Source: Mobula hypostoma
Lineage: Eukaryota
Length of the DNA stretch: 64,000 bases
Assembly (NCBI RefSeq): GCF_963921235.1
Contig: NC_086123.1
Span: forward strand, 3,968,001 to 4,032,000
Reading direction: 5' to 3'
Shown: positions 1-64,000 of the stretch, in pieces
How the letters are laid out: the number at the start of each line of letters is the position of its first letter
How positions within the stretch are numbered: the stretch's first letter is position 1
The notes under the pieces: generated by a model
What the model was told of the DNA's origin: nothing
Databases searched by the model: none
Seen by the model: the letters and a program-made list of their open reading frames with translations, nothing else
Position numbers and translations under genes: made by a program

Positions 1-999
1 GCTCCTTACTGTAACTAAGTTAAAATAAGTAGTAGTTTTCCCAACAAACTCTTGCTCCAGAAGAGCAGTTTGAACAGGAGTATTGACCATTTACGTTTGG
101 TTCAGCTTGTCAGAAAGAGAAAATAAGCCCATTCTTATTGAGGAAATCAACATTTATGATTCCTCCTAATTGTCCCAAACTATTTGGCAGAATTACCAAA
201 ACAATTTTGTCTATTTTTAAAGCCTTGAGCCAATATTCCAAATTCATGTGAGTTTTATTATATCTTCCTGAATTGTACATGACCCAGTTCATGTTTTGTT
301 TTCACCAACTATAGTTCAGATAACTAACAAGGGATTGGAATATCATAGTTAAAGGAAAGGTAAAACACCTCCCAACTTTAGCTCATCACAAGCAAAGCAA
401 CTTTGTCTAAGATTAAAAAATCATAATTTTCCTTAGGTCACAGTCTATTTCATCAAACATGGAGTGAATTCAAAATCCCTATCTTGCTCTTCATCTCTGT
501 TATTATCTGGTCTCTATCCGACCTTCATTCTCACTCTCTCTGAATCACAGGATCTTAAAAGCTCCCAAGCTTCAACGAACATTTTTGAAACTCAGCCTCA
601 TCTGCTCTCTTTTCCCTCCACACTCACTCTCTCTTTCTCTCCCTCTCCTCTCTCTCTCTCTGTCTCTCTCTCTTCCTCTCTCTTTCATTCTCTCTTTACT
701 CTCACCAAATCACAGGATCTCAAAATTTGGCAAATCTCTTTTGAAACTCATGGATCACTCACCCACTTTCTATCAATTCAGAACATGAAAAAAGTGGTCA
801 AGATGGCGCCAGCGTACGACGTTCCCATAGTCGACATCTTCCAGATGACAAGCAAAAAGCTTTTTCACTTCTTTTACGTATGTTTTCACCTTAAAAACGT
901 TTCTGGAGGGATAGAGCCTGCAACTTACAGCCTTCAGCACCGACGATCCCACTCCGGGTTGTCCCACATCTTCCCCATCACAGTCTCAGCCATTCCCTC

Positions 1000-1290
1000 A
1001 GCAGATTCTGGATCAGAGCCGAGCATCCCTCCACCAGGCAGATACTCCGGTGACCCTAATGGCTGCAGGAAGTTTATGACCCAGTGTGAGCTGACTTTCC
1101 AAGCCCAGCCAGGTCGGTTCAGTGATGATGTGCGTACGTGGTGAATCACTCGGACTCCATTCACCTGTTCAATGCTCTGTGAGAACAAGGTTCCCCCTAC
1201 AGCTCAGTCCTTCCACCAACTCGTGGTTGAGTTCAAGAGAGCGTTTGATCTTCCGGTGCAGGGTTAGGAGGCAGCTCACCGAATGGTAGG
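1000..1290 (+). mobile_element. Degenerate Ty3/Gypsy gag fragment (duplicated at about 25320-25610)
   Basis: PGRYSGDPNGCRKFMTQCELTFQAQPGRF resembles Gypsy/Sushi gag; stops follow. Confidence 0.6.
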
Positions 1291-1299
1291 GCACAGAAG

Positions 1300-1990
1300 A
1301 GTGCGGTGGAGCAAAGGGATCCATAATTCATTGAAAGTGGCCTCTCAGGTTCATAGGGTCATAAAGAAAGTTTTTGCCACATTGGTTTTCATAAATCAAT
1401 GTACTGAGTACAGGAGATGGGATATTATGTTGAAGTTGTATAAGACGTTAATGAGGCCTAATTTGGAGTATTGTGTGCACTTTTGATCACCTACTAACAG
1501 GAAAGTTATAAACAAGGTTGAACAAATACAGAGAATATTTACAAGGATGTGTTGCTGGGGCTTGAGGACCTGAGTTATAAGGAAAGATTACATGGGTTAG
1601 GACAGTATTCCTTAGAACGTAGAAGATTGAGAGGAGATTTGATAGAGATGTACAAAATTATTAGTCCTTAGGTATTGTAAATGCAAGCAGGCGTTTTCCA
1701 CTGAGGTTGAGTGAGACTACAACCAGAGGTCATGGGTTAAGGGTGAAAGGTGAAAAGTTTAAGGGGAACATGAAGGGAAACTCCATCACTCAGAGGGTGG
1801 TGAGAGCATGGAACAAGCTGCCAGCGTAAGTGGTGCATGAGAGCTCGATTTCAACACTTAAGAGAAGTTTGGATCGGTGCATGGATGGTAGGGGTATGGA
1901 GGGTTATGGTCCGGTGCAGGTCGATGGGAGTAGGCAGTTTAATAGTTTTCGGCATGGACAATTTTTGTTCTGTACTTCTCTATGATTCTA
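1300..1990 (+). mobile_element. CR1 LINE 3' fragment
   Basis: LYKTLMRPNLEYCVHF; CR1 RT C-terminus and 3' UTR. Confidence 0.8.
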
Positions 1991-2671
1991 CTTCCGTTTC
2001 CCATCGAGAAATAATGTGCAGGTTCAGGGACAGGAACCTACCTGAGACTTGAACCCAATCCAGAGAAAACACATTGTCTACTTTAATCTAAGGGTCCTGC
2101 CATCTAACCTGATAAATCCAGTTGTGAAAACATCACAGGCCAATGAGGTGACTTTAGATGAATGGCAATAAAATGGATATAAACTTTAGAAGGAAGTGGG
2201 GTTGTGAGGACTGACAGAGATGAAGACATAGAATCTTCTCCTCAGTCTCAGCCCGAGACTTACAACTGCAGAAATCCTCCTTTCTGTGGCCCTGAAATGT
2301 CCGTCTGCAACTCATTGCAAAGTTTTTGTAAGAATGGTACTTGTGTCTGGAAATCTTCTTTAGAATTATAATCTCTGTTCGAATTACTACAGAGAGTAAA
2401 TGTGCTCTTTAAGAATAAAATAATGATGTTTAATCTGCTTTGTTAGCTGGAAGTATCCCCTCCTTGGTTGTGAGGGGTGGTCCCACCACTCGAAATAGTG
2501 ATTACTGACAGCTAAACTCATTCAGAAAAGAGACCAAAATAGATAAGTAAATTAGTCTTTGACTTATAGGTTGCCACAGTATAACCTCTCTCAAGTGAGT
2601 AGGCTAATAGCTGTCTATAACTTTAAGGCTTAAGGTCTCGTCTTAAGTTTAGGACAATAAACTTGTTTGGC

Positions 2672-2903
2672 GGGAGGAGAAGATGGCGGCGCGCCTGCAT
2701 GTGCGCAGCTCTCCGGTGCAAAATGATATCGTATCTGTTAAATAGGGGCCGTGGACAATTCTGATTTGATGGAGAATGGATGTGAAAGGACAGAGGAACA
2801 TCTGGAGAAATTTCTGAAACGCCCGTTCGCTGCTGTCGTTACTGTGTGGTCGGGAATCTTTCGGAGGGTAGGCCTCAAAATCCCGTCCTTGCCTGCTTTT
2901 GGC
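2672..2903 (+). mobile_element. 5' part of a non-autonomous interspersed element fused to PLA2 exon 1
   Basis: Begins GGAGAAGATGGCGGC; homologous to 25675-26200 (+) and 36743-37240 (-). Confidence 0.75.
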
Positions 2904-5900
2904 CTGATTGTCCTGCTTCTGCTCTCAGGTAAGGAGACTCTCCTCGAGTGAGCCTTACTTTGATGTTGGTTGCTTCATGTTCTAACCTGTTTGTGTCTGT
3001 CTGTTCCTCTCTCTCCTGATGTAGCTGGTGTTGGGAGCACTTCCATTGAGTCCAGGAATCTTTATCAGTTCAATAAAATGATTAAATGTACCAACCCAGG
3101 CGTCATCCCACCACTGCAATTCAATGACTACGGCTGTTACTGTGGACCTGGTGGATCTGGGACACCAGTGGATGAGTTTGACCGGTAGGTGGACAGACGA
3201 TCTCTACAAAGCCAGTTACTATCCATTGGAGTCCAGGGACAGAGAAATGTTCTCATTCATTGTCAGAGGCAGCAGGATTGCATCTTCACTGAAGCTTTAA
3301 AATACCCCATTAAATCTCCCAATGTGAAATATGTTTCTGATGGTGGTAGTGAGTGACGATTGATGTCATGGGGTTTGCAGGCAGGTTATGGTGCCTGCTG
3401 TGGCCACACAAATACTGGCCGTGTGTCCTGGAAATAATCAGAGAGGGCAATTGCTGATGGTATATCTCACAATCTGCTTTTTGCTGTAGTTGTCAGTACT
3501 CCGACTTGAGTTAAGTTCCTGTTGGTGCAGATATGGCTGTGTATTAATTTTCTGCTTGGTGTTACTTTCAGTCCTGAAATTGGCTCCATTGAGTTGGTAA
3601 TGCGGTCTCTGTTGAAGAATTTTTTGCACCGTGGTTTTAGCGAGTTGATTTGCTGGAGCCTCTCCAGTGGTGGTTTCTGAGATGTGAGCCGTGATCAGGA
3701 TATGCCGTCTGTCCTGCAGTGATCACGAGAGACAGATCACAGATTGGTGCAGCTGGGGCTGAAGGTTTCCTACTGAGGGTGGAGGAGGACAATGACACTT
3801 GCTAGGGCTGGGAGACACTCAGTGCCTGTTGACTTCAGAGCCCCAGTGATGGTACAGAGGGTAGTGCTGGGTTTGCAGTGCCACCGGTCTGTACTGGAGC
3901 TCAGGACTGTGTTGTGGAACACACCGAGGACAGAGCAGCTGCTCCCAGGGAGGATTCTGTCCTTCTGGAGGATTGAACAGGGGGTTCGATCATGGCAGCA
4001 CAAGAGAGAACCATGACCCAGTAGCTACCTTAGTAAGGGAGCGAGGAAGGAAAGGAGAGAGGGCAACCAGCTGGTCGATCAGTCTGTTGCTTGTTGTTGG
4101 GTCTTGAACACACACAATCCATAGAAAAAGGGAAGAACTAAACATTGGTCACCTTCTCAGGTCTATTGTGGTCACGTCACTTGGAGGAATTCTTTTCCAC
4201 ATTCCCGACTGAGTCCCCACAGATCCTGATTCCACATCCCACTGTGAAGCTCCTCCCCAACTCCCTGGTACGATATGAGCCTGCTCAGTTACCCTCAGCT
4301 CAGATCACCTCCTGACTCTTAGCTCTACATGGGAAGTGTCTGACACTGGAGGCTGCTGTAACAGTGTTCTGTTCACTCTAGTCCATGAGTTTTCTACTAA
4401 ACGTTATCTGTGATTTTACAGGTGCTGCCAGACCCATGACAAGTGTTATGAAGATGCTGACAAAAAAGAGAAGTGCAGAACTGTCTTTTCACCCAAAATG
4501 ATATATTACAAGTACAGCTGCTCAAAGGGGAAAATCAAATGTACAAGTGAGTATGATCAGAGAGTGCCTCATTGTCTAATTTTTACCTCTGCTTCCATGG
4601 TCAGCAACTTTTGTCCATCCCTCATCGTCTTTGTGAAGGTGCTGGTGAGCTGCCATCTTGAACCACTGGAGTTGCCCTGGTGATGGTTCTCCCACAATGC
4701 TCTTGTGCTGAAGCTCCAGCATTCAGACCCAGTGATGATGGAGGAACGGGTTATGTTCCATGTCTGGATGGTGTGAGACTTGCAGGGACCTGTATGTGAT
4801 GCTGATCTCTGTCCCTCTAGATGGTAAAGGTTATTGGTCTGGGAGATTTGGCTGAGATACACTGGCTGCTGAATTGTACAATAGCACAGAATGCTGATAG
4901 TGGATATTGGTAGAGATCATTTCATTTGGTTTATTATTGTCGCAGGTAACAAGCCACAGTGAAAAGCTTTGTTTTTCATGCCATCCATACAGACAGAGTT
5001 GCAATGAAATCAGTTCCTTTGTCACTAGTAATGACGAGCTCCTTCTGTGTTTGGGAGCTGCACTCACCCAGGTACTGGGGCGATATCCCACTCCTGGCTG
5101 ATGGTGGAAAGGCTTCAGGCAGTAAGACATCAATCACTTCTTATGGGATGTTTAAGTTCTGACCTGCTCTTGTAAACATTCGTTAATGCATCTTGGTGAA
5201 TTATATGTGAGGGTCACCAGTGAACTCCAGTGCAAAATCTCAGAGACTCTGGCAATTCAAACACAACAACAGATTTAAGACAGAAAGTAAGCAAGAAAAC
5301 TAACAAGAGCTCAGGCAAACTATGCAGAATCCTGACAAACAGAAATCGCTCAGATACACAGAAGAACTCGGTCAGAGTTTCACCACACAAGGGCCCACAA
5401 TGACTGAGCAAAGAGGGTTTGGCCAGTTCCCCTGACATACACCCTGGAGCACATAGCAATTCAGAACAGCCCCGAGCCCAGGCAAAACATTAACCCCCAA
5501 GTCAACGACTACACTGAAAGACAGAGAAAATCCTGTGCTGATTCAGTTACCCAAATTGAATAAAAGTGATAAATGCAAGGAGAGCGTCTGATCCGATATG
5601 AGACACCTGCAACACAAAGTGAGTGAGTTCTAAGAAAAATAATTAGAATCCGGTTACTAATTTCTCAAAGGACATCAAACGGCTTTCTTGAAACAAGTCC
5701 ATAAAGGAAAAAATTCCTTTATTCCTCCAAAGAGAAAAGGTGGGATCACTAAGTGAAGGTTTAAGTAAATAGTTTCGATAAATTAAACTAAAAAGGTTAA
5801 ATTTTTTAAGATTAAAAGCTTACGAAACTGGTACCAGATTCGTAATGATAGATTAATCATAGGCTTTATATTTAGAATAGAAATTTTGGCTAATTGTACA

Positions 5901-8900
5901 GGTAAAGGAGCTCCTGATAACGAACTTAAATGAAATTGTTTCACAATTTTCAATTCCAAATCAACCCAAGATGGTCGTCCCTTTTTATCAGTCCAATATA
6001 ACCAAGAACACGCATAACGTATATTAACCGCCCAATAATACATTCTTAAATTAGGCAAAGTAAGAACTCCATCCTTTTTTAATTTTTGTAAATGACATTT
6101 TCCAATTCTTGGTCTTTTATTATTTCAAACAAAAGATGAAATAATAGAGTCAACTTGATCAAAAACTTCTTAGTTAGAAAATTAGGAATATTTTGAAATA
6201 CATATAAAAGTTTTGGTAAAATCATCATTTTAACTGCATGAATTTGACCTGCTAATGAAAGTGTAAGTGGATTCCATCTAGAAAAAAATTGCTTCATAAA
6301 ATCCACTAAGGGAACTTTATTAGCTCTATAAAGGTTTCCATAATTTTTAGTGATGATAATACTTAAATATTTAAAAGAATCCGTAACTTTTAGAGGAATG
6401 TCATCATATATAGAAGCAGAATCATTTAAAGGAAATAATTCACATTTATGCAGTTTTAACTTATATCCTGAAAACAATCCAAATTCATTGAATAATTTCA
6501 CCAAACTAGAAATAGATTCTTCGGGATTCGAAACATAAACCAAAAGATCATCCTCATAAAGGGAGATCTTATGAATAGTCCCATTTCTAGAAATTCCTTG
6601 AATATGTTTAGCTTCACAAAGTGCAATAGCCAAAGGTTCCAACATCAAATTAAATAACAGAGGACTTAACGGACATCCTTGTCTCGTACCCCGGGAAAGT
6701 TGGAAAAAGGGGGATCTACAGTTATTAGTGATAACAGTGGCAATAGGGCTTTTATATATCAATCTAATCCATTTATTAAAATTAGTACCAAAGCTAAATA
6801 TCTCTAAAACTTTAAATAGATATTTCCATTCAACTCTATCAAATGCCTTTTCGGCATCTAGAGAAACAATACACTGGGGAATCTTAGAGAGGGATGTGTA
6901 TATAATATTTAACAGTCTTCGAGTGTTAGAAAACGAATAACGCCTTTTATAAACCTGTTTGATCCTGAGAAATAATCTTAGCTAGTATATTCTCTATCCG
7001 ATTAGCCATTAATTTTGAAAGAATTTTGGCATCCACATTTAATAATGAAATATGTCTACATGAAGCACAATCAGTAGGGTCTTTATCTTTCTTAGGAATT
7101 AAAGAAATAGAAGCTTCATAAAATGTGGAAGGTAACTCTGCAAGCAGAAAAGAATCTTTAAGCATTTCCAACATATAAGGAGTAAGCAAATGTTCAAATT
7201 TTTTATAAAATCCTACAGTAAAACCATCCAATCCAAGAGCTTTACCAGATTGCATTGAAAGAATAGCTTTCTGAATTTCTCTTTCAGTAAAAGGAGCATC
7301 AAGAATTTGCTGATCTTCAACAGATATTCTAGGAAAATCAATCTTTTGTAAAGAGGCAGCTGGAAACTGAGATTTATAGAGTTGACTGTAATAGTCTTGA
7401 AAATTTTTATTAATATCTTCATAATTACAAGCTAAACTACCATCTCCCTTACGAATTTTTAAAATTTGTCTTTTAGCTCTAACTGCTTTAAGTTGAGATG
7501 ATAATAGCTTGTTACTTTTATCTCCAAACATATAAAATTGTCTTTTTAAATTAAGCAAATTTCTTTCAATAGGATAAGTTAATAGTAAATTATATTGTGA
7601 TTGAAGTTCAACCCTTTGTTTAAATAAATCAACATTAGAAGAAACTGCATAAGTATTATCTAGATCTTTAATTAGTCTTGAAATTCTATCTAACTCTATT
7701 TTTGTCTGTTTCTTGAGTTTAGCCAAATAAGATATTTTCTGACCTCGCAAATATGCTTTAAGTGTATCCCATATAATCAATTTCGAGACTTCTCCCGTAT
7801 TATTAAGAAGAAAGAAATCTTTTATCTGAATCTCTATAAAGTTAACAAAGTCCGAACTTTGTAATAAATTCTTTGGAAAGCGCCAAGGCAAGTTTACATT
7901 ACTAACATCAAAAGTTAGTAAAAAGTTAAGCTCAAAAGTTAAGTTTAAAGAAACATAGAAAATAGGTGCAGGAGTAGGCCATTCGGCCCTTCGAGCCTGC
8001 ACCGCCATTTATTATGATCATGGCTGATCATCCAACTCAGAACCCCGCCCCAGCCTTCCCTCCATACCCACTGACCCCTGTAGCCACAAGGGCCATATCT
8101 AACTCCCTCTTAAATATAGCCAATCAACTGGCCTCAACTGTTTCCTGTGGCAGAGAATTCCACAGATTCACCACTCTCTGTGTGAAGAAGTTTTTCCTAA
8201 TCTCGGTCCTAAAAGGCTTCCCCTCTATCCTCAAACTGTGACCCCTCGTTCTGGACTTCCCCAACATCGGGAACAATCTTCCTGCATCTAGCCTGTCCAA
8301 TCCCTTTAGGATCTTATACGTTTCAATCAGATCCCCCCTCAATCTTCTAAATTCCAACGAGTACAAGCCCAGTTCATCCAGTCTTTCTTCATATGAAAGT
8401 CCTGCCATCCCAGGAATCAATCTGGTGAACCTTCTTTGTACTCCCTCTATGGCAAAGATGTCTTTCCTCAGATTAGGGGACCAAAACTGCACACAATACT
8501 CCAGGTGTGGTCTCACCAAGGCCTTGTACAACTGCAGTAGTACCTCCCTGCTCCTGTACTCGAATCCTCTCGCTATAAATGCCAGCATACCATTCGCATT
8601 TTTCACCGCCTGCTGTACCTGCATGCCCACTTTCAATGACTGGTGTATAATGACACCCAGGTCTCGTTGCACCTCCCCTTTTCCTAATCGGCCACCATTC
8701 AGATAATAATCTGTTTTCCTATTTTTGCCACCAAAGTGGATAACTTCACATTTATCCACATTAAATTGCATCTGCCATGAGTTTGCCCACTCACCCAACC
8801 TATCCAAGTCACCCTGCATCCTCTTAGCATCCTCCTCACTGCTAACACTGCCACCCAGCTTCGTGTCATCCGCAAACTTGGAGATGCTGCATTTAATTCC

Positions 8901-11900
8901 CTCATCCAAGTCATTAATATATATTGTAAACAACTGGGGTCCCAGCACTGAGCCTTGCGGTACCCCACTAGTCACCGCCTGCCATTCTGAAAAGGTCCCG
9001 TTTATTCCCACTCTTTGCTTCCTGTCTGCTAACCAATTCTCCACCCACACCAATACCTTACCCCCAATACCGTGTGCTTTAAGTTTGCACACTAATCTCC
9101 CGTGTGGGACCTTGTCAAAAGCCTTTTGAAAATCCAAATATACCACATCCACTGGTTCTCCCCTATCCACTCTACTAGTTACATCCTCAAAAAATTCTAT
9201 GAGATTCGTCAGACATGATTTTCCTTTCACAAATCCATGCTGACTTTGTCCGATCATTTCACTGCTTTCCAAATGTGCTGTTATCACATCCTTGATAACT
9301 GACTCCAGCAGTTTCCCTACCACCGACATTAGGCTAACCGGTCTATAATTCCCCGGTTTCTCTCTCCCTCCTTTTTTAAAAAGTGGGGTTACATTAGCCA
9401 CCCTCCAATCCTCAGGTGCTAGTCCAGAATCTAACGAGTTTTGAAAAATTATCACTAATGCATCCACTATTTCTTGGGCTACTTCCTTAAGCACTCTAGG
9501 ATGCAGACCATCTGGCCCTGGGGATTTATCTGCCTTCAATCCCTTCAATTTACCTAACACCACTTCCCTACTAACATGTATTTCACTCAGTTCCTCCATC
9601 TCACTGGACCCTCTGTCCCTTACTATTTCTGGAAGATTATTTACGTCCTCCTTAGTGAAGACAGAACCAAAGTAATTATTCAATTGGTCTGCCATGTCCT
9701 TGCTCCCCATAATCAATTCACCTGTTTCTGTCTGCAGGGGACCTACATTTGTCTTTACCAGTCTTTTCCTTTTTACATATCTATAAATGCTTTTACAGTC
9801 CTTTTTTATGTTCCCCGCCAGTTTTCTCTCATAATCTTTTTTCCCCTTCCTAATTAAGCCCTTTGTCCTCCTCTGCTGAACTCTGAATTTCTCCCAGTCC
9901 TCAGGTGAGCCACTTTCTCCGGCTAATTTGTATGCTACTTCTTTGGAATTGATACTATCCCTAATTTCTCTTGTCAGCCACGGGTGCACTACCTTCCTTG
10001 ATTTATTCTTTTGCCAAACTGGGATGAACAATTGTTGTAGTTCATCCATGCAACCTTTAAATGTTTGCCATTGCATATCCATCGTCAATCCTTTAAGTGT
10101 CATTTGCCAGTCTATCTTAGCTAATTCACGTCTCATACCTTCAAAGTTACCCCTCTTTAAGTTCAGAACCTTTGTTTCTGAATTGACTATGTCACTCTCC
10201 ATATTAATGAAGAATTCCACCATATTATGGTCACTCTTACCCAAGGGGCCTCTCACGACAAGATCGCTAATTAACCCTTCCTCATTGCTCAAAACCCAGT
10301 CCAGAATAGCCTGCTCTCTAGTTGGTTCCTCGACATGTTGGTTCAAAAAACCATCCCGCATACATTCCAAGAAATCCTCTTCCTCAGCACCTTTACCAAT
10401 TTGGTTCACCCAGTCTACATGTAGATTGAAGTCACCCATTATAACTGCCGTTCCTTTATTGCACACATTTCTAATTTCCTGTTTAATACCATCTCCGACC
10501 TCACTACTACTGTTAGGTGGCCTGTACACAACTCCCACCAGTGTCTTCTGCCCCTTAGTGTTACGCAGCTCTACCCATATAGATTCCACATCTTCCCGGC
10601 TTATGTCCTTCCTTTCTATTGCGTTAATCTCTTCTTTAACCAGCAACGCCACCCCACCTCCCCTTCCTTCATGTCTATCCCTCCTGAATATTGAATATCC
10701 CTGAACGTTGAGCTCCCATCCCTGGTCACCCTGGAGCCATGTCTCTGTGATCCCAACTATATCATAATCATTAATAACAATCTGCACTTTCAATTCATCC
10801 ACCTTATTACGAATGCTCCTTGCATTGACACATAAAGCCTTCAGGCGCTCTTTTACAACTCTCTAAGCCCTTATACAATTATGTTGAAAAGTGGCCCTTT
10901 TTAATGCTTGCCTTTTTAAAGGTGCATGATCCGAGACTGCAATAGCATCATATTTACATTTCCGGACTTCCGACAAAAATCGGAAATCAGCCATAAAATA
11001 ATCAATTCTCGAATATTTATTATGAGCATATGAATAAAAAGAATAATCTCTGTCATTAGGGTGTAAATTTCTCCAGATTTCTATCAAACCATAATCAATT
11101 AAAAAGCAATTAATAAGTGTTGCCGAACGACTCGGAAGCTGCTGATTGGTTGAACTCTTGTCAATCAAAGGGTTTAAACAGTTGAAGTCACCTCCCATCA
11201 GCAGCATATATTCATTTAAGCCTGGTAATAAACCAAACATATTTTTTAAAAAAGGATCATCTACATTAGGTCCGTATAGATTAACCAGGACAATTTTTCT
11301 ATTACAAATTGTTCCTTTAATAATTAAAAATCTACCATTATTATCTGAGACAATGTCTTCTTGAATAAATAAAAAATCTGATTTAATAAAAATAGATACT
11401 CCCTTTGTTTTATTTTGACAAGTAGCATGGTATTGAAGGCCCTTCCATGTTTTAAAAAATCTATTTTGATCGCCCATTCTGATATGCGTTTCTTGAGCAA
11501 AAATTATATCGGGCTGGAATCGATTAAAAACTTAAATAAATGTCTTCTTTCGCTTAATAGGGTGATTCCTTCCACGTACATTCCAACTAATAACGTTTAT
11601 CTGTTTAAGTACCATTGGATATTATTCTTAAATACAACAATACACACATCCCATCGCGGGCTAATCAAAGATGGCGGAGATGAATATAACCAAATAGAAA
11701 ACGCGCATGCTCCGGAACTCCATAATGTGAAAAATACAAAAAGTGTGTGTGAAAAAAAACCACAATAAACCCCAAAATACATAAATATCCCCAAACCTCC
11801 CACCATCCCCAAAGAAGGAAATCTGACAAAAGAAAGAAAGGCCGGAACACATCCCCAAGAAAAGACATAAGAACGGAATTCCGCGTGCTGCTCAATTTAA

Positions 11901-14900
11901 ATAATAATTAAAAGTTTTTCTCCCAATTCCCCCCTCCCCATTACAACGAAAATACGTAACCTTAAGATAAGAAAGACCAGCAAAGAAAAAAAATGTTGAT
12001 ACTTAATCATTGAAAATAAACTAAGGGAATGCGAAAACAGTCTCCAAAGACGTCAGAGCAATACTATTAACCCAAAGAGTTATCATTCTTTAACTTACTA
12101 CCTTATTTAACAAAAGAACTAAAGCTAATTATCTATTACTAAACACTCCGCAATATAAGAAAAAAGCCTATATAAACTGTAAGCAAACTATCACTTAATT
12201 AATAAAGAAAAAGAAAAATAGAAACAGATAATCAAACCAGTTCACAATCTATCCGCTGTATTAATACACTCCGTATACTAAACAGTCTTTAAAAAAAAGT
12301 CATTCTTTAGTCAAACCAAGAAGATCACCTCTTCTTTAAGTAATATCAAAGGATATCTTCAGTTTACCGAAATCTTCAAAGCCTGTTTTCTTTCAGAAAA
12401 TTATTCAGAAACTCTAATATCCTTCATACATCAGCCGATTCCACAACAGAGTTGACAAAATCCGATGCCACTTGGGGATCCAAGAAGACACGAGGGGTAG
12501 AATCTTTAGGAAATAACTTTAATCTCGCTGGGTATCTCAGGGATGGAAAGAGTCTTTTTTCGTGAGCGATCTTCATGACCGATATGAATTTGATCCGTTG
12601 TTCCATAACTTCCCATGGATAATCTTCATAAAAAGGGATCTCGGAACTGTTAAATTTTAAAGCTTTCTGTTTTCTTGCACATTTTATGATTTGGTCTTTA
12701 ACTTTAAAGCGAAGAAAGTTGACTAAAATTGGTCGAGCTTTATCTGACGAAGTGAAAATTCTGTGAGCTCTTTCAATATCGGGAGGCTGAGATAGAATAT
12801 CCGGGAACAGGGATTGAAACAGGTTGGCAAAATATTCCAATAAATTCCCATTCTCGAAGCCTTCTTCAAGACCCACAATACGAATGTTATTCCTACGCAA
12901 CCTTACGTTTAAATGGACAATTTTGCGTTGAGCCTGTTCCAATCGGGTTGAAATGTCTGCAATCTGATGTTTCGATTCTTTAAACTCAGTATTCAAGGAA
13001 ACAATATTTTCCTCAATAGTCTGTAAACTCAGTCGGAACGACTTCAACTCAGAAGTGTTATTGTCTATTTCCTTGTCGAGACCCATCAACGCACGTTCCA
13101 AACGCTCAGCCCAGACAGGCATATCTTCTGATTTTACATTCGAAGTTTTTCCCTTTCCATTGCTGGGTTCAAAAAGCTGTTTTCCACTTCTTAAAGGATA
13201 CGACATAATGACCACTATTTCCCACCAAGATCCAGAAAATAAAAGTTGAATAATTCAAAGTTTAGACTGGGGAAAAGGAGGGATTAAAGGCAGCCACAAA
13301 ATTTATGTATTACTCCATTGAGCTGCAGGCGGAAGTCCCACAATAGGGTATTTTAACAGACTCCTGCATAGAAACATGGAGCTTAGTAAAATAGAGGGCT
13401 ATGGGTAACTCTAGGTAATATTTAAGGTAAGGACATGTTCTGCAGAGATTTATGGGCCGAGGGCCTGTATTGTGCTGTAGAGTTTCTATGTTTCTATGTT
13501 CTCTGTAGCTGCATCAATATGTAGTGACCTGGTTAAGTCCTCAGAGATATTGACACCCAGGCACTTGAAATTGCTCATTCTCTCCACTCCTGATAGATAC
13601 AGAAATAAACTGAATGGCAGTAATTACATATATGTTTATTAAATAGTTAAATTAAATACGTAGTACAAAAAAAGGAAATAAAAAAGTAATGGGGTAGTGT
13701 TCATAAGTTTAATGTCCATTTAGAAATCAGATGGCAGAGAGAAAGAAGCTGGTCTTGACGTGTGTGCCTTCAAGCTTCTGTACCTCCTTCCTGACGGTAA
13801 CAATGAGAAGAGGGCATGTACTGGGTGGTGAGGGTCCTTAATACTGGACAACTCCTTCCTGAGGCAGCTTATGGGACATAAAGGCTAAGCAATCCAAGGA
13901 AGACTATACACCTGAGAATTATCAGAGGCATAGATAAAATAAACAATCACAGCCCTTTTCCAAGGCAGGAAAGTCTAAAACTAGAGGTCGAGGTTTAACG
14001 TGGGAGTAGAAAAAGATTTAAAAGGAACAACTTGTTCACACAGAGGCTGCTGGGTATGTAGAAGGTGCAAAGGAGATGGGAACAATTACAATATTTCAAA
14101 GATAGTTGGAAAGCTTCAGAGGGATCTGGGCCAAGTGCAGGCAGATGGGATAGCATAGAAAGACAGTGGGTCAGCATGGATGAGTTGGGCCGAAGAGCCT
14201 GGCTCAGAGCTGCAAAACCTTTACGACTCTATGAACGTGAAAGATGGCTGAATTACACTCCTTATTTGAAGATGGTTATTGTCTGACACGTGTGTGTTGT
14301 CAATGTTACTCACCAGCTAGTGGTCAGGGCCCAGATATTGCTGGATCATATGCAGAGAGCAAATTATGAACTGAGCATTATTGATGAGTAAGTACTGTCT
14401 GGTAGCACTGACACCATCAAAAATCATTTGAAATAGTAGATTGAGTAAATATTTGGCTCTGAAAGCCTGCTGCACTATTTGTCAAGATATAGGTTTATCT
14501 TCTTGCTCAACAATTTTTCCTGACTTATTTCAATATTCCCAGATTCCTCCAATTTATCAAATTTAATCAGCTTCAGTTTTGAGTGATTTCATGACATCCA
14601 CAGCCCTCTGGCACAGGATCTTCCCCCAGTTTGAACCCTCAATGGTTTGCCCTTAATCTGCGCCAGTGACCCCTGATTCTATTTCCCATCAGTACAGGAA
14701 ACACCTTCTCCATATCTGTCCTGTGATCCCTGCTGTGGTTTCAAAATTCGCCCACAGAAAATGGATTCAGATGAATAAAAGGAGGAATATTTTTGCTTCA
14801 CTTCATCTCAGCATTTTACAGAATGCAATAGAAATGTTGTGACCAGTTTGTTTGCAGCAGGATCCCAATGGAGCCATGACCAGATAAAATATCTAAGCTG

Positions 14901-15631
14901 ATATTTGCAGGACTATTCTGATCACATTAAAAGAGGTTTCTCCCAAGCTCTTTTGTTACATACAATCTCCTCACCAGACAGATGAAAAATATGCTCAGTT
15001 TAACAGTCAGGAGAGAGAGAGATGGGTCACTTCTCCCTCAGGAGCACAGTGGAATATCACTCTTCCAGTTTGTGTTAATATCACTGCAGTGGGATTGAAA
15101 CCTCAGTCAGAGGCAAGATCCAAGGCTGCTGCTTGGGGCCACATCAGTGGTGAAGGGCTGGGGGTCACCAGGGACTTTTCTAGAATTCTAGATTCAGCTA
15201 TGATTGTGGTGTAGATCTTCACAGGATTTGTTATTCTGATGTCAATGCATGTCTGACATCAGTTTAAAAGCATCCATTGACTCTAGAACTGATGAGGTCA
15301 TCACAATGAAATTAAAAACCCAAATTACAATTAGTATTTTAAACGATTTACAGAACATTTATATAAAGATTAGAATGTTGCACATAATATATAGATGGAA
15401 GTTGAATTATCAAAATATATTAAAATTTAAAATTATCTTTCATTCTTTCATAATCCAAGGCAAATACTGTATCATTAATATAATGGATTATTTTGAATAT
15501 GCTTCCTTTCAGGTGGTAATTATCACTGCGCGAAGTTTATCTGTGAATGTGATCGAAAGGCGTCCATCTGCTTCTCGAAAGCAAAATACAACCCTAAGAA
15601 TAAAGGCATCAGTCAATCACGCTGCAAATAG
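2769..15631 (+). CDS. PLA2G1B: Group I secreted PLA2, copy A; native ATG and promoter deleted, in-frame TE-derived ATG at 2769 (chimeric gene or young pseudogene)
   Basis: Exon 1 remnant ends 2928|gt; exons 3025-3184, 4422-4546, 15513-15631 are open with intact splice sites. Mature protein [52 protein letters not shown]...[21 protein letters not shown]...ISQSRCK*. Confidence 0.75.
3025..3184 (+). CDS. PLA2G1B: PLA2 copy A exon 2
   Basis: 160 nt, Ca2+ loop YGCYCGPGG. Confidence 0.93.
4422..4546 (+). CDS. PLA2G1B: PLA2 copy A exon 3
   Basis: 125 nt, CCQTHDKCY. Confidence 0.93.
7951..10914 (-). mobile_element. Young 5'-truncated CR1 LINE nested in the L1
   Basis: 892-aa ORF2; TTCTATGTTTCT tail; TTTAAAG duplicated at 7944-7950 and 10915-10921. 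Confidence 0.95.
8124..10802 (-). CDS. CR1 ORF2 endonuclease/reverse transcriptase
   Basis: [27 protein letters not shown]; a single TGA shortly before the normal C-terminus. Confidence 0.9.
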   Translation of the reverse strand: MDELKVQIVINDYDIVGITETWLQGDQGWELNVQGYSIFRRDRHEGRGGGVALLVKEEINAIERKDISREDVESIWVELRNTKGQKTLVGVVYRPPNSSSEVGDGIKQEIRNVCNKGTAVIMGDFNLHVDWVNQIGKGAEEEDFLECMRDGFLNQHVEEPTREQAILDWVLSNEEGLISDLVVRGPLGKSDHNMVEFFINMESDIVNSETKVLNLKRGNFEGMRRELAKIDWQMTLKGLTMDMQWQTFKGCMDELQQLFIPVWQKNKSRKVVHPWLTREIRDSINSKEVAYKLAGESGSPEDWEKFRVQQRRTKGLIRKGKKDYERKLAGNIKKDCKSIYRYVKRKRLVKTNVGPLQTETGELIMGSKDMADQLNNYFGSVFTKEDVNNLPEIVRDRGSSEMEELSEIHVSREVVLGKLKGLKADKSPGPDGLHPRVLKEVAQEIVDALVIIFQNSLDSGLAPEDWRVANVTPLFKKGGREKPGNYRPVSLMSVVGKLLESVIKDVITAHLESSEMIGQSQHGFVKGKSCLTNLIEFFEDVTSRVDRGEPVDVVYLDFQKAFDKVPHGRLVCKLKAHGIGGKVLVWVENWLADRKQRVGINGTFSEWQAVTSGVPQGSVLGPQLFTIYINDLDEGIKCSISKFADDTKLGGSVSSEEDAKRMQGDLDRLGEWANSWQMQFNVDKCEVIHFGGKNRKTDYYLNGGRLGKGEVQRDLGVIIHQSLKVGMQVQQAVKNANGMLAFIARGFEYRSREVLLQLYKALVRPHLEYCVQFWSPNLRKDIFAIEGVQRRFTRLIPGMAGLSYEERLDELGLYSLEFRRLRGDLIETYKILKGLDRLDAGRLFPMLGKSRTRGHSLRIEGKPFRTEIRKNFFTQRVVNLWNSLPQETVEAS
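12424..13215 (-). CDS. L1 ORF1 protein (263 aa, open)
   Basis: Coiled coil followed by L1 ORF1 motifs [10 protein letters not shown] and IERAHR. Confidence 0.8.
   Translation of the reverse strand: MVIMSYPLRSGKQLFEPSNGKGKTSNVKSEDMPVWAERLERALMGLDKEIDNNTSELKSFRLSLQTIEENIVSLNTEFKESKHQIADISTRLEQAQRKIVHLNVRLRRNNIRIVGLEEGFENGNLLEYFANLFQSLFPDILSQPPDIERAHRIFTSSDKARPILVNFLRFKVKDQIIKCARKQKALKFNSSEIPFYEDYPWEVMEQRIKFISVMKIAHEKRLFPSLRYPARLKLFPKDSTPRVFLDPQVASDFVNSVVESADV
15513..15631 (+). CDS. PLA2G1B: PLA2 copy A exon 4
   Basis: 119 nt, [16 protein letters not shown], ends TAG. Confidence 0.92.
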
Positions 15632-15962
15632 GAGGTCGATCTGACCATGTGGTTATGATTTTTCTTGACTTTATCTAACAAATACTTTCCTTCCAAATTG
15701 TGTCATCTGTTTTATTTCCAGGAACTCAAACATCTTTGAACTCCATATTAACTATGATACTATAATCAATAATCTGATTTAAATCCAACACCCCTTATCC
15801 TGTCTTACATTATTTGTGCCACTCAGAAAGATAAAGATCTTCATCACTTTGATCTTTCTCCCAATGAAAGCACATACTGGTTACTTTCTAAACCAAAATC
15901 TGAAAGTATCATGTCAAATTTGCCGATATTTTCACTAAAACAAATCCCATTGAACAACCATG

Positions 15963-15968
15963 AATAAA
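15963..15968 (+). terminator. Candidate poly(A) signal, PLA2 copy A
   Basis: AATAAA about 330 nt after the stop, shared with copy B. Confidence 0.45.
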
Positions 15969-17321
15969 TTGAATTGGGATGATAATCATTCCCTCAGCCC
16001 AGGCTTTCCTTAAAGCCTCAGCTGTGGAACCTGAGGAAAAATCTGTTCACATCAAGGTGATGCAAACTTTGCGATGGCCCACAACAGATGCTCAGTTGGT
16101 TCCTTACAGGACGCCTAAACACAATAATGATTGGAAGCTGCACTTGGAAATCCAGTTGTGATTATACTCGGAGATTGTTTGCAATGACGTTGCTGGTGCC
16201 ACTCATAATATTAAGGTGGTGGGCATGTATCTTCTATAATCAATTAAACCTGATTTGAGAGCATTGAAACATGCCTGGCGTCTCATTCTTGTATCACAAC
16301 ACATGTACCACAATGAGGAAAACCAGTCAAAGGACAGGAAGCACAGGCTGGGACTTCTCCTGGAGTGTTTCCATCCCACAGGAACAACTCAGACAAAACC
16401 TTCACCTATTCCATTACCACCCCTCCCCACTCTGCACCACCCATGTGCTTATAAACAAGTAGACCACCAAATGAATTTCCAACACTGAATCAGAAGTAAG
16501 ACGGCAGTGATCACATTAATGAGGTTGTACTACAGGGTCAGAATCAGAATCAGGTTAACATCACCGGCATATGTCATAACTTTACGTCAGCAGTACAATG
16601 CCATACATGATAAATAAATATAGAGAATTAACCTGAGTGGCATTTGGTATCTATATGTCTGTTAAATAGTTAAGGTAAAACAAGTAGTACAAAATACTGT
16701 AACAGAAATAACAAAGTAGTGAGTTAGTGTTCATGGGTTCAATGTCCATTGAGGAATCGGATGGCAGAGGGGAAGAAGCTGTTCCTGAATCGCTGAGTGT
16801 GTGCCTTCAGGCTTCTGTATCTCCTTCCCGACAGTAACAGCATGAAGAGGGCATGTCCTGGGTGGTGGGCATCCTCAATGGTGGATGCTGCCTTCTCTCA
16901 AACTAGCGGGCACAGAATTAAGACAAGAGGGGAAAGCGTTAAAGGGGACCTTAGACGCCCCTCAGCAAATGGGGAAAATTGGAAGTGGTCAGGCTGTTTA
17001 ACGCAATGAGTCTGGTGTCTGCCCCATTGGAGTAGGTCAAACATCAACATCTTTCCAAATTCCAGGCAGGGTGCCCTGTTCTGAAGTCAGTTCACCATTC
17101 CCAAATTCCCATGAAGCAATTATCAGGTATTGCATTGCAAAGTTAACAAATTTCACGACATAGGCCAGTGATATTAAACCTGATTCTGGTTGTGAAGCAT
17201 CTGATGCCTGTCACCTGGTACTTTCATGGAAGAGAACAGAAGTAGGTGACTTCGAGAGCTTGTGCAAGGATTCACTCCTGTTTTAGCTTCTGACTGCTGT
17301 GGAATTGATGGTTACAAATAG

Positions 17322-17470
17322 NNNNNNNNNNNNNNNNNNNNNNNNNNNNNNNNNNNNNNNNNNNNNNNNNNNNNNNNNNNNNNNNNNNNNNNNNNNNNNN
17401 NNNNNNNNNNNNNNNNNNNNNNNNNNNNNNNNNNNNNNNNNNNNNNNNNNNNNNNNNNNNNNNNNNNNNN
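17322..17470. other. Assembly gap (149 N)
   Basis: Run of N. Confidence 1.
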
Positions 17471-17559
17471 AAGAAGGGAAGGAAAGGGTGAGGGAGAGAG
17501 ATACAGATAGAGAGATGAGAGAAAAGAGAAAAATAGACAGCAGGTATTCAAGGGTTATT

Positions 17560-20500
17560 TCTTCAGCGGTTTGATCAGGGAATGACTGCGTAGGCGCGTG
17601 GACATCAGCCAGTGAGAATATTGAAATAGTTTAAAAGGAGACAGCTTTACAGAGCGTGTGACAGAGTGGACGGAGACAGAGTAGGAAGGCTTTGGCTCAA
17701 CAGGGCTTTGGCAATAATGGGTCAAGGCAATGTAGGTTGCCTGTATTGAATACAGACGGGAAGAATGTGTGTGAGGCCGGTGTTCTCTGTTTGGTGTCAG
17801 ATGTGGGAAGTCCAGGAGACTCCCAGCCTCCCAGACGGCCACATCTGTGCCAGGTGCATCGAACTGCAGCTCCTTAGGGACTGCCTTAGGGAACTGGAGA
17901 TGTAGCTCGATGACCTACGTCTGGTCAGGGAGAATGAGGTGATACAGAGGAGCAATAGGTAGGTAGTCACACCAGAGCCTCAAGTGACAGATAAGAAGGT
18001 AACAGTCAGGAGAGGGAAGGGCAGGAGTCAGAGGCTAGAGAGTACCCCTGTGGCTGTACCCCTTGACAATAACTACTCCTGTTTAAGTACTGTTGGTGGG
18101 GACAGCCGACCTGGAGGAATCAACAGTGGCCATGCCTCTGGCACAGAGTCTGACCCTGTGGCTCAGAAGGGTAGGGAAAGGAAGAGGATAGCAGCAGTGA
18201 TAGGGAACTCTATAGTTAGGGGGTCAGACAGGCGCTTCTGTGGATGCAGCAAAGAAGCACAGATGGTAGTTTGCCTCCCAGGTGCCAGGGTCTGAGATGT
18301 TCCTGATCGCATCCACGAAATCCTGAAGTGGGAAGGTGAACAGCCAGAAATCGTGGTACATATTGGTACCAATGACATAGGCAGGAAAAGGGAGGAGGTC
18401 CTGAAAGCAGACTACAGGGAGTTAGGAAGGGATTTGAGAAGTAGGACCACAAAGGTAGTAATCTCGGGATTACTGTCTGTGCCACGTGACAATATTCTGG
18501 CGGGGAGGTTTGCTAAGGCTATTGGTGGGAGTTTAAACTAGTATTGCTGGGGGCGTGGGAACCAAACTGAAGAGCTGGAGGAAGAGGTGGCTGGCTCACA
18601 AATAGAGAAAGCTCGGAGACAGTGTGAGAGGGATGACAGGCAGGAAGACAGAGAATGGACGCAATCAGATGGACGGTTTGAGATGTTTCTATTTTAATGC
18701 AAGGAGTATTATGAACAAAGTGGATAAGTTTAGAGTGTGGATCAGTACTTGGAGCTATGATGTTGTGGCTGTAACAGAGAATTGGATGGTGCAGGGGCAG
18801 GAATGGATACTTCAAGTGCCAGGCTTTAGATGTTTCTGAAAGGACAGGGAGGGAGGCAAAAGAAGTGTGGTATTGTTGATCAGAGATAGTGTCCCCGCTG
18901 CAGAAAAGGAGGAAGACATGGAGGGATTGTCTACGAGTCTCTGTGGTGGAAGTTACTAACAGGAAGAGGTTAATAACTCTACTGGGTATTTTTTATAGAC
19001 CACCCAATAGTAAAACAGAAATCGCAGAGCAGATATGGAGACAGATTCTGGAAAAGTGTAATAACAGGTGTGACGAGAATACACATAAAATTAAGATGTT
19101 TGCTGGCCTAGGTTAGCATCAGTGACATCAGCAAGTGGTCTGCCACCTGCCCTCAGGGGAAGGAGAGATAAGGAACAATGGAGCAGCGTCTGGAGATGTG
19201 TAATGAAGGGACGGGGGTGAGAGAGCTGTCTGGAGCGGCTCCCCCCTTTGAACCTTGAACTGTTTGAAGTGATGGACAGGCGATACCCCAGCAGGGGGAT
19301 AAAAAGGGACCGGTTCGCTAAGGCAGCACACACGCCACCCGAGGTAACAAGACCCTGGAAGCGGTACGCTTCTCACGAGTCGGTGGGAAGTACCAGACAA
19401 CGGCCAGGGTGGAAAGGTACGATCAGCGGGAACCCGGTGTGTGTCGGCCCTTGCCTGGGTGCCGGGTTCACTGCAGAGGATCGACCGCATCTGGAGGAGG
19501 GGTCACAGTCGGTGACCTCAGGTGACATCACCAAGGACCCGCCCAAAAGCTGCTTGTGAGCCATATCGCCGGTCTGTGAGTGAAGCCGTGTCTGAATGAT
19601 CAGTTGTTCCTGTTCCCTCTCTCTCTCTCCCCCCACGTTGTCCATCGCCATGGCAACGATTACTGCGAACTGAACTACTAAACTGGACTGAACTTTGAGT
19701 CACTTTGAAATTTGGTCATTTACCCCTAGACAACAATAGAGCTTGATTGATGCTGTTATCTTAATTCTGTGCACATGTGTGTTTATCATTGCTGAACTGT
19801 TGCATTTATTATCCTTTCGATTACTGTGTTGCTCGTTTCTTTAATAAAACTTTCTTAGTTCTAGTAATCCAGACTCCAACTGAGTGATCAATTTCTGCTG
19901 GTTTGGCAACCCAGTTACGGGGTACGTAACACAGGGTTGTCGAGGTCAGAGATTTTAATTTCCCAAATATCAATTGGCATGTCCCTAGAGCGAGGGGTTT
20001 AGATAGGGTGGAGTTTGTTTGGTGTATTCAAGAAGTTTTCTTGACACAATATGTAGATAAGCCTACGAGAGGCGAGGCTGTACTTAATCTGCATTGGGAA
20101 ATGAACCTGGTCAAGTGTCAGATCTCTCAGTGGGAGAGCATTTTGGAGATAGTGATCACAATTCTATCTCCTTTACCATAGCATTGGAGAGGGATAGGAC
20201 AGACAAGTTAGGAAAGTTTTTAATTGGAGTAAGAGGAAATATGAGGCCATCAGATAGGAACTTGGAAGCGTTAATTGGGAACTGATGTTCTCAGGGAAAT
20301 GTACGGAAGAAATATGGCAAATGTTCAGGGGATATTTGCGTGGAGTTGTGCATAGGTACGTTCCAATGAGATAGGGAAAGGATGGTAGGGTACAAGAACC
20401 GTGGTGTACAAAGGCTGTTGTAAATCTACTCAAGAAGAAAAGAAGAGCTTATGAAAGGTTCAAAAAACTAGGTAATGATAGAGATGTAGAAGATTATAAG

Positions 20501-21045
20501 TCAAGCAGGAAGCAGCTTAAAAATGAAATTAGGAGAGCCAGAAGGTGCCATGAGAAAGCCATAGAGGAGAGGATTAAGGAAAACCCCAGTGGAAAAGTGT
20601 GTATGGAACTGGAGGAGATAGCAGAGGTACTTGATGAGTACTTTGCTTCAGTATTCACTGCAGAAAAGGATCTTGGTGATTATAGGGAAGACTTACAGTG
20701 GACTGAAAAGCTTGAGCATGTAAACATTAAGAGAGAGGATGTACTGGAGCTTTTTGAAAGCATCAAGTTGGATAAGTCACTGGGACCAGACAAGATATGC
20801 CCCAGGATACTCTGGGAGGTGAGTGAGGAGATTGATGAGCCTCTGGCAATGATCTTTGCATCATCAATGGGGACGGGAGAGGTTCTGGAGGATTGGAGGG
20901 TTGCAGATGTTGTTCCATTATTCAAGAAAGGGAGTAGAGATAGCCCAGGAAATTATAGAACAGTGAGTCTCACTTCAGTGGTTGGTAAGTCAATAGAGAA
21001 GATCCTGAGAGGCAGGATTTATGAACATGTGGAGGGGCATAATAG
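17560..21045 (+). mobile_element. Degenerate CR1 LINE with ORF1 and partial ORF2
   Basis: Esterase-like ORF1 motifs IGNSIVRG, CLPGA, VHIGTND; ORF2 FNARSI and PGNYRTVSLTSVVGK; many stops; split by a solo LTR. Confidence 0.88.
19069..19931 (+). mobile_element. Solo LTR (863 bp)
   Basis: TGTGACG...CGTAACA termini, 4-bp TSD CAGG (19065-19068 and 19932-19935), AATAAA near the 3' end; CR1 sequence resumes across it. Confidence 0.9.
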
Positions 21046-21938
21046 TGGATAGTGTGGTGTGTGTGTGTTTGAGTGTGTGTATGTTTGTGTGTGTGTGTTT
21101 GTGTGTTTGTAGGACAGTGTCTCTGTGTTCATGACTGTCTGCATTTGTGTCTTTGTGTGCATGTGTGAGAGTATGTTCTTTACGAGTGTGTGTGACTGAT
21201 CAAAATAGGATTACAGCTGGTCTGACTGATTGACACATAGACACTGAATACAGAGCAAGACGGTGATGTGTTGGAATTGTCACGACACGAACTCTCGATA
21301 ATTGGTATCACAATATGGCGAGGATGTGGTGACATCTCTGAAAATGAGACGAGTCACTGTGGGACTTGCCCTGTGAGTTGCATGAGGAGGTTTCAGAACC
21401 AGAGATTGGAAAATGATAAAACATGAAGACCATTGAGTTTTGTTTGATTTGGGGTGTCTGGATGTGTCTGCAGGATTAATAACCTCCAGCATTCCTACAG
21501 ATTTCAGACGTTAAGATATGTGTCTGAGCCACAGCCATTTTGCATTCTTCTTTTTCTTTGACGACCTTGTTTCAATTCACTGAAAAGTTAAGCTTTTAAC
21601 AGTCTTCCATCATGTAGAATGATTCCTGGTGTAAAGCACCTGCATGTCTTTTGACCTTCTCCCCACATCATAAGAACAATATTTTTTTTAGTCAGTTATC
21701 TATACTAATCAATTCAGAGGAATTGATCTGAATTCCATTCCAGTCACGCACAGCTCCATATAAACAGTTCCCCATACATACTGGATATGAATACAATGCA
21801 AATCCCTAATTCTGCTGAAGAAGATCTAGAATCTCATTCCATGCAAATGCACACACCTGCTCATCTTTATCTCACCGAACATGAATGAATAGTTCTGACC
21901 AATAACAATCGGAATTTGTACTAAAACAACCAAAGTTG

Positions 21939-22170
21939 AAGCAACATACATCAAAGTTGCTGGTGAACGCAGCAGGCCAAGCAGCATCTATAGGAAGAGG
22001 CGCAGTCGACGTTTCAGGCCGAGACCCTTCGTCAGGACTAACTGACGAAGGGTCTCGGCCTGAAACATCGACTGCGCCTCTTCCTATAGATGCTGCTTGG
22101 CCTGCTGCGTTCACCAGCAACTTTCATGTATGTTGCTTGAATTTCCAGCATCTGCAGAATTCCTGTTGTT
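21939..22170. mobile_element. Penelope-like pseudo-LTR palindrome
   Basis: 97-bp inverted arms 21939-22035 and 22042-22138 with 2 mismatches and a 6-nt spacer; AAAGTTGAAGCA repeated at 21932 and 22171. Confidence 0.85.
22003..22040 (-). ncRNA. Minimal type I hammerhead ribozyme motif
   Basis: UAGUC-CUGACGA-AGGGUCUCGGCCU-GAAACGUC-GACUG: stem I, conserved core, stem II, palindromic ACGU stem III, GUC cleavage site. Confidence 0.75.
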
Positions 22171-25100
22171 AAAGTTGAAGCACTGGGTTTTTTGGCTGAC
22201 TTGTGAGAAAATGTTGATTTACAATGGGATGAAATGAGGGTGAAGGTGGGAGTTGTCGGGGTGTTGGGTTGGTGTTTGAGGTATTGGGCTGAACAGGTCA
22301 TAAGCTATATTTCCTGCTTCACCCCAGCTCCTGAGCACAATGTGAACCTCGACTAAATGTGGTCAAACGTGTAAGAGGAATATTGTCACATAATGGCAGC
22401 TGTAGTGATGATGGAGCCTCATTTTCTGTGCCCTAAAGGTTAAGGAACTTTCAGGTGTGAACGGGAAGAGTCATGGAGGGATGGAGAGGGAGGTGGTGCT
22501 CTTCCTGGGGATTGGTGACTATGGTGGTGACCCCAGTCGATAAAAGAACCCCTCCCACCCTCCTTCCTCCAGCTCCACTGTCCAGAGAGTGTTTGGGGAC
22601 AGGTCCAACAAATATCACCCACTGAAACCTAAATTTCACCCATCTCAGCATTAGCACAAAACTGACTGATCAAAACTTGACCCTTGCAACTTTATTGCCA
22701 AATTGAGGGAGGGTATCACAAAGGGGCAGTTTTACAGCCCTGTTGGGGCATAAAGAGACCACGGGGCACCAGTCTGCACATCAGTTAACAGAGCATTAAG
22801 CATCCAAATGTGTGACCACACACACTCCACACCCTAGGACACGGGGAGGCAGAAACAAAACCATGTCAGGAGTGAACGTGATGATATCGGGTATACCCAT
22901 TTTATTGTCCGAAACAAGCCAAGATCTTAAGACTTGTACGTAGCTATTAAATTTCAAAGTTCAAAGTATATATATGCACTATATACAAGCCTGAGATTCA
23001 TTTTCTTGCGGGCATACTCAGAAAATCCAACAACCACAATAGAACGAAAGAAGGGCTTCATCAAGTCCTTCGCTCACATCCACTGTGATGAAGTATTTTG
23101 AGAGGTTGACCATGACATCTGACATATATACTGTACGACGTACGTCCGTGATAATAAACCTGATTCTGATTCAAGAACTGCGAAGGGGCACTGGAAACAA
23201 CCCAAATCATACTGGAGTTGCACCAAAGAAGAGCAATTCATTGCTGACTGTGAGATCCCAGAGAGAGAGTTGTTTCTCCTGTCGACACTGAAGACGGCTG
23301 TGGTAAGGAAACTGGATTTGCCTAAATAAGCACGGTTTAATCCCAGGAAGACAAGATGGCAGGAGTGGAAACCAAATAACAACATCTGTGTCAGTGCTAA
23401 CCTAGTGCAGTCCCTTCAGGAACCATAGAGAGTGTAGCCACATGATTCAACCTTTTCCCAGTCCCACACGCAGTGTTGGGGCACCAGACCATCCACTAAC
23501 GATGAACGTTCACTTCGTCCCTCTGATTCTCCATTGCTGATGACGAATGGGAAGGATCAGGCAGACCAGGCCAGGAGAAGACCAGGGAAGTGAAGACATT
23601 ATGTTGACCAAGGTGGCACAAGGAACAACAGGAGAAATATTCTGATGTGAGACACAACTCTGCTGATACTTGAAGCAGTCCATCTACGTGATCGGAATGA
23701 ACTTGCCCATCCTGGATGGGAGAGCTGACTGATGCTCTGGAACCTATTCAATGTTTCTGATCTGGATCACCGTAGACTGACACTCTGAGTCCTGATGGAC
23801 CGGATGTTCCACCATGGAACCTGGTAAATTAATGACTGTGGTTGTGTCACCTCCCTCTCCATTCTTCCATGTCACTTCCCCTCAATACTCGCAGAATTAC
23901 TTCATCTGCAATACACAAAAGGAAATGTGGTTCTTCACTCCCTGCAGTTTCCATTCTATGATGCAGCTCTGGGCTTCCAAACCTCAGAACGTCCCCTTTC
24001 CCTACCCCAACCTACCACTGTATGTTTGACCGTGTCTGGGTGATGTTCAAAATTTCTACTCGGGAGCAGGGACAGACAGCTGAACTTGAAATCTGCCAAC
24101 CAACGGTGTCGGGCAACTCATTCACAGCCCCCTCATTTGCCTTTTTATTCCATTACAATCCTTTGTTCTCAGGCTGCAGATTATTGCTATCTGACAAACT
24201 CAGCAATTCAAATTACATTTTTAGTTAGTGTTCCAGCTCTTAGTAGTTTTATTGCTTATTTGCATGTGATGTGTAAGAAGTGATCACTACATCTGTGCAT
24301 TCGCATTGTACCAGACAAAGACTGCTCCTTACTGTAACTAAGTTAAAATAAGTAGTAGTTTTCCCAACAAACTCTTGCTCCAGAAGAGCAGTTTGAACAG
24401 GAGTATTGACCATTTACGTTTGGTTCAGCTTGTCAGAAAGAGAAAATAAGCCCATTCTTATTGAGGAAAACAACATTTATGATTCCTCCTAATTGTCCCA
24501 AACTATTTGGCAGAATTACCAAAACAGTTTTGTCTATTTTTAAAGCCTTGAGCCAATATTCCAAATTCATGTGAGTTTTATTATATCTTCCTGAATTGTA
24601 CATGACCCAGTTCATGTTTTGTTTTCACCAACTATAGTTCAGATAACTAACAAGGGATTGGAATATCATAGTTAAAGGAAAGGTAAAACACCTCCCAACT
24701 TTAGCTCATCACGAGCAAAGCAACTTTGTCTAAGATTAAAAAATCATAATTTTCCTTAGGTCACAGTCTATTTCATCAAACATGGAGTGAATTCAAAATC
24801 CCTATCTTGCTCTTCATCTCTGTTATTATCTGGCTCTATCCGACCTTCATTCTCACTCTCTCTGAATCACAGGATCTTAAAAGCTCCCAAGCTTCAAGGA
24901 ACATTTTTGAAACTCAGCCTCATCTGCTCTCTTTTCCCTCCACACTCACTCTCTCTTTCTCTCCCTCTCCTCTCTCTCTCTCTGTCTCTCTTTCTTCCTC
25001 TCTCTTTCATTCTCTCTTTACTCTCACCAAATCACAGGATCTCAAAATTTGGCAAATCTCTTTTGAAACTCATGGATCACTCACCCACTTTCTATCAATT

Positions 25101-25674
25101 CAGAACATGAAAAAAGTGGTCAAGATGGCGCCAGCGTACGACGTTCCCATAGTCGACATCTTCCAGATGACAAGCAAAAAGCTTTTTCACTTCTTTTACG
25201 TATGTTTTCACCTTAAAAACGTTTCTGGAGGGATAGAGCCTGCAACTTACAGCCTTCAGCACCGACGATCCCACTCCGGGTTGTCCCACATCTTCCCCAT
25301 CACAGTCTCAGCCATTCCCTCAGCAGATTCTGGATCAGAGCCGAGCATCCCTCCACCAGGCAGATACTCCGGTGACCCTAATGGCTGCAGGAAGTTTATG
25401 ACCCAGTGTGAGCTGACTTTCCAAGCCCAGCCAGGTCGGTTCAGTGATGATGTGCGTACGTGGTGAATCACTCGGACTCCATTCACCTGTTCAATGCTCT
25501 GTGAGAACAAGGTTCCCCCTACAGCTCAGTCCTTCCACCAACTCGTGGTTGAGTTCAAGAGAGCGTTTGGTCTTCCGGTGCAGGGTTAGGAGGCAGCTCA
25601 CCGAATGGTAGGGCACAGAAGAGTGCGGTGGAGCAAAGGGATCCATAATTCATTGAAAGTGGCCTCATTGAAAG

Positions 25675-26200
25675 TGGAGAATGGACGGGAAAGCACAGAG
25701 GAACATCTGGAGAAATTTCTGAAACGCCCGTTCGCTGCTGTCTTTACTGTGCGGTCAGGAATCTTTCGGAGGCTAGGCCTCAATATCCCTGTCCTTGCCT
25801 GCTTTTGGCGACCTGGCGACCGAGAAGGAGGTCGAATCATTCGGACAGAGATGGTGCTCAGTACTCAGTGTCGGAGAGCTGATCGGAGCTCGAAATTTTC
25901 GGATGACTCAGAGTCGGACCGTGGTCGGGCATGAAAGGGAGAGTTTTTCTTCCTTCTCCCCTCTGCGTGAGATGTGGGACATTTGGGAGACTTTGAACTT
26001 TACTGTGCTCATGGACATCTCATCAAGTTATGCTATTATTGCACTGTTTGTAACTATATGTTATAATTATGTGGTTTTGTCAGTTTTTTTCAGTCTTGGT
26101 TTGTCCTGTGTTTTGTGATATTACACCGGAGGAAATAATGTATCATTTCTTAATGCATACATTACTAAATGACAAGAAGAGAGGGCTACATGTCTTCATA
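25675..26200 (+). mobile_element. Non-autonomous interspersed element, 5' end deleted
   Basis: Same family as 2672-2903 and 36743-37240. Confidence 0.7.
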
Positions 26201-26835
26201 AGCAATCATCATAAAATGGATACACCCAGTATCATCACATACATGTACTGCCTGTGACTGTGTCCTAGCGTACAGAGTGTGGGTGGTCACACATGAGATC
26301 GCTCAGAACTATGTTAGATTAATGTGAAGAATGGGGCCCCAAGGGTCTATTTATGCCCCTGAGGGTCTGCACAGCAGCACCAATGTAAAATCATCCCTCG
26401 CTGTAGCAATGAAGTTGGAAAGGGCACAGTGTGTTCAGTATCTGCAGAGAGTGTGCAGAAATTAATGCATTTTGTTTTTCAGTACAGGGGGTTCTGTTGA
26501 TTCAGTCCCCAAACACTCTCTGGAAAGTGGAGCTGGAGGAAGGAGGGTGGGAGGGGTTCTTTTATTGACTGGGGACACCACCATAGTCACCAATCCCCAG
26601 GAAGAGCATCACCTCATGGAAATCACAGGGCAAGTCCCACAGCGACTTGTCTCATTTTCAGAGGTGGTCACCATATCCTCTCCATACTCTAAAACCAATT
26701 ACCGAGAGTTCGTGCCGTGACAATTCCAGCCCATCACCCCTGTCGTGGACTCTGTTTAGTGTCTATGTTTCAATCAGTGAGACCCATCATGATCACATTT
26801 GGGTTAGTTATGCACACTTAAAATAGAACACCGTC

Positions 26836-26976
26836 TCACACACAAACACACACACACACACGTAAATTGACACACACTCAAACACATACGTGGACACATA
26901 CACACACATACATGTAAATTAACACATGTGGACACACAGTCGTGGACACGCACGCACACACACACACACACACACT
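26836..26976 (+). repeat. Imperfect (CA)n microsatellite upstream of PLA2-B
   Basis: CA-rich run. Confidence 0.9.
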
Positions 26977-27029
26977 GAGAAGAGCCGGAAGCAGTCAGGA
27001 TTGGCTCTGTCTCTCCAGCTCAGTCAAAT

Positions 27030-27100
27030 AGAGACCAGCTGTATCAACATGAGAGTTTGTCTTTATCTTATCCATGTTATCAGCTCCCAATATATAATCC
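27030..27100 (+). promoter_or_regulatory. PLA2 copy B proximal promoter
   Basis: TATATAA at 27091-27097, 62 nt before the ATG; three reverse GATAA motifs within 27063-27082; E-box CAGCTG at 27036-27041. Confidence 0.6.
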
Positions 27101-27152
27101 AGGGACTGAACCTCACAAGTGTGATTTCCAGGACAGGGAAGAGCAAACGACA

Positions 27153-27186
27153 ATGTTGGGCCTGATTGTCCTGCTTCTGCTCTCAG
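27153..27186 (+). CDS. PLA2G1B: PLA2 copy B exon 1 (signal peptide)
   Basis: ATG..TCAG|gtaagg, [11 protein letters not shown], 34 nt. Confidence 0.92.
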
Positions 27187-30100
27187 GTAAGGAGACTCTC
27201 CTCGAGTGAGCCTTACTTTGATGTTGGTTGCTTCATGTTCTAACCTGTTTGTGTCTGTCTGTTCCTCTCTCTCCTGATGTAGCTGGTGCTGGGAGCACTT
27301 CCATTCAGTTCAGGAACCTCATTCAGTTCGGTGAATTGATTAAATGTGCCAACCCAAGCATCACTTCACCACTGCAATTCAATAACTACGGCTGTTACTG
27401 TGGAACTGGTGGATCTGGGACACCAGTGGATGACCTTGACCGGTAGGTGGACAGACGATCTCTACAGAGCCAGTTACCATCCATTGGAGTCCAGGGACAG
27501 AGAAATGTTCTCATTCATTGTCAGAGGCAGCAGGATTGCATCTTCATTGAAGCTTCAAAATACCCCATTAAATCTCCCAATGTGAAATATGTTTCTGATG
27601 GTGGCAGTGAGTGACAATTGATGTCATGGGGTTCGCAGCCAGGTTATGGTGCCTACTGTGGCCACACAAATACTGGCCGTGTGTCCTGGAAATAATCAGA
27701 GAGGGCAATTGCTGATGGTATATCTCACAATCTGCTTTTTGCTGTAGTTGTCAGTACTCCGACTTGAGTTAAATTTCCGTTGGTGCAGATATGGCCGTGT
27801 ATAAATTTTCTGCTTGGTGTCACTTTCAGTCCTGAAATTGGCTCCATTGAGTTGGTAATGCGGTCTCTGTTGAAGAATTTTTTGCACCGTGGTTTTAGCG
27901 AGTTGATTTGCTGGAGCCTCTCCAGTGGTGGTTTCTGAGATGTGAGCCGTGATCAGGATATGCCGTCTGTCCTGCAGTGATCACGAGAGACAGATCACAG
28001 ATTGGTGCAGCTGGGGCTGAAGGTTTCCTGCTGAGGGTGGGGGAGGACAATGACACTTGCTAGGGCTGGGAGACACTCAGTGCCTGTTGACTTCAGAGCC
28101 CCAGTGATGGTACAGAGGGTAGTGCTGGGTTTGCAGTGCCACCGGTCTGTACTGGAGTTCAGGACTGTGTAGTGGAACACACCGAGGACAGAGCAGCTGC
28201 TCCCAGGGAGGATTCTGTCCTTCTGGAGGATTGAACAGGGGGTTCGATCATGGCAGCACAAGAGAGAACCATGACCCAGTAGCTACCTTAGTAAGGGAGC
28301 GAGGAAGGGAAGGAGAGAGGGCAACCAGCTGGTCGATCAGTCTGTTGCTTGTTGTTGGGTCTTGAACACACACAATCCATAGAAAAAGGGAAAAAATAAG
28401 CATTGGTCGCCTTCTCAGGTCTATTGTGGTCATGTCACTTGGTGGAATTCTTTTCCACATTCCCGTCTGATTCCCCACAGATCCTGATTCCACATCCCAC
28501 TGTGAAGCTCCTCCCCTACTCCCTGGTACGATATGAGCCTGCTCAGTTACCCTCAGCTCAGATCACCTCCTGACTCTTAGCTCTACATGGGAAGTGTCTG
28601 ACACTGGAGGCTGCTGTAACAGTGTTCTGTTAACTCAAGTCCATGAGTTTTCTACTAAACGTTATCTGTGATTTTACAGGTGCTGCCAGACCCATGACAA
28701 GTGTTATGAAGATGCTGACAAAAAAGAGAAGTGCAGAACTGTCTTTTCACCCAAAATGATACATTACAATTACAGCTGCTCAAAGGGGAAAATCGAATGT
28801 ACAAGTGAGTATGATCAGAGAGTGCCTCATTGTCTAATTTTTACCTCTGCTTCCATGGTCAGCAACTTTTGTCCATCCCTCATCGTCTTTGTGAAGGTGC
28901 TGGTGAGCTGCCATCTTGAACCACTGGAGTTGCCCTGGTGATGGTTCTCCCACAATGCTCTTGTGCTGAAGCTCCAGCATTCAGACCCAGTGATGATGGA
29001 GGAACGGGTTATGTTCCATGTCTGGATGGTAAAAGTTTTTTCTCCCAATTCCCCCCTCCCCATTACAACGAAAATACGTAACCTTAAGATAAGAAAGACC
29101 AGCAAAGAAAAAAATGTTGATACTTAATCATTGAAAATAAACTAAGGGAATGCGAAAACAGTCTCCAAAGACGTCAGAGCAATACTATAAACCAAAGAGT
29201 TTAATCTCTAAAAAGAGAAAAGCAGCGCCATCATTCTTTAACTTACTACCTTATTTAACAAAAGAACCAAAGCTAATTATCTATTACTAAACACACCGCA
29301 ATATAAGAAAAAAGCCTATATAAACTGTAAGCAAACTATCACTTAATTAATAAAGAAAAAGAAAAATAGAAACAGATAATCAAACCAGTTCACAATCTAT
29401 CCGCTGTATTAATACACTCCGTATACTAAACAGTCTTTAAAAAAAGTCATTCTTTAGTCAAACCAGGAAGATCACCTCTTCTTTAAGTAATATCAAAGGA
29501 TATCTTCAGTTTACCGAAATCTTCAAAGCCTGTTTTCTTTCAGAAAATTATTCAGAAACTCTAATATCCTTCATACATCAGCCGATTCCACGACAGAGTT
29601 GACAAAATCCGATGCCACTTGGGGATCCAAGAAGACACGAGGGGTAGAATCTTTAGGAAATAACTTTAATCTCGCTGGGTATCTCAGGGATGGAAAGAGT
29701 CTTTTTGCGTGAGCGATCTTCATGACCGATATGAATTTGATCCGTTGTTCCATAACTTCCCATGGATAATCTTCATAAAAACGGATCTCGGAACCGTTAA
29801 ATTTTAAAACTTTCTGTTTTCTTTCACATTTTATGATTTGGTCTTTAACTTTAAAGCGAAGAATGTTGACTAAAATTGGTCGAGCTTTATCTGACGAAGT
29901 GAAAATTCTGTGAGCTCTTTCAATATCGGGAGGCTGAGATAGAATATCCGGGAACAGGAATTGAAACAGGTTGGCAAAATAATCCAATAAATTCCCATTC
30001 TCGGAGCCTTCTCGAAGACCCACAATACGAATGTTATTCCTACGCAACCTTAAGTCTAAATCGACAATTTTGCGTTGAGCCTGTTCCAATCGGGTTGAAA

Positions 30101-32786
30101 TATCTGCAATCTGACATTTCGATTCTTTAAACTCAGTATTCAAGGAAACAATATTTTCCTCAATAGTCTGTAAACTCTGTCGGAACGACTTCAACTCAGA
30201 AGTGTTATTGTCTATTTCCTTGTCGAGACCCATCAACGCACGTTCCAAACGCTCAGCCCAGACAGGCATATCTTCTGATTTTACATTCGAAGTTTTTCCC
30301 TTTCCATTGCTGGGTTCAAAAAGCTGTTTTCCACTTCTTAAAGGATACGGCATAATGACCACTATTTCCCACCAAGATCCAGAAAATAAAAGTTGAATAA
30401 TTCAAAGTTTAGACTGGGGAAAAGGAGGAATTAAAGGCAGCCACAAAATTTATGTATTACTCCATTGAGCTGCAGGCGGAAGTCCCACAATAGGGTATTT
30501 TAACAGACTCCTGCATAGAAACATGGAGCTTAGAAAAATAGAGGGCTATGGGTAACTCTAGGTAATATTTAAGGTAAGGACATGTTCTGCAGAGATTTAT
30601 GGGCCGGGGGCCTGTATTGTGCTGTAGGGTTTCTATGTTTCTATGTTTCTATGTTCTCTGTAGCTGCATCAATATGTAGTGACCTGGTTAAGTCCTCAGA
30701 GATATTGACACCCAGGCACTTGAAATTGCTCATTCTCTCCACTCCTGATAGATACAGAAATAAACTGAATGGCAGTAATTACATATATGTTTATTAAATA
30801 GTTAAATTAAATACGTAGTACAAAAAAAGGAAATAAAAAAGTAATGGGGTAGTGTTCATAAGTTTAATGTCCATTTAGAAATCAGATGGCAGAGAGAAAG
30901 AAGCTGGTCTTGACGTGTGTGCCTTCAAGCTTCTGTACCTTCTTCCTGACGGTAACAATGAGAAGAGGGCATGTACTGGGTGGTGAGGGTCCTTAATACT
31001 GGACAACTCCTTCCTGAGGCAGCTTATGGAACATAAAGTCTAAGCAATCCAAGGAAGACTATACACCTGAGAATTATGAGAGGCATAGATAAAATAAACA
31101 ATCACAGCCCTTTTCCAAGGCAGGAAGGTCTAAAACTAGAGGTCTGGGTTTAACGTGGGAGTAGAAAAAGATTTAAAAGGAACAACTTGTTCACACAGAG
31201 GCTGCTGGGTATGTAGAAGGTGCAAAGCAGATGGGAACAATTACAATATTTCAAAGATAGTTGGAAAGCTTCAGAGGGATCTGGGCCAAGTGCAGGCAGA
31301 TGGGATAGCATAGAAAGACAGTGGGTCAGCATGGATGAGTTGGGCCGAAGAGCCTGGCTCAGAGCTGCAAAACCTTTACGACTCTATGAACGTGAAAGAT
31401 GGCTGAATTACGCTCCTTATTTGAAGATGGTTATTGTCTGACACGTGTGTGTTGTCAATGTTACTCACCAGCTAGTGGTCAGGGCCCAGATATTGCTGGA
31501 TCATATGCAGAGAGCAAATTATGAACTGAGCATTATTGATGAGTAAGTACTGTCTGGTAGCACTGACACCATCAAAAATCATTTGAAATAGTAGATTGAG
31601 TAAATATTTGGCTCTGAAAGCCTGCTGCACTATTTGTCAAGATATAGGTTTATCTTCTTGCTCAACAATTTTTCCTGACTTATTTCAATATTCCCAGATT
31701 CCTCCAATTTATCAATTTCAATCAGCTTCAGTTTTGAGTGAATTCATGACATCCACAGCCCTCTGGCACAGGATCTTCCCCCAGTTTGAACCCTCAACTG
31801 TTTGCCCTTAATCTGCGCCAGTGACCCCTGATTCTATTTCCCATCAGTACAGGAAACACCCTCTCCATATCTGTCCTGTGATCCCTGCTGTGGTTTCAAA
31901 ATTCAACCCACAGAAAATGGATTCAGATGAATGAAAGGAGGAATATTTTTGCTTCACTTCATCTCAGCATTTTACAGAATGCAATAGAAATGTTGTGACC
32001 AGTTTGTTTGCAGCAGGATCCCAATGGAACCATGACCAGATAAATTATCTAAGCTGATATTTGCAGGACTATTCTGATCACATTAAAAGAGGTTTCTCCC
32101 AAGCTCTTTTGTTACATACAATCTCCTCACCAGACAGATGAAAAATATGCTCAGTTTAACAGTCAGGAGAGAGAGAGATGGGTCACTTCTCCCTCAGGAG
32201 CACAGTGGAATATCACTCTTCCAGTTTGTGTTAATGTCACTGCCGTGGGACTGAAACCTCAGAGTCAGAGGCAAGATCCAAGACTGCTGCTTGGGGCCAC
32301 ATCAGTGGTGAAGGGCTGGGGGTCACCAGGGACTTTTCTAGAATTCTAGATTCAGCTATGATTGTGGTGTAGATCTTCACAGAATTTGTTATTCTGATGT
32401 CAATGCAAGTCTGACATCAGTTTAAAAGGATCCATTGACTCTAGAAATGATAAGGTCATCACAATGAAATTAAAAACCCAGATTACAATTAGTAATTTAA
32501 ATGATTTACAGAACATTTATATAAAGATTAGAATGTTGCACATAATATATAGATGGAAGTTGAATTATCAAAATATATTAAAATTTAAAATTATCTTTCA
32601 TTCTTTCATAATCCAAGGCAAATACTGTATCATTAATATAATAGATTATTTTGAATATGTTTCCTTTCAGGTAAAAGTCACTGCGAGAAGTTTATCTGTG
32701 AATGTGATCGAAAGGCGTCCATCTGCTTCTCGAAAGCAAAATACAACCCTAAGAATAAAGGCATCAGTAAATCTCGCTGCAAATAG
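27153..32786 (+). CDS. PLA2G1B: Group I secreted phospholipase A2, copy B; intact 4-exon gene, 144 aa
   Basis: Exons 27153-27186, 27283-27442, 28680-28804, 32671-32786, all GT-AG, total 435 nt: [144 protein letters not shown]. Signal peptide, Arg-ending propeptide, Ca2+ loop, His48/Asp49/Tyr52/Asp99, 14 Cys including the group I C11-C77 pair. Symbol denotes family likeness; orthology not tested. Confidence 0.95.
27283..27442 (+). CDS. PLA2G1B: PLA2 copy B exon 2
   Basis: 160 nt, ag|CT..CG|gt, [19 protein letters not shown]. Confidence 0.96.
28680..28804 (+). CDS. PLA2G1B: PLA2 copy B exon 3
   Basis: 125 nt, CCQTHDKCY catalytic motif. Confidence 0.96.
29031..30486 (-). mobile_element. L1 5' remnant with open ORF1 (29571-30362) in PLA2-B intron 3
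   Basis: Paralogous to 11910-13339; ORF2 absent. Confidence 0.92.
32671..32786 (+). CDS. PLA2G1B: PLA2 copy B exon 4
   Basis: 116 nt, [13 protein letters not shown] motif, ends TAG. Confidence 0.95.
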
Positions 32787-33117
32787 GAGGTCGATCTGAC
32801 CATGTGGTTATGATTTTTCTTGACTTTATCTAACAAATACTTTCCTTCCAACTTGTGTCATCTGTTTTATTTCCAGGAACTCAAACATCTTTGAACTCCA
32901 TATTAACTATGATACTATAATCAATAATCTGATTTAAATCCAACACCCCTTATCCTGTCTTACATTATTTGTGCCACTCAGAAAGATAAAGATTTTCATC
33001 ACTTTAATCTTTCTCCCAATGAAAGCACATACTGGTTACTTTATAAACCAAAATCTGAAAGTATCATGTCAATTTTGCTGATATTTTCACTAAAAGAAAT
33101 CTCATTGAACAACCATG

Positions 33118-33123
33118 AATAAA
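33118..33123 (+). terminator. Candidate poly(A) signal, PLA2 copy B
   Basis: AATAAA about 330 nt after the stop. Confidence 0.45.
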
Positions 33124-33610
33124 TATTAATTGGGATGATAATCATTCCCTCAACCCAGACTTTCTTTAAAGCCTCAGCTGTGGAACCTGAGGAAAAATCT
33201 GTTCACATCAAGGTGATGAAAACTTTGCGATGGCCCACAACAGATGCTCAGTTGGTTCCTTACAGGGCATCTAAACACAATAACGATTGGAAGCTGCACT
33301 TGGAAATCCAGTTGTGATTATACTCGGAGATTGTTTGCAATGACGTTGCTGGTGCCACTCATAATATTAAGGTGATGGGCATGTATCTTCTATAATCAAT
33401 TAAACCTGATTTGAGAGCATTGAAACATGCCTGGCATCTCAGTCTCGTATCACACCACATGTACCACAACGAGGAAAACCAGTCAAAGGACGGGAAGCAC
33501 AGGCTGGGACTTCTCCTGGAGTGTTTCCATCCCACAGGCACAACTCAGACAAAACCTTCACCTATTCCATTACCACCCCTCCCCACTCCCCACCACCCAT
33601 GTGCTTATAA

Positions 33611-34870
33611 GGGGACACCATCATGGGGTATGTTTAATAATTAAGGCAAGGGATCAGTGGAAGAATTATGGACAGGGAACCAAGGGGTATATATTGACCA
33701 TGGACAGCAGGAGACTTTGAGACAGGTTTGGAAATAGCTATTCAGAAACTTAAAACTATTGTTTTTTGTCAAGGACCTAGTATTATGGGTTTGGATACCT
33801 TAACGAGGCAATGGTTAGCCCTAATTTCATATTTTGAGGTTAAATTTCAGGGCTTTCAAGAACACCATAACAGTGCCAGGCCAGGAGCTGCCATCACATC
33901 AAATGAAGGTTTATTTAAAAAATACGTATGATGCATTGCAGGCTGACTTTCCAAAAAAGGCTAATTTTGTCTAAGATTATGGGGACACAAGAAGGTTGAG
34001 GTGATTCTGCAGAAGAATATATACAGAGGATAGCATAGAAAATGGAACAATCTTCAGGACTGCTGAAAGGGCAGGCTATGAAACCTACAATTTGTATTAT
34101 TGCTAATCTCCTTTGGCCTGAATTGCATTCTGTCCTTCCCAAACAGTGGACAGACTACCAATGTCTTAAAATCAGACCGGTGGAATTTAGCATAGGAGAC
34201 CAGGATTATATCATACCTTTTCACTTTCTCCGGATGTGCTTGTGAACCCATGTGGAAGAGATTTATTGTGTAAAATGCGAGCTACTATTACCTACACTCC
34301 TGAGGGACTTACCAGGGAGCCATTGTGGCTATACCATTTCAGTAGTAGTCAATCTATTTTGTATAAGTGCAGTTACTCTTAACCACTTATCAAGGAGTTT
34401 GGAACATTTTTACGAGAGTGCCTTGAAAGCCTCTGGAGAGTTCTCTAGATTCTGTTTAGATCTATAACTCAGTAAGTGACACCGTTATCTTCACTGTACA
34501 GCTTATTATGACTTGGCGGGAAATCTTTCCCTGGAGGCTGAAGAGGGGATTGATAGATCATTTAAATCAAACATGGCATGCCCCTAGTTTATCAAATGCT
34601 GCAAATCAAATTTATGAATAATGTATGATATGTATTTCACAGACTCCAGGGAAACTAGTGAATTTGGAAGGATCTCATACACCACGCTCTGATAGACCTT
34701 TCATGATTTTACAGATGGATTTTATAGAATTACCTTTGTGTGAAGGATATAAATATGTATTGGTCATTCTTGATGTTTTCTTCACGATGGGTTGAAGCAG
34801 TTCCTTGTTGAAGGAATGATGCACTAGCCAAATGTTTATTGAAGGAAATCATCCCAAGGAAAATTTGTTA
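33611..34870 (+). mobile_element. Degenerate endogenous retrovirus fragments
   Basis: Integrase LQMDFIELP..GYKYVLVILDVF/SRWVEAVP at 34700-34860; protease-end-like GRDLLCK near 34255. Confidence 0.7.
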
Positions 34871-35449
34871 TTCTTTTACAATTTTTGTGTGAAATAACAG
34901 GATGAAGTAGAGGATATTAAGGAAAGGAATGGGTACTCATTAAAATGGATGGATGAAAAGGGAGTTTTGAATTAGGTTTTGAAACTCTATCACTGCTTTA
35001 GATACATGTATACATATTTCAATTACAATATTTGTGAGGTGCACTGTCGTCATGAAAGGACAAAAAGAAGGGGATGTGGAAAGGTACTTTACCTGTAATA
35101 ACAAAATGGCAATTTTGTCTGTAACAAAGTGGAACCTGTATTGTACCAAAGTGCTTAGGCAATAGTGTTCATACAACATTATGCTGATGGACCTTGAGTA
35201 TATGACAAACTACAGAAAGACAAGCAGATGCGTAATTGGTTGAATGCCAAAAACACTGATTAAGCTGAATGTCCTTGAATTTGACTTAACACTATAAATG
35301 AGTGATTATGCGGTCTGTTTTATTGAAGCTCATACTGGCCCTTGTGCCATGGTAGCCTTCCCTTGTAGCAATGATTGATCCACTCTGAGTTAATTTGTTG
35401 TTTGTTATAACATGTACCTAAAAGATGCTCGACACATGTCCCAGCTGTT

Positions 35450-35870
35450 CAAGATATTGCTAAGACTACGCTTCAAATACCATGTGCAGTTCTGGTCACC
35501 TAGGTTGAGGAAGGATGTTGATAAATTGGAAAGGGCGTAGAAAAAATTATGAGAAAGAGAAATTGGATAGGCTGGGATTTTTCTGCAAGGAGTACATGAG
35601 GCTTGGGAGTATACCTATGTGGGTTTGTTATACATGAAAGGCATAGATAGGGTGAATGGTTACAGCCTTCTTCCCAGGATAGGAGCGTCTAAAACTGGAG
35701 GACATACAGATGGTTAAAGGTGAGAGGGGAACAAATAAAAGGAGACCAGAGGAGGAAGTTTAACACAGTGGATGGTGGGTACTAAATGAGCTGCCAGAGG
35801 AAGTTGTAACAATGGGTACAATTACAACATCTTAACGACATTTACACCGGACAATATGGATGAGTTGGGC
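35450..35870 (+). mobile_element. Old CR1 3' fragment
   Basis: TGTGCAGTTCTGGTCACC and CR1-like 3' sequence. Confidence 0.7.
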
Positions 35871-36087
35871 CATAAGACCATAAGTCCATGGAGCAGAATT
35901 AGACCATTCATGCCATCACGTCTGTTCTACCACTGCATCATGACTGATTTATTATCCCTCTCAACCCCTTTGTCCTGTCTTATCCCTGTAACCTTTGACA
36001 ACCTGACTAATCAAGAACCTTTCCATGCTGTATGAACCTATAACAGATACTGGTGACTGGGAATGGGATGTGGAATTAAAATGTTAC

Positions 36088-36580
36088 AGTTCCCATTCTG
36101 ACATGTCTATCCACGGCCTCCTCTACTGTAAAAATGAAGCCACACTCAGGTTGGAGGAACAACACCTTATATTCCGTCTGGGTAGCCTCCAACCTAATGG
36201 CATGAACATTGACTTCTCTAACTTCCGCTGATGCCCCACCTCCCCCTCATACCCCATCCGTTATTTATTTATATACACACATTCTTTCTCTCTCTCTCCT
36301 TTTTCTCCCTCTGGGTTTTTCCCCCCTTGTCTTTCTCCCTCGGCCTCCTATCTCATAATCCTCTGATATCCCTTTTGCCAATCACCTGTCCAGCTCTTGG
36401 CTCCATCCCTCCCCCTCCTGTCTTCTTCTATCATTTTGGATCTCCCCCTCCTCCTCCCACTTTCAAATCTCTTACTAGCTTTTCCTTCAGTTAGTCCTGA
36501 CGAAGGGTCTCGGCCTGAAACGTTGACTGTACCTCTTCCTAGAGATGCTGCCTGGCCTGCTGCGTTCACCAGCAACTTTG
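36088..36580 (+). mobile_element. Penelope-like element 3' end (GIY-YIG endonuclease C-terminus plus pseudo-LTR)
   Basis: SHSDMSIHGLLYC...RLEEQHLIFRLGSLQPNGMNIDF*, then pyrimidine-rich UTR and a hammerhead motif. Confidence 0.85.
36492..36529 (+). ncRNA. Minimal type I hammerhead ribozyme motif
   Basis: UAGUC-CUGACGA-AGGGUCUCGGCCU-GAAACGUU-GACUG (GUU site). Confidence 0.72.
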
Positions 36581-36742
36581 ACCCTGAGCCAATGGGCTGG
36601 TCCTGGACTTATTTCCTGGCATAATTTACATATTACTATTTAACTATTTATGGTTTTATTACTATTTATTATTTATGGAGCAACTGTAACGAAAACCAAT
36701 TTCCCCCGGGATCAATAAAGTATGACTATGACTATGACTATG

Positions 36743-37240
36743 ATAAAGAACAGACCATAGGCACAGTAAAAAAAAGTCTCAAAGTCCTGAGTCGATCGAC
36801 TCCTGAGTCCCCGATAGCAGGCGGCAAAAAAGAGAAATTCCCTGCCATAAACCTCCAGGCACCGTCAACTTGCCGATGCCTTGGAAGCAGCCGACCCCAG
36901 CCGACCCCGAGTCCATCCGTCCAAAAACTCCGAGCTTCCGAGCAGCCTCTCCGATACAGCCTCCCGAACACCATCCTCTGCCGAGCACCTTCGACCTCAC
37001 CCTGGCCGCTGAAACATGCAAAACCGAGGATTTTGAGGCTTTCAGCTCTGGAGATTCCAGTTACCACACAGTAGCAGCGGCAGTGAAGCGGGCATTTCAG
37101 AAGTTTTCCAGATGTTCTGCTGTGCGCTCACGTCTGTCTCCATCAAATCAGGATTGTGCACGGTCCCCTACTTGACAAATAACAGATATTCATTACTGAA
37201 GTGGCCGCGCGCGCTGTTGTCGCGCCGCCATCTTCTCCCC
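36743..37240 (-). mobile_element. Non-autonomous interspersed element, same family as the one fused to PLA2-A
   Basis: Minus strand starts GGGGAGAAGATGGCGGCGCG and contains GAACATCTGGAAAACTTCTGAAATGCCCG. Confidence 0.7.
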
Positions 37241-37249
37241 CCCTCCCGG

Positions 37250-40200
37250 GAGGATTTGGTGTCATATGCAAATTTGTTGATCCAGTTAACCACATTATCA
37301 TACAGATCGTTGATATAGATGACATACAACAACAGACCCAGCACTGATTCCTGCAGCACTCACAAGTCACTGACTTCCAGTCAGAGAGGCAACTATCTAC
37401 TACGAATCTTAGGCTTCTCCCACAAACCAATGTCTAATCAAATTTACTACCCCACCTTGAATGCCCAGCACCTAATCCTTGACCAACGTCCTATGCGGGA
37501 CCTTATCAAAAGCCTTGTTAAAGTCCATTTAGACAACATCCACTGCCTTGTCTTCATCAACTTCCGTGATAACTTTCTCAAAAATCTCTGTAAGATTGTT
37601 TAGACGTGACCAGCTGCTCACAAAGCCATGCTGACTATCCTTAATCAGTCCATGTCTATCTAAATAATTTTGCATTTCGTCCCTTAGAATATCTTCCAAT
37701 AACTTTCCCATGACTGATGTCAGCCTTACCCGTCTATAACTTCTTGGTTTATTTTTAGAGTCTTTCTTAAGCAGTGGAACAACGCTGGCTACCCTCCAAT
37801 CCTCCAGTCAATAGGGATGATTTAAATATCTCTACTAGGGCCCTGACAATCTCTGCACTTGCCTCCCACAGTGTCTGAGGGAACAGATTGTCAGGGCCTG
37901 GGGATGTATCCACCCTGATTTGCCTCAGGACAACAAACACCTCTTCCTCTGTAATCTGTACAGAGCCCATGAAGTTGATGTCACTTTGCCTCACTTCTCG
38001 AAACTCTGTGCCTATCTCCTGAGTATACACAGATGTAGAGAAATCATTCAAAATCTTCCCCATCTCTTTTGGCTCCCTGAATAGATTACTATTCTGATTT
38101 TTGCAGAGACCAGTTTTGTCCCTTGCGACCCTTTTGCTCTTAACATAACTGTAGAATCCCTTAGGATTCTCCTTCACCTTGTCTCTGGAGCAACTTCATC
38201 CCTTCTTTTAGCCCTCCTAATTTCCTTCATAAGTACTCGCTTGTATTTCCTATACTCAGTAAGTAAATCATTTGCTCCTTTATATCTATTCCTACTGTGC
38301 CTCTCCTTTTTTTTCTTAACCAGGGCCTTAATTTCCCTTGATAACCAAGGTTCCATACACCTGTTATTCTGACATGCACGTACAAGATCTGTACTCTCAG
38401 AATTTCACATTTGAAGGCCTCCCACTTTCCAAGTACACATTTGCCGGAAAACAGCCTGTCCCAATCCACATTTGCCAGGTTGTTTCTGGTACCAGCAAAA
38501 TTGGTCTTTCTCCAATTTAGAATCTCAAGCCACGGACCAAACTTACCTTTTTGCATACATACTTTGAAACTGATGGCATTCAGATCACTAGATGCAAAGT
38601 GTTCCCATACACAGACTTCTGTCACCTGCCCTGTCTCTTTCCCTAATAGCAGATCCAGTATCGCACTCTCTCTCGTTGGGACTTCTACGCACTGATGAAG
38701 AAGACTTTTCCAAACACATTTGACAAACTCTATCCCATCTAGTCCTTTTACAGTATTGGAGTCCCAGTCAATATGTGGAAAGTTAAAATCACCGACTACA
38801 ACAACCTTATGTTTCTTGCAACAGTCTGCAATCTCTCTAAAAATTTGTCCCTCTATATCCCTACGACTGTTGCACGGTCTCTAATAAAGCCCCGTTAATG
38901 TGGTCATACATTTCTCATTTCTCAGTTCCACCCACAACACCTCACTAGACAAGTTCTCCAGTCTATCCTGACTGAACACTGCCACGAAATTTCCCTACTA
39001 GTAACGCCATCCCTCCTCCTCTAATCCCTCCCACTCTATCACGTCTAAAACAACGGAACCCTGGAATATTAAGCTGTCAGTCCTGCCTCTCCTGCAACCA
39101 CTAATGGCTATAATATCATAATTCCATGTGTTGATCCATGCCCTGAGCTCATCCACCTTCTGTACGATACTCCTTGCATTGAAATATACGCAGCTCAGGA
39201 CACTAGTCACACCACGCTCAATCTTTTGATTCCTGACTGTGTGAGGATTTACCAACATCTGCCTTCGCAACCTCTCCGCTATCTGTTATGGCACTCTGGT
39301 TCCCACCCTCCTGAAACTCCAGTTTAAATTGCACCGTACAGCACTAGCAAACCTTCCCACTAGAATATTAGTCCCCTTCCAGTTCAGGTGCAAACCATCC
39401 CTTCTGTAAAGGACTCACCTTCCCTGTAAGACAGCCCAATGATCCAAAAATCTTATGCCCTCCCTCCTACACCAACTGCTTAGCCACGTGTTAAACTGTA
39501 ATCCGCCAATTTCTTGTCTCACTAGCACGTGGCACGGGTAGCAATCCTAATATCACAACCCTGGGGATCCTGCCATTTAACTTAGCACCTAACTCCCTGA
39601 ACTCACTTTGCAGAAACTCATCACTTGTCCTACCTACGTCATTGGTATCTACATGGACCACAGCTTCTGGCTGTTCACTTTCTCACTTAAGCTTACTGAG
39701 GACTCAATCTGAGATATCGTGGACGTTGGCACCCTGGAGGCAACATACCATCCGGGAATTTCATTCTCGTCCACAGAACCTCCTTTCTACTCCCCTAACA
39801 AATCCCGGTCACCACAGCTCACCTCTTCTCCTCCCTTCCCTTCTGAATCGCAGAGCCAGACTCAGTGCTAGAGACCTAACTTCTGTGACTTCCCTCTGCT
39901 AGGTCATTCCCCGCCCCCCACAACCCCCCAACAGTATCCATAGTGGTATATCTGTCGTTTGGGGGGATGGCCACTTGAGTATTCTGCACTGGCTGTTTAA
40001 TCCCTTTCCCCTTCCCGACAGTCACCCAGCTTCCTGTGTCCTGCACCTTGGGTGTATATACCTCTCTATATGCCCTATCTATCACCCCCTCATCCTCCCT
40101 CCCGTATGATCTAGAGTTCATCCAGTTCCAGCACCAACTCCTTAGCGCGTATGGTTAGAAGCCATAGCTGGATGCACGTCTTACAGGCATAGTCATCAGA

Positions 40201-40270
40201 GATACTGGAGGTCTCCCTGTCTTCCCACATCTCGCAAGAGGAACATTTCCACTATCCTGTTCTAACTGAT
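37250..40270 (-). mobile_element. Degenerate CR1 LINE (ORF1 and ORF2 fragments)
   Basis: YFNARSIVQKVDEL, KENPKGFYSYVK, DSQHGFV, YINDL, FAYDTK. Confidence 0.88.
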
Positions 40271-41083
40271 CAAATATAAAGTAGGAAGAACAATAAACCA
40301 TGGAGGTGGGGGAACTCCACCTACAGCTTTTTTGCCTTCTCTCACTGAAGCCTCAAAGAGTTAAAGCCTAAAAAAATCTCCACTCCAACACTGACCACTC
40401 CAACAATGGCTGCTCCGCTTGACCCTGCCTTATTTTAATTTGATGTTGCCAATCAATCCCAAATTCTGATTGGCATCTGAACAAAGCACGAAACTGCCAT
40501 GATTTTCTACTTTTTCCATTCAATTGTGAATCTGAGTGAACTACGTTTTCTCAGGCTTCCGATCTCCAATTTGCTGCTGCTCAAAGCTCCAAATCGCTGC
40601 AAATCACTGCCTATTCACTCATTCAGTGAACATGGATGAATTATGTTTTCTCAGGCTTATGACCTCCGATTTGCTGCTGCTCAAAGCTCCAAGTACCATT
40701 TTAGGTAACACTCATGATTTCATACAACTGAAATATCCTACCCAATCCTATCAAAGCAAATCCCTTCCTGCACTCTTGAATTTCTCAGATCAGCAATCAG
40801 CTGAAAGATACAATATTGGAATAAGCAGTGTTGAAAGGAATACCATAATGTAGAAGCAAGTCACTCCTGAATAGCACCAACAAATTACTATAAAATTCAG
40901 ACAAATGCAGTTTGCCCAACCAAACAGAAAAGTGATCGAATTTCTCGGTTGTACTTGTAGTAAAACATCGGCTGCTCGTTTTGGGATGTGAAAGTCTTGT
41001 ATAAATGTCTGCTTTTGTCTTCCTTTCAAAATAAATGGTGCCTACAGAAAATAATCCTCTTTGCTTTCTTTTTGTTCCTTTAG

Positions 41084-41182
41084 CTGCAGATTCGGGGTCT
41101 CCTCCTGACCATCTTTGCGGCCTGTATTGGTGGCACCTTCCAGTATGGCTTGAACCTGACGATCATTAATGCACCAACAACC
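41084..41182 (+). CDS. SLC2A11: SLC2A11-like exon 2
   Basis: 99 nt [33 protein letters not shown]; non-canonical donor. Confidence 0.85.
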
Positions 41183-44100
41183 ATGAGTCCACAGTTATGG
41201 TCAACAAAGAAACATTAGTGTTCTCCAAATTTGTAAAACCAAAACTAAATCTGTAACTTTTAATCAGTTTGTCCAGAAGTTCATCAATGAGACCTGGACC
41301 AAACGCTACAACACACAGCTGGAGAACAGGGTCATTACATTTTTCTGGACCCTTATCGTGGCCACTTACTCTGTTGGAGGACTGGTTGGGGCTCTTATTG
41401 CTGGACCCATGGCCATAACATTTGGAAGGTATGAATCATGAAAAAAATGTGCTCGTTGAATTCTGATATCCAGATATATCCACTTCTATTTGCATTTATT
41501 AGGGGTTAAGACTTGTTGAGGTTACTTGTAATTTCCAACTCCCAAACACATAAAGATTTGATTTCACTCCCACGTCTTTCTCCCACCATGATATCTCCTC
41601 ACTGCATCCTGTCCTCCATTCACCCTTACTCTGTCTTCTATCCTCCTTCCTCCATCTTTACAACATGGTTCTCTCGACTGCAATCCTCTGTTTTCTTCCC
41701 CGTCTTCAGTGTTTCCATCTCCTTCTGAATTCTCCACTTCCAGTGTGCTGCCACACTTTATCTCAATTCTATTTTTACTTTTCCACCTATTACCTATCTC
41801 TTCATAGTCTCGCTATATCATTAGCCATATCCAAGTCAACCTAGCTTCTTCATCTTCCATTCTGCATTCGCATCCTCACCCTTCCCAGTGTTCTTCCTCC
41901 AGCTATTCCTTCTTTCCTTTCCCATCTACTCTCTCCATCTATCCATCCATCCATCCTCTGTCACTCTCCTCTTCATTAACCTCCTGCCCCATTCTTGCAA
42001 TTCCCTGAAATTTGGAATTCCAGTAAGATGACATCTGATTAAATTTTGACTTCTGTGATCAGAGGTTAATTTGGCTGTTGTTCTATCACCCGATAAGGTT
42101 AAGTCCTTCAATGAGAAAACAGCCTTTTCTAATCTTACAGGCTCTGAGACATTAAAATATTTGTTGCTGAGAATTTCACCAAACGTTCTCTTAAGTTGTT
42201 AAATTTGAAATTGGCAAAGTTTAAATGTGGAATCAAAGGGGTTAGACTATAGGCCTCACAATAACTACAAGAAGGTAGAGGAACTGATATACTTGCAGGT
42301 TATGGAATGATGCAAAATTAAATTGGTAAATTGGTTTATTATTGTCATATTACCAAGGTACAGTGAAAAACTTGCCTTGCATACTATTGATACAGATCAA
42401 TTCATTAACAACAGTCCATTGAGGTAGCACAAGTTAAAACAATAACAGAATGCAGAATGAAGTGTTACAGAGAATGTTCCGTGCAGGTAGCAGGTAGATG
42501 ATGTAGACTGTGAGGTCAAGAGTCTATCTTGTCGAACTAGGGAACCATTCCATGGTTTTATAACAGTGGGATAGAAGCTGTTCTTGAACCTGGTGGCACC
42601 TACTTTCCCACTTTGTATCTTCTGCACGATGAAGATGGGAGAAGAAAGAATGCCTGGAGTGCCTGGAGTCTTTGATTATGTTGGATACTTTACTGAGACA
42701 GCAGGAAGTTTCGACAGAGTCCATGGATGGGAGGCTGATTTCCATTATGTGCTGAGCTCTGTCCACAACTGTGATGGATATTCACTCCTTGGTTGTTTGC
42801 TAATCTCAGCTTTCTAAACAGCATCTGCGACTTGGTTAGACCAAAAACAATGATAGGTAAACTTCCAAAGTAATATTGCTTTGTTTAGGGAGCGACTCTT
42901 CAGTTTTTAAAATGTAAATGGATAGCAATGATTAGCTTGAGGTTAAAAACATATCTTTGCAAACAAGCTCTGTCTATGTAGCAGATTGCTAGCTCACTGT
43001 ACCTGCTTTACTACTGCTCAAGGTGTAATATAAGATAATGGATTGTTTAATTTGGCTTGGTTCAAACAGACAACCTGATTTTCACATTGTCAAATAGATG
43101 GCTAATACTATTTAGCACATCAATAACTGATGTGTTTATAATTCAAAGATTTTATGTACAAAAGGACGTTAGCTTCACAGCATTTTCAGTATTAATTGAG
43201 ATCTATATCTCCAAGATGGTTTTAGACCATTTGTGTTAAAAGGATATCTGAGGAAATACCATATATGTGTGAAATCACCCAAGTGGAGAAAAGGATTATA
43301 AGTGTAGAAAGCAGTTCAGTCTTATTAGGAATGGGGAAAGAACATCAGGAAGAAATGTGAAAGGAACACAGGGTGAACTAGATCCATTTCTCCAGCTTTG
43401 GTTTCTGCGACAGACGATTTGTTTGTCTGTACCGTGGTATGTCATTTTAGTTTATAGGAATTGTACCTGTGTTTTGGAGATCCTTTATACTTTGTGATTT
43501 AGAAATGCTATGTGGTTTGTGTTTTAGAAGTGGTTCATAATTTGGAAATGTTTAAGATAAAAATTCTCTCTGAGCTTTAAATGTGTTTTAAGAAAGTTGC
43601 TTGAATTTAAACATGTATCACTGAATATAAATGAACTGTGTTTTAACCTACTTTGTTAGCTGGAAGTATCTTCACCTTGGTAGGGCGAGGGGACCCACCA
43701 TTCAAATAGTGGGTATTGGCAGCTAAACTCACCACGGAGAGTAAACAGGGAAGTAAACTATTCTTTGAAGATTGGGTAGTTACAGTAGGATCTCCCGTTA
43801 GTGAGAGTACTCGTGGCTGTTTAGGGCTTAAGGTCTTCACTTCAGGTTAGAAGTTCGCAGTCAGCAAACCCAATGTCACACAACTCTCTGCAGTTCCTTG
43901 CAGTCACTGAGCTGTGATACACCCAAATGCACTCGGATGCACTCGTATATAAACTTGTTTGGAGCACTTTTCTGACTTAATACATTCAAATCCAGATCAG
44001 ATTGGATCTCATGATTACATTATTATGAAAATATGGACATCACGTGACACTCTCTGACTGTTAAATTGTTCCTACACAGGAGGAATTCACTGTTACTGAG

Positions 44101-47100
44101 CAATGTTTTTGTGCTCATTGGTGCGTTGCTGATGGGGCTGAGCAGAACAGCCAAATCCTTTGAGATGATCATAATTGGAAGATTCTTTTCTGGAGTAAAC
44201 TCAGGTATCTATTTTCTTTCAAAGCAGGGAGTAGGAAATGGCCTTGGGAAAATGGCATAACGTATTGGGGAGAAACGATAGTGTAGCACTTGGCTTAATG
44301 CTATTCTGGAGCCAGTGACCCAGAGACCCAGATTGAATTCCAGCCACTGTCTGTGTATTCTGCTGAAGAATGCAGAGCTTGTACGTTCCTCTAGATGATC
44401 CGGTTTCCTTCCACATTCCAAAGCCATGTGGATGCTAGGTTAATGATCATATGGGTGTAATTGGGCAGTGTGGGCTCCTAGGCAAGATGGGACTGTTACT
44501 GTGCTGTATCTTTAACGAAATAAAAAAAAACAATAACTTACCATTCTGGCCTTGTCCAGCGGAGATACCACCCTGTTTTTAATACACTCCGTCCGAAGTA
44601 GTCTCCCACTTGTTACAGAACTCTTTAATGCACACAAATATCAAGTATAAGTACCACGTGTGATTTAGTGGTTTAAAATATGTTATTCTGTATGTTCACT
44701 CATCTACTGTATCAACATAGTAGGACTATAAGATAAAGTAGGATCGTCACCCTGTAAAATATTCTTAGGTTATTACAATAGACAATAGGTGCAGGAGTAG
44801 GCCATTCAGCCCTTCGAGCCAGCCCCACCATTCACTGTGATCATGGCTGATCATCCACAATCAGTATCCTTTTCCTGCCTTCTCCCCATATCCCTTCACT
44901 CCACTATCTTTAAGAGCTCTATCTAACTCTTTCTTGAAAGAATCCAGAGAATTGGCCTCCACTGCCTTCTGAGGCAGAGCATTCCACAGATCCACAACCC
45001 TCTGTGTGAAAAAGTTTTTCCTCAACTCCGTTCTAAATGGTCTACCCCCTATTCTTAAACTGTGGCCTCTGGTTCTGGGCTCCCCCAACATCGGGAACAT
45101 GTTTCCTGCCTCCTGGGAATGAACCTCGTGATCCTACACTGCACTCCCTCAATAGCTAGAATGTCCTTCCTCAAATTTGGAGACCAAAACTGTACACAAT
45201 ATTCCAGGTGTGGTCTCACCAGGGCCCTGTACAACTGCAGAAGGACCTCTTTGCTCCTATACTCAATTCCCCTTGTTATTACATCTGTTTTGTTTAATTA
45301 AGGTGGAAATATGCTGTACATTGAATGAACACTACCTCAAAGATTTCTGACAAGCACAACTGATGCAGAAGGGACTCACCTTGGGCTTGAAGAGCGGGGT
45401 GACTCCAACAAAAGCAAACCCCAGAGTCCACAAATGACTGGCAACCCCTACTCCTGTAATTATTCTCAACTAATCTTTTATCCTTTCTAACAGCCAATGT
45501 GTCCATTCTCTGTTGCCATTAACTCCATTTTCACCCTTGTCAGAATCAATGTTGAGAGTTTCCAATTACCTTTACAAATCGTCTTAAAACTGAACTCCCC
45601 TCAGATCTTTTCCTTCCCACAGACTAACCTTCCAGCATATCCTTGATGATCTGGCAATCCATCTCCAGAGTAAATGCTCAAGCTAGCACAGCCTTTTTTG
45701 CTCATTCGATGCAAGGGTGACTGGCGTCTCAGTGAGTGTAAGAAGTCTGGGATTGGAGGTATGTTCCTTCCAGGAGATGTCAGAAAGCCACAGCAGCCTC
45801 AGGGGAAGAGCAAAGAAGTGGGACTCACTGTTTGTATGCACTGTGTGGCTTCTTCCATGGAATGAAGCTTTATAATGCAATGCTAAAATTTCAGTGTCTC
45901 ACCTAATGCCAAGAATACAAACTTGCAAGTTGAATGTGGAATGTGATGAGTGTGATGTGATAAACTTTCAATAAGTGTATGAGTGAAGAGTATCTTCATT
46001 CCCCTTTGCTCTTCAGGCGTGGGATTCAACATTAATCCCTTGTATCTCGGTGAGAGTGCTCCAAAGGAGATCCGTGGGACAGTGGCCCTCTCATTTGCTC
46101 CATTTACTGCAGCAGGATTGGTGGTGGGACAGTTCATAGGACTGAGGTAGGTTCTAGGATTTTACAGTTCTTCCATCCCTGGGTGTTGGGTAGATGTTTC
46201 AGACTAGACAATTATATAGAGACATAGGAGACAAAATCATAGTCATTTTTGAGAGAGGCAAATACATTAGGGGCATTTAAGAAACTCTTAGATAGGCACA
46301 AGGATGATAGAACAATAGAGGGCTATATGAGGGAAGGGTTAGTTAGATCTTAGAATGGGTTAAAAGGTCGACACAACATTCAGCAAGATCACACATGTAG
46401 TGAAATCTTCACCATCTTACCTGTGCCCCCATCTCAGCTGCATTTTACAGGAGCAGCATTGAGAGCATCCTGACAAGTTACATCTCCATCTGGTCTGGGA
46501 GCAGCCGAGCATTGGACTGGAAGTCCCTAAAATGGGCTATGAGAACAGCTGAGAGCATCATAGGGGTCTCCCTACCATCCATTGGGAACATTTATCAGGA
46601 GCGCTGTGTACACAGGGACCTTAGTATTAACAAGGATCCCACACATCCATCCAGCACCCTCTGACTTTCTACCATCAGGCAGGAGACTCTGATGCATAAA
46701 AACAAGAACGATCAGGATGGGAAACAGATTCTTCACTCAGGCCATTTTCTGAACACCCTGCTGCATTGTATTCGAAGTGTCACCGGTTAATCTGTTCTGT
46801 CCCTTACAGCATTTAATTTATGCACCTAGTTCATTATTTATGCGTGCTTCATCTGTAGATTTTATCCTTACCTTCATAAGCTGCTGTGTGTTCTGTGTAC
46901 CACTGTGTACACCTTGCTGTGGAGAAATATTGTCTCATTTCTATATACATTATATAATTATATACATTATACACATGTATATACTGTAGTTAAGTGACAA
47001 CAAGCTTGACTTGACTTGAAGTAGACATTAAATTTGATGTGCACTCCACATTGTGCCCACCCCTCTACTTGTTACCACCTTGATTACGAAACCCAGTAGC

Positions 47101-50100
47101 CAGGCCTGTCCATCTTCTGTTACCATGTGAGACTCCAAATCACCATTGCCCCGACAAGAGCCCAGCCTGACCCCTATTGTTCCGTATTCCCAGAACTCCA
47201 TCCGTTTGGACAGGAACTTTTGACCTACATTCCATGTGCTGAACCTCCCGTGAGGTCAGCCTCCCTTTGTCTCAAACACCTCAAGTTTCAAAGTACATTT
47301 ATTATCTAAGAACATATGGGTCACCATTTTGTTGCAGGCGTTCTCAAAAAAGGGAAATACAATAGAACTTTACTAAAAACTGTACATAAGCAAAGACTGG
47401 TGGATAAGTAATGTCCAAAAGAAGACAAACTGCAAATAAAAAATGTACTGAGAGCATGAGGCCTTGAAAGTTCATCTGTAGGTCTTAGAATCAGTTCAGA
47501 GAAGCAGCTCAAAGCAGTCGAGCTGTCCAACACTCGCAGACCAGGGCTGTGCTTCAGATCTTTCCCTGTAACCCCCAGTATGCACCTCACAGACAATGCA
47601 AGGACTATGGCCCATTAGCTGGCTTTCCTGTCACACTTGCCTCCTCTCCAAGGTAACACTCACTTAGGCCCCATAGCTCTTCACCCCTGGTACACACCTG
47701 ACAGCCCCCTGGACTCAACCTGAATCCAGCATTCCCTCTGAGGTCCCAATTCCAGTGGAGCTGGCACATCAGCACCACAACATCTTGGGCTCATCCTGAA
47801 ATCCTCAGCCCTACAGAAAAGCCAGTAGGAGCCACCCAGATGAACCTGGGATTACTTTGTCTCTGCGACCCATCCCTCTGTGCCTGCACCCACCCATGCC
47901 ACAGTCCCATGATCCTGACACACTTGCACACACGCCCACACACGCACACATACATTTCCACACAATAATTCGACTCCTCCACTCTTCCACCAACACTGCT
48001 CTCCTAGTCAAGGGCCCTGTGTAACTTGTGGACCCGTTTTTTAATTATTCTGTGGATTTGTTCTTTTGTTCCCTACAACCCTGGATGTGTATAAGAACAT
48101 AAGGAATAGGAGCAGGAGTAGGCCATCCGGCCCATCGAGCCTGCCCTGTCATTCAATAAGATCATGGCTGATCTGGCCATGGACTCATCTCCACCTACCT
48201 GCCTTTTCCCCATAACCCCTAATTCCCCAACTATGCAAAAATCTATCCAACCTTGTCTTAAATATATCTACTGAGGTAGCCTCCACTGCTTCATTGGGCA
48301 GAGAATTCCACAGATTCATCACTCTCTGGGAAAAGTAGTTCCTCTTCATCTTCATCCTAAATCTACTCTCCCAAATCTTGAGGCTATGTCCCCTAGTTCT
48401 AGTCTCACCTACCAGTGAAAACAACTTTCCTGCCTCTATCTTATCTATTCCTTTCATCATTTTATATATTTCTATAAGATCTCCTCTCATTCTTCTGAAT
48501 TCCTGTGAGTACAGACCTAGGTGACTCAATTTCTCCTCATAGTCTAACCCTCTCATCTCTGGAATCAACCTGGTGAATCTCTTCTGCACTGCCTCCAAAG
48601 CCAGTTTATCCTTCCTCAAGTAAGGAGACCAGAACTGCACCAGTACTCCAGGTGTGGCCTCAGCAGTACCCCGTACAGCTGCAGCATAACCTCCCTGCTC
48701 TTAAATTCAATCCCTCTAGCAATGAAGACCAACAAACCATTTGCCTTCTTGATACTCTGCTGCACCTGCAGACCAACCTTTTGTGATTCATGCACAAACA
48801 CTCCCAAGTCCCTCTGCACAACAGCATGTCGCAAATTTTTACCATTTTAAATAATAATCTGCTCTTTCATTATCCTAAATAACCCATTCTCCTCCTCACA
48901 TGGACCCATAATCCTCTGAATGTAATCATCTGCCCCATCAACAATAATTTGCCAGCATTTATATAGTGATGTTAGCTAAGGAAAGTACCCTACATTTATC
49001 CCAAGTCCCATCATATCGTCATGGTATCTGGTGCTTAACAACACCCTCTCCTTGATGCCAGGTACTACAGGTCTAAAGGCCAAGTTATCCAGTCGAGTCG
49101 AGTTTATTTTCACACGCACAGGTATGGTGGGGTTACAATCACAGTGGGAAGCCTGTTTGTCGCAGAATCCCAGGCACAGGGATTCAGGCAATAGTACATA
49201 ATTATACAAGACATGAAGGAAAGAGTGTGCAAAACATTTGTGCAAAAAAATAGAGAAAATGTCATAGTAGGGCAAAAGGTAGACAATAGAGAGACTTTAA
49301 TGATTATTGTCAAAGCATAAAGTAATATTGTTTGGGTCATTTATCCTGTTCAAATCTAATGTAAGTTTTAAGTAAATCTCTGGGAACTGAGGAATATTCA
49401 GAGGAACAGCGTTCCACTGTTGTTCCATCGCAGCACCCACACAATGCACAAGGTGAACACAAGTGAATCTGTGTTGTGATATGACTTGCAGAGAGATTTT
49501 GGGCTCAGATGAGTGGTGGCCTCTGTTGCTGGCGTCCTGCGCTGTGCCAGCCCTGATCCAGCTGGCCATGCTTCCATGGTGCCCGGAGAGTCCCAGGTAC
49601 CTGCTCATCGACAGGAAAGATGAGAACTCCTGCGTGAAGGGTAAGTGGTGCCGAGGGAAGCAAGCAATTCTTTTTGTTGACTGTGGGAAAGCAAGAAAGA
49701 AAATGGATCATCAGGACTCAGAGACAGTTGATGCTCTCAAGTGAACGGAAACCACTCTCACTTCCTCTGTTCCATCAATGGGTTCCCCATTCACATTCCA
49801 TTCCTCCATCTGTCCTCACTACCTTCTCCTCTTTCCTTCACCCTCCCCTCCTATCCCCTCTCTCTCCAGCCACCCTCTTCTCCTTCCGCTGTCCTCACCC
49901 CCTCCTCTAGGTGCTGAGGACACACACTGTCACGATTCTGGGGATTCACCATTTCCAATTCCTGGCCTTGGATGTACCTCGGCTGGAGGGAGTGGAGTTC
50001 CTTTTGTTTTTGCCGCACGGAAGAGTTGAGCTGAGCACTCTCAAAGTGAAGTTCGTGCCTTTGTTATATGGAGACTTGGGAATCTTGAGAATTTGTAAAT

Positions 50101-53100
50101 CCTTTTTATTTATTTATTAATTGAAAGACAGCCTGGAATGGTCCCTTCCAGCAACGCCTGATTTAACCCTAGTTTAGTCACAGCACAATTTACAATCAGC
50201 AATTAGCCGACCAAGTGCTATGTCTGTGGACTGTGGGAGGAAACCAGGGCAGGCAGAGGAAAGCCACACTGCCCGTGGGGAGAAGGTACAAACTCCTCAC
50301 AGAGAACAGTGCTTCGCACTTAGCACAATGACGTGAAATGTGGCTATCTCACCTTGAATGGAGAGCTTCAATAATACGACTTGGACACAGTAACGGCAGT
50401 CAAACAACCATCTCCATATCCAGGCACCCAACCGGTCCTGACTCCACTGAACGTTGGCAGAGCATTCTTCACCCTGCCTCGAGGCTGCGTGAACTCAAAG
50501 AGCTCGTACTCGGAGAAACGCAGGCGTCTTAAGCAATAATCCGCATTGGCCAGAGGGCCAGCGATGTGGATGTGAAGACCATCCTGAGTCCCTGCCTTCT
50601 CCGCACTCAAAAGCCAGAGCACTGGATACCGGAATGTCGTAGATCTATGGGATCGGATGTCTGTGTGAGCAGGGGGCACAAGGGCTAGGCAATCGGTCAG
50701 TCAGTCCGGATCGGGAGCAGCATCTCCAACACCATCACACCGAGCACGGGGTCCCCCAGGGCTGTGTGCACAGTCCACTGCTGTTCACTCTGCTGACCCA
50801 CGACTGTGCTGCAACGCACAGCTCGAACTGCATCATCAAGTTCGCAGATGACACGACCGTGGTGGGTTTCATCAGCAAGAACGATGAGTCAGCATACAGA
50901 GAGGAGGTGCAGTGGCTAACGGACTGGTGCCGAGCCAACAACCTGTCTCTGAATGTGAACAGAAGAAAAGAGATGGTTGTTGACTTCAGGAGGAAGCGGA
51001 ACGACCACTCTCCGCTGAACATCGACGACTCCTCCGTAGAGATCGTTAAGAGCACCAAATTTCTTGGTGTTCACCTGGCGGAGAATCTCATCTGGTCCCT
51101 CAACACCAGCTCCATAGCCAAGAAAGCCCAGCAGCGTCTCTACTTTCTGCGAAGACTGAGAAAAGTCCATCTCCCACCCCCCATCCTCACCACATTCTAC
51201 AGAGGTTGTATTGAGAGCATTCTGAGCAGCTGCATCACTGCCTGGTTCGGAAATTGCACTGTCTCGAATCGCAAGACCCTGCAGCGAATAGTGAGGTCAG
51301 CTGAGGAGATCATCGGGGTCTCTCTTCCCGCCATTACAGACATTTACACCACACGCTGCATCCGCAAAGCAAACAGCATTATGAAGGGCCCCACACACCC
51401 CTCATACAAACTCTTCTCCCTCCTGCCATCTGGCAAAAGGCACCGAAGTAGTCGGGCTCTCACGACCAGACTATGTAACAGTTTCTTCCCCCAAGCCATC
51501 AGATTCCTCAATACCCAGAGCCTGGACTGACACCAACCTACTGCCCTCTGCTGTGTCTATTGTCTTGTTTATTATTTATTGTAATGCCTGCACTGTTTTG
51601 TGCACTTTACGCAGTCCTGGGTAGGTCTGTAGTCTAGTGTAATTTTTGTGTTGCTTTACGTAGTTCAGTGTAGTTTTTGTATTGTTCATGTAGCACCATG
51701 GTCCTGAAGATTGTCTCGTTTTTACTGTGAACTTTGCCAGCAGTTATGGTCGAAATGACAATAAAAAGTGACTTGACTTGAATCAGTGCGCCCAGAGTTC
51801 AGGTCCCATCATTGGCTTGTCCAGGGGTCAATACTAACGATTGAGCCCGTTGGTCAATTGGAAGTTCAGAATTCAATGCCTGATGGCTCGAGGCCTCCGC
51901 TAGAGTGGGACTGTCCATGTGGGTGGGTGTGTGGGAGGTAGGAAAGGGGCTTGTTTTGCTGTTGTTTTGTTGCTCGTTGTGTTCTGTCGAACATTGTGGA
52001 CATGCTAAGTTGGCGCTGGAATGTGTGGCCACACTTAGGGTTGCATCCAGCTCATCCCTAGGTCTGTCTGTTGTTAATGCAAATGACACATTTCACTGTA
52101 AAAGTGATAAATAGATCTGAATCTGAATCAGATATCCATAAATCTGACTTTACCCTCTCAATACTCCAGTGCGAGTCCCCCGTCCCCCACGCCACACAAT
52201 CCCGATAGCCCGGTTTGCTCTGGGTGCTTATTGTTCATTTTCACAGGGGTTTTCAAGGGGGTCACCTCCTGATGAACTCACTTCAGACAGCAGATGCTTT
52301 TTTGTCACCAAGATCTTTGTATTGTTGGAGATTTAGATGGTCAAAAAGGAGGAGCTGAATCATTATCGATCTAGCATCACCCTTTCTGTTTACGCAGCTC
52401 TGAGAAGGCTGCACGGCAATATCGACATCACGGCAGAAATGGACAAAATGCTGGAGGAGCAGGCTGTGCTTGAAGGTCAAAGGACAAAGAGAATCTGGGA
52501 GCTGTTCCAGGACAGAGCCGTCCGGTGGCAGATGATCATAACCTTTCTGCTGGGCAGTGCCTTCCAGTTATGTGGCAACGATGCTGTAAGTAGCATTGAG
52601 ATCCAGGGGAAACTCAGCTCTTAAAAGCCAGTCACTGCAGTCAGAGCGGATGCCCCATAGTTCTGGCAGTATGAGTACAGCCCTCACCTCAGCCGCTGTC
52701 TGTGTGGGATTTATGCTTTCTTTCTGTTCTGTGCTCCAATTTCCTCCTAAAACCTGAAGAAGTGCTGACAACTTAATTTCCTCTAGTTAGGCTAGACTAA
52801 TGAAAGGGTGCAAATAGCAATTGTGAGAGAGTAAGTGTAGGTGACAAGGAGGAAAGAGTGAGATTGGAGTAACAAATGCTCTGCTGAGGATCTCAAATAG
52901 TGATTGTGAGAGAGTAAGTGGAGGTGAGAAGGAGGAAAGAGTGAGATTGGAGTAGCAAATGATCTGCTGAGGAACTCAGTGGATGCAACAGCGCCTGTGG
53001 AAGGAAAGGAGCTGTCGATACTTTAGACGAAAGCCCTGCCTCAGGAAACATTGACGATCCCTCCTTGCCGCAGATGCTGCTCGATCCGCAGAGCTCCTCC

Positions 53101-56100
53101 CGCAGCTTGTTTGCAGCTCTGGGTTCCAGCGCCTGCTGTCTCGTGCCTCTCCGAGGTCAGGAATGAGACTGATGGCATTACTCCGGTGGGATGGACCCTA
53201 GGGGCTGGACTGAATCCAAGTCCATAACAGAAGATCAACTCTGTGCACCGGTGTGAATCATCAGTAACGCTCGAGGCAATCTGAGCCTGTGTTACACTAT
53301 CTATGGGTCTCAGCCCGAAACGTCAACTATCTATTCACTTCCATAGAAGCTACCTGACCCCGTGGGTCACTCCAGCATTTTGTGTGTGGTTTTGGTTGTT
53401 GTGGGACTGAAGTACAGCTTTATCAGGGCTAGGTAGCAGAGAACAAATCGTCATGAAAAACTCCCTATATCCAACTTCCTGAATACATTTAATACGGAAG
53501 GGATTAAGGAACTTGGCGAGAAGGTGGGAACAGGGAACGGGGTATCCATGAACCCTTTGGCTTTGTATTTCTGGGGTGGCAGGGTAGTGTAGTGGTTAGC
53601 ACAACCTCGTACAGTGGCCAGTTGTAAGATCTGGGTTCAATTCCTGCCGCTAGCTATGAGGAATTTGTATGTTCTCCCTGTGACCTCAAGCTTTTCTTAA
53701 GATGCTCTGGTTTTCCCTCACTTTCCAAAGACCTACAGGTTCAGGCTAGTGAGCTGTGGGCGTGGTGCTGGGACACTCGTGGGCTGCCCAGCACAATCCT
53801 CACTGATTTGATTTGATGGAAATGACGTATTTCACTGTATGTTTCGATGTACACGTGACAAATAAAGCTGACCTCACTTATCTTTAGTTTCTTGTTTGTT
53901 AATTCTGATTCCAGGTTTTAGTTCAAGATTAATTTAGGTCAATGCTTTAGATTTCCCAGCTACAATGGCATTTGAAGACAGATATGAGGTAACTAAGAGC
54001 AGGAGTAGGTAACAGATGTCTGCACCCTGTTCCCAATCCACAACAATGCACATGTCCCGCTCAATGTCCCTTCTTCTGTTTCAATGTTAAATGTAGTGTC
54101 TTGATGAGTTTGTCTCTGCCGCCTCTGCGGTGGAGAATTGCACAGACCCAGCTGCCTCTGAATGAAGACATTTCTTTTACCTGGCATTCCATCAGGCTGT
54201 GCCCTGTCATTCTGCGTTCTCCAGCCCGGAAGACTGGATTTGTGCCTACAGGTCATTCATCTAGGCTGCTGGATTACTGAACCAGGAAGTTAACCATTAA
54301 ACCTTGTATTTCCAAGCCGCATCTCGTTTATTCCTCCTTTCCAGTAGAATGGACTTGTAAAACCTTCAGAATTCCCCACCCAAGAGGGCTGTGGAGGCTT
54401 GGACACTTGTTATATTCAAGACAGAGATTAATTGACTTTTATAAGCAAGAGAACAGCCATCATCATATTGAATGTAAAATTGCAGCCTGGGGTTGGTGGC
54501 CGGAGCTGGTAACTGAATGGCTTGACCCTGTATTTCATACTGTTCCCACCAAATGCTTTACTCCATTGCCGAGACGTCTCTTCAACCCCCAGGTTAGTTA
54601 CTGTGTGTACCTGCACAATGTCTTTACACTCTCAATGCATCACGGTCAGTCACACCGTCTGGAGCATCCACACAGTCTCAGTTTTATATAAACAACCAGT
54701 TATTAGGTGCTGCGGATTCTAGAGTTAAACAATGGAATAACTGACTCCCCATTTCACAGTCACACTTTGAACTTGTTATCTAGTGGCACAATCAGAACAC
54801 AGCACATTATCGAGAAATGCCAAGGCTGTGAGTTCGTATCTCACTTAGAGCACATGTGGGTTCCCAACCTCGATGAGAATTGGAATGTGTTCGTTCAGTC
54901 TGTTAGACATGACTTGTCTGGTTTTTGTTTGTAATGTGATTGTATAATAGCACTATCATGATTGAATTTATAATAAATGCATTTTGTAAAGAAAACTAAA
55001 TTACATGAATTTACTGCCTGTCCAATGCGTTATTCTGTCTATATTTTGCTGGATTCAGAATCTAATTTCTTTTTTTTCTGACAGATGTATTACTACGCTG
55101 TATATGTGTTCCGTGCTGTAGGAATTCCGGATGAAAAGATCCAGTATGTCACTATTGGAACTGGGTGCTGTGAGTTCACTACCTCGTTGACAAGTGTATG
55201 CACTGTTTCACTATGAACCAATTTTTCTCATAATTCTGTTAGGTTATGACAATCTCCATCAAATCTAATTTCCAACTCTCATGTTTTTTGACTTTAATCA
55301 CAGGACTGAGCTGCACCAGTGTTGGCTGTTCCACCATCTTTCATCTCGGCTAAGTTTCAGGCAGTGTCCTCTGAATTTAAATATGTCAGCGATTCCCCCC
55401 GTCACTAAAATTATACACAGATTGATTCATGCTGCCTAAAGATAGTGCAGAAGTGAGATCATGCTGGATAACATCAACATTGGGTTGGATAAAAAATATT
55501 TTAAAATATACTGGAGACCTGTGCAGATTAAGTGTGATACATCAAAATATCTAATTTGGAGAGCACTAGAGCAATTATGAGTCTGACTTATCCCAGCCTG
55601 TACACTGCACTGTGCCTTGAAGGAAGACAATATTTCCTACTAAATAAGACTTAATGGCCTAGAAATTCCTCTAATCATCTCAAACAAATGGCTAATTTCA
55701 CTCACCTCTTCTTACAAGTCCCATTGCCAAAGGCTTCAAAGGTTTCAAAGGTACATTTACTGTCAGAGAAATGTATACAATATACATCCTGAATTGCCTT
55801 TCTTCGCAACCATCTACGAAAAGAGGAACACCCCAAAGAATGAACGAACCCCGAAGCCCCCCCCCCTACAGCTCCCCTCCCTCCCGCACATAACTGGCAG
55901 CAAGCAACGATCCCCCCTCCTCCTACCAGGGAAAAAAAGCATTGGCACCCGCCACGGAGCACTCAAGCGTGAGCAAAGCAACAGTAAAGACACAGACTTG
56001 CAGTGAGCTCAAAGACTACATTGTTCACCCAGTATTCGACATACCACAGGCTCTCACTCTCCCTAATAAGGGAGAAAGAGGTGTCTCCAGACGCATCTTC

Positions 56101-59100
56101 TAGAATTAACAAGCCTTTAACATCCTCGCTCACCATTTACTTTGTTCTGTCCCTCAAATTTCGGATCAGCGTGCCCATAGAAGGTAGCGGGTAGTGGTCG
56201 ATGGGATTTACTCTGTGACTCGCAGTGTTCTGTCTCTCTTGCTTTCCTCCTTATAACAGGTATTCCCTTTGTTATCGTCCACCTTCCTCTGCAACAAACC
56301 GGTCTGATGTCTCTCTTCCCTTGTTTCAATTTGAACAATTACGAGGCTGCTTCTTTCTCTCCTAAAACCTGCTGAGTATTTTCGACATTTTCTGCTTTTA
56401 TTTTGGATTTTCAGCGTCAGTACGGTATTCTGTTTCTGAAGAACTTTGCCCTGTTCATGTATTACAAAGCCTAAGATCTCTCATGTTTTATGAACTCCTC
56501 TTTCAATATTTCCATTTATCCCATGTATCTTAATCTTCTGGATGAGCATCCATGAGGGACTTCCTCAAACACCTTACTAAGATCCACGAAGAAAATATCC
56601 ACTCAATATATCCTAACATCTTAGAATCAGAATCAGCTTTATTATCACTGACATATTCCATGAAATTTGTTGTTTTGTGGCAGCAGTATAGTGCAATAGA
56701 TAAAAAACCATAAGTCATAATATGAAATATTTTAAAAATAAATACTGAAGTACGGGGCACTCCTCTGTTTTTGTGGATGTTTGCAAAGAGAAAGAATTTC
56801 AGAAGGTATATTGTATACATTTCTCTGACATTAAATGTACCTATTGAAACCTACTGAAAAAGGGAGCAAAAAGTGAGGCTTGTGTTCGTGGTCTATTCAG
56901 AAATCTGATGGCAGGTGGAAAGAAACTGTTCCTGAAACTTTGAGTGTTTTATCTTCAGACTCTTTCCTGACCCTTTTCCCTCATGGTAGCAACGAGAAGA
57001 GGACATGTCCTGGATGGTGAGGATCCTGAGGCATCGCTATTGAAGATAGCCTCTATGGTGGGAAGGCTAGTGCCATGATGGCTGAGTTTACAACCCTCTG
57101 CAGTTTTTTACCGATCCTGTGCATTGTGGCTTCCAAGCCAAGCGGAGATGTAACCAGTCAGTATGCTCTCCATGGTACATCTGTAGAAACGTCACATATC
57201 AGAGGTACATGCACATGAATCCTCAAGGACTGTACTGTTTATTCCATATCACATCTTCGAACTGTGCCTGCCAAAATACTGATGGCTCTTCCTCTCCAAT
57301 CTCTGGCTGTTGCAACTGGAAACACTAGAAAAACAACTTTTAAAGTGCTTTGTAGTTCCTGTCAATCCTCTGAATTATGAAAACTTTTACAGTAGTTCTG
57401 TGCTCTTCAGATCCCCCTCGTGCATTCCTTGCATATTGGTGCCTTGATCTGCACTGTAAGCCTTCGAAGGGTGATCACTTCGAGCAGCATCCAATGACGA
57501 CATTGATTTTCCTCCTTTAGAATCTGTTCATTGACCGGACTGGGCGCAAGGTGCTGCTTATGGGGGGCTATAGTCTGATGGCTGCTTGTGGAATATTGTT
57601 CACCATCTCCTTGACTCTTCAGGTATGTCATAGCCTCTTCCTCACTGGTAAAAGGGACAAGTCATGTTGGATTTCAACTGTTTTCCTGTTAAGTTCCCAC
57701 TAACTGGAGCACATTTATCTGGTGTGTTCATAAACGTATGAAGGTCACGTTTTAAGAATTCCCAACTATGGATGGGAACCTTTGCTCAATTTTATGCTCT
57801 TGGATGATAGGTTAAGATTCCAATTTATCAATGGGCCACATTTCCCTGTGAGGTGTCAGAACAATAGCTATTGGGTTGGGGAATGGGAGGGATAAAATAC
57901 TCAAAGGAATCTGTCTGACAAAGTGAATGGCCTATTCTTGATCTTTATTTCACTGCCTAATTCACTTCAAGCTGCTGATAAAACTCTCATTAAAGTCTAT
58001 TGAGTTGTAGGCTCTATTATTACAACATATTCCTGACTGACCTTTATTCTTCTGTTCTCGAAGGTCATTAAAGACCACCATGTTACTCCGACTACGCCAC
58101 TCATCCATTGCCCTTGTGTTTACTGACATGCACCAGCACCGAGTTAAGCCTTACATACATTCTAAAATTTTCATCCTTACTTTGAAATCCCTACTTGACC
58201 TTGAGTTCCCCTCTATCTTTAACCTTCCACAGTCCTGTAAATCTCTTGGAAATCGGGGCTCCTTTAATTCAGCCCCTTAGCTCAGCTCTTGATTTAACTA
58301 TTCCACCACTGGTATTTACACCAGAAGATGTTGCTTATATCGAACTAGCTCCCCAAATCGTCTGTTTCTTTCTGCCATCCATCAAGATGCTCTTTGACCA
58401 AAGATTGCATCACCTGCCTTAATATTTCCTTTGGTCATTTGGAGTCAACTTCTTCTGTTTCATAATGGCCCCGGTGAAGTGTCTTGCTACGTTAAATACA
58501 TATATGCAAACAGTTATTGCTGTGTGTAAAAGCGGGCATTGACAGACCAAAATATTTATGGACTTGTATAGTGCTGAGCATAGCATAGACTTTTATAATC
58601 CACCCTGAGGAACAATCAGATCCAAGGCCAGGACCGTGATTTGTTCTCAGTGGAAGATGTTGTGCTTGAGTTGCTGGATTGAGTTAAGTGAGAAATACAA
58701 GAAAAATGCTTCAATGGGAAATGAAAATGAGATATTTTTATATCAGATAGCCAACTTACATTGAAGTTAAAAATCTGCAGCCATGTATGTTTGGACTGGG
58801 AGGAATAATGGATCCACTTCCTTAACACTGTGCTGCAACGCAGAGGCCTGGTTTGCATTTTTGACGTGAACTGGCAAGTGAAGCATGACTTCTGAATTGA
58901 GAGATGAGCATCATATTGTCAATGAGTACTAATCCTGACAATATGTTGCAATTAGGAAAAGGACTGTGCCTTACCTGTCTAATTGATTCTCCCTCTCTAC
59001 TGACCCAGGACAAGATCAGTTGGGCACCGTTCCTCAGCATGGCCTGTATCTTTGCATCGATCTTAAGCTTTGGAATTGGCCCGGGTCATTACTGCTATTA

Positions 59101-60009
59101 AACTTTTTATCTTACACAGAGAAACAAAATCAAAAGAGAACAAGGCAATTACAAAATATCTGATGTAAAAGCTAAAAAAAAAATGCTGGGAATATTCACT
59201 GGGTCAGGCAGCGTCTGTGCAGAGAAAGTGACCAAGAAACAGAATTAATGTTTCAACTTGATGATTTCCAACATAACTGTAAATAAGACAAGTTCTAAAC
59301 ATGGGTAAAAATATAGAAGGAAAGGAATTAAGCTATGATAGTGAGGATGGCAAAAGATTAGATGTCTAAAATGGGGTAGAAATAAAATGAATGGTTCAAG
59401 AAAGATATAAACAGGAATAGCCAAGTCGTCAAGGAACATTGTTGAACTCTGTGTTAGCTGGAGGGATGAGAAGAGCCTAAGAAAAGTGAAACAGGTGCTT
59501 TGAACTTCCCAGAAACAGGAGGGGCATGGAGCAATTGGAATTTAGACGTGTGTGGGGAAATGGGTTTTGCAGTTGTGTAGCCCCAAGTGGATTTGCTTAC
59601 CTTCACTAGACTCCCATATTCCAGTGGGACCCAGGGGGTAGAGACATCCTCTCGTTGCATCTGCCACTCCAACCCACTTTACTTCAGAACTAGAATGCTC
59701 TCCCTACCCCACCTGATGCAGTTCCACGTCCAATATACATACAGGACATTCAGTTATAAAAACTCAGTCTGCAAGGTGCACTCTTCCCCGTTGACTATCC
59801 ACCAAGAATGTTTCACTATATTTCAATATCATGTATTTTAGTTCCACTCAACTTGTAAATTCTTTCTTTTCTATGTCTTAGCTGGTGTGTCTGCAGTCAT
59901 CCCGATGGAAATCTTCGACCAGACTGCACGGCCAGCCGCCTACATGACCATTGGCTCCCTGTTCTGGATAACCCTCATTATAGTTGGTCTGACTTTTCCA
60001 TTTCTTGTT
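41084..60009 (+). CDS. SLC2A11: SLC2A11 (GLUT11)-like facilitative sugar transporter, exons 2-11; first exon not found, last exon not in window
   Basis: Ten phase-compatible exons with motifs [33 protein letters not shown] (GLUT11-like), [26 protein letters not shown]. The exon 2 donor reads ATGAGT. Confidence 0.88.
41268..41428 (+). CDS. SLC2A11: SLC2A11-like exon 3
   Basis: 161 nt [10 protein letters not shown]...GPMAITFGR. Confidence 0.92.
42330..42770 (-). mobile_element. Rex1/Babar-like LINE 3' fragment
   Basis: [12 protein letters not shown]-type C-terminus. Confidence 0.6.
44080..44204 (+). CDS. SLC2A11: SLC2A11-like exon 4
   Basis: 125 nt RNSLLL...[16 protein letters not shown]. 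Confidence 0.93.
44270..44520 (+). mobile_element. Degenerate tRNA-derived SINE (V-SINE-like)
   Basis: Decayed A/B boxes and TCCGGTTTCCTTCCACATTCCAAAG core. Confidence 0.55.
44775..45280 (-). mobile_element. CR1 3' fragment with an internal deletion
   Basis: [16 protein letters not shown]; tail nearly identical to 63845-64000. Confidence 0.85.
46017..46146 (+). CDS. SLC2A11: SLC2A11-like exon 5
   Basis: 130 nt [20 protein letters not shown]... Confidence 0.93.
46440..47020 (+). mobile_element. Rex1/Babar-like LINE 3' fragment
   Basis: IESIL-like motif; (GACTT)n tail. Confidence 0.65.
48092..48870 (-). mobile_element. CR1 3' fragment
   Basis: [10 protein letters not shown]...RRMRGDLIE; LLRPHLEY. 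Confidence 0.88.
49492..49640 (+). CDS. SLC2A11: SLC2A11-like exon 6
   Basis: 149 nt EILG...[10 protein letters not shown]. Confidence 0.93.
50700..51781 (+). mobile_element. Rex1/Babar-type LINE, 5'-truncated; RT C-terminal half open (50766-51530)
   Basis: [36 protein letters not shown]; AATAAA followed by (GACTT)n tail. Confidence 0.88.
52398..52585 (+). CDS. SLC2A11: SLC2A11-like exon 7
   Basis: 188 nt ALRRLHG...QLCGNDA. Confidence 0.93.
52811..52975 (+). repeat. Local tandem duplication, about 83 bp x2
   Basis: TTGTGAGAGAGTAAGTG...GAGTGAGATTGGAGTA occurs twice. Confidence 0.85.
53575..53880 (+). mobile_element. tRNA-derived SINE (V-SINE-like)
   Basis: A box TAGTGTAGTGG, B box GGTTCAATTCC, AATAAA tail. 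Confidence 0.7.
55085..55195 (+). CDS. SLC2A11: SLC2A11-like exon 8
   Basis: 111 nt [15 protein letters not shown]...GTGCCEF. Confidence 0.92.
57521..57622 (+). CDS. SLC2A11: SLC2A11-like exon 9
   Basis: 102 nt [17 protein letters not shown]... Confidence 0.92.
59009..59084 (+). CDS. SLC2A11: SLC2A11-like exon 10
   Basis: 76 nt ...[14 protein letters not shown]; weak donor GTCATT. Confidence 0.88.
59882..60009 (+). CDS. SLC2A11: SLC2A11-like exon 11
   Basis: 128 nt [19 protein letters not shown]...FPFLV. Confidence 0.92.
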
Positions 60010-60333
60010 GTAAGTGTCCTGAATGCAATTGAATTTTGTGGCACAAACTATAAAGATTTTGCTAAATATTCTAGGTTGCACCACATGTCCTTTTTGGAAG
60101 TTTCTTGCATAGAGGAGGGAAAATTTCTTGCATATACCATTAATAATTATTCACTAATTTGGATTTTTTTCTATCTCGTTCTTTACAAGCTGTATTATTG
60201 ATTCATTCTGTTGGAAGTTTTGCTGAAGTGACATGCTTTAATGATGTCCCACCCTGCCTTAGTTCTGTTCTTACTACCCATAGGCACAGACCAAATGTGT
60301 ACCTTCCAGTTGCCCACACCCACACTGGAGGAC

Positions 60334-61118
60334 TGAAGACTCACCCAGTCACCATTCCATTGAAGATTTACCCAGTCATTATTCCATTGAAGATTCACCC
60401 AGTCACAATTCCATTGAAGACTCACCCTGTTGCAATTCCATTGAAGATTCACCCAGTCGCCATTCCATTGAAGATTCACCCTGTCACTATTCCATTGAAG
60501 ATTCACCCAGTCACCATTCCATTGAAGATTTACCCAGTCATTATTCCATTGAAGATTCACCCAGTCACAATTCCATTGAAGAGTCACCCAGTCACAATTC
60601 CATTGAAGACTCACCCTGTTGCAATTCCATTGAAGATTCACCCATTCGCCATTCCATTGAAGATTCACCCTGTCACTATTCCATTGAAGATTCACCCAGT
60701 CACCATTCCATTGAAAATTCACCCAGTCACTATTCCATTGAAGATTCACCCAGTCACTATTCCATTGAAGATTCACCCAGTCGCTATTCCATTGAAGATT
60801 CACTCAGTTGCTACTCCATTGAAGATCCACCCAGTCACTATTCCATTGAAGATTCACCCAGTCACTATTCCATTGAAGATTCACCCAGTCGCTATTCCAT
60901 TGAAGATTCGCCCAGTCGCCATTCCATTGAAGATTCACCCAGTCACCATTCTATTGAAGATTCACCCAGTCACTATTCCATTGAAGATTCACTCAGTCAC
61001 TATTCCATTGAAGATTCACCCAGTCGTTATTCCATTGAAGATTCACCCAGTCATTATTCCATTGAAGATTCACCAAGTTGCCATTCCATTGAAGATTCAC
61101 CCTGCCGCCATTCTATTG
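60334..61118. repeat. 27-bp minisatellite, about 29 copies
   Basis: Unit TTCCATTGAAGATTCACCCAGTCACTA. Confidence 0.97.
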
Positions 61119-62361
61119 TGATGAAATGAAACAGATAAAAAACAAAGGAAGGATTCAATCACCAGTTTTTTGAATTGTTTGTGGATGAATTTGTACCCAT
61201 TCTTGGAACTAACCATAAACACACCAATGTCTGAAATGAAAGCAGAAAACCCTTCTTTAGTTATAGTTCAAAACATTGCAAAGTCTAGAAATTGCACTGA
61301 AAATGCTGGAATTCCTCAGGTCAGGCAGCATTTGTGGAGGGAGTGGAAGTTAGCATCTCAGGTGGTTTGATCAGAAATCAAGTAGACCCCAAACAGTACT
61401 GCAGAGGAGGTGAGGAGATGAGGAGATGAGGCAGGAAAGGGAAAATCTGAGGGAGGTTGGAGATCAGGCGAGAGTAAATGCACAAGCTTTACAGTACTGG
61501 CTGAGACGGGCTCTTGGAGTTGGAGCAGCCGCTGACATTCCTGTAGATAAAGATCGAAAACATCGAAACATACAGTAAAACTCATCATTTCTGTCAAATC
61601 AAATCAGCAAGGATTGTGCCAGGCAGCCCACAAGTGTGTCCGTGCTTTCAGAATGGTAGAAGTCAGTGAACACATGTTCAAATGGCATTGCCATCGGCAA
61701 GACCACTACTTAGATGCACTGCTCTGTGCACCACACTTCCATCTGCCAACAGCTTCTGTCAATCAGGATGTATCTGAATTTTCCATGCATTATTTCTCCT
61801 TCAAGCAGCACTGCCAATGACATAGCCACTGCATTGCGGCAGACAGGAAGACTCCACAATGGGTAGTCAAAATGCCCAACACACCACTGGCACTGGCCTA
61901 CCCACCATCAACGACACGGATACAGAAAGGTGCCAGGAAAAGACCAGTCACTTCACAAGGGATCTCACCCACTCCTATCAGGGAGGAGGCTATGTAGCAT
62001 CCGTTCCAGGACCACCAGACTCAAAAGCAGTTACTCTCCCCAAGCAGTAAAGCTGAACACAACCTCTGTCCACTAACCTACCCCTCCACACCCCCCACCA
62101 CAAGTATTTCATTCTCTTTTACACCTGTGCATTGGAAATGACATTAGACAATCTTGAATCCACATACAGCAGCTTGCTTAGCTACTAACTATTCTACCAT
62201 GACCTGTGCACGACACACAAAACAATCACTAGGTTCCCTCTTTCTTGCAGAGGGTCACACACAACCATTCATGGTCATTAAATTCATTAACATAGTACAT
62301 TACATCTTCCGCAAATACTATCAATCTCTCATTGTAATTACAAATTGTTATTTCACATTGT

Positions 62362-62662
62362 GTGAGCACGTGGCCAAGTGGTTAAGGCATTCGACTAGCA
62401 ATCTGAAGGTCGTAAGTTCGAGCCCCAGCCAAGGCAGCATGTTGTGCCTTTGAGCAAGGCACTTAAACACACATTGCTCTGCGATGACACTGGTGCCAAG
62501 CTGTATGGGTACTAATGCCCTTCCCTTGGACAACATCAGTGTCGTGGAGAGGGGAGACTTGCAGCATGGGCAACTGCCTGTCTTCCATACAACCTTGCCC
62601 AGGCCTGCGCCCTGGAGAGTGAAGACTTTCCAGGCGCAGATCCATGGTCTCGCAAGACTAAC
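62362..62662 (+). mobile_element. tRNA-derived SINE
   Basis: A box TGGCCAAGTGG at 62371, B box GTTCGAGCC at 62416, then TTGAGCAAGGCACTTAA body. Confidence 0.8.
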
Positions 62663-63844
62663 CTTTATTTATTTTACATTAGGGTTACATCATTTCAGTT
62701 ATTTAGCTGTGTACAAATATTTCTCAGCAAGTCAGTCTGGGCTGAGTATACTTTTCTGAGTGGCTGCCCTTTCCAATAAGGTGCCATTGCTCACAGCTCC
62801 AGCTCCTCAACCCAACCACCCTCTGCTGTAAGCACTTAATCAGTTCCTGACTGGCTGTGAAGTGCTAACTGACTGACTGCCTTCCTATGGTTCTTTGTTG
62901 TATCTTGACGACTGCTTCTCGGCTCTTAGATCCTGTGAACAGCTTTCTCTTCTGCCAGTCCTTGGAACCAGGTTGATTAGTTCAATGTAACCTTATGGGT
63001 CATAAATTTCCATCAGTGATCAGGAGTCACAGTTTTCTGATTCAACAGAGAAAAAAAACAATTTAAGTTTCTTTATTAATTTTACAAATTTAACTTGGAA
63101 AGTTTAATTTCTCCATTTAGATATTTGTACAGATGTAAGTCCACACCTTGTTGCTTTTTTCTTTCAGTTGGCCAAAACTATCTCCTGACTAAATGACTGT
63201 TCAACACCAAGAGAATATAAAGAATATAGAGCATAGAACAATTGAACACTACAAAACTGTACAGGCCTCTTGGCTCAAAATGTTGTGCCAAACTTTTAAC
63301 CAACTCTAATATCAATTTAACTCTTCCCTCCTAAATAGCCTTCCATTTTTATATCATCCATGTGCCTCTCTTAAGGGTTTTTAAAATGCCTCTAATGTAC
63401 CTTCCTCTACCACCAGCCTTGATATCGTGTCCATGCACTCACCATTCTCTATGTAAAAAAACTTCTCTCTGACGTTCCCCCATACTTTCCTCCAGTCATC
63501 TTAAATTTATGCCTTCTTGTATTAACTATTTTCACTGTGAGAGAAAGTCTCTGGCTATTCACTCAGCCTATGCCTCTTACCTTATACGCCCGATCAAGTC
63601 ACCTCTCATCCTCCTTCACTCCAAAGAGAAAAACCCCAGCTTGCTCAACCTTTCCTCATAAATATTCTCCTGGTAAATCTCTGCACCCTCTCGAGAGCTT
63701 CTGCATCCTTTCTCTAATGGGGCGACCAGAACTGAACACATTATTCCAAATAAAAGATCAGTCTTGGCACAGCGGGCCAAATGGCCTCCCCCTCTACTGT
63801 GCCATCTGGCAATTTGTCACTCAGTGTCACACTCTTAATATTGT

Positions 63845-64000
63845 CAATAGACAATAGACAATAGGTGCAGGAGTAGGCCATTCGGCCCTTCGAGCCAGCA
63901 CCGCCATTCACTGTGATCATGGCTGATCATCCACAATCAGTATCCAGTTCCTGCCTTCTCCCCATATCCCTTCACTCCGCTATCTTTAAGAGCTCTATCT
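63845..64000 (-). mobile_element. CR1 3' end running off the window
   Basis: (CAATAGA)n tail plus GGTGCAGGAGTAGGCCATTCGGCCC as at 7960 and 44780. Confidence 0.85.

Follow-up and report, generated by a model that had tools for sequence, protein, structure and literature searches.

A tandem group-I phospholipase A2 duplicate in the lesser devil ray is missing its original 5' end and is joined in frame to an interspersed repeat

The window analysed, a 64-kb stretch of the Mobula hypostoma (lesser devil ray) assembly sMobHyp1.1, carries two tandem group-I phospholipase A2 (PLA2) genes, here termed copies A and B. Copy A is best interpreted as one member of a tandem duplication of a gene for a secreted PLA2 of group I (pancreatic type). 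A 1352-bp deletion, probably microhomology-mediated, has taken its core promoter, its leader and its first two codons, ATG included, and has left codon 3 joined to the middle of a repeat (repeat R) that is unclassified and some 0.6 kb long. With the exon-1 donor and all of exons 2-4 unaffected, no damage is apparent from codon 3 onwards. The open reading frame that starts at ATG 2769 would be an incidental by-product of the join rather than a start in use, and copy A would be silent, or at most weakly transcribed from mobile elements lying further upstream, and is probably becoming a pseudogene. We assign this reading, a 5'-truncated duplicate with an incidental repeat-derived frame, a probability of roughly one half. 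The event is of a known kind, a promoter-less duplicate joined to a repeat. Coordinates are collected in Table 1.

Table 1. Features of the copy A region and related sequences in the window
Feature	Position	Strand	Remarks
Upstream block common to A and B	1..1344	+	Equals B 24324-25666, 99.5% identical (self-BLAST, identity count)
RefSeq first coding exon	803..877	+	Start of gag ORF; ATG inside AAGATGGCGCC; donor TAC/GTATGT at 877/878
Interspersed-repeat mosaic, A only	1345..2663	+	Presumed LINE (CR1/L2-like) 3' fragment ~1345-1960 and other repeat pieces
Repeat R, 5' part	2664..2903	+	Unclassified interspersed repeat, ~0.6 kb, cut off by deletion junction
Putative YY1-type motif AAGATGGCGGC	2680..2690	+	About 17 nt from 5' end of R
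Upstream ORFs	2683..2764	+	ATG 2683: 20 codons, stop ends 2745; ATG 2699 and 2723: same frame, stop ends 2764
Fusion exon	2769..2928	+	44 repeat-derived codons, then 9 codons of original signal-peptide exon; donor CAG/GTAAGG at 2928/2929 intact
Deletion junction, GGC microhomology	2901..2903	+	Wider TT[T/G]GGC matches 5/6
Copy A exon 2	3025..3184	+	Signal-peptide end, propeptide ending in R, N-terminus, Ca2+ loop YGCYCGPGG; canonical acceptor and donor
Copy A exon 3	4422..4546	+	Catalytic motif CCQTHDKCY; canonical splice sites
Copy A exon 4 with stop codon	15513..15631	+	
Repeat R in copy B	25667..26199	+	Without first ~100 bp; reaches 3' end of R
Copy B segment without counterpart in A	25810..27161	+	3' part of R, upstream region, CCAAT/TATATAA, leader, ATG 27153, codon 2
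Copy B coding region	27153..32786	+	Exons 27153-27186, 27283-27442, 28680-28804, 32671-32786
Copy C of repeat R	36744..37258	-	Inserted in LINE fragment; sets 5' end of family

RefSeq models copy A as XP_062890225.1 (P0121), a protein of 169 aa that scores 120.7 bits against PF00068 (cut-off 32.1). The catalytic His48-Asp49 pair (CCxxHDxCY) and the Ca2+ loop YGCYCGxGG are present and are invariant in an alignment of ten paralogues. Group I/IB is indicated by a cysteine at mature position 11, predicted to form a Cys11-Cys77 disulfide, and by the residues SIESR directly before the mature N-terminus. No stops, frameshifts or broken splice sites were found in exons 2-4, a result that probably says little about function, as few disabling hits would be expected in 0.4 kb at a neutral A/B divergence of about 2.5%. 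Loss of promoter and start codon, by which unprocessed pseudogenes are recognised, applies to copy A. Its third intron extends to 11 kb because LINEs have inserted at 4773-12081.

Copy B encodes a protein that matches XP_062890154.1 of M. hypostoma exactly. The flanks of the two copies are 97-99.5% alike and the tandem duplication measures 24 kb; A 2898-4772 aligns to B 27156-29030 with 97% identity. Introns are 97.5-100% identical and exon 2 is 87% identical, with dN/dS between the copies of 0.081/0.047. This ratio was set aside as evidence on the function of copy A because the A/B differences are mosaic with those of other paralogues, a pattern that points to gene conversion. Variants of exon 2 private to copy A include positions 3031, 3048, 3052, 3059-3064 and 3176-3177. 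A literature search on PLA2 arrays of Mobula or batoids returned nothing. Arrays of group I/II PLA2 genes with disabled duplicates, such as the snake venom clusters, likewise consist of tandem four-exon genes whose exons diverge more than their introns, and arrays with 5'-truncated members are paralleled here by one ray copy (A) without its own 5' end. The present case differs from the snake clusters in that the host is a ray and the enzymes are pancreatic-type with a propeptide, and in that the mosaic pattern may reflect conversion between paralogous genes no less than accelerated substitution.

The deletion is evident from the A/B alignments. Positions 2770-2903 of copy A align to B 25675-25809 (93%, self-alignment), and as the flanking alignments abut at the junction, B 25810-27161 is absent from A. 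The lost segment includes the promoter elements CCAAT/TATATAA at B 27087-27097, a leader of about 55 nt and the start codon. A first-pass annotation of this DNA had described the missing 1352 bp, joined at GGC, and the alignments bear this out. It had treated copy B as the reference state; the loss of promoter and ATG and the in-frame fusion stand, and the ancestral status of B does not. Copies A and B differ by two rearrangements rather than one, because A also keeps 1345-2762 (1.4 kb), for which self-alignment finds no counterpart in B. Copy B is not in the ancestral state, having lost the equivalent of A 1345-2762 in a deletion of its own, marked at the left edge of its repeat by an 11-nt direct repeat (ATTGAAAGTGG twice) and carrying an 8-bp filler that copies sequence 12 bp upstream. 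The 3-bp microhomology in A and the filler in B resemble deletions formed by microhomology-mediated end joining, a mechanism read here from the scars alone. Pieces of the mosaic at 1345-2663 recur at 8462-8561, 48456-48496 and 43623-43731. The fragment at ~1345-1960, which we take to be CR1/L2-like from an apparent ORF2 C-terminal motif, gave no family match in a Pfam search.

We consider it very improbable that the junction, or the 1.4 kb specific to A, is a mis-join in a Nanopore-based assembly. The assembly does rest on ONT reads with Illumina polishing, the close similarity of the A and B flanks would favour such an error, and the sequence is interrupted by 149 N at 17322-17470. Against this, the join brings together non-homologous sequences with a 3-bp overlap, unlike a repeat collapse; copy C, which is independent, runs collinearly with the repeat in A over the stretch absent from B; many variants private to A lie on both sides of the junction; and a second paralogue seems to have an identical F-G junction.

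With a query assembled from the parts of repeat R in A and B, nhmmer found three copies of R in the 64 kb (in A, in B at 25673-26199 and copy C at 37242-36744, minus strand), each in unrelated flanks, so that the sequence fused to the copy A gene is an interspersed repeat, as in mobile-element-initiated chimeric genes. The alignment of A with C begins GGGAGG..AGAAGATGGCGG, with unrelated sequence outside it, and sets the 5' end of the repeat at ~2664 rather than at 2672 as first annotated. Identity of R as a tRNA-, 5S- or 7SL-derived SINE was rejected, since an Rfam search with both halves returned no family.

A YY1-type motif had been noted at the 5' end of the repeat and is present there. 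It recurs exactly in copy C (37224-37234, minus strand), within the best-conserved block of two copies that are 76% alike overall, and was matched seven times at no more than one mismatch, with 0.5 matches expected. The 5' UTR of human LINE-1 is an internal promoter with a YY1 site. The putative YY1 core of R similarly sits at a short, set distance (up to about 20 nt) from the 5' end and is kept in diverged copies; by comparison with LINE-1, R is only about 0.6 kb, has no ORF and shows no recognisable LINE, SINE or LTR hallmarks. The CpG observed/expected ratio at R is about 1.0, compared with 0.35 for the window, and together with the conserved putative motif would suit a promoter. Three of the eight A/B substitutions in R are CpG transitions, a decay as in germline-methylated DNA.

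On these features it was proposed that R supplies both promoter and start: transcripts would begin at ~2664 from an internal YY1-type promoter, and ATG 2769 would initiate a protein of 187 residues whose N-terminal extension serves as a long signal peptide or a type II anchor. The structural basis of the proposal is sound. ATG 2769 is in frame, adds 44 residues before GLIVLLLLS and, with the intact donor and exons 2-4, gives an ORF of 187 codons. The basic residues R32, R33 and K37 precede the hydrophobic core of the fusion; signal peptides were assessed here from computed hydropathy and charge only. Nevertheless, use of ATG 2769 is poorly supported. Its context is weak (T at -3), and the three upstream ATGs all terminate before it, as first described, with stops 24 nt and 5 nt upstream, the first of these ATGs lying in a strong context (A at -3, G at +4). 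Under the established rules of scanning and reinitiation, the weak context and the upstream ATGs predict poor use of ATG 2769. The frame is not kept in other copies of R, that in B carrying a 1-nt indel and that in C being in a different frame. When positions and frames are drawn at random from this window, 26% have an ATG in frame that is reached before the first stop upstream, and the same is to be expected of junctions; the presence of one is therefore no evidence of function. A Pfam search with the 44-residue extension found no family, exact look-up of the unspliced exon-1 ORF gave no match, and the protein homology search returned no 187-residue form on record. With the CpG decay and the choice by RefSeq of ATG 803 instead of 2769, promotion and initiation from the repeat are quite unlikely. 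We infer that productive expression from ATG 2769 is lacking; any transcription of copy A probably starts further upstream, and a silenced copy is at least as likely as repeat-driven expression.

The RefSeq model places the start in the block shared by A and B, at the beginning of a degenerate Ty3/gypsy gag remnant. ORF 803-1141 matches N-terminal parts of Gag/Gag-Pol proteins with Retrotrans_gag, Ty3_capsid and DUF4939 domains (HMMER), while a Pfam search with the gag N-terminus found no family and a homology search with residues 1-40 of P0121 alone returned nothing. Residues 1-25 of P0121 match the exon at 803-877 at 100% (tblastn), the CDS spans 14829 bp (803..15631), and joining 803-877 to 2898-2928 and exons 2-4 rebuilds the protein exactly. 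Transcription from the Ty3/gypsy remnant, at or before 803, with 803-877 joined to 2898, would therefore yield a 169-residue secreted PLA2 under new regulation. The donor sequence at 877/878, GTATGT, is a good one, hydropathy fits a longer signal peptide (an n-region with KK, then a hydrophobic core), and the paralogue model P0005 has an identical N-terminus. The annotation pipeline drew on RNA-seq from nine organs (PRJEB71148; intestine, liver and spleen among them, pancreas not), and as RefSeq calls the gene protein-coding, transcript evidence for copy A may exist; no Logan or other transcript-derived protein for the gene was on record.

The acceptor at 2898 speaks against such a chimera. 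It is non-canonical: CT precedes it, the stretch between 2872 and 2925 lacks any AG, and the junction cannot be shifted. Position 2898 is the first codon alignable to a canonical paralogue protein and may thus be an edge set by the modelling and not a true splice site. A canonical splice from 877 to 3025 shifts the frame and meets a stop after 18 codons, and the AG acceptors that are in phase (2775, 2796 and 2808) follow purine-rich tracts. A U12-type intron at 878-2897 was rejected, the 5' site being GTATGT and not GTATCC and the branch-site-like TCCTTGCC having no adenosine. Gnomon also gives odd N-termini to other batoid PLA2 copies (P0003, P0099). Expression in the form modelled by RefSeq is a possibility on the unlikely side, and the N-termini of XP_062890225.1 and its paralogue XP_062890223.1, which rest on the non-canonical acceptor, should be treated with caution.

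XP_062890223.1 bears on the age of the junction. At position 2 it carries F in place of the L common to the eight canonical paralogues, and judged from the protein N-termini it appears to share the copy A junction. The intact reading frames of both genes hint at retention. The junction might then be no fresh lesion but an established gene form, common to copy A, XP_062890223.1 and perhaps further paralogues, expressed from mobile-element 5' exons and secreted by means of a rebuilt signal peptide. We hold this to be unlikely; if true, deletion and mobile elements would have rewired regulation in part of an expanding batoid PLA2 array.

Copy A is close to, and distinct from, genes with mobile-element-derived promoters or first exons. 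In both, the host 5' end is replaced by an element that could provide the transcription start, a first exon and even the start codon, the candidate elements here being R and the Ty3/gypsy gag remnant. Known cases, such as LTR- or LINE-initiated chimeras, are recognised by transcripts whose 5' ends lie inside the element, whereas copy A is described here from genomic sequence. Furthermore, mobile-element alternative promoters supplement the host promoter, whereas that of copy A was deleted and leaves no fallback. If silent, copy A is an ordinary early-stage pseudogene. Expression from mobile-element sequence would make it a clean example, found in nature, of a young tandem duplicate whose promoter and start codon have been replaced, and would help to explain differing expression among members of the batoid PLA2 array.

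Two tandem four-exon group-I PLA2 genes, copy A and copy B, lie 24.3 kb apart in the window, and at least five further PLA2 paralogues are present on the same chromosome record. The protein predicted from copy B and XP_062890154.1 of Mobula hypostoma are identical. Intron 3 of copy A exceeds that of copy B by 7.3 kb as a result of LINE insertions. As downstream of copy B, an MFS sugar-transporter gene follows the final PLA2 gene (P0002) of M. birostris/yarae, whose exon 2 is A-like and exon 4 B-like.

Window positions of the PLA2 exons and neighbouring features
Feature	Start	End	Remarks
Copy A exon 1 (remnant)		2928	
Copy A exon 2	3025	3184	
Copy A exon 3	4422	4546	
LINE insertions, copy A intron 3	4773	12081	minus strand
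ORF in one of these LINEs	8124	10802	892 codons; endonuclease and reverse-transcriptase domains
Copy A exon 4	15513	15631	
Assembly gap	17322	17470	149 N; last exon of copy A 1.7 kb upstream
Copy B exon 1	27153	27186	
Copy B exon 2	27283	27442	
Copy B exon 3	28680	28804	
Copy B exon 4	32671	32786	
Repeat R, third copy	36744	37258	minus strand
MFS sugar-transporter gene	~40300		580 aa product; ~7.5 kb downstream of copy B (gene table)
Minisatellite	60334	61102	27-bp unit, 28.5 copies, 90% matches

Three blocks of copy A were aligned with copy B: 1-1344 with B 24324-25666 (99.5%), 2770-2903 with B 25675-25809 (93-94%) and 2898-4772 with B 27156-29030 (97%). B 25810-27161 (1352 bp) is consequently without a counterpart in A, and both sides are joined at GGC (A 2901-2903), within a wider TT[T/G]GGC matching at five of six positions. 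The segment lost contains, in B coordinates, CCAAT/TATATAA at 27087-27097, a short leader, the ATG at 27153 and codon 2. The first-pass annotation had described this loss of promoter, TATA element, 5' UTR and ATG, and had proposed that R, a ~0.6-kb interspersed repeat joined to exon 1, could supply both promoter and start codon. The repeat-derived ATG at 2769 is indeed in frame, placing 44 new residues ahead of GLIVLLLLS, and the resulting ORF, continued through the unaltered donor at 2928 into exons 2-4, has 187 codons. The frames of the three upstream ATGs (2683, 2699 and 2723) end at 2745 and 2764, before 2769 as claimed, and the YY1-type motif AAGATGGCGGC was recovered at 2680-2690. As far as sequence can show, the fusion structure is real, and the first-pass annotation described it correctly. 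The lesser devil ray assembly, sMobHyp1.1 (GCA_963921235.1), is Nanopore-based, and its RefSeq annotation used RNA-seq from nine organs, pancreas not among them (bioRxiv 10.64898/2026.10.27.761883). That the fusion is an assembly artefact is considered very improbable.

The layout of copy B is not ancestral, judging from the third copy of R. Between the upstream block common to both copies and the part of R that they share, copy A has a stretch (1345-2762) that is absent from B; it comprises the 3' fragment of a LINE, further pieces of repeats and the initial ~100 bp of R. Since R in copy A is collinear with the independent third copy throughout the part missing from B, copy A represents the older state there and copy B carries a deletion of its own. 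The scar of that deletion (25651-25685) bears an 8-bp filler making an 11-nt direct repeat, ATTGAAAGTGG occurring twice, which appears typical of templated end joining. Within the same ~1.5 kb, each copy has thus lost one segment by deletion.

A RefSeq model of copy A already exists (XP_062890225.1, P0121; 169 aa). Its coding span of 14829 bp corresponds exactly to 803 to 15631, and 803-877, 2898-2928 and exons 2-4 joined together reproduce it residue for residue. The start ATG at 803 is that of a degenerate Ty3/gypsy gag ORF, HMMER matches of 803-1141 falling near the N-termini of proteins with Retrotrans_gag, Ty3_capsid, DUF4939, protease and RT domains. The donor of this gag exon, after 877, is a good one (GTATGT). 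The acceptor at 2897/2898 is non-canonical: CT precedes it and the junction cannot be slid; the nearest AGs, at 2865 and 2870 only, are both out of phase. Splicing from 877 to 3025, the canonical alternative, shifts the reading frame and meets a stop after 18 codons. As 2898 is exactly the first codon alignable to a canonical 'ML-GL...' paralogue, the boundary may be a modelling limit and not a splice site. A gag-exon chimera of the RefSeq kind is regarded as somewhat unlikely.

No match to R was found in Pfam or Rfam. The repeat, present three times in the window, has its 5' end in copy A at ~2664. A 16-nt block, AGAAGATGGCGGCGCG, is identical in copy A and the third copy, which are only 76% alike overall, and each of the three copies has a CpG observed/expected ratio of 0.8-1.1, vs 0.35 for the window. 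The 5' UTR of human L1 has an internal promoter, and the conserved block and CpG content of R would suit a promoter of this type. Against this, 3/8 of the substitutions that separate R in copy A from R in copy B are CpG transitions, as would be expected for germline-methylated DNA. YY1-type motifs with at most one mismatch number seven in the window vs 0.5 expected, mostly inside repeats; a YY1-like AAGATGGCGCC also surrounds the start of the gag remnant (800-810 and 25122-25132).

The frame from 2769 is absent from the other copies of R, with a 1-nt indel in B and a different frame in the third copy, which argues that the 44 residues are a chance ORF. When 200,000 random window positions were walked upstream codon by codon, an ATG preceded any stop in 26% of cases and lay at least 44 codons upstream in 4%; the existence of the fusion ORF therefore does not speak for function. 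The base at -3 of ATG 2769 is T. Of the ATGs upstream, one in a strong context (A at -3, G at +4) is found 19 nt away from the putative cap site and opens an ORF that ends 24 nt before ATG 2769; a second upstream frame ends 5 nt before it. Such spacings are unfavourable under the rules of scanning and reinitiation, and the translation prospects of this ORF are predicted to be poor. With the context of ATG 2769 and the RefSeq annotation both unfavourable, it is doubtful that R serves copy A as promoter and source of the start codon. The ORF from 2769 places its 44 residues before the core of the canonical signal; in this extension, residues 19-31 are weakly hydrophobic and R32, R33 and K37 are basic. 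In the RefSeq ORF, KK lies in the n-region and the core is longer. With either N-terminus, targeting of the protein might in principle still work.

Copy A is best read, with a probability of about one half, as a 5'-truncated duplicate of a PLA2 gene in which the ORF from ATG 2769 would be incidental, the gene being silent or transcribed weakly and unproductively. Ranked below this are, in descending order, the gag-exon chimera, the repeat-driven fusion and assembly artefact.

Exons 2-4 of copy A possess canonical splice sites, the Ca2+ loop, the His-Asp motif and all conserved cysteines, and no stops or frameshifts were found in them. Neutral divergence between the copies (introns) is ~2.5%, representing too little time for intact exons to discriminate a live gene from a dead one. 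Identity is 86.9% in exon 2, 100% in intron 1 and 97.5% in intron 2, with dN of 0.081 and dS of 0.047. The differing residues are mostly states of other paralogues, in a mosaic shared with paralogues of M. hypostoma and M. birostris/yarae, making gene conversion among array members the likelier cause; the exon 2 pattern points to gene conversion, diversifying selection or both in the array. Gene conversion would also leave a dead copy looking intact.

Phenylalanine at canonical position 2, encoded in copy A by a repeat-derived TTT at the junction, occurs only in copy A and the M. hypostoma paralogue XP_062890223.1 (P0005); 8/8 canonical paralogues have leucine. The V in ...SAGVGS is likewise common to both. 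From these shared residues P0005 probably carries the junction of copy A, which would place this form in two intact paralogues and provides one hint of retention. Odd, non-homologous N-termini were observed in batoid RefSeq PLA2 models of Hypanus sabinus (P0003), M. birostris/yarae (P0099) and M. hypostoma (P0005), one of them with a reverse-transcriptase-like YLDD motif. Batoid arrays seem often to contain PLA2 copies that lack a canonical first exon, or gene models in which the annotation has rescued such copies.

Follow-up and report, generated by a model that had tools for sequence, protein, structure and literature searches.

Two tandem copies of a secreted phospholipase A2 (PLA2) gene, here called A and B, differ far more in their mature-peptide exons than in their introns, and we consider it probable, if well short of certain, that this pattern reflects older variants reshuffled among clustered paralogues whose non-coding DNA is mostly similar. 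The window, that is, the whole stretch of 64,000 nucleotides that was analysed, comes from a ray, as an earlier note on the bare sequence had supposed: the protein of copy B is 100% identical to P0001, an NCBI protein of Mobula hypostoma. That note had also recognised in these genes a multi-copy group I family of secreted PLA2s, and A and B indeed belong to a cluster of secreted PLA2 genes, six or seven at the least, on one M. hypostoma chromosome. Both copies are on the + strand, and their exons and introns are arranged as the note had them. Their parts, and the sequences around them, are the following.

1..1344, + strand: upstream block of copy A, repeated at 24324-25666 with 99.5% identity (self-BLAST)
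1345..2897, + strand: A-specific 5' region, without homology to B 25667-27155 (alignment, ORFs, tblastn)
2901..2928, + strand: copy A exon 1 remnant, signal-peptide codons 3-11, with no ATG at the homologous site
2929..3024, + strand: copy A intron 1, 96 bp, GT..AG, identical to B
3025..3184, + strand: copy A exon 2, with the end of the signal peptide, a propeptide ending in Arg and mature residues 1-43; the divergence hotspot
3185..4421, + strand: copy A intron 2, 1237 bp (alignment to B)
4422..4546, + strand: copy A exon 3, the His48/Asp49 region (alignment to B)
4773..11908, - strand: nested LINE elements, about 7.1 kb, inserted in A only, within intron 3 (self-BLAST break, ORFs)
11909..16454, + strand: distal intron 3, exon 4 and 3' flank of A, repeated at 29030-33610 with 97.5-97.8% identity
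15513..15631, + strand: copy A exon 4, coding part (alignment to B)
17322..17470, no strand: assembly gap in the intergenic spacer between A and B; contig ends without similarity
24324..33610, + strand: copy B duplicated segment (self-BLAST); contig depth falls 2-4x just beyond its end
27153..27186, + strand: copy B exon 1, coding part, with the ATG at 27153; protein equal to P0001 at 100%
27283..27442, + strand: copy B exon 2, exact RNA contigs at depth 205-273
28680..28804, + strand: copy B exon 3, covered by an exact RNA contig (depth 330) with a loose end leading into B-type exon 4
32671..33338, + strand: copy B exon 4, coding 32671-32786 and 3'UTR to about 33338, exact RNA contigs

Alignment of the two copies reproduces the counts of the earlier note: none of the 96 sites of intron 1 differs, 31 of the 1237 sites of intron 2 do, and exon 2 differs at 21 of its 160 sites, with 16 amino-acid changes. 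The exon 1 remnant is identical to B (0/28) and exon 3 differs at 3/125 sites; exon 4 has 6 substitutions and a 3-bp indel in 116-119 bp, its first 20 bp or so holding 5 differences and, in A relative to B, a GGT codon. Over the whole coding sequence, 26 changes are non-synonymous and 4 synonymous by the Nei-Gojobori count, and one codon indel comes on top of these. The amino-acid changes fall at positions -8, -2, -1, 3, 6, 7, 8, 12, 15-18, 24 and 31, and further along at 40, 41, 71, 73, 82, 86-88, 91 and 119. Those on the N-terminal helix and the segment that follows it are close to known membrane-anchor residues, namely Trp3, Arg6, Leu19 and Met20 (PMC9862071). The 14 Cys, Tyr28/Gly30/Gly32, His48, Asp49, Tyr52, Tyr73 and Asp99 are unchanged in both copies, B being aligned to bovine and ovine PLA2G1B and A being read from the family alignment.

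Non-coding divergence between A and B is 124/5987, or 2.07%, and uneven: 0.45% in the upstream block (6/1343 differences, about 5 times fewer than in the gene body), 0/124 in exon 1 and intron 1 together, and 2-3% elsewhere. Along the roughly 7.7 kb that align, exon 2 is the most divergent 160-bp window, with 21 differences against 11 for the runner-up (Fisher p = 9e-11), and the 426 coding sites, if they changed at the non-coding rate, would show at least 30 differences with a probability of 1e-8: the excess in exon 2 is not due to chance. Coding exons thus do outpace introns between A and B, and the contrast is found again in other members of the family. B and an M. birostris-type gene are apart at 26/160 sites of exon 2 and at 47/1044 intron sites (p = 4e-7); for the P0003 type, 12/122 sites of exon 3 are changed, against 7/755 in collapsed intron-2 contigs.

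With a gap between the copies and 97-99.5% identity of their sequences, A and B might be two haplotypes of one gene, misplaced in tandem by the assembly. X1 contigs of the flank also depart from the assembly at about 11 sites per 900 bp, so that local heterozygosity could be high. However, the gap touches no exon and no intron: it lies 1.7 kb past the stop codon of A and 9.7 kb ahead of the ATG of B, and the scaffold join determines only the spacing and the adjacency of the copies. Self-BLAST and a comparison of the contig ends flanking the gap found no overlap between them; homology between A and B breaks off 867 bp short of the gap and picks up again 6.85 kb beyond. The copies are further set apart by the 7.1-kb LINE insertion and by a replaced 1.5-kb 5' region. 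The duplicated segment has a word depth 2-4x that of the flank in X1, X3 and X5, which cover two species, with a drop at 33610; the depth step of X3, and of X5 in the second species, is the same as that of X1. In X1, depths are 12.2-13.2 for B-specific contigs, 11.7-13.1 for the flank and 26-35 for collapsed sequence, these values being per-contig means of Logan contigs and not copy numbers, hence soft evidence. B-specific contigs are thus at full single-copy depth, and the half-depth pattern expected of a false (haplotypic) duplication appears in none of X1, X3 and X5. Contig depth argues against a haplotype artefact, which we regard as extremely improbable, and for A and B as real copies.

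The two copies are in very different states. Copy B encodes an intact pre-pro-enzyme with a propeptide ending in Arg, and its sequence indicates a Ca2+-dependent enzyme with a predicted His48/Asp49 chemistry. In RNA run X9, the contigs are exon-only, exact to B, and carry splice joints, among them the GT..AG joint 27441->28679; exact contigs cover 32687-33338 at a depth of about 255, and none goes past 33338. Copy B is thus spliced and strongly expressed in one of the five RNA runs checked, and was not seen in X10. Run X9 also contains a P0003-type transcript, and shows no A-type letters at diagnostic sites. Exon 2 of A was not found in X13 or X17, the runs searched with this exon only, and no more than 0.14 of the words sampled from it turn up in any RNA run. 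As rare variants are lost from Logan contigs, A may still be transcribed. The 5' region of A stands in place of the promoter, the 5'UTR and the first two codons (ATG TTG) of B, and at least positions 1319-1844 are the C-terminal part of a LINE reverse-transcriptase ORF (tblastn with a LINE ORF). The alignment reveals neither a start codon nor a promoter in A at the site homologous to B. The reading frame of A remains open over exons 2-4, and the insertion in its intron 3 contains an uninterrupted endonuclease/RT ORF of 892 amino acids at 8124-10802. With its promoter and ATG replaced by LINE sequence, and its exon 2 unseen in RNA, copy A looks inactive.

If the differences between A and B had all arisen since these two genes split, they should be their own; most are not. 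At 20 of the 24 amino-acid differences, both states are present in other paralogues or other ray species, and only four states are private: E7, L8 and N73 in B, and K82 in A. Private non-synonymous change (4/338) does not exceed the non-coding rate. In the set of five close paralogues, 33 of the 66 informative column pairs fail the four-gamete test. One paralogue, P0004, is a recombinant: its exon 2 equals A at 22/22 N-terminal residues, and equals B over the C-terminal 32 residues but for a single private change (breakpoint p = 8e-5). Where exon 4 begins, the GNYHCAK of A is that of P0003 and P0004, and the KSHCEK of B is that of M. birostris P0005. For the C-terminal type of exon 2 in A (GVIP, D24, EF), we found no donor among the annotated M. 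hypostoma genes. Variants are thus shared in a reticulate, block-wise manner among paralogues, a result read at the protein level and, for one exon 2, from a reconstruction out of contig tables. A few favoured sites may instead have come to share states by convergent substitution.

Tests of selection were based on pairwise counts. The ratio omega of A to B over the whole coding sequence is 1.73, the comparison of non-synonymous with synonymous change gives p = 0.36, and dN/dS in exon 2 lies between 0.9 and 1.9 in three comparisons, so that the excess over 1 anticipated by the earlier note does not reach significance. Its idea of adaptive diversification survives in part: a diversification of the whole family around conserved introns is plausible, though unproven, but omega is not significantly above 1. 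Since about 40% of the residues are invariant, a mean omega of about 1 or higher implies omega > 1 at the variable sites. In exon 2, dN is at least equal to dS despite many fixed residues, which in such a constrained protein still speaks for positive selection on part of the sites. Synonymous sites are themselves more divergent than introns: exon-2 dS, at 0.085-0.18, is 3-4x intron divergence, at 0.02-0.045. The values are 0.085 against 0.021 between A and B (p = 0.045), and 0.143 against 0.045 between B and the other species (p = 0.03).

How could such a pattern arise? Read strictly, the earlier note would have exon 2 diverge, once a tandem duplication had recently taken place, through fresh point substitutions under positive selection, a mode of change proposed for the PLA2 genes of snake venoms. 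The contrast between 13% in exon 2 and 2% in non-coding DNA, the 26 non-synonymous against 4 synonymous changes with omega at 1.7-1.9, the untouched catalytic and structural residues, and the changes near the anchors Trp3, Arg6, Leu19 and Met20 (PMC9862071) are what one would expect of it. However, accelerated substitution after duplication fits poorly with differences of which 20/24 have both states elsewhere in the family and only 4/24 are private, with the recombinant P0004, with p = 0.36, and with a copy A that lacks a promoter, an ATG and any RNA bearing its exon 2. The note had itself set against its reading an exon-2 divergence taken from old paralogues, and this is what was found: old variants exchanged among paralogues, and an exon-2 dS 3-4x intron divergence. 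We now hold this proposal to be unlikely. Gene conversion alone, with introns and flanks homogenised or old tracts pasted in, with merely relaxed constraint on the protein surface and no selection for diversity as such, has a somewhat better claim, while still improbable. It agrees with a dN/dS around 1 (0.9-1.9) in the three exon-2 comparisons, the raised exon-2 dS, the uneven non-coding divergence (0.45% and 0/124 against 2-3%) and the reticulate variants. However, under neutral conversion exons ought to be homogenised no less readily than introns, so the recurrence of the exon-intron contrast in the P0003-type exon 3, and in B against the M. birostris type, counts against it, as does the omega > 1 implied at variable sites by some 40% of invariant residues.

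The reading that we favour, reshuffling of older variants, would combine exchange with selection. The non-coding DNA of close paralogues would be kept alike by recent duplication, by ongoing gene conversion, or by both; the mature-peptide exons would hold a pool of older, mostly non-synonymous variants, which short blocks would carry between copies. The excess, in exon 2 as in the opening bases of exon 4, would then represent different draws of A and B on the pool, and not mutation after their split. Variants most likely persist through selection for diversity on the membrane-binding face, which would retain them in the N-terminal helix (3, 6, 7) and in the 12-24 segment. An exchanged segment between helix 1 and the Ca2+ loop has been reported for snake PLA2s (PMC2711939), at the same location as the A/B block at residues 12-24; there, as here, short intra-exon blocks differ as units while introns are alike. 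In contrast with the snake segment, for each A/B block a counterpart can be identified in a sister gene, so that ordinary gene conversion or recombination is enough, with no switch to unrelated sequence. A bolder conjecture, doubtful at present, is that of an sPLA2 arsenal specific to the ray and skate lineage, whose membrane-binding face selection would keep diverse and whose short exon blocks would be shuffled into new combinations among the clustered copies. Copies that lack a promoter, A among them, would then act as silent donor cassettes, much like the pseudogene V donors of bird antibody genes. If true, it would be a non-venom case of the pattern of conserved introns and hypervariable exons, probably directed against microbial or dietary membranes.

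The earlier note had suggested a venom, mucus or antimicrobial arsenal, and its venom reading is one that we find without support: the clade of A and B is expanded in skates and present in sawfish, which are not known to have a sting, and M. hypostoma, as described, is presumably without one. The best 18 matches, including all ray and sawfish family members, come from genome annotations, and none from transcriptome assemblies. That the family is a sting-venom or skin-toxin arsenal is thus highly unlikely, even with basic mature proteins (pI 8.8-9.0), a conserved signal region and intron 1 beside a variable mature peptide, and many D49 PLA2 transcripts in stingray venom-tissue transcriptomes (PMC8781517). 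These transcripts (Kirchhoff et al. 2021) resemble the A/B family by description only: they are D49-type, secreted, from Myliobatiformes, with several isoforms per species. However, stingray venom is reported to show little or no PLA2 activity, with none that matches the transcripts, and the same paper suggests that these may stem from non-venom epidermis (PMC8781517). A venom role is unlikely; a secreted digestive, mucosal or antimicrobial lipase would be the likely one.

With the PLA2 families of snake venoms (viperid group II, elapid group I), A and B have in common tandem or clustered paralogues, introns and a signal region far better conserved than the mature exons, and non-synonymous change at least equal to synonymous change. 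Non-coding divergence between A and B is about 1/4 of exon dS (0.021 vs 0.085), and Nakashima et al. reportedly found in 1993 a ratio of about 1/4 in snakes as well. Unlike the snake families, A and B have no venom gland or venom context, their dN/dS is not significantly above 1, most of their differences are common to other paralogues, and one copy, A, is without a start codon and without RNA support.

The family is nearer to the pancreatic enzymes. Both proteins match Pfam PF00068 far above the curated cut-off of 32.1 bits (A 121.4, B 121.7), their best PDB matches are bovine pro-PLA2 and PLA2, and bovine pro-PLA2 is the closest solved structure. The 14 Cys include the Cys11-Cys77 pair that marks group I, with disulfide pairing assigned by homology. 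The D49-type residues His48, Asp49, Tyr52, Tyr73 and Asp99 and the Tyr28-Gly30-Gly32 loop are invariant in B, the paralogues, and the bovine and ovine enzymes; copies A and B both have this catalytic residue set, and are predicted to be competent. The propeptide ends in ..SIESR before NLYQF in A, and in ..SIQFR before NLIQF in B, with predicted cleavage after Arg. Four exons, the 14 Cys with Cys11-Cys77, His48/Asp49/Tyr52/Asp99, the Ca2+ loop and a propeptide ending in Arg are common to PLA2G1B and the A/B family. However, A and B are not the PLA2G1B orthologue: they fall in a separate clade of batoids only (rays, skates, sawfish; 100/96 support), sister to canonical PLA2G1B and outside the shark and bony-vertebrate PLA2G1B clade, into which the canonical ray gene P0037 falls. 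Rays thus retain their own canonical orthologue (P0037, P0069, P0099). The A/B family also differs from PLA2G1B by Tyr or Ile in place of Trp3, and by its form of the five-residue pancreatic loop (residues 62-66), which is there but falls one residue short of the bovine one; the loop is absent from an elapid group IA sequence. The N-terminus of a purified stingray pancreatic PLA2 (PMC3050761) is, by eye, nearer to the canonical type than to the A/B clade.

The window holds two copies, A and, 3' of it, B, of a secreted phospholipase A2 (PLA2) gene, each of four exons on the + strand. Both proteins score about 121 bits against Pfam PF00068, and that of copy B shares 100% identity with an NCBI protein from Mobula hypostoma (P0001; 39.5-Mb chromosome record). 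A self-comparison of the window finds three co-linear blocks duplicated between A and B.

Exons of the two PLA2 copies and blocks duplicated between them
2901-2928, +, copy A, exon 1 remnant
3025-3184, +, copy A, exon 2
4422-4546, +, copy A, exon 3
15513-15631, +, copy A, exon 4, coding part
27153-27186, +, copy B, exon 1 from its ATG (27153) to its end
27283-27442, +, copy B, exon 2
28680-28804, +, copy B, exon 3
32671-32786, +, copy B, exon 4, coding part
1-1344 with 24324-25666, duplicated block 1, 99.5% identical
2898-4772 with 27156-29030, duplicated block 2, 97.0% identical
11909-16454 with 29030-33610, duplicated block 3, about 97.8% identical

Intron 3 of copy A contains an additional 7.1 kb of nested LINE elements (4773-11908). 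There, on the - strand at 8124-10802, an uninterrupted endonuclease/reverse-transcriptase ORF of 892 amino acids lies in a LINE nested within another, which may be a recently active element; related fragments are found at 1319-1844, 18720-21034, 37180-39100, 44951-45279 and 48275-48846.

Copies A and B are real. The assembly gap at 17322-17470 lies in the spacer between them and affects no exon or intron; their homology stops 867 bp before the gap and restarts 6.85 kb after it. The contig ends flanking the gap, when compared, have no common sequence, so the layout is unlike the overlapping ends of a haplotype duplication. Moreover, contig word depth drops immediately after the duplicated segment has ended (33610): the segment and its flank have depths of 26-35 and 11.7-13.1 (exact contigs) in DNA run X1, 20-29 and 5.5-9.3 in DNA run X3, and 9.6-15.5 and 3.7-3.9 in X5, a DNA run of a second Mobula species, all of them per-contig means of Logan contigs, good but soft evidence that is not to be taken as copy number. 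The B-specific contigs of exon 3 and of B-type exon 4, at 13.2 and 12.2, have the single-copy figure, and B is thus a full-depth copy of a segment present more than twice in both species. X1 contigs merge several copies into collapsed mosaics, usable for depth and for variant lists rather than for phasing paralogues. On contig ends and depth, a false duplication of haplotypes is rejected.

In snakes, faster divergence of exons than of introns is a textbook sign of adaptive toxin evolution; the devil ray is a filter feeder, and the same signature appears here in a PLA2 clade that it shares with skates and sawfish. The divergence figures of the earlier note are all reproduced: between A and B, 0/96 sites differ in intron 1, 21/160 in exon 2, with 16 amino-acid changes, and 31/1237 in intron 2. 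To these can be added 0/28 in the exon 1 remnant, 3/125 in exon 3, and 6 substitutions plus one codon indel in exon 4. We obtain the same totals of 26 non-synonymous and 4 synonymous changes besides that indel, and the alignments bear out that no change affects the 14 Cys, the Ca2+ loop or His48/Asp49/Tyr52/Asp99. Non-coding divergence is 124/5987, or 2.07%. Over the entire alignment, exon 2 ranks first among 160-bp windows, its 21 differences comparing with 11 in the runner-up (Fisher p = 9e-11); beyond it, the excess is seen only over the initial ~20 bp of exon 4, and exon 3 diverges at the intron rate.

At the other extreme, almost no site varies in the 5' end, in exon 1 or in intron 1, which is 96 bp long (27115-27282; 2901-3024): there are 0/124 differences between A and B and 1 base in 160 against the second Mobula species. 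The difference between species in intron 2 is 3-6%. Nothing in the surrounding sequence comes near the conservation of the signal region and intron 1.

The two copies are not in the same state. In X9, an RNA run of M. hypostoma, contigs on copy B cover exons only, exactly match B and have depths of 200-660; they include the splice joint of intron 2 (27441->28679, GT..AG), a loose end leading into B-type exon 4, and the 3'UTR to ~33338. Homology between A and B begins two codons past the ATG of B, and other sequence has taken the place of the 1.5 kb upstream of copy A, among it the C-terminal part of a LINE reverse-transcriptase ORF (1319-1844); an in-frame ATG is present upstream, without support for its use. 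No A-type letter occurs in X9 at any diagnostic site, the fraction of copy A exon 2 words that is found amounts to 0.14 for X9 and 0.00 for each of two more RNA runs, and no A-like protein is found among the database matches. Copy A is best described as 5'-truncated and apparently silent, with exons 2-4 still open; it is probably inactive. A transcript of the type of P0003, a paralogue of the same species, is present in X9 alongside B (28679-28800) at about 1/3 of its contig depth, and its exon 3-4 junction encodes the same residues as P0003 (11 protein letters, not shown).

Where, then, does the excess come from? Decay of copy A as a pseudogene can be set aside: only one amino-acid change is private to A (K82), and neutral decay is expected to give about 2% divergence, not the 13% seen. 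The earlier note proposed accelerated, adaptive exon evolution. Taken as substitution since the duplication, this is not supported once the family is examined. The same M. hypostoma chromosome carries at least five further PLA2 genes (P0003, P0004, P0006, P0016 and the canonical PLA2G1B, P0037), and related sets exist in M. birostris, Hypanus sabinus, Hemitrygon akajei and Pristis pectinata. In the family protein alignment, 20 of the 24 amino-acid differences between A and B involve two states that are both known from other members; the only private states are E7, L8 and N73 in B and K82 in A, and private non-synonymous change (4/338) does not exceed the non-coding rate. Exon 2 of P0004 is, on its sequence, a clean A/B recombinant: its first 22 residues are those of A, and the other 32 those of B except for one private change (p = 8e-5). 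The start of exon 4 in A (GNYHCAK) is of the P0003 and P0004 type, that of B (KSHCEK) of the type of P0005, a M. birostris protein. Among five close paralogues, 33/66 informative column pairs fail the four-gamete test. Compared with putative orthologues, four M. hypostoma genes share the motif SITS and three share RKAS..PKNK, a within-species sharing that reads as a signature of concerted evolution. Finally, omega is 1.73 over the entire coding sequence of A and B, the test of non-synonymous against synonymous change giving p = 0.36.

The diversity between A and B would thus have been put together by exchange of older variants among paralogues, to which the exon-over-intron signature of the pair appears largely traceable. 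Exon 2 of the second species, rebuilt from contig tables, translates exactly to P0005 and allows further pairwise comparisons.

Pairwise rates in exon 2
A against B: dN 0.161, dS 0.085
B against P0005 type: dN 0.193, dS 0.143
A against P0005 type: dN 0.161, dS 0.178

Since introns diverge by 0.021 between A and B and by 0.045 (47/1044) between B and the other species, synonymous sites of exon 2 are 3-4 times as diverged as introns (p = 0.045 and p = 0.03, respectively). Pure positive selection does not predict this, but it is expected if the exon has an older history or the introns were homogenised; conversion from an old paralogue with proportionate dS is what the earlier note itself had set against its reading. 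Conversion alone, in a neutral mosaic, would be a rival explanation. However, neutral conversion is expected to homogenise exons as well, and yet the contrast recurs beyond the A/B pair: between B and the other species, 26/160 sites differ in exon 2 against 4.5% in introns (p = 4e-7), and P0003-type exon 3 has 12/122 differing sites where collapsed intron-2 contigs have 7/755. As ~40% of residues are fixed, a mean omega close to 1 or greater implies higher values at the variable sites. Together these points make selection preserving the diversity of the mature peptide, at the level of the family, plausible but unproven. It is therefore still plausible to describe the genes as a multigene family that diversifies while its introns are conserved, but the diversity of this pair seems to have come by exchange, and one of its members is probably inactive. 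A pairwise contrast between exons and introns should not be taken for positive selection after duplication before the whole gene family has been examined.

We now consider the place of this family. In a maximum-likelihood tree, a batoid-only clade (support 100/96), with 7 skate and 15 ray and sawfish sequences, stands apart from a clade of shark, ray and bony-vertebrate PLA2G1B that includes the ray's own P0037. The group I / IB hallmarks are kept (Cys11-Cys77, a propeptide ending in Arg), the batoid clade has a pancreatic loop shorter by one residue, the best solved-structure match is bovine pro-PLA2, and the mature proteins are basic (pI 8.8-9.0). The N-terminus of purified stingray (Dasyatis) pancreatic PLA2 (PMC3050761) is, by eye only, nearer the canonical ray type, so the batoid family is not equated with the main pancreatic enzyme. 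Nor is the proposed venom arsenal borne out: a role in sting venom is unlikely, since the clade is present in skates and sawfish. D49 PLA2 transcripts do occur in stingray venom-tissue transcriptomes; the venom itself shows minimal PLA2 activity, and the authors of that study suspect that the transcripts stem from epidermis (PMC8781517). Variable positions 3, 6, 7, 15-18, 31 and 119 lie at or next to the membrane anchors of pancreatic sPLA2 (Trp3, Arg6, Leu19/Met20, Lys116-122; PMC9862071), and residues 12-24 form the block for which exchange among snake PLA2s is reported (PMC2711939). Our working inference is a family of secreted digestive, mucosal or antimicrobial enzymes with varied interfacial specificity; the ray case is a new, non-venom instance of the known conserved-intron/variable-exon pattern. 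A literature search found no description of a batoid or elasmobranch PLA2 expansion, and nothing usable on Mobula PLA2 or on a sting in M. hypostoma. For this batoid-specific, repeatedly expanded family, the tissue of expression and the substrates are easily testable.

Outside the window, P0002 of Hypanus sabinus (223 aa) has exons 2-3 of one PLA2 unit running into a second unit, either a read-through model over tandem genes or a real two-domain PLA2. Just beyond the duplicated segment, at 33611-34900, same-species DNA contigs differ from the assembly at ~11 sites per 900 bp, at 1.3-1.5 times single-copy depth, which may reflect either high heterozygosity at this place or one more diverged copy at another site. 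An extremely abundant repeat follows at 35800-36999, with a summed contig depth of 1e5-4e6 in DNA runs of both species and high depth in the RNA run too; it contains sequence that forms a palindrome at 21951-22124. The next annotated gene, on the + strand from ~40300 onward, starts ~7.5 kb downstream of copy B and encodes a 580-aa MFS/sugar-transporter-type protein (PF00083, PF07690). Further on, at 60334-61118, lies a tandem array of ~29 units with a period of 27 bp and 86-92% identity.
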